From positions 21,142,001 to 21,206,000 of the forward strand of contig NC_083422.1 of assembly GCF_020745735.1 (NCBI RefSeq): a DNA stretch of 64,000 bases, read 5' to 3'. Source of the DNA: Hemiscyllium ocellatum (lineage: Eukaryota). The notes beneath the pieces were generated by a model, which searched no databases, had not been told where the DNA came from, and worked only from the letters and a program-made list of their open reading frames with translations. A program made the position numbers and the translations under genes. Below are positions 1 to 64,000 of the stretch, piece by piece (within the stretch, counting starts at the first letter, position 1; each line of letters opens with the position of its first letter).

Positions 1-1436
1 TTCTTTTTCCTTAGATCTGCCAGACTTGTTGATTTGTTCCAGCATTCTCTGTTTTAACTGAGGACCCAGCACTGATTCCTGTAGCACACAACTTGTTAAA
101 TCTTGCCAACCAGAAAATGACCCATTTATGGCTATTCTTTGGATCATGTTAACTAGCCAATCATCTATTCATGCCAATATGTTATTCCTATATGTTGACC
201 TTTTTATTTCCAGCAAGAACCACCTTATCAAATGGTCTGAGTATCAAGATATAGTATAAAAACACATTTTTCTTTCTCATGTATTGCTTCCAGAAAAACT
301 CCAATAAATCTGTTAAACATGAAATCCCTTTTGCAGAACAATGTTGACTCTGCCTGATCACCTTAAACTTTTCAAAATGCCCTGCTCTAATGCCTTTTAG
401 TAAAAGCTTTTAACATTTTCCCTTTGACAGGTGATAAGCTAACTAGCCTGTCATTTTCTACTTTCTGTCTCTCTCTCCTTTCTTGAATGACAGTGTTATA
501 CTATTTTCGAATGCAAAGGCACCTTCTGCAAATGAAAGGAAATTTTAAAAAATTAAAACTTACACATCAACTTTCTCACTTGTCACTAGATTTTATGATA
601 AAATCTATCAGGACTTGTGGATTTGTCAGCCCACAACACTAATTTTTACAATTAGTGAGTACCCATCAACTGCTGATTGTAATTCTATTGCGTTCACCCC
701 CTCCTTCCATTTCTTGAATTGGAGCTTTTTTGGGGGTGTTATTTACATCCTGTATCATGAAGTAAAATATCTTTTCAATTCATCTGCTATCTCCTTCCCC
801 TTTTTAATCTCCTAGGCTTGCATACTGTGGGACCAATGCTCACTTGTTAACATTTCTTCTTTAAGTATATATCGAAATTCTTAATATCCATTGTTATATT
901 TCTAGTTGTTATTCTCTAGTACTCTGTTTCTCTCCTTATTAATCTTTTACTCAATCTTTGCTTTCAGTTTTTATATTCTGCCCAATCTCTGACCTGTCAA
1001 CTATCTTTGCACAATTATGTTTGTCTTCAAGTCTGATCTTATCCTTTGTTTTTCTTTTAGTTAACCGCGATGGAGTATCCACACTTAGATGTTTTATTTC
1101 TTGTTGGAATATACCTATTCTGTGCAATCTGGAATATCCCTTAAGTTTCTGTTTGCTTCTCTACAGATTATCCCTAAATCCAAATTGTCAGTTCATGTTA
1201 GCTACCTTTCATGCCTTCATAATTGCCTCAAATACTAATCTTGGACCTTTCCTTTTCGCCTCCAATCTGAGTGTAAAATTCCATCCTATTATCAATGCTG
1301 CTGCTGTGCACTACCTTCACTAAAGTCATAAATTCATCCTATCTCATTGAGCAATACCAGGTCTAATATAATTTACTTCCTTATTGGCTCTGTTGTTAAA
1401 TCTGTTATTTTTGTATCCACTGTGCTAAGTAACTGA

Positions 1437-1998
1437 TTGTATTTACATCTAACACTCTTGGAGTATTGTGTTCAGTTTTGGTCACCTTGCTACAGGAAGG
1501 ATGTTATTAAACTGGGAAGAGTGCAGAAGAAATTTACAAGAATGTTGCCAGGACTCGATGGTCTGAGTTATAAGGAGAAGTTTGATAATCTAGGACTCCT
1601 TTCTAAAGAGCGTAGGAGACTGAGGGGGGATCTTTTGAAGCTAATAAGATCATGACAGGCCTGGATAGGGTGAATGTACTCAGTCATTTTCCCAGGGTTG
1701 GGGAGTCGAGGACTAGAGGACATCAGTTTAAGGTTAGAGGGGAAAGAATTAAAGGGAACCTAAGAGGCATCGTTTTACACAGTGGGTAGTAAGCACATGG
1801 AATGAGCTGCCAGTAGAAGTAATTGAGGTGGGTACATTGACAACATTTAAAAGGCATTTGGACAAATACATGGGTAGAATAGGGTTTAGAAGGATATGGA
1901 CCAAGTGCAAGGAAATAGGGTTAGTGTGGATGGACATTTTGGTCAGCTTGAACTGGATTGGTGTGAAGGGCCAGTCTCCGTGCTGAGGACTCTATGAC
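1437..1998 (+). mobile_element. CR1-clade (HER1-like) LINE, 5'-truncated 3' end
   Basis: LEYCVQFWSPCYRKDVIKL...QKKFTRMLPG (CR1 RT C-terminus) followed by the 3' UTR and a gactctatgact tail. Confidence 0.9.
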
Positions 1999-2514
1999 TG
2001 TAATAACAAATTTAACAATTTATGGAATGAGAAAAAGCCATGAAGCTCTCTCCTCAATGAATGTGCAACTTTGCAGCAACTTTGCAGTCTCTGCTTAATT
2101 ATTTTCAGTTTCCTAAGACAGTTGGAGAGTGGGAGTAATCTATATGAGAGTATATCTCTCTGAAATTTCAGTCATATCCTAAAGCTTATTACATAATAAT
2201 AATCACTCAGAAAACTGCCTCAAGCTGTAAATGATTTTATCAAGATTGATGTTTACAAGTCCAATGGAACTTATTACATTGGTCAGTGTCTGTGGTAATC
2301 CTATTGAAAGACATTGATTACATGTTGTTTTGTACTAATGCAAACTCCACAACAAATCTGTCAGATGACACCATTGCACACTGCAAACCAGAAGAGATGG
2401 TCTACTTTAATTGCCAAAAGCAAAAAATATTCAAAGTTGTAACTGTGAGGGATGGGTTTTGGTATGCTAGATAAAGAATTAAGCCTCTTGGCTGTACTTC
2501 CAATATGATTTAGG

Positions 2515-2870
2515 AACATAGAAATAAGAACAAGAGTAGACCTTTCAGCTCCTTGAGCTTGTTCCACCATTCAACTATAGCATGGTAGATCTTCTGCCTC
2601 AGAATAATTTTACCATATTATCCCTATATATCTCGATACCTTTAATATCTAGAAGTATGTTGCTCTTTGTTTTGAATATGCAGAATAATTGAGTTTTGAC
2701 AACCCTCTCAAGTAGACAATTACAAAGATTCAACACCTCACGCTGTACATCTCTATGACTCTATGACTCTGAGTGGAAAAATTACTTACCATCTCAGTCA
2801 CCTCATATTTTGAGATTTTCTCCCCTGGTTCTATTGACATCAGTCAGGGGAGACATCTTTCATCTACCCT
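2515..2870 (-). mobile_element. Old CR1 3' end, with a 30 bp HER1-like tail (2741-2770, +) inserted
   Basis: Antisense CR1 3' UTR. The insert cgctgtacatctctatgactctatgactct matches the HER1-like tail at about 32980-33006. Confidence 0.6.
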
Positions 2871-2989
2871 GTCAACTATACAGGTGGTTTGAAAGTGACG
2901 TATTAGACTATAGTAGAGATGGCAATCCAAGAACCCAATCCATGGAATAGAGTTATTGCACCAAGGTATAAATTTAATATTACCAACAT

Positions 2990-5290
2990 TAATTTTAATG
3001 TTCTTTAATTTTAAAATAGTTATGGAGAGGGACAAAACTAGTTCACAGATTCAAGATCTAAATTGGGGCAAGGCAAATTTTGAATGAATTAGACAGGAGC
3101 TTGCAGGAATTGATTGGAATAGTTAGTTTGCAGGCAAAGGGACCTCCGGCAAGTAGAAGGCCTTTAAAAGTGAGATAGCCAAAGTTCAAGGTCTAAATGT
3201 TCCTGTGATGGTGAAGGGCAAGGTTGACAGGAATAGAGAACCCTGGATGACAAAAGATATTGAGGCTTTGACCAGAAAAAGGAGGCATGGCTCAGGTACA
3301 AGCAGCTGGGATCAAGGGAATCCCTGGGTATTTATAGGGAATACAGGAGTTTTTGGAGAAGGAAATCAGGAGGGCAAAAAGGGAGCGTGAGATAGTCTTG
3401 GCTGAGAAGATTAGGGTTAATCCAAAAAAGTAATTTAAGTATGTTAAAGGAAAAAGAATAACTAGAGAGAGTATAGGGCCCCTCAAGGACCAAAATAGAC
3501 ATGTATGTGTGAAACCGCAGGTGTTTACCATGGAGAAAGACATGAAGACTAGGGAACTTGGGCAAGTTTGTGATGATGCCTTGGGGGCATTCCATATCAC
3601 AGTAAAACAGGTGTTTGATGTATTAGAATGTATGAGGGTGGATAAATCCTGACCAATTATATATATGTGAACACTGCAAGAGGCTAGAGAAGAAATTACA
3701 GGGGCCCTGGCTGATATTTTTGCATCATCGTTAGTCACGGGTGAGGTCCCAGATGACTGGAGGGTAGCAAGTGTTGTGGCCTTATTCAAGAAAGGCTGCA
3801 AAGGAACACATAGGAACTACAGACCAGTCAGCCTAATATCAGTGGTGGGGAAGTTACTTGAGAAGAGTCTGAGGAATAAGATATACATGCATTTGGAAAT
3901 ATAGGGTTTGATTCGGAATAGTCAACATTTTGTGAGTGGGAGATCATGTCACACAAATTGCAGAGTCTTGTATGTTTAATTATGATCACCCCTCATTCTT
4001 CTAAACTGTATTCAATAAAGGCAAACAATTGGACAGCATGGCGGTGCAGTGGTTCTTTGGTGAAGTGACCAGGAAGGTTGATGAGGGCAGGGTGGTAGAC
4101 TTAGTCTTTATGGATTTCACTAAGGCCTTTGGTAAGATTCCACATGGTAGGCTGCTCTGAAAGGTTAGATTGTGTGGAATCAAGGGTGAGCTGGCAAACT
4201 GGATACAAAATTGGCATGTTAGTAAGAAGTAGAAGGTACTAGTGGAAGGACACTTGTTGGATTGGAGGTGTGTGACTAGTGGAATCTCTCAGGGTCGGTG
4301 CTGGGTCCATTGCTGTTTGTTATCTACATCAATGATTTAGGTGAAAATGTACAAGGAATGATAAGTAAGTTTGCTGATGACATTAAAATAGGCAGCATCG
4401 TGGACAGTGAAGAAGGTTATTAGAAATTGCAGCAGGACCTTGATCAGCTGGGGAAGTGGGCCAGAAAATGGTAAATGGAGTATAATATAGATAGGTCTGA
4501 GGTCTTGCATTTTGGAAAGTCAAATCAAGATAGGTGAATGATAGGGCCTTAAGAAATATAGTGGAACAGCGGGATCTTGCAATTCAGGTTCACAATTCTC
4601 TGAAAGTGGAGTCACAGGTAGACGGAGCAGTAAAGAAGGCTTTTGGTGCATTGGCCTTCATCAGTCAGGGCATTGTTATAGAAGTTGGGAAGTTATGTTG
4701 CAGTTATACAGGATATTCATGAGGCTGCGCTTGGGGTATTGTGTTCAGTTTGGTCACCTTGTTATAGGAAGGATGTTACTAAACTGGAAAGAATGCAGAA
4801 GAAGTTTACAAGGATGTCGCTTGGACTCAATGGTCAAAGTTATAGGGAGGGGTTAGACAAGCTAGGAGATTTTTCTTTAGAGCATAGGAGACTGAGAAGG
4901 GACCTTATAGAGGTGGACAAGATCATGAGAGGCATGGATAGATCAAATACACTCAGTCTTTTTCCCAGGGTTGGGGAATTGAGGACAGAGGGCATCAGTT
5001 TAAAGTTGGAGGGGTAAGAATAAAAGGGAACCTGAGGGGCAACTTTTTTACAGAGAGGGTGGTACACATTTGGGATGCACTGCCAGCAGAAGTGGTTGGA
5101 GAGGATACATTAACAAGATTTAAAGGCCCTTGTCATATACATGGATATGAAAGGATTAGAAGGATATGGGCCGAATGCAGGGAAATGGACTGAATGCAGG
5201 GAAATGGGATTAGTGTGGACGGACGTTTTGGTTGAGATGGAACAGATTGGGCCAAAGGGCTGTCTGTGCTGTAGGACTCTATGACTCTAT
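2990..5290 (+). mobile_element. CR1/HER1-like LINE, decayed (linker, RT, 3' UTR)
   Basis: NYRPVSL, MDFTKAFGK, GSVLGPLLF, KFADD-like and WSPCYRKDV segments with stops and frameshifts; ctatgactctat tail. Confidence 0.9.
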
Positions 5291-5684
5291 TACAAGAGAT
5301 GTAAATAAATGTTTCCTGCTGCTATTTTAATAAGGCATGTTAGAAAGGATGACAATGCGGTTACTGATCAATATTTGTTTATCAAAAACATTTGTGTGCT
5401 GCGATGTTTATAAGTACAGTTATCTGAGAATGAATTGACCAAAAGTAGGGGTTGCTTCTGAGAGCTGCAGAACCACAGATGCTCAGAAAGAGCTCACACA
5501 CTCCCAACCTTTGATAAATCAATCCCATTTTCTTTCACCACTATTTTTTACATGACACTTATTGAAATGTGTTTCTAATTGAATATCATGTTTCCAAAAA
5601 TCACCCTGGTAGTGGATATTTTAACAAGTAGCAGTTAGAACCTGAGAATGTTTAATCACTAAAATGGGACATATAGGACACAGT

Positions 5685-5790
5685 GAGAATGTCTGTATGG
5701 AGTTTGTGCAGTCACACTTGAGGTTAAAATTGAACCTGGGTCCCCAATGTTGTGGAGCAGTAATGCCAACCGTTGAACCACCATGCTGCC
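5685..5790 (-). mobile_element. HE1-like SINE head, part of a local inverted duplication of 6508-6656
   Basis: Reverse complement aligns with 6554-6656, including a shared micro-inversion and 5' flank. Confidence 0.8.
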
Positions 5791-6124
5791 CAATGTTATA
5801 CCTTTATTCAGGAGAGTTTAGAAGAATGTGGGGTGAGATATTATTAAACTGGAAAGAATGCAGAAGAAGTTTGCAAGGATGTTGCCTGGACTCAATGGTC
5901 AAAGTTATAGGGAGGGGTATACTAATGCAAACCTGCTTGGATCAAAACGTGAACTGTAGTTGGTAATTTCTTCAGTTGGGGCTTATTTGGTTCCTTTGCT
6001 TTATGGTTCTCAGGTGGAGTTTGTAATGTTAACATGATGCTCATAAATACAAAATCTGCATGGTTACAAGTAGAAGAAACTCCAGTGACCCCCTCAGTAC
6101 TCTGCCCAATGTGTTTGTCTATAG

Positions 6125-7900
6125 TAGAACAGAAGAATGTAAGAAATACGAGCAGGAAAAGACTGTTCAGCTCTTCATGCCTACCCTGTCATTCAGAAAG
6201 ATTATGGTTGATCTCCTCCCGGCCTCAAATCCACCATGTTTATAATCTCTTTGCGGTCCTCAACTTCTCGATTGCAGAAATCCATCTACATCCTCTTTAA
6301 ATACTTTAGGTGAACTAACCCCCACAACTCTTTGGTGTACAGCATATGCGGCATTCACTACACTCTGGGAGGACAAATTGATTTGCATCTCAATATCAAA
6401 TGAATGTCCCCTTGTTCAGTAACTATGTCCTCTAGTTTGAGATTCCCTCACTGGAGGAAGCATCTACCTTGTCAAGCTCCTTCAGAGTCTTGTACGTTTA
6501 ATTATGATCGCTCCTCATTCTTCTATACTCTACTGAATAAAGGAATAACATTTGGCAGCATGATCGCACAATGGTTGGCATTACTGCTGCACAACACTGG
6601 GGACCCAGGTTCAATTTTAACCTCAGGTGACTGCATAAACTCCATATAGACTTTCTCCTTGTGTCCATGTGGGTTTCTACTGTGTGTTCTGGTTTCCTTC
6701 CAAAGATGTGTAGGTTACATAGATAGGCCATGCTAAATTCCCCTGTAGTATCCAGGGATGTGCAAGCAAGGTGGGTTAATCATGGGAAATGTGGGGTTTA
6801 GGGAATGGGGGAGAGGTGTGTGAGATTCTCTTCAGAGGTTAATGTAGATTTGATGGGCTGAATGGTCTCCATCTGTGCTGTAGGAATTGTATGATTCTAA
6901 TCTTTCATTCCAGGAATAAGCTTTGTGAACTATTGAACTGCCTTCATTGCCAATATATCTGCTTTTTTAAAGCATGGAGGCCAAATGAGTACAGTACTCC
7001 AAATGCAGGTTCACCAGCATGCTATACAGTTGTAATAAGTCTTCCTTCATTTTAAACTTCAACCATTTTGAAATAAAAGTCAAAGTTCCATTTGTCTTCT
7101 TATTTGAATTTGGATAAATTACACTCTTGCCCCCTCCTCTAGGTCATTAATAAATGTAGGAAATAATTCAGCCCCCAGACATAATCCTAGTGTCCTTCTC
7201 TAGTTACATGTTTTCAACTTGAAAAAGATGTATTAGTACTGACTCTGTCTCTGTATATGAACCAGTCTTCAATGTTTGCAAATACATTACCACCAATACT
7301 GTGAATTCTTATCTTGTTCAATAACCCTTTTATGTTGCACCTTACTGAAATCCCAATATTGCACACCTACTAGTTACCCTTTATCAATTCCACTTATTAT
7401 TTCTTCAATGAACTTTAGTAAATTTGCCAAACATGATTTCCCTTTTCACAAAACCATGTTGACTCATTTTTATTTCTAAACGTCCTGCAATTTCTTCCTT
7501 AATAAAAGACTCTAACATTATCCCAATGACAGATGTTAGATTGCCTGGCCTTTAGTTTTTTGTTTTGTGTCTTTGTTCCTTCTTGAACAGGGTGTCACAT
7601 TAACAGTTTTCCAATTTGCTGGAACAGTCTTAGAATCCAGTGAGTTCTTGAATATTTCAACGAAAGCCTTCATTATCTCTGCCACCACTTACTTTAAAAC
7701 CCTGCCATGCAGACCAACAGGTTCTAGTGGCTTGCCTGCCTTTCATCCCATTAGATTGTCAAATATTTCTCCCTCAAAATAGAGACAGTTACAAAATATT
7801 TTTTCCCAATATAACTTTGCTTATCTATTATCTTTGGGGTGTTTACAATGTCCTCCATCATAAAAACCAATACAAAACATTGCTTGATCTACAGTCATTT
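6125..7900 (-). mobile_element. Old CR1 LINE (antisense), interrupted by a SINE
   Basis: Antisense CR1 3' UTR at about 6125-6540 and RT-like segments (catgatttccctttcacaaaaccatg, inverted NYRP region) up to about 7900. Confidence 0.7.
6554..6899 (+). mobile_element. HE1-like V-SINE (older subfamily)
   Basis: tRNA-derived head with A/B-box-like motifs, V-SINE core (gtgggtttc...ggtttcc..cc..ccaaagatgtg) and CR1-like tail. Confidence 0.85.
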
Positions 7901-8179
7901 CTGATATAATGCGACAATCCCGTTCTCATGTAATCTCAGAAATTTGTGCAATAACCATGCCATTTAAGCTAATGGGGAAGGAATTGTGTTATGGCTAATA
8001 AAGGTACAGAAAGTTCATGTTTTACAAATAACTATCTAAATTCTTCAATTGCATTAAAGCCAATTCATGTTGAAGAAATAGGCATAATAACAGAACCAAC
8101 TATATCTGATATTTCACTGGTCAATTTCATTAACTTCACCGGTACAATGCCTAAGGATTCCACACTAATTTTAGCTACG

Positions 8180-9825
8180 ACTCATGCTTGTTAGATACTC
8201 ATACAGACTCTTGATTTTGTTTTTATATTTCTTGCCAATTTACTTTCATAATCATTTCCCTCCATTTTTAGTAGTTGTTCCTTAAAAAAGATTCCCAACC
8301 CTCCGGTCTACCACTAGTTTTCATCTCTCTGTATGCCTTAGCTTTTGATTGGATACTTGCCTTGACCACTTTTTTGGCAGCCACAGGTTGTTTATCCTTC
8401 TCATGGAGTGTTTTTTGTTTCGAATGGACTACATTTTTGCAGACCATCGTAAAATATCTGCATCTAATGCCATCCACTGCTAATCCATTGACTTTCCCAT
8501 TGTCTCTTTTATAGAGCAATAGAGATTCCAAGCACAGGGAAAAAAAAACCTTCGGCCCATCACTTCCATGCTGGTTAAAAACAGTCAGCTAACTATTTTA
8601 CTTCCATTTTCCAGCACTTGGCCCATATTCTTGTATGCCTTGCCAATGCAAGTGCTCATCTACATACTTCTTCTGAAACATTATGAGGTTTATTGCCTCT
8701 CACACCTTACTAACAGTGAATTCCAGATTCTTACCAGCTTCTGGGTGAAAATGTTGTAGCTCATATCTCCTCTCAATCTTCTGCCCTTTACTTTAAATCA
8801 ATGCCCCTGGTCATTGATTCTGCTACCAAGGGGAAAAGATTTTTACTGTCTACTCTGTCTGTGCTCCTCAATATTTTATATATCTCAATCTCATCCACTC
8901 TCAAACTCCTCTGCTCTAAGGGAAACAATCTTAATCTCTCAGTAACTGAAACTCTGCAGCCCAGGCAACATTCTGGTAAATCTCCTCTGCACCCTCTCTG
9001 GTGAGCTATTCTTCTGATTGCCCAGATTGTTGCTGCTTAGGGTTGGCCCTGAGATGGCCAATGGAGAGCTCTTGTTCAAAACCCTGAACCATCATTGCAC
9101 ACACTTCATCTCCTATGGTCTCTCATAGCCACAGGGAGCTCCAACAGCTCTTGCTGCTGGCCTCCGTACAGCTGACTTTCTGTGCCTCCTGAATACCTGC
9201 ATCTGTGTTGAGTTGATCATACCTTTGTCACAGAATGGATACAGGCACAGAAGAAGATCACTTAGCCTACTGTGTGTGTTCCTGCTCCCAGAGGGAGCAA
9301 TTCACCTAGAGCCGTACACTCTGTTTCCATGCTGTATGACTCTTCACTGCAACTAGTCCATACCGACAATAATCCCAAAGTAAACTTGTCTCGCCTGCCT
9401 GCACCTGGCCGATATCCCTCCAAATATTTCTTATTCATGTACTTATCCAAATGTCTTTAATATGTTGCAACTGTATTCACATCTTACCACTTCCTCTGGA
9501 AGTTCATTCCACACATGAACCACTATGTGTAAAAATAAATGCCCGTTATATCTTCATAAATCTTTCTCCTCTCACCTTAAAAATATTTCCCTGAGCCTTG
9601 AAATCCCTCAAGCTGGGGAAAAGGTATCTGTCATTCACCTTACCTCTATCCCTCATTATTTTATAAGCCTCTGTAAGGTCACCTCTCAAGCTCCAATGCT
9701 CCAGTGAGAAAAGTCCCAGCCTATCCAGCCTCTCCTTATCACTGAAACCCTCCATTCCTGGCAACATTCAGGTAAATCTCTTTAAACCCTCTCCAGCTTA
9801 ATAATATTCTTCCTATAACCTAGTG
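8180..9825 (-). mobile_element. Cluster of antisense CR1 fragments (about 8180-8520, 8530-9000 and 9310-9825)
   Basis: The minus-strand ORF 9546..9767 (MLPGMEGFSDKERLDRLGLFSLEHWSLRGDL) is the CR1 RT C-terminus; antisense 3' UTRs. 9000-9300 is unassigned. Confidence 0.7.
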
Positions 9826-9949
9826 TCAGTTTTTCACTTCCTTCCCCTTATCCTGCATGTTCTTCATTTTCAAATATGCCTCTTCATTTCTCTTGAATAC
9901 TTTGACCCTGCCTGCACCACACTCTCAGGCAGTGGCCAACATCAGAGCT

Positions 9950-10055
9950 GGAGATCAGAAACATGAATAGAAATTGTTGGAGAAACTCAGCAGGTTTGGT
10001 GACATCTGTGGGAGAGAAGGCAGAGTTAATATTTCAAGTCCCGTGACCTTTCCTC
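9950..10055 (-). mobile_element. Degenerate PLE 3' tail
   Basis: gctggagatcagaaac...ggagaaactcagcagg...gacatctgtgggagag resembles the antisense tail of the 13.4 kb family. Confidence 0.55.
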
Positions 10056-10276
10056 ACTTGCTGTAAGAATAATCTATTCCTCCTGTTGTCAATTTTTGTT
10101 TGCTTTATCTCAGATCTATGCCTTTTGTTTCTCAATTATTTCAACAATAGAACCAATTTGTCCCACTTCATTCATCCAGACTCCTCATGATTTTGAACAT
10201 GTCAATCAAACCTCCTCTCCAACTTTCTTCTCCAAGGAGAACAGTTATAGTTTCTCCAATCTATCTGCATAACTGA

Positions 10277-10592
10277 CATGATTTGGAGATGCTGGTATTG
10301 GACTGGGGTGTACAAAGTTAAAAATCACACAACACCAGGTTATAGTCCAACAGGTTTAATTGGAAGCACACTAGCTTTCAGAGCAACGCTCCTTCATCAG
10401 GTGATAGTGGAGGGCTCGATTGTAACACAGAATTTATAGCAAAAATTTACAGTGTGATGTAAATTTTTGCTATAAATTCTGTTTTACAATCGAGTCCTCC
10501 ATTATCACCTGATGAAGGAGCGTCGCTCCGAAAGCTAGTGCTTCCAATTAAACCTGTTGGACTATAACCTGATGTTGTGTGATTTTTAACTT
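10277..10592. mobile_element. Palindromic non-coding PLE-type insertion with two inverted hammerhead motifs
   Basis: Arms 10313-10451 and 10458-10594, 6 nt loop, 36 nt extra tail on the left arm, TSD tgcataactga (10266-10276 / 10593-10603). Confidence 0.9.
10506..10540 (+). ncRNA. Minimal type I hammerhead ribozyme motif
   Basis: cac-CTGATGA-A-ggagc(gtc)gctcc-GAAA-GC-TA-gtg. Core intact, palindromic AGCT stem III, predicted cleavage after A10537. An antisense twin lies at 10369-10403. Confidence 0.85.
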
Positions 10593-11155
10593 TGCATAAC
10601 TGAAGTTCCTTATCCCTGAAGCCATTGTCATGAATGTTATCTGCATCATCAGTAAGGCCTTCATATCATTCATAGAGTCATAGAGATTTTACAACATGGA
10701 AAAGGCCCTTTAGCCCATAATTTCCACTCTGGTCATTAAACATCCATCTATTTGAATCTCATTTTCAATCACTGGGCTGGAACCTTTTATGTTATAGCAA
10801 TTTTCAGTGTTCATCTCATTAATGTAGTTCCCAGAACCGTTATATTTTATACATGTTAAACACAACTTCCTTGATTTTATAATATGTGTTGCTAATGATT
10901 AAGCCCAGGATAATGTACACTTTATTAATCGTACTCTCAATCTGTTCTACCACCTTCATTGATTTATACACATATACATCCAGGTTCCTCAGCTCCTGTA
11001 CTCCCTTTAGAATTGTATATTTTGTTTCATATTGTCTCTTAGCATTGTTCCTACTAAAATGAAGAAATCACTCCACAATTCTCAGCCTCTACATTATGGA
11101 CTAATAAGCAATTCATCACCACCTACTTGAAGGCATTTAGAGTTGGGCAATAAAT

Positions 11156-11461
11156 GCGGCACAGTGGTTAGCACTGCTGCCTCACAGTGCCTGAGACCTG
11201 GGTTCAATTCCTGACTCAGGCAACTGACTGTGTGGAGTTTGCACGTTCTCCCTGTGTCTGCGTGGGTTTCTTCCGGGGGCTCCGGTTTCCTCCCACAGTC
11301 CAAAGATGTGCAGGTCAGGTGAATTGGCCATGCTAAATTGTCCGTAGTGTTAGGTAAGGGGTAAATATAGGGGTATGGGTGGGTTGCGCTTCAGCGGGTC
11401 GGTGTGGACTTGTTAGGCCGAAGGGCCTGTTTCCACACTGTAAGTAATCTAATCTAATCTA
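11156..11461 (+). mobile_element. HE1-like V-SINE, near full length
   Basis: tRNA head (cagtggttagc...gggttcaattcc), V-SINE core tgtgtggagtttgcacgttctccc..., HER1-like tail and (aatct)n end. Confidence 0.93.
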
Positions 11462-11756
11462 AATATTAATTTAGCTAGTGATGCCCAAATCCCATGAATG
11501 AGTGTGAAAAAACCCTCTGCCTTATCAATTGTAAACCCCTCAATTGGCTAAAGAATCTCCATCTTCACCATAATCTGTGTAGTACCTTTTGTCTTGGTGA
11601 AGGCAGATGCAAGCTATTCAATTTGTTGTCTCAGCCATGCTTTTGGCCCCATATATAAAATTTCCTTTTGAAGCCTAATCAGCGTCACTCCCTTCGTTTT
11701 TATAGAAGACTTTAAAGTGCCCTTTATGTTAACTGCCAGTTTATTTTCATATTCTC

Positions 11757-12710
11757 ATAGATTCGTAGAGTCATAGAGATGTACAGCATGGAAACAGACC
11801 CTTCGGTCCAACTCATCCATGCCGACCAGATATCCCAACCCAATCTACTCCCAACTGCCAGCACCCGGCCCATATCCCTACAAACCCTTTCTATTCATAA
11901 ACCCATCCAAATGCCTCTTAAATGTTGCAATTGTACCAACCTCCACCACTTCCTCTGACACCTCATTCCATACACGTACCACTCCCTGCATGAAAAAGTT
12001 GACCCTTAGGTCTCTTTTATATCTTTCCCCTCTCACCCTAAACCTATGCCCTCTATTCTGGACTCCCTGACCCCAGGGAAAAGACTTTGTCTATTTACCC
12101 TATCCATGCCCCTCATAATTTTGTAAACCTCTATAAGGTCACCCCTCAGCCTCTGACACTCCAGGGAAAACAGCCCCAGCCTGTTCAGCCTCTCCCTATA
12201 GCTCAAATCCTCCAACCCTGGCAACATCCTTATAGATCTTTTCTGAACCCTTTCAAGTTTCACAACATCTTTCCAATAGGAAGGAGACCAGAATTGCATG
12301 CAATATTCCAACACTGGCCTAACCAATGTCCTGTACAGCCGCAACATGATCTCCCAACTCCTGTACCAATAAAGGAAAGCATACCAAATGCCTTCTTCAC
12401 TATCCTATCTAACTGCGACTCCACTTTCAAGGAGCTATGAAGCTACACTCCAAGGTCTCTTTGTTCAGCAACACTCCCTAGCACTTTACCATTAGGTGTA
12501 TAAGTCCTGCTAAGGTTTGCTTTCCCAAAATTCAGCACCTCACATTTATCTGAATTAAACTCCATCTGCCACTTCTCAGCCCATTGGTCCATCTGATCGA
12601 GATCCTGTTGTAATCTAAGGTAACTCTCTTCGCTGTCCACTCCACCTCCAATTTTGGTGTCATCTACAAACTTACCAACTGTATCTCTTATGCTCGCATC
12701 CAAATCGTTC
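11757..12710 (-). mobile_element. HER1-like CR1 LINE, 5'-truncated
   Basis: Minus-strand ORFs 12033..12347 and part of 12443..12826 encode the RT C-terminus (NDLDASIRDTVGKFVDD). (tcatagag) tail; TSD attctc (11751-11756 / 12711-12716). Confidence 0.92.
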
Positions 12711-13368
12711 ATTCTCTTTGTTTCTGTTACCTGCCTTTTCAATCTTCTTGGAATTTTGTAATCAGGCTGGCTATTGGTTGTTTTTTCCACCTGACACCTG
12801 TCCACAGTATACTTTTTCGTATTCATCTTCAGTTTTTTTTAATCTAAAGGTGTGGTTCTTTGTTCGCCCAACCTGTTCCCTCCATGGGTGTTTACATTGA
12901 CTGTGCCCAAACAATCTCTTCAGCGACAGTTTTGATTCCAATTTATCCGGATCAGATTCATACAGCATTGAAATTGGCTAACACACTTACTATTGCGCCA
13001 GATTGTTCCTTGCCAATTTTTATCTTAAACCTTATTATAAAATTATCACTATTTTCAAAATGTTCCTGTACTTGATATGTGTGACAACTTGACATACCTG
13101 ATTCGCAAGAGCAAAGTCCACAAATGCCTCTTCTCCCATTGGACTAGAAACTTACTGCCATTGAAAACACCTCTCAACACACACTGGGAACTTTTGACTG
13201 TTGTTTACGCTATTATCCAAGTCTATATTTAGATAGTTAAAGTCCCCCATTATAAATATTCCATATTGTGCACATCGCTGTGATTTCCTTGCTAATTTGT
13301 TCTACTTCTTTCCCATTAGTTGATAATCTAAAGACCTCACTGATCAATCTAGTTGCTCCTTTTTTGTT

Positions 13369-13615
13369 AAAACATAAAAGCAAATTGCTGCGGATGCTGG
13401 AATCTGAAACCAAAAGAGAAAATGCTGGAAAATCTCAGCAGGTCTGGCAGCATCTGTAAGGAGAGAAAAGAGCTGACGTTTCGAGTCTAACTGACCCTTT
13501 GTCAAAAAAAAAGCTTTTTTTTGACAAAGGGTCAGTTAGACTCGAAACGTCAGTTCTTTTCTCTCCTTACAGATGCTGCCAGACCTGCTGAGATTTTCCA
13601 GCATTTTCTCTTTTG
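13369..13615. mobile_element. Palindromic PLE-type insertion with U3-A8 variant hammerheads
   Basis: Arms 13410-13512 and 13515-13616, centre A9-GC-T8, 41 nt extra tail on the left, TSD gctccttttttgtt (13355-13368 / 13616-13630, one extra T on the right). Confidence 0.9.
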
Positions 13616-13793
13616 GCTCCTTTTTTTGTTGTTGCATACTTCTGGGACCTGAGCCTGGCTGCTCTGGGAAATCTGCTGTCTCCTTTTGTTCTCTGAAGCA
13701 ACAATTTCTCCATTTTTCTTTCCTTCCCCATCTTCCCTGAAAACTTTATACTCCAGGAATATTTATTGCACAATCCTGAAACTTGTTGGGATT

Positions 13794-14425
13794 ATAGAGT
13801 CATACAGCATAGAAAGAGACCCTTCCATCCAACTCATCCACACCAACCAGACATCCCAATCCGATCTAGCCTCATTTGTCAGTATTTGGCCCGTATCCCA
13901 CTAAATCCTTCCTATTCATGTACCCGTCCAGCTGCCTCTTAAATTATACCAGTCTCCACCACTACCTCTCGCAGGTCATTCCTTACATGCACCACCCTCT
14001 GTGGGAAAAGTTATTCCTCAGGTGCTTTTGTAAATCTTACCCCTCTCACTGTAAACCTATGTTGTATAGTTTTGCACTTCCCCACCCTAGAAAAAAGGCC
14101 ATTAACCTTGTCAATATTCCTCATGTTTTTATAAACCGCTAAGGATTACCCCTTAGCCTCTAACACTCCAAGGGATAAATAGCCCCAGTTTATTCAGCCT
14201 TTCCTTAGAGCTCAAACCCTCCAGACCCGGCAATATTCTTGTGAATCTTTTCTGCACCCTCTCAAGTTTAACAACACCCTTTGTATAGAAGGGTGACTAG
14301 AATTTGTGTATGCAGTATTATAAAAATGGCCTCACCAATGTCATGTACAACCACAAAATGACATCCTAACTCCGATTTTCAATATTTTTTCCAATGAAGG
14401 CTTGCATACCAAATGCCTTCTTCAC
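13794..14425 (-). mobile_element. HER1-like CR1 3' end
   Basis: tagagtcatacagc tail and antisense RT C-terminus. Confidence 0.85.
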
Positions 14426-15217
14426 CACCGTGTGTCTACCTGCGACTCCACTTTCAAGGAACTACTAGATGAAAAGGCTTGAGAGTATGGAGCGTTAATG
14501 TTTATATAGATGCATTGTGTCAAAACAAACTGTTTCTTTAAAGGTGTTGAAATTTTGTAATTTAATAAATTTATCAAAAGTCAAACATACATGTTCAGAA
14601 ATGCAAATTGGAATGTCTCATGACAAATTCATTCAAAGTCAGTCTAAATAATTTAATTTCAACATCGTGGAAAGATAAAGAAGCAGTTTTTTGTGATATT
14701 ATTGATTTTGTTTCTCTCTTGATAATGCTTTTCATATTGGTGTCATAGTTTGAAACATCAAAGTCTCTAGCATTTTATTATATAATGATGCCACAATTGT
14801 GACATAGTTCATGGAGAAAGCAGGCAGCACAGCTTGCTAATCTTCAGTGTATCATTGATATTGCTTATGCTTTATGAGACAACAGAATCAGATTCATCAC
14901 AAGTAATATTACTCACATCAGTTTCTCACATCAGTTGAAACATCTGAACTATGCCCTTTAGGATGAAAGGTAGAACACTTCCTTTTAGTTTTAAGATAAG
15001 AGCTGTGTTTCATCGTTGTTTCAACTTGCAGTTATCGATACACACAAAGTCATTATTGAGCACAAAAACTCCAGGATCCAAATAGTGAACTCAATGTTTC
15101 TCCATTTGTTGTTTTTGGAGAAGAATGTAAGACTATTTCATTCACAAAGATTGTATGAGTTAAAATTATATAACTGAATTACTTGCAGCTCTTTCTTTTG
15201 ACCTTTTTGTATTACAG

Positions 15218-15317
15218 AGGTAAAGAGATTGGCCATGATGTGGACTTTTTGATAAGCTGCGCAGAAAACTTGGATGAAAACTTTCTTTGTAAGATAATCA
15301 ATAAGCTGGACATTCAG
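15218..15317 (+). CDS. DNTT: TdT (DNA nucleotidylexotransferase) internal exon, equivalent to human exon 8; (R)GKEIGHDVDFLISCAENLDENFLCKIINKLDIQ
   Basis: Polypyrimidine tract plus tacag acceptor (AG at 15216-15217) and gtagat donor (15318). The exon is 1 nt plus 33 codons and carries the Pol X motif GHDVDFLI with two catalytic Asp. It ends in phase 0, matching the next exon. Confidence 0.95.
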
Positions 15318-17564
15318 GTAGATATCAACGCTGCTAAATTACAGTGACTTAGCAATAAGCAACTTAATTTATGTTGTCCTCTGTATGTCATTTATTTTAT
15401 GCTAATAGCAACATCTAACGGAAAAACTAGAACCGCCACAAGTTAAAAATTAGCCAAAAATCAGCCAATGCGTTAGGAACATTTGCTCAGTAGATTCAAG
15501 ACAGAGCAGATTTATAATTGCAATTATATGAAGAATAAAAGTTAATTAGTTTTGAGATTCAACCTTGGAATCTAATTAGAAAAGGGAAGAATTATATTAG
15601 CTCTGATTTTAACTCCAGGCTGGTTCTGGGTCAGTGGTGAGTAACATGACTTCAATAAAGATTTTACCTTCTGGTACAGAAAACAGACTTGAGCATTTTA
15701 TCTCCTAGGCTTTGTTAGAATTCTATGTGCAGTTTCCCCACTCAATTCACAGGGAAATAAGTTGAATATCATCATGGCACAGTCAAAGGTTTAATAAATG
15801 TGAAAAGATCTTGGGCCACAACATCATTACACAATGTGGACATCAACATTGCACCAGCTTTGCTGAAACTACTGAGGACATGCCTTACAGATGTAGTAGG
15901 ATTAGTAAAGATACTTCGCAAGGTAAGCGTGGTAAGTGCAATCTAATGCTGTGTCAAAGTGTGTTGGTATAGAGGAAGCATTGTGATTGACTGGGAAATC
16001 CCAGTGCCTTCATCCTGTTAAGTCAGGGTCAGGGAGACTTTCAGACTACCTTCCCACACAGTGGTACACCACCTTAAGTGCTTTGTTTAACTAGTGATGG
16101 TAGAGGACTCATTGTCCAAGGAGGGCTAGCCAACAAACCCTGTTTAGTTATCTTGTGGCCTTTTAGGGTCACGTGTTTGCCTGTGGGATCTGACATCTGA
16201 AAGGGGAAGTCCATGGGATGCCACTCTCTTTGTCCTTAATGTTGACACCCTTCTGTCCCCACTGGCACAGCCACCACCTTGCAATACCTGTCCTGCCCAC
16301 ATTCACTTCAATCTCATTACTGATCCTTTGCATTGGAAATACGAAATAATAAAATATCAACAGTTGCCCACACTCATGGTCTGCACAACAGCCAGTATCT
16401 CCTTAAACATAGAAATGGGAGCAAGGGGAGGCCATTTGGCCCTTCCACCCTGCTCTGCAATTCAATATGGTCATGGTTAATCGCCCAACTCAGTACCCTG
16501 TTCCTGCTTTCTCCCCATACCTTTTAAATCCATTTAATCTTTAATGTAGTAAAATGAAGGAATGGGTGAATGTACCCTGATCAGTTTGTAGTAACCCTTT
16601 TTAACTTAAGTTTGTTGCACAGTGAGATAGGGAGCAAGAGTCAGGGGAAGGTCCAACACAACTTTATTGAACATTTTATCAAGATAAAACAATATTTATC
16701 AGACTGTACTGTTGTACTTTAATTAAATGCTACCAAACTCTATCAATCACTTCATGGGACTCCTCAAGAAACAGTCTTAAATCTCTAAGTAAACAGTCTC
16801 AAATCTGCATTAGCTATCTAATTCTGACATACATTTCCAAGGATTTACTATACCCTATCCATAGGTGCCTACGACTGTATTTGAGCTGTTTGTCTAACAG
16901 GACTGCGAATACTCATTCAATAATGCTGGGACAAGGTTGAGCGATGTTTCAGGATCTGCAGTTGCTGATTTAGACCTCCCCTCTCCTCAAGGGCTGGTTG
17001 TGGTCTCAACATGTTGGTCTCTCCATTGAAGAAGGTGCAAAAAACAAAAGCTGCCCCTTTATCCTCTCAAAGAAACTATGGCCCATGTCCAATACTAGCA
17101 TTGAGTGGGGCAGCTAGACCCAATGAGATAACTACTTTAATATTTGGAGGTTGCAGAACATGGTTATGATCCTTCAACTGTTGAGTACTGTCCTTGCCAC
17201 ACTATTCCTCTGGCTTTCCTACTGAGCTGGGTGCCACCAGGTCTGTGTAGCATTCTTCTAACAGCACAGGTTGACTGGATATGAAAATACAGCTTGTTCT
17301 GAAACAATGTGGCTTTTAGCTCCTGGTCAGGCTGATCGGGCCTGCCTGGTTTCCATGGGATTTGATTGTCCAAGGCTTAGCTGCATGAACACTCTGTTCC
17401 AACTCTGCAGCTTGCAAAAAGTTCAAACTTGGCTTCCACATTTTGAGTTATTTTATCCATGCTCACGACACGGTATCAATATTTCTTTAACAATCCTGGA
17501 GATCATGGGTCACCTGACCATAGTAAGAACTTTAGATATTTTCCTACCAGCCTGTCTAAACATG

Positions 17565-17650
17565 TAAGTACACACGTCCAGAGCAGGTAGAACTTCAATC
17601 TGAGACTCCTAGCTCAAAGATCGAGACATTACCACAACACCACAAGAGCA
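17565..17650 (-). mobile_element. tRNA-derived SINE head (related copy at about 27410-27510, +)
   Basis: A/B-box-like motifs; cc(c/t)acctgctct..a.gtgtg shared by both copies. Confidence 0.5.
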
Positions 17651-18189
17651 ATGCCCTAACAACTAACCTTAATCATATCTAATGAGCAGCAGGTCATACT
17701 GAGTGGAGATTTTCACCTTGTCAGGGCCTGAATTCAATGGGAGAACTGATGTTACTGTCCAGGTGAATATTTGTTACCTTGGATTGTCCTGGGCTACCCC
17801 TGGAAAGAGAATGTGGGGCGCCCACTGGATATTCACTGGTTTAAGGCTACAATCACCAGCCCTATTATCTTCTCTGATCACTTAATGACAGATTCCACAC
17901 AAATCTGGGGCTAAATTCATTAACTCTGAAAACGTGTCAGGAGCACAACGAGAAGTTCACCTTAAAATGATGTTAGCGATGAAGGAGGTAAACCAGTTTT
18001 GTGTAGTATTCTGCTGATTTGAATGATTTCAGTGTCTAGTCAATGTAAACCATACTGTTGAATGTATCATCTGTGGCCTGTGAAATTGGTGAACGTGACA
18101 TTATCCACTTTACCAATGGTCAGGCATCAGTCGGACACAAATGATGTGGAAATTTACCCTGCACAGCTGAGCTGGACCTCCTCTGGTGC

Positions 18190-18415
18190 CTTGATGATAA
18201 CTGCAAGCCACATACCGTCCTGACTTTGAGATATATTGCCATTCCTTTAGTATTGCTGGGTCAAATTCCCGGAACTCTCACCACTCGTAGTTTTACTTGC
18301 ACCAAGTGGACTATAATGGTTCAAAGGGGCAGCTCACCATCACTTTCTCAACTCAGGGTCGATAATAAATCCTGGTCCAATCAGCGAGGCCCATCCATTG
18401 AAGGAATAAAAAGTA
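18190..18415 (+). mobile_element. L2-like LINE/SINE 3' tail
   Basis: Matches the 3' end at 39330-39570 (ggttcaa...gcagctcacca...ttctca...aataaa...ccatcca). Confidence 0.6.
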
Positions 18416-18489
18416 ACAGGTGATGTCTCTTTATAACAGCCTGACAAGAGCCAATAATAAAAAGCTTAAAGCAGTGGTGAATTTACAGC

Positions 18490-21400
18490 CATGTCTTAGC
18501 TGCAATACATTGGAGTAGAATGGAGAGATAGAATAGACTAACAGTAATAGTGAGGGTAGGCAACGGGGAGTCGGAACCGTGTTGCAATGGAAATGTGTCT
18601 GATGGGTGTTGTTTATCGCCAGTCATCTTGAATGTGTCTGCAGAAGCATCTGTGCGGAGAGGAGGGCCACGTGTACATGGCCTGCCCAAGACGAGGGGCC
18701 GCCACCTACGCATAGATGGCCGGAGGTGGCAATGCGAGCCATGGACTGCAAAAGGCCAACAAGGTACCACAAACCGGCAGGGGAACAGTGTCTGAGGGCA
18801 CCCAGAAGGATGGAGTGGAGCAGACGGCAGCCAACAGGGAGGTGCAGCAGCCAATCCAAGCTCCCACAGGACAGACGGAGGAAATGGAGGAGGAGCAAAC
18901 CGAGGAGGCAGAGGAGTGGATTCCTGTAAAAACCAGGAAGAGGAAACCTCGCCAGGCCCCCAAAGCCACCCAGCAAAGGGAGAAACGACACCTGCATGAG
19001 GAGGATACAGGCAGCTCTTCAGATGGTGAGGACGGGTGTAAGGAGGGTCATCACCAGAGGAAGAGACAGAGTGCTGCGGGGAGAAAGGAGGGCAGCATCC
19101 GCCAAACAGGAAACGATGAACCCTCTGAGGGAGCTGGTAAAGACGACCCCCCCCACCCGGTGAGAACCAGGAGGTACCCATCGCCCCACAGCTCCAGGTA
19201 ACTAGGAGCAGCGATCCTCGGACAGCCTCGCTGTCAGACAGAGTACAGGACTGTGTGAACCCTGGTCCCGACCCAAAGAAACCAGAGCGGGGAAATGCCT
19301 GCAGCGTGGAGCCAGACAGCGACCTCAGCCCTGCGAATGTCCAGGTTAAGGAGGTGGTGGGCAGGCACCTCCTCGTCGCTGATGTCATGTACAAAAACGC
19401 TCCGCTGAGACTGATTAATGTGTACACTCCAATGATGAGAGTGAACAGTTGGCTGTCCTGCAGCAGCTTCCACTGTTGCTGGCTACGTTCAGACCAGTCA
19501 TTCTGGCCGGAGACTTCAACTGTATCATTGATGCAGATGGACGATCCGGCGGGGGGGACAGTAAACTGGACGCCACGTTCAGAGCCCTGATGGAAATGGT
19601 AAAAGATGCCAAGCTGTACGATGTCTTCAGCACCCCTGCAGACGGAGCGCAGCGTAGATACACCTGGTCATGGGCAGACGGGTCTATCCGCTCAAGGAAA
19701 GATTGCTTGTTTGTGTCCTAAACGTTCTTGGTCAGATCCACTGACATCAAGTCAGTGTTCTTTTCTGACCACTGCCTACTGCTGGCCGATTGGTAAGGGA
19801 ACATGGAAGCTGAACACCAAGCTGTTGACCCCAGGAAACATTGAGGAGCTCAAGAGGGACTACGCAGGTTGGAGAACTGTGAAGCCCCTGTTTGAGTCCC
19901 CAGTGGACTAGTGGGAAACAGTAAAAAGGAACATCAAGATGTTTTTCATCCTCAAAGGTGTTCAGGAGGTGAATGAGAGGCGGGGAAAACTGTCCCAACT
20001 CAAGGAAAGTATGCAGAACCTGCTCCTGCTGTAGACGATGGGGGTTGATGTCACAGAGGACCTCCAGGAGGTGAAGGGCCAGCAAGCCTTGACCTTTGCC
20101 TCGGAGGCCTCCAAGATAATCTTCTGGTCCAGGGTCCACTCCATGGAGCAGTTCGAGACGTGCTCACATTTCTTCTTCCAAAAGGCGCACAAAGAGAGTT
20201 CCGTGCTCAGCAGCCTGAAGGAAGAAGATGGCTCGGTAACATCATCTCAGGCTGACGTCATGAGGATCAGCAAATCCTTCTATGACAGTCTGTATGACTC
20301 GAAGCCAACCGACAGCGCGGCCTCCCAGTTGTTCCTGTCCTCTATCACGGAAGTCTTAGACAACAGAACACGGGAGAGTCTGGACCAGCCACTATCTCTG
20401 GACGAGCTGACCAAGGCCCTCGAGTCCTTCGAAAAGAATAAAACTCCCAGAAGCGATGGCTTACCGGTCAAGCTCTATTCTGCTCTGTGGGACTTGATTG
20501 GCCAGGGCCTGCTGGAGGTGTATGTCAGTATGCTTTGGGCAGGTACCATGAGTGAATCCATGAGGAAAGGCATCATCACCCTCATCTACAAGCAGAAGGG
20601 GGAGAGGGAGGAACTCAGAAATTGGAGACCAATCTCACTATTGAATGCAGATTCGAAAATCTTGTCAAAGGTCATCGCCAACCGGGTCAGGTCTGCTCTG
20701 GGGTCGGTGATTCACCCTGACCAAACCTGTGCTGTACCGGGCAGGAAGATCGCTGAGGGTCTCGCACTCCTCAGGGATACGATCACCTACATGCAGGACA
20801 GGGGGCTGGACACCTGCCTCATCAGCCCACGACCAGGAGAAAACCTTTGAAAGGATATCACATACGTATACGAGAGATGTTCTCTCCCAAATGGGCTTTG
20901 GGGAGGGAATCTGCAATTGGATCAGACTGCTCTACACCAACATTGTCAGTGCAGTCTCAATCAATGGGTGGGAATCAGAGTGCTTCCCAGTCAGATCTGG
21001 AGTCAGGCAGGGCTGCCCTCTCTCTCCTGCCTTGTTTATGTTCTGCATAGAGCCATTTGCCGAGTCTATCAGGAAGGATGTGAGCCTGAGAGAGGTGACT
21101 ATTCCTGGCAGCAGGAGCCTGCAAGTTAAGGCCTCCCTGTACATGGATGATGCCGCTGTTTTCTGCTCGGATTCGCTGTCCGTGCACAGACTCATGTGCA
21201 TATGTGACCAGTTTGAATGGGCCTCGGGAGCCAAGGTCAACCGAGGCAAGAGCGAGGCCATGCTCTTCAGGAACTGGGCCGACCAATCCTCCATCCCCTT
21301 CACTGTCAGGACTGACCACCTGAAGGTGCTGGGTATTTGGTTCGGAGAGGCTGAGGCGTGCGCCAAGTCTTGGGGGGAGCGTATCAAGAAAGTGAGGCAA

Positions 21401-23400
21401 AAACTGGGCAGATGGAAGCTACAGTCGCTGTCTATCACGGGAAAAAACCTGGTCATCAGGTGTGAGGCATTGTCAGTGTTGTTATGTGTGGCACAGATCT
21501 GGCCTATTCCCAGAACCTGTGCCATCACAGTCACCCGGGCCATCTTCCAGTTTATATGGAGATCAAAGATGGCCAGGGTCTGAAGGGATTCGATGTACAA
21601 AGATCTGGGCAATGGGGAAAAAACACACCAAATGCCACCCCACCCTGATGGTCACCTTTGTGTGTGGCTGCTTCAAGCTGTGCGTGGATCCCTTGTACAC
21701 AAACAGAAAGTGTCACTACGTACTGAGGTTCTACCTGTCCCCGGTGTTGCGAAGGATGGGCCTGGCCTCGCTGCTGCGGAACGCTCCAAGTAGTTGGACC
21801 GTTCTGTATCACCTGTCCTTTGTGGAGAAGTTTATGAAGAAAAACCCCTTTGGCCACAAGTCCATCAGGAAGTGGTCAGCACGTAGTGTCCTTGCGACCC
21901 TTCGGGAAAAGAGAGGGCGGATCCTGAGCAGACTGTCAAAGTCATTTGGCAAAATGCCTCATCGCCAGAACTTTCCAACAAGCACCAAGACATGGTTTGG
22001 CTGGTAGTGAGAGGACTCTGCCTGTGAGATCCTTTATGCACGCCCAGACTCTCTGCCACACCGCACGATGCCCGCGAAGCGGCTGTGGTGGGGATGAGAC
22101 CATCACACACCTCCTTCTGGAATGTGCCTACGCAAAGGAAATCTGGACAGGAATGCAGTGGTGTTTGTCGAGGTTCATCCCGAGCAGCTCTGTGATGTGG
22201 GATTCCATGCTCTACGGTCTGCTCTCTGGGACGCACACCGAGACCAACATCAACTGTGCCTGGAGGATCATCGACTTGGTGAAGGACGCTCTCTGGGCGG
22301 TCCGAAACCTGTTGATCATTCAGCTGAAGGAGTTGACCCCGACAGGGTGTTGCATACTGGCACATTCCAAGGTCCAGGACTACGTGTTGAGGGACGCGCT
22401 GAAGCTTGGAGCAGCTGTCGTCAAGGCATGGTGGGGAAAGATCACCATGTAATGTCTGCCTGTCAAAGAACAGGGGCCAACCGCAGTAAAGTGGGCTCCG
22501 CTGACGCCTCAGCTAAATATATGGATATATGGATGGTAAATGTACAAACCTGTATATACGAATGATTACTCAATCTCTGTATGCAAAGAAATGGAATGTT
22601 TACGTATGTATGGCATGAACAATTGTACAGATCATCAAAATATTTTATGAATAAAGTATATTTTTGAAATTAAAAAAAGTGTCTGCAGAAGCACAAATCA
22701 AATAAGTATTTGAAAACCAGTGTTAAGATTGGGGGAGGGGAGCAAATGATAACTTCAATTAGATTTGCAAATAACAAAACACTTGAAGCAAGCGCAGGGA
22801 GAGGATGACACGTGCCAGTAGGTAGACCAGTAACAGTGGGCAGGGCCTTTGGAATATAAAGGAACCTTGGAAAAGCCAAAATGATGCAAGTTTTAAATCA
22901 CCAAGAAACATTCATATGTGCATGGAAGGAAGAGAACTGGAACAGCTGCAAGAATTCAAATGTTTATGAAACAGTCTGTGCAGATGGAAGGTGCAACAAA
23001 GAATTAAGATCAAAATAACAATGGGCAAAATGATATTTAGTCAGAGATAGTTGCAAATCAGAATATTGAAAAGACAATTCAAAAAAAGCAATGTGTAGAG
23101 AGCTTGATTCAGAGTGTCATTTCTTATGGTTCTGAGACTGGAGGAGGAGAGTACCTAATTAACTAACTTTGAAATGGAAGTTTGGAGGAGAAAGGAAAGG
23201 ATTTGCTTCCATAAAAAGTAACAAATGTTGAAATGTTATGAACAGCAAATGAACTTGTTGAACACAATTAGATAATTAGGAGAAAGAGGGAAACTGGGAA
23301 GGATGCATTTTAAAAGAAACAAAGTTGTATGAGATGTTATGGAGGAGAGATTTCAATGTGAAAGATGATGATGAGGAAAGACAATATTAATGCTAGCTGC
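18490..23400 (+). mobile_element. Ancient RTE-clade LINE RT fragment, split by the Tx1 insertion
   Basis: VRVGNGESEPC...GCCLSPVILNVSAEA left of the insertion; SVKIGG...IRFANN and YGSETW-like remnants to the right. Confidence 0.7.
18649..22678 (+). mobile_element. Tx1-clade (L1 superclade) non-LTR retrotransposon, 5'-truncated and decayed
   Basis: ORF1 knuckle remnant LCGEEGHVYMAC. ORF2: APE (LINVY, ILAGDFNC, FSDH), RT (WRPISLLN, GVRQGCPLSPALF, LYMDD) and C-terminal CPRSGCGGDETITHLLLEC. AATAAA plus A-tail; TSD gtgtctgcagaagca (18634-18648 / 22679-22693). Confidence 0.92.
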
Positions 23401-23867
23401 TTGAACATTGAAGGAAATTATTGTCAAATATAAAGGAAGGTGTGACATATAAATCTATGGAAAGACTGCATCTAGTCAAAGACCTCCCTTTGGGCAAAGC
23501 ACACATGCTAATGTTATATTTGGTAACAAGTCCTGTTGTGACAGATTGGCAACTGTCTCCATGCAAAATTACAGCATCTTTGAGCGCTACATCTCAAAAG
23601 TATCCAAGACACAAACTCTTACCTTATAACCAATGTGGGTACATAAGTAAGATAAGTTGTGAACAGTTCCCTTTAGCTGCAGCCTTTTAAGAGACCCACT
23701 TGTTTCAAGCCCCAGGTATTGAGACTACAGCTCCTCTTCTTCATCCGTCCAAATGAATGAAGCCACAAAGGCGTGCATATTAAATAATGAATGTTTAGGG
23801 TAGAAATGTAAGGATATGATCAGGAAGTAGCAAAGAAGCTCAAGCCAGTCTTAGAAATGCATTAATC

Positions 23868-24132
23868 ACTATTGTGGTTCTGTTCGCCGAGCTGGGAATT
23901 TGTGTTGCAGACGTTTCGCCCCCCTGTCTAGATGACATCCTCAGTGCTTGGGAGCCTCCTGTGAATGTTCCGGCACTTATAGGAAACATCACAGAAACGC
24001 TTCACAGGAGGCTCCCAAGCACTGAGGATGTCACCTAGACAGGGGACGAAACATCTGCAACACAAATTCCCAGCTCGGCAAACAGAACCACAACAACGAG
24101 CACCCGAGCTACAAATCTTCTCACAAACATTG
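23868..24132. mobile_element. Palindromic PLE-type insertion (Poseidon-like family) with inverted hammerheads
   Basis: Arms about 23872-23965 and 24001-24093, HHR gca-CTGAGGA...GAAAC(g/a)TC-tgc, 39 nt extra tail on the right, TSD aatgcattaatc (23856-23867 / 24133-24144). Confidence 0.9.
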
Positions 24133-24875
24133 AATGCATTAATCCCAATGGCTCACAGATCCTAATGGGCTTCAGATTAAAGTCATATCAGATTTGTGAA
24201 ACTAATTCCATTGCTTTTCACTGAGGACATTTATTACTGACCAGCTCCATCATAAAAGTCAGAGTCAATGGGTTTCCCACAGGGATCGAGCAGTAGGCCA
24301 ATTTTACACCATTTCATTTATCTTGTTCTTGCTGGTAGATTGGTTTCAAACTGTGACCATAGATTATGAAAACAAAGGAAGGTCATTTATAACCAGTAAA
24401 TTCTGCACAGCCCCTGAGGATAATAGGGGTGCTTTCTTATTAGAGAGAGATGACTGGTGGTGGTTCAACCTGAGGGTCATCACACCTCCGGCAAGGTTGA
24501 GGAAGTGCATCTTCATGGTGACCTCAGCCAATACAGGAACTGAATCTGTGCTGATGGCATTGCTCTGCATCGCCAACCAGCTATATTCAGATTAAATCTC
24601 AAAGCATCATGTTATTTGTCCTTTTTTAAGGATATACATTTTATGAATAGCATGTAGGTTTTTTTCTTTCCATTTTTCACTTTCTTTTGTGTTGTTCTTG
24701 TTCATTCTGGCTGAGTACATTCCAGGCCATTCTTGTTTGTGTACAAAGGTTAAAGAACATAAGAATTGTAGATTATCAAGTTTATAACACATAGGGAATT
24801 CAACTGACCCATTATTCCTCTGTATGTGCTGGATCATCAACAGGATTTATCTATCATAGCAATTTGTAGCACCTC

Positions 24876-25128
24876 ATTCCCGACTCTGGCGACTGACTGT
24901 GTGGAGTTTGCACGTTCTCCCCGTGTCTGCGTGGGTTTCCTCCGGGTACACCGGTTTCTTCCCACAGTCCAAAGATGTGCAGGTCAGGTGAATTGGCCAT
25001 GCTAAATTGCCCGTAGTGTTAGGTAAGGGGTAAATGTAGGGGTATGGGTGGGTTGCGCTTTGGCGGGTCGGTGTGGACTTGTTGGGCCGAAGGGGCTGTT
25101 TCCACACTGTAATGTAATCCAATCTAAT
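24876..25128 (+). mobile_element. HE1-like V-SINE, 5'-truncated
   Basis: Close match to the 11156 copy from the B box to the aatct tail. Confidence 0.92.
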
Positions 25129-25900
25129 TATTGTAGAAAAATATCCTAAAGTGAAGTTCCAAAGAAGACTCATTATTTCAAAATATTAATTTTACAGATG
25201 TTGTCAAACCTGCTGAGTTTCTCTAACATATCCTGTTTTTATTATCCAAAGTATTTTGCAGGTTTTGAAAAAATAGGTTCTAACTAATGTGCTCTAATTG
25301 TAACTCAGCATTCTTTCACCAAACTCTAAAGGTGTTAATCACTTGGACAGCATTCCTGGATATGTATTGAAAATTATTTTAGCTTTAATTTTAAGGAATT
25401 TTATGTTCTCCATGCAATTCACTCATGAGTTTTCACATTTGATTATAAAGTTACTACAAATAGATTCAGATTAAGTGAGGTGAAACAGTCTATTTATTCA
25501 TATTGCATCTGACCTGCAGAAATCTCACCATTATACTGTTTGCTCAAACTGCATTGCTGTGAAAAACAATGTCTTTTTGCAGTCAGCTCAGAGTGTGACA
25601 GTCCTCTGGAGGCCTGGAAACCAATGATAAAGTGAAGGAGGCACAGGTTGACTGTTTGCATCATAACCTTGTCATAAGAACTAACATCTTGAAAGGATTT
25701 AGCATTAGCAATTAGGATGGCTTGATACTGCTGCTCTGGCCTTAGATATGGAAGATGAGATTTGTCACGAGGGATGTTTTTACAAAACCATTTCTTCGAT
25801 TCACTGTTTTGTCAAATAACATCATGTGAGCTGTCACAAGTATGGAGGAAAAAAAATGAGTTTCACTAGCTTGACAACTGCTGTAAAAATGTTGAACTGA

Positions 25901-26350
<450 letters not shown>

Positions 26351-26764
26351 TAATATAAAGATTGTGTTAAAAGCCTGGAGACAGTAGAATAGATATCTCT
26401 TTTAGTTTTGGAAATTGTCATTCACCAATAGATCTCAAGCACTCTCACATCACAGTCAATAAATACATTAACGGCTCATAAAAAAAAGTATCTTCTCCCG
26501 ATGGTGCTTCCATCTTTCTAGCTCATCCAGTTCCAACACCAGAGTAAATTACATTTTCAGATTGCCAGTCAGATTGACAGGAGTAGCAATCCCAGATAAA
26601 TTGGTAATTTTTGACAGCTGGCCATGAATTGAAACAACTGTAAAAATCCACTTAAGACAGATAGCGACATCAAATAATTTGATGAGAATAATTTGTAATG
26701 CAGCCAGCCTTGTCGATTGAACTCCTGAGCTCCACTGCCAGATATGGATCAGTTGGTAAATATT

Positions 26765-27122
26765 CAAACATAAGAACCAGGAGTAGAAATAGGCCAAATA
26801 CCTGTCAAGCCTGCCCTATCTCTCAATGTGATCATGACAATCTTAAGCATCAACTTCACTTGACCCCTCTTTTCCCTATATCACTTGGTTCCCCAATCAA
26901 ATCCCAACCAAGAATCTGTCCATCTAAGTCCTAAATAGCCAGAGGCAGTGGCAGAAGCAGATAAGATAGCAATGCTTAAGAAGAATTTAGACAGACACAT
27001 GAACAGGCAGGGAGTAGAGGGATATGGACCATGTGCAGACAGGTTTAGAATGGCATCATTGTCAGTACAGACATGGTATACCGAAAGGCCTGTTCTGATG
27101 CTGTACTGTTCTGTGTTCTATG
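26765..27122. mobile_element. Two CR1 3' ends, antisense (about 26765-26935) then sense (about 26940-27122)
   Basis: CR1 3' UTR motifs (gagggatatggacc..., gctgtactgttctgtgttctatg). Confidence 0.65.
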
Positions 27123-28186
27123 ATGGTGCATTCACAATGCTCGAATTTGCAAAGTTCGTAACCCTTTGAGTGAAGTAATTCCTCTTCATTGCAGCCATAA
27201 ATTATCAGCTCTGGAAACCTTACCCCATTGTTCTGGCTGACCTCTGGCTGAGGAAAGAATCCTTCAGATGAGAAGCCCCTTCATAATTTTGAATGTTTAT
27301 CTGCTACCAAGTGATAGATTACATCTTGTAAGGCAATGCCACTTCCCATTTAGGCTCAACAGTGTTCATTCTCTACCATGATTAACCAAATAAGTCCTTA
27401 GACCCAAAGCACTGCAATGGTAGTGTGCCTGTCTGCAGACCAAGTGTCCTGGGTTCAGGTCCCACCTGCTCTAGAGGTGTGTCATAACATCTATGAACAG
27501 GTTGATTTAAAAAATACCTACTTGTGAGTTTTCATTGAGGAAAGAGGATTGTTGGCAGACGTGATCCCAAACATTGCTGAAAGCTCTTGGTTTCCCAGTG
27601 CGTTACAAAAACATTTAGTTATTGTGAGTAGATGTCAAGCAGACAACAAGCACTTGCTCACAGAGGTAACTTGCTCACATTGATATTCACACTGTTTTAA
27701 GTGTAGACGCAGGTTTATATGCCACTATCAATACCAAGAAAACCCCATGTGTCAGATGTCATTAACCACCATCAGAGCTGTTGGCAGAGTATAGGCATGG
27801 TTCTCAGCCTATTACAGGCCTTGACCCAGGCTTGCTGGGCTGTCAGAAGCTGGTGGTGCATCAGAGGCTTGCAGGTCCTGGGTGTTAAGGCCTACTGCTT
27901 TGGGGATCTGGTGACAAGAAGGTAAGTCATCTTTATAAATTTCTGCAGAGTGGGGGTTTTGGGGACAACATATGTGGCGTAGCTTTCAGAGGCCACCTCC
28001 ACTCCCCCATCCAAGTCTTCAATTGCTCCCAGGTTAGAGCAATTGGAGGCCATCCGTATCCCTGCAGGAGGGTTGTTCTGGGAAATTAGCTAACTTTCTC
28101 ATTCACCAGGATGACATGCCATCAGGCAGTTGGTGAGTTAAAACCATTAATTGACAACTTAAGAGCCTTTAATTTTAAACCTCTTG

Positions 28187-29310
28187 TGGCCTCCTTCTTC
28201 AAGGACAAATTTTCCTCCCATGTGGTCAATAATGCTCTCCAACGTGTCTCCACCACTTCTCACACCTCTATCCTTGAAGCTGCAAATGTGTTGCTGGTCA
28301 AAGCACAGCAGGCCAGGCAGCATCTCAAGGCCACCCCTCCAACCGCAACAAGGATAGAATCCTCCTAGTCCTTACCTTCCACCCCACCAATCTCTGGATA
28401 CAACACATCATTCTACGCCATTTCCACCTTCTACAGTCAGAACCCACCACCAGAGATATATTTCCCACATCTATCAGCATTCCGCAGAGACCATTCCCTT
28501 CGCAACTCCCTTGATAGGTCCATGCCCCTCACTGACCCAGCATCTACTCCCGGTACCTTGCCTTGCCACTGCAAAAGGCATAAAACCTGCACCCACACCT
28601 CCCCCCGCCTCACTTCCCTCCAAGGCCCCAAAGGATCCTTCCACCACTGGCAGAGATTTTCTTGCACCTCCAAACACCTCACCTACTGTGTTTCTTGTTC
28701 TTGATGTGGTCTCACCTACATTGGGGAGACAGGACGCCAACTCATGGAATGTTTCAGAGAACATCTCCAGGACACACGCACCAAGCAACTCCACCACCCT
28801 GTGGCCAACCACTTCAACTCCCCCTCCCACTCTGCCAAGTCCTGAGCCTCCTCCACTACCAAATACTAGCCATCCTACGCCTGGATGAGGACCACCTCAT
28901 CTTCCGCCTTGGGACCCTCTAACCACACAGCATCAACATTGATTTCACCAGTTTCCTAATTTCCCCTACCCCCACCTCATCGTACAGCCAATCCTCCAAC
29001 TCGACACCTGCCCTCGTGAACTGTTCTACCTGTCCACCTTCCTTCTCACCTATCCGCTTCACCTTCCACTCCAACCTGCATCTGCCTATCATCTTCCAAA
29101 CTATCTACCCCCAGCCTCACATCCCTCTCATTTATCTTGCAGCCCCCTTCCACCACTGACACACACCGCACCCCCCCCCAATTCCTGATGAAGGGTTTAT
29201 GGCTGAAACATCGACTCTCCTGCTCCTTGATGCTGTCTGACCTGCTGTGTTCTTCGAGTGCCACACTTTTCGACTGTGATATCCAATATCTGCAGTGCTC
29301 ATTTTCTAAC
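28187..29310 (+). mobile_element. Neptune-like PLE, 5'-truncated (RT C-terminus, Zn motif, GIY-YIG, decayed HHR, long tail)
   Basis: ASFFKD..., PCHCKRHKTCTH, tacattggggagacagg (YIGETG), attcctgatgaagggtttatggctgaaacatc. Confidence 0.88.
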
Positions 29311-29537
29311 ATTCTTAGCAGACGCACGTGCAGGGTGTGGTGAATTCTATGTTCTATGTTGTTTTATTTCTATTTTCCTCAGCAATGTTTTCTTATTCAA
29401 TCCTTAATTCACACTTTGATCTCTCCCCACACCACCCTTGCAGCCTTCCCCTCCCTTTGACTCGCTTCTTAAAATCTCCGTCTCTGTCCTTCCTTTTGTT
29501 CCCTCTTTGTTTGTCTTTGTCATCCGTCACATTTTAG

Positions 29538-30311
29538 TGTCGGAGAATTGAGCCCAATGGATCAGAGACCACCAACAAGGATCGTAGTGAAATTGACAAG
29601 CAGTTTATTACACAAAGCGATATCGCATTAGAGAAATTAACCAGGCTGACACAAAACTGATTCTCTGCACAGATGGCCAAATCCTCTTTTCAGAACAGAA
29701 AATGTAGGCATATTTTATAGGGGTACAACACAAAGGTGATGATTGTAAAGCAGTTAAAGTACAATGGTGAAAATTGTGAAGAGATTAAAACAAGAATAAA
29801 CTAAATGGAAGCTAACCAAGCGTCCGACAGTAGCAATTTATTTGTAATTAACACAGGAGATTCCAGCCATCTCTGTGAGTGGGTGAGAATGTCTTATTCT
29901 TCATCTGTGCAAATATGTGTAAATGTTCCTTCTCCTGGCATCCAGGTGTGCCCATTATGTTCCTCCTGTGAGCGAAGTCTTCTGGGGCCTCTCGGTCTGC
30001 CTCTTCGCTAATGCGGTATCCGTTTCAATAGGAAAGGAGCCTGCCCTTAGGGTGTTGGGACTGCAATGCTATTCGGGGCTGGGAGCTGATTGTGAATGCT
30101 GGTCTAGGAAGTGTATTCTCTGGTCTGGGAGTGCTTTGGCCATGTCTGGTTTTATGTTAGCCTGTTTTGCCAAGACTAGAGCACTCTGGGTAGTTTGTGT
30201 ATATGTTATCAGGCTTAATTTCTGTGTTTTGCAGGCCAACTACTGTGTTTTTATGTGGCAATGCTATGGGTCTTCAGGGTGGCACAGCTTTTCCCCAGAT
30301 TTTGTTTCACA
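29538..30311 (-). mobile_element. Possible solo LTR (right boundary uncertain)
   Basis: Starts TGT. On the minus strand there is an AATAAA (29604-29609) and a TATAAAA (29713-29719) in U3-R-U5 order. No matching TSD found. Confidence 0.45.
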
Positions 30312-31532
30312 GACTTATTTGTTTTTGCCATCTATTCAGTCTCCCTTCAGAAATGTCTCGATTGACTTTACGTTGTGATTATGCTTATTGTTTTCTTTCC
30401 CATATTGTCGCAGTCTTGACAAATATTTTTACTTGGTCTCTTTGCTTCCTTATTTCTTTCTTCCTCCTTCCTTCACTTCATTTTCACTTCTGTTGGTTCA
30501 TCCACACAAGTTGTTTCTAAGTGTCTGATAAACATCACTGGTTACAGATCATTCTCCACTGCAACCTGAGAATCTCTGGGGCTCTTAAGGAAGCTCTCCG
30601 AGATGATTTACGTTAGATCTTCACGAACAGCTGAACTTTATCATGCAGATACTTCAGAAATTGACAAATTAAATCTTTATTTTGAAGCACAAAAGACTTC
30701 AGGAGGTATTCAATACATTTGGAGATTGCTGCAAACATTGGGATATTTGCCAGGTGTGCAGATTGTCCAGTCAGCTCACCTTGACATCCTATTTCTGGCT
30801 CACTTTTATTTTGCAAAGACAACAAAGGAGAAAGTATTTGTAAGATGACACAACAGATGGTCAAGAAATGAAGTACTAACATGTTTAGTTCCTTGATTGC
30901 TTTGGGACTTGTAGACCTTCAGTGATGACATGGTATACAGTTCTCCACTCCACATTTCAATCTTGTTCTAGCGGTAATCCATAAAAGGTAAATTATTATC
31001 TCTTAACATGAGTTTATTTATTTTTAGTAGCTCGGATATTGGATGTTTGCTATCCTGTTATATTAATGGCTGACATTTGTTGATTTAGATTGAACAATAG
31101 ATGGAAGAGCTGAGAAAAAAAAGGCAAATTGATCACAGTGGCACCACAATCCTTGGTTTCTACTCTAACTTATCAGATTGAAATGTTGAGCATGAAAAGA
31201 CAGAATGCTTCAGCTAGTAAAAAAAAACATTTATTTAAGAGGTAATCCATCTCTTTGCTGACACATAATGATTGTTACAGTCTGTCTTGCTAGGCTGGAT
31301 GCCCATGAGCATATTAAAGCAATTAACTAGGTTTCAGTTTTAATCAGCTCCCCATATTCCCTTTTTTTTTGCTTAGAACACACCAAAAGCTCATTATACC
31401 ACTTTAAAATGCTTACTGTCACATAATACTGATATCAACTAGCCCCATGTTCACGGTTACTTTGAAATCATGTTCTTTGCCAGTTTGTGCAAACACATCA
31501 TTATCAGCTTCAGGGCACCCATGTCACACAAC

Positions 31533-33006
31533 AGTTGAGGTGCCGGAAGACTGGAGGTTGGCAAATGTAGTACCACTGTTTAAGAAAGTCGGTAAAGCCA
31601 AGCCAGGGAACTATAGACCGGTGAGCCTGACCTCAATGGTGGGCAAGTTGTTGGAGGGAATCCTGAGGGATAGGATGTACATATATTTGGAAAGACAAGG
31701 ACTGATTCGGGATAGTTAACATGGCTTTGTGCATGGGAAATCATGTCTCACAAATTTGATTGAATTTTTGGAAGAAGTAACAAAGAAGATTGATGAGGGC
31801 AGAGCGGTAGGTGGGATCTATATGGACTTCAGTAAGGCGTTCGACAAGGTTCCCCATGAGAGACCGATTAGCAAGGTTAGATCTCATGGAATACATGGAG
31901 AACTAGCCATTTGGATACAGAACTGGCTCAAAGGTAGAAGACAGAGGGTGGTGGTGGAGGGTTGTTTTTCAGACTGGAGGCCTGTTACCAGTTGACTGCC
32001 ACAAGGATCGGTGCTGGGCCCTCTACTTTTTGTCATTTACATAAATGATTTGGATGCGAGCATAAGAGGTACAGTTAGTAAGTTTGCAGATGACACCAAA
32101 ATTGGAAGTGTAGTGGACAGCGAAGAGGGTTACCTCAGATTACAACAGAATCTTGACCAGATGGACCAATGGGCTGAGAAGTGGCAGATGGAGTTTAATT
32201 CAGATAAATGTGAGGTGCTGCATTTTGGGAAAGCAAATCTTAGCAGGACTTATATACTTAATTGTAAGGTGCTAGGGAGTGTTGCTGAACAAAGAGACCT
32301 TGGAATGCAGGTTCATAGCTCCTTGAAAGTGGAGTTGCAGGTAGATAGGATAGTGAAGAAGGCATTTGGTATGCTTTCCTTTACTGGTCAGAGTATTGAA
32401 TACAGGAGTTGGGAGGTCATGTTGTGGCTGTATAGGACATTGGTTAGGCCACTGTTGGAATATTACATGCAATTCTGTACTCCTTCCTATCGGAAAGATG
32501 TTGTGAAACTTGAAAGGGTTCAGAAAAGATTTACAAGGATGTTGCCAGGGTTAGAGGATCTGAGCTACAGGGAGAGGCTGAACAGGCAGGGGCTGTTATC
32601 CCTGGAGCATCGGAGACTGAGAGGTGACCTTATAGAGGTTTACAAAATTATGAAAGGCATGATAGGATAAATAGACAAAGTCTTTTCCTTGGGGTAGGGG
32701 AGTCCAGAACTAGAGGGCATAGGTTTAGGGTGAGAGGGGAAAGATATAAAAGGGACCTAAGGAGCAATTTTTTCACGCAGAGGGTGGTATGTGTATGGAA
32801 TGAGTGCCAGAGGATATGGTAGAGTCTAGTACAATTGCAACATTCAAGAGTCATTTGGATGGGTATATGAATAGGAAGGGTTTGGAGGGATATGGGCCGG
32901 GTGCTGGCAGGCGGGACTAGATTGGGTTGGATATCTGATCGGCATGGACAGGTTGGACCGAAGGGTCTGTTTCCATGCTGTACATCTCCATGACTCTATG
33001 ACTCTA
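31533..33006 (+). mobile_element. HER1-like CR1 LINE, RT domain largely intact (a few stops)
   Basis: ORFs 31447..31719, 31729..31995 and 32011..32670: NYRPVSLTS, MDFSKAFDKV, GPLLFVIYINDL, KFADD; ctatgactcta tail. Confidence 0.95.
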
Positions 33007-34812
33007 ATTGGGAGAACATTATCAGCATTGGGAGAACACAATGATGTCAGAAACATTCCTCTAAGTGCCAAGAAGATTTTAAAACTTGCCATGTCCACAG
33101 GCCATGAGCATCAATAGAAATCAAAGGCATCAGACCAGCAGTGACAATTTTATCTTAAATGTATTTCAAAGTGAGCAAAATATGCACTACTGGAATAACA
33201 ATAAAGTAACTCCGATGTAGATATTTTAAAATCCAGTTTGCTCATAAATGATAAAAATTAAGATGACTTCTGATTAATAATTGCCTATATAAAAGACAGA
33301 GACTGGGAATGACTCTAAAATATTGCTGAATAAGTAAAATTGACAGTCCTCTGCGATATTCAAACTGACACAAGCCTTGATTAAAATATCACACAGTTGA
33401 ATATTGCACAAATTAGTTAAGAAAATGCAACAATTTTATATTTATGTTCAAAATGTACTAAGTACTTTTGTTTTAACATTTACCCAGCAAAGTCCATGTT
33501 ACACTTTTGCACAGTCAATGTCTAAAATGTGTTTGTTGGTTTCCTATAGTTGAATAACAGGGGAGTACGGGAAGGATTACAGGCTGAATGTTAACTTGTT
33601 CAACCTGTGTCATGATTGCTCCTTCTATGGCCTACATATTCTCATGTGGAACTTGAATTCAATTTCTGGTTTCGAGGCAAATTTATTACTTGCTGAGTCA
33701 CAGGACCTCCATGTAAAAATATTAATAGTGAGTCATCAGCTTGTTTCATATTGCCTTCAAATTTTATTTTCATGGGACTTCATTCCATTCAGTCTTTAAA
33801 GAAATGGAACACAATGTGATCCATATATGTGCTGTTAGGCAGCTTGGTGGCAAAATGGGTATCACCAATGAGACCTTGTGTTTTGGAAAATGCAGCCACA
33901 TGGTAGAAGTTCCACAACCTCTTTTGTTGAAGTATTCAGGAACTGTTTGATACTTCAAGGAATAAACGATTGACTTACCTGGAAAATATTAGCAGCATTG
34001 GTTTAAAATGAAACACAAAAGAGACACGAACGTTTAATATGTTGATGGTTTCCATTGTAATGGGCAAAACTATTTTCTGGATTTCATTATCTCAGACATT
34101 GATCAAACCCTAGTAAGTAGATTTTAGGGTTGTATTCTGCTGTGTTGGTGACTAATAGAGAGTATTATTAAACTGCAAGGCATAATTTCTTTTCTTAAAT
34201 CTAGTTTTGCTTGCTTGCAAATTAAGATCTTACTTAACTGTATTGTTTTTAAGTTTTATGTTTTTTTTCAGGATTGGGTGGGGCTAATCAAGCTCTATGC
34301 TGTAGAGATGGTGACACCAGTTAAAAATAAGGAAATATCATATCTGGTTCTGCAATTGCCTAGCATCAACTTAGGAAGCTGAAACAACAATGGCAAAGAC
34401 AGCTCTGTCAGACTTTGCACAAGCCTTCGCATTTACATCTCTGGGCTAGTGCCAAAACTGAGAGAGCTGTCTCACTGACTAGTCAAGCATCAGATTGAAA
34501 TAGTCATACTCACAGAATCATACCTGACAGACAGTGTCCCAGACATCACTATCTCTATCTCTGGATATGTCCTGTCCCACCAGCAGGACAGATCCAGTAG
34601 AGGTGGTGGCACAGCCAGATGCAGATAGGGAGTCCACAACATTGATCTGGACCCCATGAAGTCTCATGGCTTCAGGTCAAACATGGGCCAGGAAACCTCT
34701 TGCTGGTTTTCACGTAACGTCCTCCCTCAGCTGATGAATCAGTGCTCCTTATTGTTGAACAACTAGGAGGAAGCATTGAAGGTGCCAGGGTGCATTCCAG
34801 TGGGGAATTTCA

Positions 34813-35151
34813 GAGAACAGCCAGAGAATTCCTAGAAGCATGGCATTCATCCCCAAACTCCATTAACAGACACATTGACCTGGACACCATATACAAACCA
34901 CTACAGCTGAAACTGACACCCAGAAACGGCAAGAACATCCATCAACAGACACATCGACCTGGACCCCACATACAAATCACTGCAGTTGAAACTGACACCC
35001 GGAAGCGGCAAGAACAAACCACTATAAATACCGGAAGAAACATCAAAGCAGCGCTTCACACGAGGCTCCAACAGCACTGATGATGTTCCCTAGCCAGGGA
35101 ACGAAACGTTTACAGCAAAAACTTCCAGCTCGGCGAGCAGAACCACAACAA
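34813..35151 (+). mobile_element. Poseidon-like PLE 3' fragment, single arm ending at the short end
   Basis: QRTAREFLEAWHS...INRHIDLD (GIY-YIG C-terminus), HHR at 35074-35113, TSD gggaatttca (34803-34812 / 35152-35161). Confidence 0.88.
35074..35113 (+). ncRNA. Minimal hammerhead motif with one stem I mismatch
   Basis: gca-CTGATGA-T-gttccc(tagcca)gggaac-GAAA-CG-TT-tac. Confidence 0.7.
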
Positions 35152-35830
35152 GGGAATTTCAATGTCCAGCACCAAGAGTGAATCAGCAGCTGATCAAGCT
35201 GGTCGGGTCCTAAAGGACATAACTGCTAGACTAGGTCTGCAGCAGGTGATGAGAAAGCAAACAAAAGGAAAAACATACTTGACCTCATCCTTACCAAGTC
35301 GCCAGCTGCAGATCCATCTGTCCATGAATTGTTAAGAGTGACCACAGGACAGTTCTTGTGGACACAAAGTCCCACCTTCATATTGAGAATACCTTCATGT
35401 TGTGTGACATTATCACTGTGCTAAATGGGACAGACTTTGAACAGTCTGAAGACTGGGTATCCATGAGGTGCTGTGGGCCATCAACAGCAGCAGAACTGTA
35501 CTTTAGCAGAATCTACAACCTTATAGCCCCCCACTACCATCAAGGCAAAGGATTAACCCTGGTTCAATGGAGAGTGCAGGAGGGCATGCCAGGAGCAGCC
35601 CCAAGAATACTTAAAAATTGTGTCAACCTGGTGAAGCCACCAAACAGGACTACCTACATGCCAAACAGCATAAGCAGCCAGTAATAGACAAAAATAAGTG
35701 ATCCCACAACCAACAGATCAGATATAAGTTCTGCAGTCCTGCCACATCCAGTCATGAACGGTGGTGGACAATTAAACAACTCACTAGAGGAGGAGGCTCC
35801 ACAAACATCCCCATCCTCAATGATGGAAGG

Positions 35831-37855
35831 TGAAAATGTATTGTTGGAAAAGCGCAGCAGGTCAGGCAGCATCCAAGGAACAGGAAATTCGACATTTCGG
35901 GCATAAGCCCTTCTTCAGGAATGAGGAAAGTGTGTCCAGCAGGCTAAGATAAAAGGTAGGGAGGAGGGACTTGGGGGAGGGGCGATGGAGATGTGATAGG
36001 TGGAAGGAGGTCAAGGTGAGGGTGATAGGCCGGAGTGGGGTGGGGGCGGAGAGGTCAGGAAGAAGATTGCAGCTTAGGAAGGTGGTGCTGAGTTCAAGGG
36101 ATTTGACTGAGACAAGGTGGGGGGAGGGGAAATAAGGAAACTGGAGAAATCTGAGTTAATCCCTTGTGGTTGGAGGGTTCCCAGGCAGAAGATGAGGCGC
36201 TCTTCCTCCAACCGTCGTGTTGTTATGTTCTGGTGATGGAGGAGTCCAATGACCTGCATGTCCTTGGTGGAGTGGGAGGAGGAGTTAAAGTGTTGAGCCA
36301 CGGGATGGTTGGGTTGGTTGGTCCGGGTGTCCCAGAGGTGTTCTCTGAAACGTTCCGCAAGTAGGCGGCCTGTCTCCCCAATATAGAGGAGGCAACATCG
36401 GGTGCAGCAGATGCAATAGATGATGTGTGTGGAGGTGCAGGTGAATTTGTGGCAGATATGGAAGGATCCCTTGGGGCCATGAAGAGAAGTAAGGGAGGAG
36501 GTGTGGGCGCAAGTTTTGCATTTCTTGTGGTTGCAAGGGAAGGTGCCGGGATTGGAGGTTGGGTTGGTGGGGGGTGTGGACCTGACGAGGGAGTCACGGA
36601 GGGAGTGGTCTTTTCGGAACGTTGATGGGGGAGGGGAGGGAAATATATTCCTGGTGGTGGGGTCCGTTTGGAGGTGGCGGAAATGACGGCGGATGATACG
36701 CTGTATATGGAGGTTGGTAGGGTGGTAGGTGAAAACCAGTGGGGTCTGGTCCTGGTGGCGGTTGGAGGGGCGAGGCTCAAGGGCGTAGGAGTGGGAAGTA
36801 GAGGAGATGCGGTGCATCTCCTCCACTTCCCGCTCTCCACCGCATCTCCTCCACTTCCCGCTCCTCCGCTCTTGAGCTCCGCCCCTCCAATCGCCACCAG
36901 GACAGAACCCCACTGGTTTTCACCTACCACCCCACCAACCTCCATATACAGCGTATCATACGTCGTCATTTCCGCCACCTCCAAACGGACCCCACCACCA
37001 GGGATATATTTCCCTCCCCTCCCCTACCAGCGTTCCGAAAAGACCACTCCCTCTGTATCTCCCTCGTCTGGCCCACACCCACCACCAACCCAACCTCCAC
37101 TCCTGGCACCTTCCCCTGCAACAGCAAGAAATGCAAACCTTGCGCCCACACCTCCTCCCTTACTTCTCTCCAAGGCCCCAAGGGATCCTTCCAAAGCCGC
37201 CACAAATTCACCTGCACCTCCACACACATCATCTATTGCATCCACTGCACCCGATGTGGCCTCCTCTATATTGGGGAGACAGGCCGCCTACTTGCGGAAC
37301 GTTTCAGAGAACACCTCTGGGACACCCGGACCAACCAACCCAACCACCCCGTGGCTCAACACTTTAACTCACCCTCCCACTCCACCAAGGACATGCAGGT
37401 CCTTGGACTCCTCCATCGCCAGAACATAACAACACGACGGTTGGAGGAAGACCACCTCATCTTCCACCAGGGAACCCTCTAACCACAAGGGATGAACTCA
37501 GATTTCTCCAGTTTCCTCATTTCCCCTCCCCCCACCTTGTCTCAGTCAAATCCCTTGAACTCAGCACCGCCCTCCTAACCTGCAATCTTCTTCCTGACCT
37601 CTCTGCCCCCACCCCACTCCGGCCTATCACCCTCACCTTGACCTCCTTCCACCTATCGCATCTCCATCACCCCTCCCCCAAATTCCTCCTCCCTACCTTT
37701 TATCTTAGCCTGCTGGACACACTTTCCTCATTCCTGCAGAAAGGCTTATGCCTGAAACGTCGAATTTCCTGTTCCTTGGATGCTGCCTGACCTGCTGTGC
37801 TTTTCCAGCAACACATTTTCAGCTCTGATCTCCAGCATCTGCAGACCTCACTTTC
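35831..37855. mobile_element. Neptune-like PLE, about 1 kb inverted arms
   Basis: ORF 36074..36913 (-) contains PCNHKKCKTC...YIGETGR. Foldback centre at 36811-36813, 34 nt extra tail on the right, TSD tcctcaatgatggaagg (35814-35830 / 37856-37872). Confidence 0.95.
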
Positions 37856-39689
37856 TCCTCAATGATGGAAGGACCAAGCAGTACAAAAGGTAAGGCTGAA
37901 GCATTCACAGCAATCTTCAGCCAGAAGTGTTGAGTGCACGATTCATCTCTGCCTCCACCAATGGTTTCCAACGTTACAGATACCAATCTTCAGCAATTTA
38001 ATTCACTCCAAGTGACATCAAGAAATGGGTGTCAACACTGGGTACTGCGAAGACAGTAGGTCCTGACAACAATAGTATTGAAGACTTGTGCTCCAGAACT
38101 CGTGACACCCCTAGGCAAGCTGTTCCAGTACAGTTACCACACTTGCATTTACCCGACAATATGGAAAATTGCTCAGGTATATCCTGCACACAAAAAGCAA
38201 ACCAAGTCCAACCTGGCCAATTACCGCCCCATTAATCATCTCTAGATCATCAGTAAAGTGGTGGAGGGTGCCGTCAACAGTGCTGTCAAGCAGCACCTGC
38301 TTCAGCCATAACCTGCTCAGTGACGCCCAGTTTAGGTTCCAACAGGACCACTCACCTCCTGACCTCATTACAGCCTTGGTTCAAACATGGACAAAAGAGC
38401 TGAATTCCAGAGGTGAGGTGAGAGTGACAGCCCTTGACATCAAGGCTGCATTACTCTGAGTGTGGCATCAAGGAGCCCTAGCAGAACTAGAATCAGTGGT
38501 TATTGGGGGCAAACTCTCCGCTGGTTAGAGTCATATCTGATACATAGGAAGATGGTCTTAGTTGTTGAAGGTCAGTCATCTCAGCTGCGGAACATCACTG
38601 CAGGAGTTTCTCAGGATAGTGTCCTAGGCCCAACCATCTTCAGCTTCTTCATCAACGACCTTCCCTCCATCCTAACGTCAGAAGTGGGTAAGTTTGTTGA
38701 TGATTGCACAATGTTCAGCACTAATCTCAATTCCTCAGATACTGTATCCGTCCATATTGAAATGCAACAAGATTTGAATCATATCCAGGTTTGGGCTGAC
38801 ACATGACAAATAATATTCATACCGCACAAATGTCAGGCAATGATCACCACCAACAAAGGGAAATCTAACCACCGCCCCCTTTGGGACATTTGGTGGTGTC
38901 ACTATCACTGAATCCCTCACTATCAACATCCTGGGGGCTACCATTGACCAGAAACTCAGCTGGACTCACTACATAAACACAGTAGCTACAAGAGCAGATC
39001 AGAGACTAGGGACAAAAGGACTGCCCTCAAAACCTGCCCATTATCTGCAAGGCGTAAGTTAGGAGTGTGATTGAATACTTCTCAGTTTCCTGGATGGGTC
39101 CAGCTCAAGTTCCAGCAACCCTACAGAAGCTTGACACCATCCAGGACAAAGCAGCCCACTTAATTGGTATTATATCCAGAAACATCTACTCCCTCCATCA
39201 CTGATGCTCAGTAGCAGCAGAGTGTACTATCTATAAGGTGCACTGCAGAAATTCACCAAAGATCCTTAGTTAGCACTTTCCAATCCAGCAATAACTTCCA
39301 TCCAGAATGATGAGAGCAGCAGATATAGGGGAGCACCACCACCTGCACATTTCCCTCCAAGTCACTCTCCATCCTGACATGGGAATATATCGTCATTCCT
39401 TCACTGTCATTGGGTCAAAATCCTGGAATTCCCTTCCTAATGGCAGTTCATGTCTACCTACAGCATGTGGACTGCAGTGGTTCAAGAAGCCACCTTCATA
39501 AGGGTCTAGTAGGGACAGGCGATAACTGCTGACCTACCTGTGACACCCACATCCCACGAAGGAATGATTTTAAAAAGTCAATGAATGAAGTCTGGAATTA
39601 ATTTTGATGAGCAATATGCATAGTTTGCCATGTGGAATTATGATGTTGTGGTGATAACGCAGATCTAGCTGAAGGAAAGGCAGGACTGT

Positions 39690-42120
39690 ATGTTAAATAT
39701 TCCTGGTTACGGGGTGTTCAAAACATCTAGGAAAGGCAGAAAGGGACGTGGGGTGGCAGTATAGGTTAACAAAGCTTTGCAGGATTGGAGAAAGAGGATG
39801 GCTCCGAAGTTTCAGGGACAGAACCAATTGAGCTAGAGGTAAAGAATAAGGACAGTGCAATTGCCTTGCCTTGTGTGAGCTGAAGCCACCAATTAGCAGG
39901 AAGAGCAAATAAAGGAACAAATCTGCAAAGTAAGTACTGTAAGGTGCCAGTACTGCCGAGTAGTTATAATGGTGCAATTTCATTACCCAAATATAGTTTG
40001 ATTTGTAGTACTGTAATGGGCAAAGAGGGACAAACATTCTTAAATTGTGTTCAGAAGAATTTACTTTTGCAGATTGGTGTCCAGTCCAACAAGAAAGGCA
40101 ATACTGATTAACCTGATCCTTGGGAGCACGGTGATCAGGTAGAGCAAGAGTCAAGGAGGGAGCAGACAGTAATTGTTGGGCCATAGGGATTAGGATGATG
40201 GGGCAAGAATAACATGGGCTGCATAGAATGGAGCAAAGGTTAGCAAGAGAGATTACAACTAATCAATGGGCTACGTTTAAAGAAACAATGGATCAGATGA
40301 AGTTTAGATGTATTCATTCAAAAGGGTAAGGTAGGAAAAACAACTTGACAGCATGGTGGCTCAATGGTTAGCTCTGCTGCCTCACAGTGCCAGAGACCTG
40401 GGTTTGATTCCAGCCTTGGATGACTGTGTGAAGTTTGCATGTTCTCCCTGGATCTGCATAGGTTTTTGCCTGGTGTTCTGGTTTCCTCCCACAGTCCAAA
40501 GATGGCTGGATTGGCCATGCTAAATTCCCCATAGGGTCCAAGGATGTGCAGGCTAGTAGCCATTGGAAATGTGGGGTTATGGATCTATGGTCACTGGCTA
40601 GGTCTGGGTGGGGTGCTCTTTAGAGGGTTGGTGTGGACTTGATGGGCCAATTGGCCTCTTTCCACACTGTAGGGATGCTATGATTGATTCTATAAAATCC
40701 AGAGCGTCCTATTGAAACAGAAGGAAGAAACTAAGATAAAGGAGGGAATGTATGTTTATTAGAAGTGTCAGGTAGAAAATACAACTGAGAACTTAGCCAA
40801 ATATATAATGTTCAGAAAGGAAGTGAAAAAAAATAAACAAGCATTGAGGGATTATAAAGAAAAGACTGACAGCAAAGATAAAGGGGAATCCCAAAGCCTT
40901 TGTTACCATGTCAACAGTAAAAATGTGGCAAGAGGAGGAGTAGGGCTGACGAGGGATCTAAAAGGGGATTTCTGTATAGAGGTAAGGGGCATGGCTGAGG
41001 TCTTAAACAAACATCCTGCAGGTGTCTTTGCCAAGGAGCATTCCTTACCTGGGCTATAGTGACAAAGGAGGTAACTCAGTCACTTGATAGAGTTTGATAT
41101 TTATAAGAAGTGGTATTAAGTTGTTGGTATTTCGAGATGACAAGACCCCTGAACCAAATGAAGTACCTCCGCGTCTGTGAAAGGAAGTGAGGGTTGAAAT
41201 TGCAGAGACATTATTCTTAATCTTTCAGTCTTTTCTGGACATGTGGATGGTACCAGAGTACTGGAAAATTAAAAACATTGCAGCTTTATTCAAAAGGGTT
41301 GTAGGGAAAAACCCAGCAATTATCTACTAGTCAGTTTAAACTCAGCTTCGAGGAACAATGGTCCAGCATAGGAGTAATAGTCACGTGGACAAATTTTAGT
41401 TAGGGAGAGCCATCATAGCTTTCTTCATGGAAAGTCTTGTTCAACAAACATGCCCTGGATTTCTTTGAAAACATAACAGAGAGAGTTGATGATGGTAATG
41501 CAGTTGATGTGATGTACATAGGCTTTGAAAAGGTATTTGGCAGTGCTCCACAACAGACTTGTGATAAAGCTTACAGCTTATGGAATAAAAGGAACAGTTA
41601 CAACGTGGATGCAAATTTGCTGAGTGATAGGAAGCAACAATCATTAAGTACTATTTTTCTGGCTGAAGGTAGGTTTGTCCTGGACATTCCTGGGAAATGT
41701 TGAGACCTTTTGTTTTCCCTGATTCATAGAAATGATTTACATCTTGGTATGCAAGAGGCAATTTCCAGGTTGTGGATGATACAAAATTTGGAAGCATTGT
41801 AAACTGTGAGGAGGGTTTCCAAAAGATATTGACAAATTGGTGGGCGTGTGGATAATCAACAGGTGGAATTCAATGTCTAGAAATATGAAGCAATATATTT
41901 TTGTAGGAAAAACATGGGAGAGAAAATGTAAAATGCAAGGCATTCCTGTAAAGATTGTGCAGGGGCCGAGCAGTCATAATGCACGAAAGGTAGCAGAACA
42001 GATGGGGAGCTCAGTACAGAAGAGATTTACAAGAAAGATTCCAGGGATGAGGAAGTTCCTAAGAAAGATAAATTGGAACAGTTGGTACCATTTTCCTTCG
42101 AGAGAAGGATCTTTAAGCCC
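39690..42120 (+). mobile_element. Old CR1 LINE fragments (APE to RT), interrupted by a SINE
   Basis: Degenerate APE and RT motifs (ENITERVDDGNAVDVMYIGFEKVF). Confidence 0.7.
40347..40692 (+). mobile_element. HE1-like V-SINE
   Basis: tRNA head, V core and CR1-like tail. Confidence 0.88.
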
Positions 42121-42380
42121 TTTTTCATTACACAGTATTGGATCTAAAAGAACATGCCCTCTATTGGCCCTTTAATGTACTGCTCTAGAAAACCATCTCA
42201 AATACATCCCAGAAAATCATCTTTCACAGTTTAGTGCTCAGTTGTTTTACCCAGTCTATATGCAGATTGAAGGCATCCACGATCAGTCTGCTGCTGAAGC
42301 TACAAGGTTCTGTCATCTCCTCATTAATATTAGGCTACACTACCATTGCTATTTGGTTCCTATGAAGTTGGACTATGTGG

Positions 42381-44339
42381 GACCTCATAGTCCCACAACC
42401 CCGCACCGCCTGTTTCTACCTCCTGCCCAAAATCCACAAACCTGACTGCCCCGGCTGACTCATTGTCTCAGCCTGCTCCTGCCCCACTGAACTCATCTCT
42501 GCATATTTCGACACGGTCCTGTCCCCGTTAGTCCAAGAACTCCCACCTACGTTCGGGACACCACCCATGCCCTCCACCTCCTCCATGATTTTCGCTTCCC
42601 CGATCCCCAATGCCTTATCTTCACCATGGACATCCAGCCCCTGTACACCTCCATCCCCAATCATGAAGGACTCAAAGCCCTCCGCTTCTTCCTTTCCCAC
42701 CGAACCAACCAGTACCCTTCCACTGACGCCCTCCTTCGACTGACTGAACTGGTCCTCACTCTGAACAACTTCTCTTTCCAATCCTCCCACTTCCTCCAAA
42801 CCAAAGGAGTAGCCATGGGCACCCACATGGGCCCCAGCTATGCCTGCCTCTTCATAGGATATGTGGAACAGTCCATCTTCCGCAGCTACACTGGCACCAC
42901 CCCCCACCTTATCCTCTGCTACATCAATGACTGTATCGGCGTTGCCTGGTGCTCCCACAAGGAGGTTGAACAGTTCATCCACTTTATCAACACCTTCCAC
43001 CCCGACCTCAAATTTACCTGGACTGTCTCAGACTCCTCCCTCTCCTTCCTGGGCCTCTCCATTTCTATCTCGGGCGACCGAATCAACACGGACATTTAAT
43101 ATAAACCGACCGACTCCCACAGCTACCGAGACTACACCTTCTCCCACCCTGCCCCTTTAAAAACGCCATCCCATATTCCCAATTCCTTCGTCTCTGCTGC
43201 ATCTGCTCCCAGGAGGACCAGTTCCAATACCGAACAACCCAGATGGCCTCCTTCTTCAAGGACCGCAATTTCCCCTCAGACGTGATCAACAATGCTCTCC
43301 ACCACATCTCCTCCACTTCCCGCTCCTCCGCCCTTGAGCCCTACCCCTCCAATCGCCACCAGGACAGAACCCCACTGGTGCTCACCTACCACCCCACCAA
43401 CCTCAATATATATCACATCATCTGTCGTTATTTCCGCCACCTCCAAACGGATCCCACCACCAGGGATATATTTCCATCCCCTCCCCTATCAGCGTTCTGA
43501 AAAGACTACTCCCTCTGTGACTCCCTTGTCAGGTCCACATCCCCCACCAACCCAACCTTCCCTCCTGGCACCTTCCCATGCAACTGCAAGAAACGCAAAA
43601 CTTACGCCCACACCTCCCCCCTTACTTCCCTCCAAAGTCCCAAGGGATCCTTCCATATCAGCCACAAATTCACCTGCACCTCCACACACATCATTTACTG
43701 CATCCACTGCACCCAAAGCACCCGAAGCACCCGAAGTGGCCTCCTCTATATTGGGGAGATAGGCCGCCTACTTGCGGAACGTTTCAGAGAACACCTCTGG
43801 GACACCCGGACCAACCAACCCAACCACCCCGTGGCTCAACCCTTCAACTCCCCCTCCCACTCCACCAAGGACATGCAGGTCCTTGGACTCCTCCATCGCC
43901 AGACCATAGCACCACGACGGTTGGAGGAAGAGCGCCTCATCTTCCGCCTAGGAACCCTCCAACCACAAGGGATGAACTCAGATTTCTCCAGTTTCCTCAT
44001 TTCCCCTCCCCCCACCTTGTCTCAGTCCCAATCTTCGAACTCAGCACCGCCCTCCTAACCAGCAATCTTCTTCCTGACCTCTCCGCCCCCACCCCTACTC
44101 CGGCCTATCACCCTCACCTTAACCTCCTTCCACCTATCGCATTTTCAATGCCCCTCCCCCAAGTCCCTCCTCCCTACCTTTTATCTTAGCCTGCTTGGCA
44201 CACTCTCCTCATTCCTGAAGAAGGGGTCATGCCCGAAACGTCGAATTTCCTGTTCCTTGGATTCTGCCTGACCTGCTGCGCTTTTCCAGCAACACATTTT
44301 CAGCTCTGATCTCCAGCATCTGCAGTCCTCACTTTCTCC
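42381..44339 (+). mobile_element. Neptune-like PLE, single arm, RT plus GIY-YIG (decayed), long tail
   Basis: FYLLPKIHK, FTMDIQPLYTSIP, GVAMGTHMGPSYA, YINDC, YIGE; HHR at 44211-44246. Confidence 0.93.
44211..44246 (+). ncRNA. Minimal hammerhead motif, sense to DNTT and not part of a palindrome
   Basis: attc-CTGAAGA-A-gggg(tcat)gccc-GAAA-CG-TC-gaat. Predicted cleavage after C44242; palindromic ACGT stem III. Confidence 0.8.
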
Positions 44340-45514
44340 AATGAATGAAATGATCCTATCCCTAAACAACCCAGCCTCCTTTCCCTTCTTGTCTGTCCTT
44401 CTTAGACATCACATATCCTTGAACATCCCAGAGCTGATCAACATGCAGCCATGTTTTTGTAATGGCAATTGGATCATACCAATGCATCTCTAATTGTACC
44501 TTTAGAATTGGGGATCATGAGGAACTACTCATGTTGGGTGCATAGTCATGAACTTCAGTTAGTGGCAACTTGAATGTTGTGCTGGAAGTGGAAAGATAAA
44601 GAAGCAAAATTACAGAAAACAATGACAGTCAAAAATATGTTATATTATCTATGATACACAAAAGTTAGTTTGGCATAAATAACAGGAAGAACCTAAAAGT
44701 CCAAACCAAGCCTCAGGAAGTATTGTTCTGTAAACAACAATATGGAGGTGTCCCACTGACCTTTCTAAATTGAAAATGAGGAATTATAAAAGATTGTTGG
44801 AAGATACATTTTTGGTGGGTTATTCTGCATAATTTTATAATTTTGAAAACTGTAATGATGCTAATACACATTGAAGCATAACTGCAAATCAACAAATTAT
44901 TGCTTATGGAGCTGGGAATGTAATGTCAAATCCACTTGAGCCAATATGCTCAAATGTGCTGGGTCTGCAGGCAGGGTGCACCATGTGTATGCACATATAT
45001 CAGGGGGGAGAAGCTCTCAAAATCCAAATGAAAATAAATCAAAGTTTTTCTTTCACTAAATCTCAATATTTTCTCATTTTCAGATGACTAAGAATAGATT
45101 CACACACAAATTAATGCAAATTAATGCCAGAATTTAAGGTGTTTGTGTCTTGTATACTGTAGGTGTGAAATAGTGAAATCCTTTGAAAATTCAGGGCTAT
45201 GAAACTGCTTTATTTTAAAGTTAAATTCCCAATGTACTGTTACAGCCACCTCTAGGATGTCAATGAAGTTTCAGCGGCAGGAGGTACATGCAGCTGTAGA
45301 TCCTTCTGTAATTATGCAGAGTTTAACTTGGCTGGATGGACGTGAGAGAATCTGCTGTTTTCAGATGAACATGTCTGCATAGCTTAGGCAATCATTATTA
45401 ACTCTTTACATCACCACAATCACTCATGAAGAACTGTGGAAAGAAGTCTTTCATTTTAAGTCTATTTTTAAAGAACCTAAGTACAAATCTGCACATATAA
45501 AATTAGTTTAAGAC

Positions 45515-47130
45515 CATAAAATGTAGGATCAGAATTAAGTCATTCAGCTCATTGAGTCTCCTCTGTCATTCAATCATGGCTCTTGTATGCCTCAAACACA
45601 TTCTCCTGCCCTCACTCTTTAACCCTTGATGGTCCTTACTAATCAAGAACCTGTCCATCTCTGTCTTAAATACATTCGATGACTTGGCCTCTATAGCCTT
45701 CTCTAGCAATGAGTTCTACAACTTCACCACTCTCTGTCTGAAGAAATTCCTCTTCATCTCAGTTCTAAAGAGTTTTCCCTTCACTCTGAGGCTGTTGTCT
45801 TGGGTCCTAGTCTTTCCTACTGGTGGAAATGTCTTCCCCATATCCATTTTATCCAGGCCGCTCAGTTTCAACCAGATTCTCCCGTAACCGTCTAAATTCC
45901 ATTGGATACAGAAACAGAGTCCTCAACTGCTCTTCATATGACAAGCTCTTCATCCTGGGGATCATTCTTGTAAACCTCCTCTGGACTCCCTCCAAGGCCA
46001 GCACATATTTTCTTAGATACGAGATTCAAAACTACTTACAATATTTCAAATACAGTCTTTCAGAGCCTTCTATAGCCTCAATATACATCTTTGCTCTTGT
46101 ATTCTAGCCCTCTTGAAATGAATGCTAACATTACATTTGCCTTCCTTACTGACAACTGAACCTGCATGTTAGTCTTAGGAATCCTTGATCAAGATTCTCT
46201 TAAGTGCCTTTGTGCTTCAGATTCTCAAAGCCTTTCCCCATTTAGAAAATAGTCTGTGCTTCTACTCTTCCGACCAAAGTGCACAACCTAACACTATCCC
46301 ACACTGTATTGTACTTCTTTTCTCCCTCTCCTAGCCGGTCCAAGTCCTTCTGCAGCCTTCCCGTTCCCTCAACACTACTTGTCCCTCCTCCTATCATTGC
46401 ATCATCTACAAACTTAGCAAAAATGCCCTTAGTTCTTTCATCTAGGCCATTAATGTATAATGTGAATGGTTTTGGTCCCAACATTGACCCCTGCGGAACT
46501 CCATTAGTCTCCAACTGCTGTTTTGAAAAAGAGCCCTTTTATCCCCATTCCCTGGCCCCTCCAGTTTATCCATCCAGTACCTTGTCCTTAAACCCATGGG
46601 TTCTAATCTTATTTAACAGCCTCCTGTGTGGTACCTTGCCAAAGGCCTTTAGGAAATCCAAATAGATTACATTCACTGCCTCTCTTTTGGGTAACTTATC
46701 TGTTATCTTTTCAATGAGATTCTAGCAGATTTGTTAGGCATGACAAAGCCATGCTGACTCAACTCTATTTCACCATGCACTCCCAAGTATCTGCTATCTC
46801 ACTCTTAATTATGGACTCTACAATCTTACAATCACCAAAGCCAGGCTAACTAGCCTATAATTTCCTGTCATCTGCTTCCCTCCCTTCTTAAACAAGGGTA
46901 CTGCATTCACTATTTTCCAGTCCTCTGGAGCCCTCCCTGACTCTAGTGATTACTGTAAGATCATCACCAGTGCCTCGACAATCTTCTTAGCTACCTCCTT
47001 CAGAGCTGTGGGGTGCAGACCATCCAGTCTGGGTGATTTGTCCACCTTCAGACCTTTCAGCTTTCCTAGCATCTTCTACTCAGTGGCAGTCATCACACTC
47101 ACCTCTGCCCTCTGATACTTTTGAGTCTGA
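45515..47130 (-). mobile_element. CR1 LINE (antisense), decayed
   Basis: Minus-strand ORF 46242..46514: GVPQGSMLGP...YINGLD...KFVDD. Confidence 0.85.
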
Positions 47131-47926
47131 GATGTACTTCTGTCAGACTTTATATGTTTCATGTTCCACTGTCCTGAGAATGCATCAGCAGAACTAAATT
47201 GGCAACATTCAATAAAGGCTCACCAAGTGATAAACCATGAAGACATTGTATGAAATTTTACCAGTCCCTGTTGGCAGGGATGAGATGCCAAAATCCCCTT
47301 GATGAATTTCCCATTATCCTCACACTAGCCCCCAATCTGTTTGTAATATAATTTGCCCTCACTCCAATTGAGACCTGTAATTGGGCAATTAATGACCACT
47401 GAAGGGCCACACTGTACCTGATTTGTTTGTTTGGGAGGAGTTCAGGAGGAGGGTAGATGGCCAAAGGGTTGCCTTGTCAGGACTTGTGCTATCAGGGTGG
47501 GGCCCATCTCCTTCAGTGGGTTTCTTTCCCAAAAGGTCAGTCTCTCACATCCCCTCACAGCCTACTGACCTTTCCATGAAGGCCCACAGTCTCTCGCTGC
47601 ATCTCGCTGTGCCTCACCTCTCTAGCCAGTTAAGGATCCTTGAATGATTACATGTCTTTAATAAAGTGGGGAGATATTACTGACTCAGGTGGAGGGACAC
47701 AAAGTCCTGTCCTGTAAAAAAATCTTCACGCAGATTTTCCACATCAAATGCACAGTTGATGTTAACATTAGATTTCTACCTCTTGTGGTTAATCAGTTAT
47801 GAACTTTTTGACTGAAGCAAATATTTGTCAAGTAATTCCTTGGAACTGCTCCCATTCCACTGGCATCACATGTAGTCAGGAATTCTATTGTATCAATGGC
47901 AAGGCAACATATGCAAAGCAAAAGCA

Positions 47927-48132
47927 GGATTAGAGTGGTGCTGGAAAAACACAGCAGGTCAGGCAGCATCCGAGGAGCAGGAACATTGACGTTTCAGACA
48001 AAAGGATGATGGGCTTTTGCCCAAAACACTGATTTTCCTGCTCCTCAGATGCTGCCTGACCTGCTGTGCTTTTCCAGCACCACTGTAATCTTGACTCTAA
48101 TCTCCAGCATCTGCAGTACTCACTTTTGCCAC
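47927..48132. mobile_element. Palindromic PLE tail element with decayed hammerhead
   Basis: Arms meet at about 48000, 42 nt extra tail on the right, TSD agcaaaagca (47917-47926 / 48133-48142). Confidence 0.85.
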
Positions 48133-50089
48133 AGCAAAAGCAAGTCTGAGGAACTGCTTAGCCATCATTCTTTCATAATAAAAAGATTGTCAGATACTAT
48201 AAGGAGTGTTGTTGCATTAATATATATTCAGGGACACTGCCCTATTGGGGATGCTCCTTTTAAGATAGTAAAGTTAAGTCCTCTCTTCTTTCCCTTTTGA
48301 TCATGAATATCCCTTGGTACTGGATCCCAACATGGGATTTCTCCCTGACTCACTGCCAATATCCACTCCACAATCACATTTCTCAAACATACTGTTTTGC
48401 CATGATCACGTTTTTGTTTTGGGAGCTTACTGTGCACACTTCAGCTGACTTCTCTCCTACATTTCAGGACTGTGTTTCATATGTTCTTCATCAACTGTAA
48501 AGAGCTTTGAGGTGCTCTGAAGCCACGAATAGTGTATTATAAATGCTAATTCCTCATTCTAACATTCAACTAACAGAGCAAAAGATATCAAGGGAAATGC
48601 AATTGTACTTCCCTCATTTTATTTTCTTTATTATGATTCTATGCAACTCACCTAATGATACAAGTGATGCAGTCTGGCCAAACATTGCTCAGTCCATTGA
48701 CTTCTTGAAGGTAAATATCTATGCTCCATCTACTAGAAGAGGCCAAGTCAAACTATTAATTCCATATAACACTGTAACTACAGCAGTTCTCCAAGAGTTG
48801 CTAAAATTTAAACAAAATTAATACCAGTGTAAAATCACTTCCTTTGCTTTTTGACATCTGTCTAAATGGTCTATACATAATGGCAGTATACGCTAATGTG
48901 AATGCTCATCAATGCACGATGCTTTTATTCTGGCATTTGTATTCCAAGGATCAAGTATGGATTTAATCATGGTTTGCTGAACCAGGGTTACTGGAGCATC
49001 TCTTTGCAAAAATTAAATTGGTTACCTGCCCATTGTAGCCCAAACCAAATTTTCAAGACTTTTTTGATATTTTTCTAAGCACTAGCATTAATTTAATGAG
49101 GCATCTGTTCTTGTTCCAATTGTGTTTTGTTGCACATTGTTTTTGTACTATCTTATCTATAACATCTGCAGTAGTTTGAAATTATAATTGCAGCAGAGGT
49201 TTTAAAAGATGCACCTTCTGCTTGTTCCAGGAATTTAATTCAAAAGAAATCATAAAACTAAAACTGCCAAAACGGCTTTTTAAGAATCTGAGCTAGTTGC
49301 AACTGAGTTAACAGTGGATAATATTCAACAATATCCTTAATCTATCACTAAATGTATTGAAGGTGCTATTTGTTTCCAAGTGACAACAAACTCTGAAAAC
49401 CCACCTGGTCTAAATGCTTAAAGATTATTTCAGAATCTCTGCTATTCAGTGGATGCATTAAGCCATTAATTTTAAACATGTTCCGGATGTCACGGGCAGA
49501 AGTTATGTATTTTCTCACTTCTAGTGATCATTGAGTTTTGCATATGGGGCCTGAGTGTCTACTCACCTTCAGTGTGCCCCAATTTAAATGATGCCGACAG
49601 TAAGTTTATTTTGATTGGTTTGAAATGAAAAGTTCTTTTAATACCCCATACTTGCCCTTGAAGTTTATAAATGTGACATCTAACTCATTTGCCTGACACA
49701 ATTATTCACACAAAAACTGGATGCAGATGGAGAAAAAAGGACACTGCAGTTACAGAGCATAATTGTCTCTGTTTTTCATTTGTGACAGGCCTGTAGTTCC
49801 TTAGATAAGTGTATGTTTTAGCTATGGTGACATTTTTGTAATGTAAAGGATTCTCACTAAGCTGCAAGGCCTCCGTTAGTCAAATTTCAAGTAAATTTAG
49901 TTCTCAGTTGAGCTTGAAATCGTAATACGCTGGGAAGAATTTTCTTCCACTTTCAGGATATTGCTGTTTGTTATTTTGGTTGATTAAGTGACTTGCAGCA
50001 GGTTCAATGTATTTGTAATGAACTCTGTTGGATCTCCTATCACTAAACAGCTTCTTCCTATATTTTAAAAGTGAACAGAAAGCATGTCT

Positions 50090-51330
50090 CTTTCATATTG
50101 CATTCTTTCATATTGATGATAACATTCAACTCTTTTATGGTATGATCGCATAAACTGATAGGGTGATAATTTGCCTGACTGAATTTGTCCTGTTGTTTCT
50201 GTGTGTGTAGGATGTACCTTGGCAATTTTCCACAGTGCTGGATAGATGCTGGTACTGTAGTTGTATTGGAACAGCTTGGCTTGGGGCATAGTCAGTTCTG
50301 GAGCATAAGTCTTCAATACAGTTGCCAGAAAGTTGTCAATTGCAGTATCGAGTGCCTTCAGCCGTTTCTCAAAAAACATGTGAAATGAATCAAATTAGCT
50401 GAAGACTGACATCTGTGATGCTGATTAGATTTGTAGGAGCCTGAGATGAATCACCAACTCAGCACTTCTTGCTGAAGATTGTTGCAAACGTTTTGGCCTT
50501 TTCCCCATCATTGAGGATTGGGCTATTTGTGAGTGTCGTGTTCCAGCAAGTTGTTTAATTGCTCACCACAATTCAGAACCATATATGGTGGGTCTGCAGA
50601 GCTTAGATCTGGCTTGTTGGTTGGTGTTAGATGCATAGAGTGATACAGCATGGAAACAGATCCTTCAGTTCAACTCATCTATGCCAACCAGATTATCTTA
50701 AACTCAACTAGTCCCATTTGTCTGCATTTGGTCCATATCCCTGTAAACCTCCCTTGTTCACGTGCCTATCCAAATGTCTTTGAAATATTGTAACTGTTAC
50801 TGCCTCGATTACTTCCTTTGGCAACTCACTCCATACACTGTTTGTGGAAAGGTTTGCCCCTTAGGTCCTTTTTAAATCTTTCCCTTCTACCTTAAACCTA
50901 TGCCCTCTAGTTTAGTTTTGGACTCCCCTACTTTTGGAAAAAGATCTTGGCATTTCATCTTTATCTATGCCCCTCATGATTTATAAACCTCTGTAAGGTC
51001 ATCTTGTTTTTTTCCCTGTAAGTAGTCCTGTGCTGTTGCTTTAGCAGATGACACCTCATTTTACTACTGTCTGACACTGCTCCTGACTTGTCCCCCTACA
51101 CCTAAACCAGGATTGATCTCTTGTCTTGGTGGTAAAGGTGGGGTGGGGGATACGTTGGGCCATGAGGTTACAGATTGTGTTGGAGTAAAATTCTGCTAAT
51201 GATGATGCATGGTACCTCATGGATGCCCAGACTTGAGTTGCTAGATCTGTTTGAAATCTATCCCATTGTGCACGATGAGACTGCTGCACAACATGATGGA
51301 GAGTTTTGCTGGTGAATTATCATGTTCATA
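50090..51330 (-). mobile_element. L2-like LINE fragments (antisense) with a HER1-like 3' end nested at about 50632-51000
   Basis: ORF 50065..50379 (LKALDTA...LKTYAPEL...LWKIAKV) is the same family as 34420-39575. Confidence 0.75.
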
Positions 51331-51423
51331 AGGCCAACTTTTCTGTTATTGACTTTGCAAGCTTCGGTATTGAACTTTTAGTATGTTGTAATAGTTTTTG
51401 TTCCTATTTTGTTATTTATTTAG

Positions 51424-51534
<111 letters not shown>

Positions 51535-52859
51535 TGACTTAAACATGTTGTACATGGCTCAAGCTAAATTATAATTGTGTGTAATCTAGACCATTTAACA
51601 ATTTGTCTGTATTCGTCTCATCTTTGCTATCTTTCACAAAGTGTAACTCAGCTGTTGTTCTGGATGAATGATATTTATGGTAGGTGCTTAAAATTCATGT
51701 ACAACCTGTTGAATGTATTCAGATTTACAAAACAGCAAAGTAACTTCAAAAGGTGTGATATAAAATGTTCGTGAACACTCCCAAAAAAATCAAGAACTTT
51801 GTTTTCTTCATCAATTTGCGGGAACAAGTCATGCGACCACTGAGTTATGCACTGTCGAGAAGAGGTCAGCCATGATCGTATCAAATAGTGGAACAGGCTC
51901 GAGGCTGAAGTAGTCTGATTAGGCTGAATTGCCTAATCCTGCTGCAAGTTCTTGTTATAAACAATGGGGTAGATTTTAACGTGATGCTGGATTTAAACTG
52001 TCCTGGTGCAGTAATGATTTCTGTCACATCCTGCGTCTGAATAAGGGCTCAGCAATTGTCAGGTTAGGACTGTATGAACATGCTGTTGTAAGTCAGAATA
52101 ATTGATGAAAACTGCCAGTCAGTGGAAAATCAGACATGTCTTGCCTACCCATTATGATTCATGTAAGTGGGAAATGGAATACTGCGGAATCTTACAGTAG
52201 ACAGTGCCGATGGATGTTGTATTCCCAAAAGCCAGTTGGTGAACTATTGAACTTTGATATCATTTAACAGAGTTATGCATTGCAAATGTATACCTTCTGA
52301 AATAACAGCTACAGTTTTAGTCTGAGTTCATACAAAATAAATTAATCCTTAGTTAACACCTACCACTTGCATTAAAGTAAACACAATTCAGGTACACTTA
52401 ACGATTTCCTTCTTTCACTTGAAATAAAAATATGAAGTGAATATTTGCAGCAAAAAACTTAATTTTACAGATTTTCTTTCTCTCAACATTGTTCAAAGCT
52501 AGCAAGGTGAAATTCATAACCTTTTCTCATCCATAATGTATGCATAGAGTACGTTAGCTCACAATAAGTGATGACCTAAATTACATGGAATGGGTGTACT
52601 ATCATCAGTGCACCCATTGTATAGACTCTCATTTTATATTTGACAAACATAATTGTTTATTTATTGCCCTCAAAAGAGTCATGGCAGAAACTTGCTGTGA
52701 TGACCCAGTACAAATAAGTAGGGAGTGACATTCTCTAAATAAGATTACAACAAAATAAAGAACTGCAGGTGTTGGAGATTTGAAACATAAACATAAATTG
52801 CTGGAGAAACTCAGCAAGTCTGACAATATCTATGGAAAGAAAACTGAGTTAACTTTTCA

Positions 52860-53590
52860 AATGCAGCTCTCTAACACTTTAGCTTGGCAACATTTGGAGT
52901 ATTGTATGCGTTTCAGGTTAAAAAATGAGGTCTGCAGATGCTGGAGATCACAGCTGCAAATGTGTTGCTGGTCAAAGCACAGCAGGTTAGGCAGCATCTC
53001 AGGAATAGAGAATTCCTGAGATGCTGCCTAACCTGCTGTGCTTTGACCAGCAACACATTTGCAGCTGCGTTTCAGGTTGCCATACTATAGGAAGGATGTG
53101 GAGTCTTTGGAAAGGGTGAAAAAGAGGTTGACCAGGATGTCACCTGGATTGGGATGTACTAGCTGTAAGAAGAGAAGGGACAAACTTAGATTGTTTTCAC
53201 TAGAGTATTGAAGGCTGAGGCGTGACCTAATACGAGTATATAAAATTATGACAAGCATTAACAGGATGGATAGTTAGAATACTTTTCCCAAGGTGGAAAT
53301 ATCAAATACCAGGGAGCACAGTTTTCAGTGAGAGTGGGAAAATTTAATGTGTGAGACAAGTGTTTTATGCAAGGGATGGTAGGTGCCTGGAACATACTGC
53401 CTGGGGAAGTTGTAGAAGCAGATACGATAGTAATGTTTAAGAGGAATTCCGACAGACCCATGACCAGGCAGGGAATAGAGGGATATGGACCATGTGCAGG
53501 GAGATGGATTAATTTGGAATGGCATAATGGTTGGCAGAGAGATGGTGAGCTGAAGGGCCTATTCCTGTACTGTACAGTTTGATGTTCTGT
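52860..53590 (+). mobile_element. CR1 3' end, host to the 52920 insertion
   Basis: LEYCM|..PYYRKDV is continuous across the insertion; CR1 3' UTR. Confidence 0.8.
52920..53065. mobile_element. 146 bp palindromic PLE tail, lacking the hammerhead core
   Basis: Centre ggaat-agaga-attcc, 33 nt extra tail on the left, TSD tgcgtttcaggtt (52907-52919 / 53066-53078). Confidence 0.9.
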
Positions 53591-54899
53591 ATTCTATTTT
53601 CTCAGCGACATGGTCTATTAGTGGTGGATTCGAATGAGAGATCTGTCAATGTAATGAGCATCTTATTGCATCTTTATATTTTTGACAAGCAGCATGGTGA
53701 ACTTCTGACCAGGCAGCAATGAGCTGCTTATTGAGGAGGACTATTGCTTAATCACCCTGTTGGTGGCACATCTCAGCTCATTGATATTAGCTTTCGATTT
53801 TACATAATGCACCATGCAAGTTAGACCTCGAGAAAACGTGAGTTGGAAGTCAGAACAGGTACCCGGCAAATACACTTTTTCTGAAGGACCACGATATTGG
53901 ACTGGATGGCAGTGTCTCAGACATACTCCATTGGCTCTTGTCACACACATCTCAATTAACGAACATTAACTTCCAACATAACACTAAAAACCCTCATGGC
54001 ACATCTCTTATCCACTTACAGCATTCTTCTGCACTTCAATAATTCAACTTGAGTTCCACTGGCTGAGTGTAATGCTGCCGCAAGGGCAATACACTCAGGG
54101 ACATGCTCCCAACTCCTGGAGTGGCCAAGGCTGTGTCTGAGGGCTTTTTGCTCGTATCATAGTGCTCACTCACCGTAAGCCTAGCTGGATATTTGCAGCA
54201 TTCTGCCCTGTGTTACCTTGCCTCACTATTGTGTACTTGGCCCCTGTAGCCAGAGCTTAACCACCCTGTCTACATGTGACTATTTAATAGGAACTCTGCA
54301 TTGTCTTAATATTGAAATCGTTTTCTTTTTTTGTTTCTTTCTAACTTATTTCTAAATACATGAGGCAGTAATTATCTTAACAGCATCACATCTCTACATT
54401 GCACATTCCTCCCCCCTTGGGTAATATATTGTGAATTCTGGGATAAATTTCTTATTCTTCACTTGTCTTTACAGTTGTGCCAGGTTTGCATCTTTCTGAA
54501 AAATATCAACTGCCTCCTCTACCCTTTCTGAACTCCCTGCTCCAGTCTCATTTATTTTCTGACACTGGATCATGCACGAAAATAAGAAATATATTCCACT
54601 CATTTTCTCTGTAGTGTGACGTAATGCATCTCATAAATGTTCTCTTCTCCCGTTTTTCGGGTATACTTTCTTAGTCAACTCCACTTCATCATCCATAGAT
54701 TTAAGTAGTATTAAGAATGGACATACGTGTTCTTGTTGAGGATTTTCTGAAAGCTTAAGAAAACCTGTGAAATTCCTCTCTTTGCTTCTAATCGTCTGAA
54801 TGAGGATACTTGTCATACCAATTCTCCCTTTTATCTTAGTGCTGATGATGCTTATTTTTTATGGTTTTACTTAGGGTTTCTATTGACAACAGCATTTGT

Positions 54900-55750
54900 G
54901 GAGACCTAAAATGAGTTACTTTGTCAGGTGCCTGGACATCCATCAGAACTGAGACAAATGTAACAAGTTTCAAGCCAATGAATGTGAAAAGATGGGCTTG
55001 TTGTAGATAAATAAAAGTGAAGGTGAAGCCTGTGTGAGGGCAGAAGGCAGAATAGATCAAATGGAACAGATTGGTGGAGGACAAAGGGAGTTTGTAATTG
55101 AGACTTATGGAGAAACAAATGATCTGTTGAGACGAGGTGTGAATGCCAAAATCATGAACAGCTGACATCCAAAGAGGGAAAAAAAAATGTATAATCAGGA
55201 AGTTGTGAAACAAAATGGGACTAAAGATTACAGTCTGTAATCGTTCAACTCAATTTTGAATCCAGAAAGTTGTTAATTGCCGAGTTAAAAACGGAGGTGT
55301 TGTTCTTCACTGGCACAACTGAGACAGAGATGTCTGAGTGAGAGTGGGAGGACAAGTAAAATGTCCTAATTCTGGGCTTTGGTTGCAGAGTGAATGAAGA
55401 TGTTCTGTGAGACAGTCACCTAATCTGCAATTGATTTCCCCAGGAGGAGAAAGGCACATTGTGAGCAGTGATTACAGTATAATAATTACTGAAAGAAGGA
55501 TAAACAAATCTCTATTTCATCTGGAAGGCATGGTTTAGACTCTGCTGATTAGGTGAAGATGTGCTTGGTGCTGGTGTCACTTTGGAGCTGTTGCAACCTG
55601 ATCTGTTGCATGTGGAGGGTGCTAGGGTGGAAGTTGAGGACACCGGGTGCCCTATTATGATTCTAGAAGCACGACCACGGGACAGAGGAGAGATTTGGGA
55701 AACAGCGTTGACAATGTTGAGCACCCTGCCAACCATTGCTTAGTTGATGA
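54900..55750 (-). mobile_element. Very old Neptune-like PLE fragment
   Basis: Minus-strand translation PVLNFHPSTLHMQQI...QLQSDTSTKHIF and FQMK.RF resembles the PLE linker and Zn region. Confidence 0.6.
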
Positions 55751-57739
55751 GAGAGGAAGATGTGGAACTGGATTTTTCCATTTACTGTTAAAGTATAGCG
55801 GGGAGTGCATTTATGGGATCTGGTCTGCTACAGCCCAGGGTTAATTTTCACATGCAATCTTGTTTTTATCTTAATCTTCTATGCAGCCAAGGTGTTGAGC
55901 ACATATCTCACAAAATTGCTTTGACGCAGAATTGGAAGTTTTCACCACTGGTGAGATTGCTGGCTTTAGATGCCTCTGGCACAACATTTAAAACCCAGCT
56001 GCCTACCATTCTGTGCAATGCAACCCAAGATTTACACCTCAAACAGAGGTGCTGGACCATAAGTTAGGAAAGATGTTGCAGAGGAAAGGCAACCTATCTC
56101 CCTGCTGCCAACACAGACACCTGGAGGGCCTGGTGGACAGAATGATGGATTCCTACTGATTGCACGTTGCTCTCAGCTTGGCTACAAATGCAGCACATCT
56201 CTATCAAGTCTCCAGTACTATTGCCAGGATGTTGCCAGAGCACAGAGTCCTTGCATTATCCTGAGCCTTCATTCATATAATCATATTATTTTCAGTGAAC
56301 CCAAGTGGCTAAAGATTAGCATTTAGGATAATGGAAACCTCAGGATCACCAATTTGGTACTCTGGTTAAAGATGGTTGCACTGTCTTTTGCCAGGTTTAT
56401 GTCTTTCATGTCTGTCTTTATATGTCTGTCTAATTACACATAGTTGACATTTGGCAAAGAAATGTGTAGAATCAACCAGATCTTCATTGGAAATAGTTAA
56501 ATTAATGTTCACTTAGATAATTACCTCAAAATTTACCTCAGAATGTAAATTATTTATTAAGTTTCGCATGATTGTGCATTGTTGAAAACTTGGATCTGCC
56601 ATAGAAAGTATGAGTGAGGACTAAATGATGAGAAGAGTAGTATGGAAGTTGGAGTAGTTTATATGTTTCAGTTTTTAAATTTTTTTTGTTAAATTTGAAT
56701 TCAAATGCTGCAACTCTAAATTCAATTATCAGTCAAATGTTTGTGTAAGGCTGTGTGTTTGTTTGCCCAGGTAAGGTAATACTGAGTTTTGATGATAATA
56801 AAGGTATACTGAACCAAATTTCAGTAATCTTCTGTGTTGATTTGAAATATTTTTAATCCCAACCACCCAAGTTGTTTGAAGTATAACATGCGTAATTAGT
56901 GGGAGGAATAGTGGAAGCCATTCGTAAATACAATGTACAGAACTAAGAGCATAACATTCTTAGAACAATTATAAGGAAGTTCTTTGTTTCAACATAAAAA
57001 TATTGAGAAAATTAGAGCACTTGCTGTGGAAATTGTGCCTGAGTTTAGGAATCAATCTGAGTTTAGGGGTGATTTATAACTTCACCTTTATTAGATTCGT
57101 TCTATGCTGTCTCTCATTATCTAGGATAGTTTTGTCAGGGAGTCAGAACTGATGCCTTGAGAGACGTTTTGAATTTTATGCTACATTAACTTGCCAACAA
57201 AAGAGTGAAGGACAGTGAAGCCAAAAGTGATTGTGACATCATATACGTAAATTTTGTTGCAATTATTTCATGTTTGAAATTCTAGCTATATGATACATTG
57301 CATCTTACAATGAATACCCTACTGAGAAACAACTGTGTGTAAGATGCAATGACAGCTGAAACGTTGTTAGAAGGCTAGCTTTAGTAAATATGGGACACAT
57401 CGACTGGCAGTATTTTGTAGCATGAAATTCTGGGACTTCTGCCCTGGGACTTATTAGTGTTTGGTAATTGTCATGATGAATGTCATTTTCTCTCAATCTC
57501 TCCCACGTCTTGTAGAGACAGTAGACTGCACCCAACCAAGCTACCTCTCCTTTTTAGAAATGATGTACCATCAGAGGAGGACAAAGAAAGTTTTCGCAGG
57601 CAAACAGGCGTTGATTGGGTGCACTCAAGGAAATAAATTCTTCCAACTAACAATGGGATAAAAGATTCTGGGTATTACCTGGGTAGGTTTGTAAATTAGC
57701 ATGGCTTCCTCTTGTTGGATAACAGTTTTGGGTAAGACA

Positions 57740-59720
57740 ATAAGACATAGAAGTCAAAGTAGGCCATTCAACCTATTAAATTTGTCCCATCAGACTTGCT
57801 GATCATGCCTTATCTGACAATCCTCAACTCCACTTTGTTGCCTTTCCCCAAAATCCTGGAATCCCTTAATGATTAAAAATCTGTCTTTCTCAGGCATGAA
57901 TATACTTAATGACCTCACCTCAACAGCCCATTATATAAAGAATATAACAGATTATCAGGTAGAAGTAAAATCCTTATCATCTATGTCTTAAATGTGTGAC
58001 GCCTTATTCTGAGATTATGCCCTCTGTTCCTTTGCTCTCCCATAGGGGAAACAATCTCTCCACATATACCTTATCAAGTCCTCCTAGACTCTTATATATT
58101 TCAATAAGATCATCTCCCAAACTTCTATATTGCAGTGAGTATAGGCCCAATTTACTTAACCTCTCCTTATAAAACAATCACTCTATATTGCTTGTCAGGT
58201 TCATGATATCAGCTCTTCTCTGGGCTACCTCCAATGCCAGTGTACATTTCCTTCGATAAGACACCTAAAATTGTTCACAGTATTCCAGCTATGGGCTAAC
58301 TAGTGTGTTGAATGGTTTAGCAAACCTTTCCTACTTTTAATATTCCATTCCTTTTGGAATAAAGGCCAACATTCCATTTGTGTGCCCATGTCCGCTGAAC
58401 TTGGATATAAACTTTTTGTGATTCATGGACAAGAACTCCCAAATCCCTTTGTATTGTAGCTTCCTGCACTGTTGCAGAGTTGTGGGAACGAAAGTAGTAG
58501 GTCAGTAAGGGCAATGATTGAGGTAGAGCTTAAGTCAAGTAAGTTTAATAGGGAGAGCAAGCAGGGCCAAGTTAATAAACATGGTGGGATTGGAGATTCT
58601 GGAGGTTTATTTCAATGCAAGGAGTATAAAAGATAAGACAGACAAGCTTAGAACCTGGATTAGTTACCAGAACTATGAAACTGTAGCCATTACAGAAACT
58701 TGGTTGAAAGAAGGGCAGGACTGGCAGCTCAATGTTCCAGAGTTTGGATGTTTCAGTTGTGATAGAGAATGATGTAAAAGGGATGGGGGAGTTGCATTAC
58801 TGATTTATGGAGAATGCCATAGCTGTAATAAGTGAGGATATCTGGGATGACTCATCCACAGTTACTATATGGGGGGAGGAATAAGAAAGGTTCAATCCTG
58901 TTATGCCAAATTATAAGCAGGAAATAGAGGAACAGATATGTAAGCAGATTATGGAAGGATGTAAAAACAACAAAGTTGTTGTAGAGGGTTATTTTAACTT
59001 CCCCAATATTGACTGGGACTCACTTAATTCCAAGGGCAAAGTTGGTGCATCCAGGAGGGTTTGTTGAAACAGTATGTAGATAGTCCAACTAGGGAGGTGG
59101 CCACATTAGATGTTGTTTTAGGGAGATGCCTGACCAGGTGATTGAAGTTTCAGTGGGAGACCATTTTGGGAACAGTGATCATAATTCCAGTTTTAGTTAT
59201 GGATAAGAATAAGACTGGTCTTTTGGTGAAAGTGCTAAATTAGGGGAAGGCATATTACAGTAATATTAAGCAGGAACTGGAGAAATTAGATTGGGGCAGC
59301 TGTTTGAGGGTAAATCTACATCAGACATGTGAGAGTCTTTTGATCACGGTGTAGGACCAGCATGTTCCTGCGAGGATGAAAGGTGAGGATGGCAAGATTC
59401 AGCAACCATTGATGACAAGTGATATTGAAAGAAATTAGTCAAAAAGAAAGAGAAAAGGTGTAAAGTTTAGGAAACTGAAATCAGACAAGTCCTTGAGGAA
59501 TGTAAAGGAAGCAGGTAAGAAGTTAAACGAGGAATTAGGAGAGATAAAGTCAATTAAATGCCCTTGGACAAGTAGGATAAATGAAAATTGCAACTCATTT
59601 ACAAGTATATTAGAAGCTAGAGGGTAACCAACGAAAGAGTAGGTCCATTCAAGGACAAAGGATAGATTTATGCCCGGAGTCAGAGGAAGTGGGTGAGATT
59701 CTGGATGAGTTAGGACATGG
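57740..59720. mobile_element. CR1 pieces: antisense 3' end (about 57740-58460) joined to a sense APE/linker (about 58470-59720)
   Basis: ORF 58581..58772: YFNARSIKDK...VAITETWLKEGQDWQLNV is the CR1 APE N-terminus. Confidence 0.8.
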
Positions 59721-59872
59721 ATAATGGTAACATCAGTGAGGGCTAACTGAAGTTGCCAAAATCCCATTTTGACTTCCATGTCAGGAATTCTCCGCATCCA
59801 GCTTACTTGCCTCAGCTGGTACAATGGGAAACTGCATATTAGTGAGTCACGATTGGCAGTTAATAAGATTGC

Positions 59873-62387
59873 GAGTGAAAAATGAGGTCTGCAGATGCTG
59901 GAGATCACCGCTGAAAATGTGTTGCTGGTCAAAGCACAGCAGGCCAGGCAGCATCTCAGGAATAGGGAATTCGATGTTTCGAGCATAAGCCCTTCATCAG
60001 GAATGAGAGAGAGTAGCCAAGCGGGCTAAGATAAAAGGTAGGGAGGAGGGACTTGGGGGAGGGGCGATGGAGGTGGGATAGGTGGAAGGAGGTCAAGGTG
60101 AGGGTGATAGGCCAGATGGGGTGGGGGCAGAGAGGTCAGGAAGGAGATTGCAGGTTAGGAGGGCGGTGCTGAGTTGAGGGAACCGACTGAGACAAGGTGG
60201 GGGGAGGGGAAATGAGGAAACTGGAGAAATCTGAGTTCATTCCTTGTGGTTGGAGGGTTCCCAGGCGGAAGATGAGGCGCTCCTCCTCCAGCCGTCGTGT
60301 TGTTGTGTTCTGCCGGTGGAGGAGTCCAAGGACCTGCATGTCCTCGGTGGAGTGGGAGGGGGAGTTAAAGTGTTGAGCCACGGGGTGGTTGGGTTGGTTG
60401 GTCCGGGCGGCCCAGAGGTGTTCTCTGAAGCGTTCCGCAAGTAAGCGGCCTGTCTCCCCCAATATAGAGGAGGCCACATCGGGTGCAGCGGATGCAATAG
60501 ATGATGTGTGTGGAGGTACAGGTGAACTTGTGGCGGATATGGAAGGATCCCTTGGGGCCTTGGAGGGAAGTGAGTGTGGAGGTGTGGGCGCAAGTTTTAC
60601 ATTTCCTGCGGTCGCAGGGGAAAGTGCCGGGGGTGGAGGTTGGGTTGGTGGGGGGTGTGGATCTGACGAGGGAGTCACGAAGGGAGTGGTCCTTGCGGAA
60701 CGCTGATAGGGGAGGGGAGCCCATGCGGGTGCCCATGGCAACTCCTTTAGTTTGGAGGAAGTGGGAGGATTGAAAAGAGAAGTTATTCAGGGTGAGGACC
60801 AGTTCAGTCAGTCGAAGGAGGGTGTCAGTGGAAGGGTACTGGTTGGTGCGGCGGGAAAGGAAGAAGCGGAGGGCTTTGAGTCCTTCGTGATGGGGGATGG
60901 AGGTGTACAGGGACTGGATGTCCATAGTGAAAATAGTGAAAATGCCTGCCTCTTCGTAGGATATGTGGAACAGTCCATCTTTCGCAACTACACTGGCACC
61001 ACCCCCCACCTTTTCCTCCGCTACATCGATGACTGTATCGGCGCTGCCTCGTGCTCCCACGAGGAAGTTGAACAGTTCATCAACTTTACTAACACCTTCC
61101 ATCCCGACCTTAAATTCACCTGGACTGTCTCAGACTCCTCCCTCCCCTTCCTAGACCTTTCCATCTCTATCTTGGGCGACCAACTCAACTCAGACATCTA
61201 CTATAAACCGACTGACTCCCACAGCTACCTGGACTACACCTACTCCCACCCTGCCCCCTGCAAAAACTCCATCCCATATTCCCAATTCCTTCGTCTCCGC
61301 TGCATCTGCTCCCAGGAGGACCAGTTCCAACACCGCACAGCCCAGATGGCCTCCTTCTTCAAGGACCGCAGATTCCCTCCAGACGTGATCGACGATGCCC
61401 TCCACCACATCTCATCCACTTCCTGCTCCTCCGCCCTTGAGCCCCGCTCCTCCAACCGCCACCAAGACAGAACCCCACTGGTTCTCACCTACCACCCCAC
61501 CAACCTCCTAATACAACGTATCATCCGCCGTCATTTCCGCCACCTCCAAACGGACCCCACCACCAAGGATATATTTCCCTCCCCTCCCCTATCAGCGTTC
61601 CGCAAGGACCACTCCCTTCGTGACTCCCTCGTCAGATCCACACCCCCCACCAACCCAACCTCCACCCCCAGCACTTTTCCCTGCGACCGCAGGAAATGTA
61701 AAACTTGCGCCCACACCTCCACACTCACTTCCCTCCAAGGCCCCAAGGGATCCTTCCATATCCGCCACAAGTTCACCTGTACCTCCACACACATCATCTA
61801 TTGCATCCGCTGCACCCGATGTGGCCTCCTCTATATTGGGGAGACAGGCCGCTTACTTGCGGAACGCTTCAGAGAACACCTCTGGGCCGCCCGGACCAAC
61901 CAACCCAATCACCCCGTGGCTCAACACTTTAACTCTCCCTCCCACTCCACCGAGGACATGCAGGTCCTTGGACTCCTCCACCGGCAGAACACAACAACAC
62001 GACGGCTGGAGGAGGAGCGCCTCATCTTTCGCCTGGGAACCCTCCAACCACAAGGTATGAATTCAGATTTCTCCAGTTTCCTCATTTCCCCTCACCCCAT
62101 CTTGTCTCAGTCGGTTCCCTCAACTCAGCACCACCCTCCTAACCTGCAATCTCCTTCCTGACCTCTCCGCCCCCACCCCACTCCGGCCTACCACCCTCAC
62201 CTTGACCTCCTTCCACCTATCCCACCTCCATCGCCCCTCCCCCAAGTCCCTCCTCCCTACCTTTTATCTTAGCCCGCTTGGCTACTCTCTCTCATTCCTG
62301 ATGAAGGGCTTATGCTCGAAACATCGAATTCCCTATTCCTGAGATGCTGCCTGGCCTGCTGTGCTTTGACCAGCAACACATTTTCAG
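59873..62387. mobile_element. Young Neptune-like PLE, rearranged inverted structure
   Basis: The plus arm has an open frame from 60942 (ACLFVGYVEQ...RYIDDC...CDRRKCKTC...YIGETGR...), with HHRs in both arms. 38 nt extra tail on the left; TSD agttaataagattgc (59858-59872 / 62388-62402). Confidence 0.95.
62294..62329 (+). ncRNA. Minimal hammerhead motif with ACAT stem III variant
   Basis: attc-CTGATGA-A-gggc(ttat)gctc-GAAA-CA-TC-gaat. The same variant occurs in the antisense arm near 59970-60005. Confidence 0.7.
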
Positions 62388-62814
62388 AGTTAATAAGATT
62401 GCATCAAGAATTCCTCCTAAATAAGTACCTCACTTCAGTCTGGCAAAAATCTCACCTCACTGTCTGGAATTGAGCTGTAAGATGTAACAAGTTGTTCCTA
62501 ACAACGGGGTAGGCCTCACTGGACTTCTTATCAGATTCTGTGAAACATCACCATTTCCAACATTATCCAGGCATCTATATTCTATCAATAGTATTTGTTA
62601 CTGACATAACTGGTTTTAACATGCTACCAATGCACAAAAATGAAAATTCAGAAGTGCTGGACATGGTCGATTATTACTTTGCAAAAATATTTTGTAGTAG
62701 AAGGAGAGACCAGCAAGCTGACCTCTCCAAGAAAATTAACAATTGTACCAGAATCAGAGACAGACCAAAATTAGTGTCAGAATAATGGAACAATGAATAA
62801 ACTAATGGCACTAA

Positions 62815-63077
62815 AGATTAGATTAGATTAGATTCTCTACAGTGTGAAAACAGGCCCTCCGGCCCAATAAGTCCACACTGCCCCTCCGAACAGAAACCCA
62901 CCCAGACCCATTCCCCTACCCTATATTTACCCCAGACTAATGCACCTAACACTGTGGGCAATTTTAGCAAGGTCAATTCACCTGACCTGCACATCTTTGG
63001 ATTGTGCGAGGAAACCGGAGCACCCGGAAGAAACCCACACAGTGAGGCAGCAGTGCTAACCGCTGAGCCACTGTGCC
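62815..63077 (-). mobile_element. HE1-like V-SINE with an internal deletion of the B box and part of the core
   Basis: (agatt)n tail on the left; junction ctgcctcac|tgtgtgggtttc on the minus strand. Confidence 0.88.
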
Positions 63078-63681
63078 CTCTGATCACTGAGATCAGATTA
63101 TTTCCATTGCAGGTGATTTAAACTGAGGCAGATGAGAACATTACAAATGTCCTAACAATAATTTTCCAACTTGCCCTCCATTCAGGAAACATTCCTTTTC
63201 ACTCTGTAAATTTACATATATTTTCCATCATTTCAGAAAAGTTGAGAATGGAAACCCAGGGAATTTTCAATCAGTTAACTTAACATCTGTTGATGTGAAA
63301 TTATTATAGTCTGTAATTAAGGATAGCATGATAAATCGCCTGGAAAATATTCAGCTGCTGGGAGACAGCCAGTGTGGATTTTTAAAGTGTAAGTTATGCC
63401 TGATGAATCTGAATTTGTGCGGAGACAACTATAATAATGAATAATGGAATGTCAATAGTTATTATCCATGTGGACTTTAAAACAGCATTAAATAATATTC
63501 CTAAAACAAGACTGTTCACTGAGATTAAGCTCACGGAACTGAAAACAAATTGTTTTCCGGGTCGGGAGCCTTAAATGAGCAGCCAATGGCAGATAATAGG
63601 AATAATAGTTAGGTGCTCCAAGTGAGAGGATATGACTAGTGGTGTTCCACAAAGACCTATATTGGGGCCTCAACTATTATA

Positions 63682-64000
63682 GAGTCATGGAGATGTACAG
63701 CACGGAAACAGACCCTTCGTTCCAACCCATCCATACCGACTAAATATCCCAACACAATCTAGTCCCACCTATCAGCACCCGACCCATATCCCTCCAAACC
63801 CTTCCTATTCATATACCCATCCAAATGCCTCTTAAATGTTGCAATTGTACCAGCCTCCACCACTTCCTCTGGCAACTCATTCCATATACGTGCCACCTTC
63901 TGCGTGAAAAAGTTGCCCCTTAGGTCTCTTGTATATTTTTTTCCCTCTCACCCTAAACCTATGCCCTCTATTTCTGGACTCCCTGACCCCAGGGAAAAGA
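63682..64000 (-). mobile_element. HER1-like CR1 3' end (continues past the window)
   Basis: tagagtcatggagatgtacagc tail, similar to the 11757 copy. Confidence 0.9.

Follow-up and report, generated by a model that had tools for sequence, protein, structure and literature searches.

Seven insertions in the window, i.e., the whole 64-kb stretch of Hemiscyllium ocellatum DNA analysed here, are palindromes, and each of them was made by a canonical, endonuclease-bearing Penelope-like retrotransposon (PLE) in a single event, the entire palindrome being enclosed by an intact TSD. The product consists of two inverted, 5′-truncated DNA copies of the 3′-end of the element, one ending at a downstream 3′-site (L, the tailed arm) and the other at an upstream 3′-site (S, the short arm). 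Overall, single PLE integrations that use both L and S, with both arms perhaps copied from one RNA, are probably the best explanation of these structures. The palindromes are dead-on-arrival by-products of integration and no separate class of mobile element. The sample for all palindrome statistics given below is these seven loci in one window of one species.

Structure of the seven palindromes

A coordinate check of each locus showed that all seven insertions (E1 to E7) are inverted repeats with direct flanking repeats and with their 3′-ends pointing outward, and every one of the head-to-head loci listed in an earlier sequence-only reading was found in its place. An unbiased inverted-repeat scan of the whole window returned the same seven and one unrelated SINE-like pair (5715-5836/6508-6629). 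This pair and another inverted pair (3986-4054/5768-5836) are separate copies of a SINE-like repeat and were rejected as PLE palindromes. The seven palindromes are composed as follows.

E1, 10266..10603: TSD TGCATAACTGA (11 bp) at 10266-10276 and 10593-10603; tail 10277-10312 (reverse strand; 36 nt); L arm 10313-10451; spacer 10452-10457; S arm 10458-10592; minimal hammerhead on both arms (CTGATGA-A-GGAGC..GCTCC-GAAAGCTA)
E2, 13355..13628: TSD (G)CTCCTTTTTTG (12-14 bp, the T-run being off by 1 between the copies) at about 13355-13366 and 13617-13628; tail 13367/13369-13409 (41-43 nt); L arm 13410-13512; S arm 13514-13616; spacer practically absent, centre AAGCTT; degenerate hammerhead core on both arms
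E3, 23856..24144: TSD AATGCATTAATC (12 bp) at 23856-23867 and 24133-24144; S arm 23868-23965, whose outermost 4 nt (23868-23871) are unmatched; spacer 23966-24000 (35 nt), where the native L-arm sequence continues; L arm 24001-24093; tail 24094-24132 (39 nt); hammerhead on both arms (CTGAGGA...GAAACGT/GAAACAT)
E4, 35814..37872: TSD TCCTCAATGATGGAAGG (17 bp) at 35814-35830 and 37856-37872; S arm 35831-36813; centre 36814-36837, in which 22 nt are directly repeated, oriented like the L arm; L arm 36838-37821; tail 37822-37855 (34 nt); both arms contain the 3′ UTR, hammerhead included, and before it the C-terminal part of the ORF (GIY-YIG region)
E5, 47917..48142: TSD AGCAAAAGCA (10 bp; 13 bp if one mismatch is allowed) at 47917-47926 and 48133-48142; S arm 47927-48004; spacer 48005-48013, of L-arm sequence (GATGATGGG, matching native GATGAAGGG); L arm 48014-48093; tail 48094-48132 (39-42 nt)
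E6, 52907..53078: TSD TGCGTTTCAGGTT (13 bp) at 52907-52919 and 53066-53078; tail 52920-52952 (33 nt); L arm 52953-53015; S arm 53012-53065, about 9 nt shorter
E7, 59858..62402: TSD AGTTAATAAGATTGC (15 bp) at 59858-59872 and 62388-62402; tail 59873-59910 (38 nt); L arm 59911-60719; filler 60936-60943; S arm 60944-62387; ORF 60944-62158 in the S arm (YIDD RT and GIY-YIG)

The TSDs measure 10-17 bp, in line with the lengths read before (11, about 14, 12, 17, 10, 13 and 15 bp), E2 being resolved to 12-14 bp and E5 to either 10 or 13 bp. Part of the 17-bp TSD of E4 (3-5 nt) may be microhomology templated by the element; in reads from a related species, the long end of this family lies at 37858-37860. 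The tail of 33-42 nt that had been described as one-sided is indeed carried by exactly one arm in all seven palindromes, and the tail motif CCAGCATCYGCAG occurs once per palindrome and no more. By sequence, the insertions fall into three families: E1; E3; and E2/E4/E5/E6/E7. E5 is the oldest copy, with 85% identity between its arms, and the 56-nt arms of E6 are 100% identical.

Solo copies and the two 3′-ends

The window also contains solo copies of these families.

42616..44336, plus strand: solo copy of the E4/E7 family (hereafter C42), 5′-truncated and L-ended
28186..29306, plus strand: old, diverged solo copy, ~70% identical to E4, L-ended
35038..35151, plus strand: E3-family solo copy, S-ended, with a canonical minimal hammerhead (CTGATGA-T-GTTCCC..GGGAAC-GAAACGT)
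9947..10040, minus strand: old E2-like solo copy that passes S into the tail (TTTCTGATCTCCAGC...)
25192..25245, plus strand: old E2-like solo fragment of ~55 nt that ends near S, with the tail absent

C42 served as the native collinear reference for the E4/E7 family, and its RT coding sequence extends upstream to at least about 42480. Within the copy at 28186..29306, positions 28278-28330 are taken up by an inverted fragment of 49-53 nt from the young E6/E7 subfamily (98% alike), which is S-ended and has no clear TSD. The identity gap and the continuation of the reading frame of the old copy on both sides identify this fragment as a later nested one. An eighth palindrome at 28278-29306 was rejected, as the inverted 53-nt piece is 98% like E7 and the adjoining copy only 70%. 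Solo copies with L ends number three and those with S ends three to four, so that the two sites are used about equally in the window. No direct tandem pLTR occurs among the window copies, all of which are 5′-truncated.

The L and S sites are 33-42 nt apart. In the E4/E6/E7 family, four independent insertions have their S ends no more than 3 nt apart, and the L ends lie within ~5 nt. The two fixed sites proposed earlier are thus seen as discrete 3′-ends, matching the two RT start sites reported in vitro (PMC11167929). When reads of a related species were compared with the end of E4, the depth was ~88k before S, ~50k over the tail and zero past 37860, although the step near S partly reflects subfamily divergence, 8,345 reads breaking at 37814 and continuing as another subfamily. 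Among the ends listed for the related species, 29,064 loose ends lie at 37858-37860 and lead into random AT-rich flanks; S appears in the reads as a depth step, not as a nucleotide-level peak, among the best-supported loose ends. The comparison on the E7 tail fitted the dominant subfamily of the related species poorly, with alignments broken at 59928, and it missed short-ended copies, so that its long:short ratio is biased. Neither short reads nor de Bruijn contigs reach across a palindrome, and the same-species Logan contigs, unitigs of ~60 nt, are too short to cover an insertion. About 0.9% of the related-species reads touch the 191-nt 3′-end reference.

A recurrent type of opposite-strand joint in the reads has an L-side arm made up of the tail alone, which stops within a few nt of S. 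Such tail-only L products would be expected if the same RNA were occupied at S, and they are exceptions to the rule that the L arm equals or exceeds the S arm in length. In three unrelated families, a 7-9 nt segment of the tail pairs with the body and encloses S. This stem is present in each of the seven minimum-energy folds, the shuffle P per family being modest (0.0025-0.17).

Coding sequence and hammerhead motifs

In the E7 ORF, ...YIDDCIG... is followed in the same frame by ...IIYCIRCTRCGLLYIGETGR.... Pfam matches lie just below the curated cutoffs, for GIY-YIG with E = 1.6e-4 (22.3 bits against a cutoff of 22.6) and, in the upstream C42 piece, for RVT_1 with E = 2e-3. Atlas look-alikes have the HTH_animal, RVT_1 and GIY-YIG domains. 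As judged from these predicted domains, the palindromes are true PLEs.

A pattern search for minimal hammerheads gave nine matches against 0.26 expected (~35-fold), eight of which are inside the PLE copies. The Rfam hammerhead families (Hammerhead_1, _3, _II, HH9 and HH10) gave no match at the gathering threshold or at E ≤ 10, as expected for motifs without helix III; only sub-threshold microRNA-like Rfam matches were obtained, and these are attributable to the palindrome hairpins. The term double-ribozyme hairpins, which had been applied to the whole set, fits E1, E3, E4 and E7, the only four of the seven with the hammerhead on both arms (one E4 arm is now mutated to CTGCAGA). It does not fit E2, whose core TTGACAA deviates from CUGANGA at C3 and G8 in both arms, E5, whose arms start within the ribozyme and keep a truncated motif, or E6, whose arms start past the cleavage site and keep no ribozyme. 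Both C3 and G8 are required for hammerhead activity. The first nucleotide of the E6 L arm is the one right after GAAACATC, the predicted cleavage site. By manual reading, the published descriptors of minimal type-I hammerheads, namely CUGANGA, an extra nt before 10.1, a G10.1-C11.1 pair, GAAA and palindromic 15.2-16.2 (PMC4209133), are present in the predicted ribozymes of E1, E3, E4, E7, C42 and the solo copy at 35038.

Regularities of pairing, arm length and centre

One L end is paired with one S end in all seven palindromes (P ≤ 0.008 if the ends were independent), and the two arms have coupled 5′-ends (rank permutation p = 0.0014 for the seven). Arm lengths agree within 0-34 nt in six of the seven, arms of ~1000 nt included, as in E4 (983/1008 nt); those of E7 are 1444/1670 nt. 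The spacer has the orientation of the tailed arm in five out of five testable cases (E3, E4, E5, E6 and E7), a count that omits E1, whose spacer is not orientable, and E2, which has no spacer, and in which the spacers of E5 and E6 are just 9 nt long. The centres differ among all window palindromes; that of E5 is on the self-complementary stem II and that of E6 on a GAATTC palindrome. CpG-type changes make up only about a quarter to half of the differences between arms. The L strand of E7 jumps over 645 nt of native sequence and resumes at 60720-60935, with CCCC microhomology at the jump, re-landing 4-9 nt upstream of the end point of the S arm; a later palindrome-driven deletion could give the same structure. 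These regularities argue against two independent cDNAs.

Proposed mechanism and alternative explanations

The origin of the PLE inverted repeats with their one-sided tail and the completion of integration are open questions in the field, and the later steps, second-strand synthesis and repair, still await experimental validation (PMC11167929). The copying of both arms from one RNA at both start sites, followed by a switch onto the sister cDNA, has in our estimate a little less than an even chance of being the actual route. The 10-17 bp TSDs point to staggered nicks that would leave 3′-overhangs. One RNA would be held by one RNP, probably a dimeric one, with one target strand priming at S and the other at L; use of each site once would explain the L/S pairing in all seven palindromes. 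The S-primed cDNA would halt first, and the L-primed cDNA, trailing on the same RNA, would pass the stop of the S-primed one by a few to a few hundred nt, then switch via microhomology onto the 3′-end of its sister cDNA and copy back to the target, this copying closing the palindrome. When the RNA template is short, e.g., the 3′-product of hammerhead self-cleavage as may be the case in E6, a non-coding mini-palindrome would result. Counting against one-RNA pairing, both strands used both start sites in vitro with no preference (PMC11167929).

More tentatively, PLE integration may be concerted on the two strands of the target and a single RNA, with a dimeric RNP holding the start sites in its two active sites. 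The two sites would then flank the edge of the conserved stem, one inside and one just beyond it, and the downstream-primed cDNA would chase the upstream-primed one, or stop at it, and finally switch onto it. If so, the mini-palindromes, the tail-only arms and the skip and landing in E7 would be direct genomic footprints of this process, and hammerhead-cleaved 3′-fragments would be sufficient templates.

Among the alternatives, two differ from single-RNA copying in the source of the arms. According to the first reading of this sequence, taken here with a separate RNA for each cDNA, each target strand primes its own cDNA, one at L and one at S, and the two cDNAs are joined at the centre. The two start sites and the cleavage and extension of both strands do have in vitro support (PMC11167929), the S arm of E7 has 645 nt that are absent from the L arm and was thus not copied from it there, and the symmetry of E6 would follow if both RNAs had been cleaved by the hammerhead and so had the same 5′-end. 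The merely joined, independent cDNAs of this reading, however, do not accord with the coupled truncation and the spacer polarity: it gives no reason for the obligatory L/S pairing and leaves unexplained that the ~1000-nt arms of E4 end within 25 nt of each other, that the spacer is constantly on the L side and that L-primed products halt at S, and we regard it as rather improbable. A snap-back, in which the L-primed cDNA folds back, copies itself, stops 33-42 nt short of the end (where, e.g., a protein or RNA is still bound to the tail) and joins the other target end, would account for equal and near-identical arms, for the spacer on the L side and for the centres of E5 and E6 on self-complementary sequence, and self-priming has been proposed for PLE inverted junctions with palindromes (PMC3846280). 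S would then be a termination point coinciding by chance with the start site of solo copies (35151, 28280 and ~25245) and of the in vitro reaction, yet S ends are as precise as L ends, and the sequence present only in the S arm of E7 would demand a later deletion. This too is unlikely, if slightly less so than separate RNAs.

Alternatively, the mini-palindromes might be replicating non-autonomous units, copied through hairpin RNA from a palindromic master with inherited asymmetry. The very high copy number in the reads, some recurrent opposite-strand joints (at 59928/59928, for example, a single position with 50 reads) and the head-to-tail, tandem-type joints of the short unit in same-species contigs would suit such copying, but every window palindrome has a different centre, E4 and E7 differ in arm length within one family, the skip and the 216-nt central piece are confined to E7, the joint coordinates in the reads scatter across many nearby positions, and the stem enclosing the start site is without its 3′-strand in an S-ended arm, all of which makes it very improbable. 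MITE-like TIR DNA transposons or chance inverted repeats have next to no probability. Terminal inverted repeats and flanking direct repeats do exist here, but the ends are asymmetric by a fixed tail and the hammerhead motif is enriched; a TIR DNA transposon is excluded by the variable TSD length and by homology to a retroelement, the arms being collinear with the 3′-end of an RT/GIY-YIG element. Single PLE integrations using both L and S stay the preferred explanation.

The H. ocellatum genome and those of its relatives carry very many copies of this 3′-end. Mini-palindromes that are young and bounded by a TSD each preserve the two ends and the centre of one integration event, so that a genome-wide census could separate the one-RNA, two-RNA and snap-back models without biochemistry. 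The palindromes are also a hazard for assembly and annotation, spurious microRNA-like matches being an example.

Comparison with known systems

Their earlier description as a previously undescribed class was overstated. An inverted, 5′-truncated PLE copy with a one-sided tail of 30-40 bp has been depicted (Craig et al., 2021, Fig. 2; PMC8557442) and is found in Adineta vaga (PMC3846280), and the tail has been identified as the stretch between two RT start sites, both DNA strands being nicked and extended (Frangieh et al., 2024; PMC11167929). The tail architecture is therefore already published, and the palindromes are a known integration scar of PLEs and no new system. We found nothing specific in the literature on shark PLE palindromes or on PLE twin priming, and in the searched literature we did not find the extreme non-coding mini form and its abundance; likewise, we did not find published the long/short pairing in 7/7, the coupled 5′-ends of the arms, the polarity of the centre or the stem enclosing S.

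Canonical endonuclease-bearing PLEs (Penelope/Poseidon and Neptune; PMC8557442; PMC3846280) share with the shark palindromes the head-to-head truncated copy, the 30-40 bp tail at one end, the variable TSD, the terminal minimal hammerhead and the ORF with RT followed by GIY-YIG. In contrast, both shark arms are truncated, with no full-length copy or direct pLTR between them, and the shark extremes are 146-316 bp long and non-coding, one being without a ribozyme. Neither of those two papers states the strict L/S pairing or the polarity of the centre seen in the shark palindromes. In Poseidon from Anolis carolinensis (PAc; PMC11167929), there are likewise two adjacent internal RT start sites with the stretch between them forming the genomic tail, both strands are nicked and extended, flanks are AT-rich and initiation takes place in a stem-loop. 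PAc can insert without the hammerhead, which fits the young E7 subfamily with GAAACATC in both arms. However, either strand uses either site in PAc in vitro, whereas each site is used once per insertion in the shark, and the shark sites are in the 3′ UTR, ~60-100 nt past the ribozyme; those of PAc are within the start of the ORF.

Non-LTR retrozymes (bioRxiv 10.64898/2026.07.22.740005) are also short, non-coding, hammerhead-bearing derivatives of PLE ends and very abundant, but they form head-to-tail tandem arrays that are thought to circularise, whereas the shark units are dispersed, single and head-to-head with TSDs; the retrozyme paper names neither tail nor palindrome. L1 twin priming similarly employs the second target strand as a second primer in the same event, and the inner part of E7 (60720-62387) has the exact twin-priming topology with adjacent breakpoints. 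The segments of L1 twin priming, however, are adjacent, non-overlapping parts of the RNA, whereas the shark arms overlap fully over the same 3′-region, which results in a palindrome.

Seven palindromic insertions and their boundaries

Repeat searches recovered an inverted repeat and a flanking direct repeat (target-site duplication, TSD) in all seven head-to-head palindromic insertions of Penelope-like elements (PLEs), and the coordinates and lengths in the sequence-only reading proved correct to within 1–3 nt. In each, one arm (L, ending at the long site) bears an outward extension of 33–42 nt that is missing from the other (S, ending at the short site), and each palindrome contains the tail motif CCAGCATCYGCAG a single time.

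Table. Palindromic insertions (TSDs included), with body lengths of both arms and, for insertions that have a native reference, the spacer at the centre, which continues the tailed arm
E1, 10266–10603: TSD 11 bp; L 145 nt, S 135 nt
E2, 13355–13628: TSD 12–14 bp; L 103 nt, S 103 nt
E3, 23856–24144: TSD 12 bp; L 128 nt, S 94 nt; spacer 35 nt
E4, 35814–37872: TSD 17 bp; L 1008 nt, S 983 nt; spacer 6 nt, plus 22 nt copied again
E5, 47917–48142: TSD 10 bp; L 89 nt, S 78 nt; spacer ~10 nt
E6, 52907–53078: TSD 13 bp; L 63 nt, S 54 nt; spacer ~9 nt
E7, 59858–62402: TSD 15 bp; L 1670 nt, S 1444 nt; spacer 216 nt

A scan of the whole window for inverted repeats (≥30 nt, spacing up to 3 kb) returned exactly E1–E7 plus two pairs from scattered, unrelated SINE-like copies, so the seven are no hand-picked set. 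These copies (GGTTCAATTTTAACCTCAGGTGACTGC..., both orientations; 5715–5836, 6508–6629 and 3986–4054) form the sole other inverted pairs in the window. If transcribed, the palindromes would fold into long hairpins. Sub-threshold Rfam matches to microRNA precursors of assorted families lie on palindrome centres (13474–13552, 23929–24037, 36725–36927, 47951–48068 and 52977–53041) and reflect hairpin shape only.

E4 (35831–37855 without TSDs), E7 (59873–62387) and the following solo copy are ~90% alike.

42616–44336 (+): C42, a 5′-truncated copy, the native collinear reference

One frame in this family reads ...YIDDCIG... and then ...LLYIGETGR...; Pfam matches to RVT_1 and GIY-YIG are weak but concordant, and look-alike clusters combine HTH_animal, RVT_1 and GIY-YIG. 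Reverse transcriptase (RT) followed by GIY-YIG is the canonical PLE hallmark. The last ~100 nt are common to E5, E6 and, more distantly, E2; E1 and E3 represent two further families. Directly upstream of C42, 41437–41703 holds part of an ORF whose RT motif is of LINE type (VDVMYIGFEKVF...) and which belongs to a different retroelement.

Two discrete 3′ ends and a tail-body stem

The short end of the E4/E6/E7 family falls at ...ACATTTTCA / CAG / GCAGC in four independent insertions, and the long end 33–38 nt beyond it. Solo copies in the window use the long end (44336, 29306 and ~9947) or the short end (35151, 28280, ~25245 and probably ~55). The ORF of an old PLE copy is interrupted at 28278–28330 by 49–53 nt from the young E6/E7 subfamily (98% alike), inserted in reverse orientation and terminating at the short site. 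This fragment has no recognisable TSD and may represent an aborted, very short cDNA that was trapped at a break.

Raw reads of a related species were aligned to the E4 end (191-nt reference, 37690–37880), which 117,127 of 12.9 million (0.9%) matched. Depth was ~88,000 immediately ahead of the short site and levelled off at ~45,000–51,000 over the tail. Subfamily divergence makes up part of this step: 8,345 reads leave the reference at 37814 and run on as another subfamily. Depth reached zero past 37860, with 29,064 loose ends at 37858–37860 running into unrelated AT-rich sequence. Among the best-supported loose ends listed, none marked a nucleotide-level peak at the short site. Genome-wide bimodality of endpoints is thus supported by the two-step profile, but not proven.

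In 3/3 sequence families, the tail contains 7–9 nt complementary to part of the body (GATGCTG/CAGCATC, TTGGACT/AGTCCAA and AGCTCGG/CCGAGCT). This stem, predicted in all seven minimum-energy folds (shuffle P = 0.0025–0.17 per element), encloses the short site, which sits 8–14 nt ahead of the stem's 3′ strand; the long site is 16–26 nt past that strand.

Pairing and polarity of the arms

Every palindrome pairs one long with one short end (7/7), which has a chance of 0.006–0.008 if ends are independent and the long end is used in 40–57%. The 5′ ends of the arms are coupled (of 5040 rank permutations, just 7 gave an equally good fit; p = 0.0014), and the central spacer continues the tailed arm in 5/5 palindromes with a native reference (sign test, 0.03). 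The E4 centre (36814–36863) holds a 22-nt direct duplication, GCATCTCCTCCACTTCCCGCTC (36814–36835 and 36842–36863), bounded by GCTC microhomology, a pattern resembling repeated template switching where the strand turns around. In E7, 645 nt of native sequence are missing from the tailed strand, which jumps at a CCCC microhomology and resumes 4–9 nt upstream of the short arm's stop.

Joints were also collected from reads aligned to 37690–37880 and 59850–60060. The best-supported opposite-strand joints in related-species reads connect the ribozyme 5′ edge to a tail stopping a few nt from the short site; in these, the long-primed arm is tail only. Some reads jump back 33–36 nt from the long end to just past the short site, a tandem tail-tail duplication, and some contigs join the ribozyme 5′ edge head-to-tail to the long end, a retrozyme-like tandem with a unit of ~130 nt.

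Hammerhead ribozyme

Rfam hammerhead models gave no match, even at E≤10. The pattern CTGANGA-N8-26-GAAAYRT matched nine times versus 0.26 expected, eight of them within PLE copies of the window. The predicted motifs carry the traits of minimal PLE hammerheads, namely an extra nucleotide before stem II, a G10.1-C11.1 pair, lack of helix III and palindromic ACGU or AGCU at 15.1-16.1 (PMC4209133). The term 'double ribozyme', applied earlier to the whole set, suits only E1, E3, E4 and E7; E2 has TTGACAA in both arms, the arms of E5 start inside the ribozyme, and E6 has none. The tailed arm of E6 begins with the nucleotide directly after GAAACATC, the predicted cleavage site, and its centre is a GAATTC palindrome.

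E7 is among the youngest palindromes (arms 98% alike). Both its arms (59974–60000 and 62298–62324) have GAAACATC in place of GAAACGTC, a change that breaks the palindromic 15.2-16.2 pair needed for a dimeric ribozyme; this is consistent with insertion not requiring the ribozyme.

59435–59986 (−): frame opened by an ATG in hammerhead loop II (MLETSNSLFLRCCLACC...)

This frame reads through the short site (~76 nt in) and the long site (~114 nt in), and is not conserved in the E4 subfamily.

Proposed mechanism of palindrome formation

Each palindrome arose in a single insertion event, uses each of two fixed 3′ endpoints once, and has coupled arms. According to published work, both strands can act as primers and the endpoints correspond to RT start sites (PMC11167929). 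Tentatively, we favor a single RNA molecule as template for both arms. The S-primed cDNA would lead and stop at a pause or at the RNA 5′ end, with the L-primed cDNA trailing on the same RNA. The latter would either be blocked at the occupied S site, yielding the tail-only class, or displace its sister and overrun its end, then switch via microhomology to the freed 3′ end of the sister cDNA and copy this as far as the target. For E7, it seems to have jumped across a stretch still occupied by the sister. Such a model accounts for all seven regularities: pairing, coupled arms, spacer polarity, the E6 start, the E7 skip, tail-only joints and the stem.

Snap-back self-priming of a single cDNA, which seems unlikely, likewise explains the coupled 5′ ends, the spacer polarity, and the E6 arm start at the cleavage site with its GAATTC centre, but makes the short end a termination point coinciding by chance with a start site and demands a later deletion in E7. 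Less probable still are two independent RNAs, one per cDNA; pairing, coupled 5′ ends, spacer polarity, the E7 skip and tail-only joints are left unexplained by them. The two cDNAs of the sequence-only reading, one per target strand and joined at the centre, would likewise give neither coupled 5′ ends nor a spacer always on the tailed side if they were made independently. If palindromic master units were copied whole, the centre would not differ in every copy, as it does. DNA transposons are ruled out by the variable TSD length.

Comparison with known PLEs

Inverted pLTRs inside one TSD, one with a 31-bp tail, have been described, with self-priming proposed as the source of the palindromes seen where the inverted copies join (Arkhipova et al., 2013; PMC3846280). 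The protein of an Anolis PLE nicks and extends both DNA strands, reverse transcription begins at two neighbouring internal sites, as the sequence-only reading correctly had it, that lie within a stem-loop, and the stretch separating these sites corresponds to the genomic tail (Frangieh et al., 2024; PMC11167929). Craig et al. (2021; PMC8557442) draw an inverted 5′-truncated copy with a tail of 30–40 bp on one side only. The arrangement is thus the known PLE integration signature. The finding is real, and is the published architecture seen in new PLE families. The mini-palindrome form, its very high abundance and the regularities of pairing, polarity and stem were not found described in the literature searched; as applied to the architecture itself, the proposal of an undescribed class is overstated. 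These features are refinements of a known mechanism, based on seven cases and indirect read evidence. In PAc, the Anolis carolinensis Poseidon element of the in vitro system, the ORF starts in the ribozyme and reverse transcription starts 111–118 nt into it, to which the loop-II frame of E7 is a candidate counterpart only. The loop enclosed by the E3 stem is AC-rich; so too, as reported, is the stem-loop that holds the RT start sites of the Anolis PLE.
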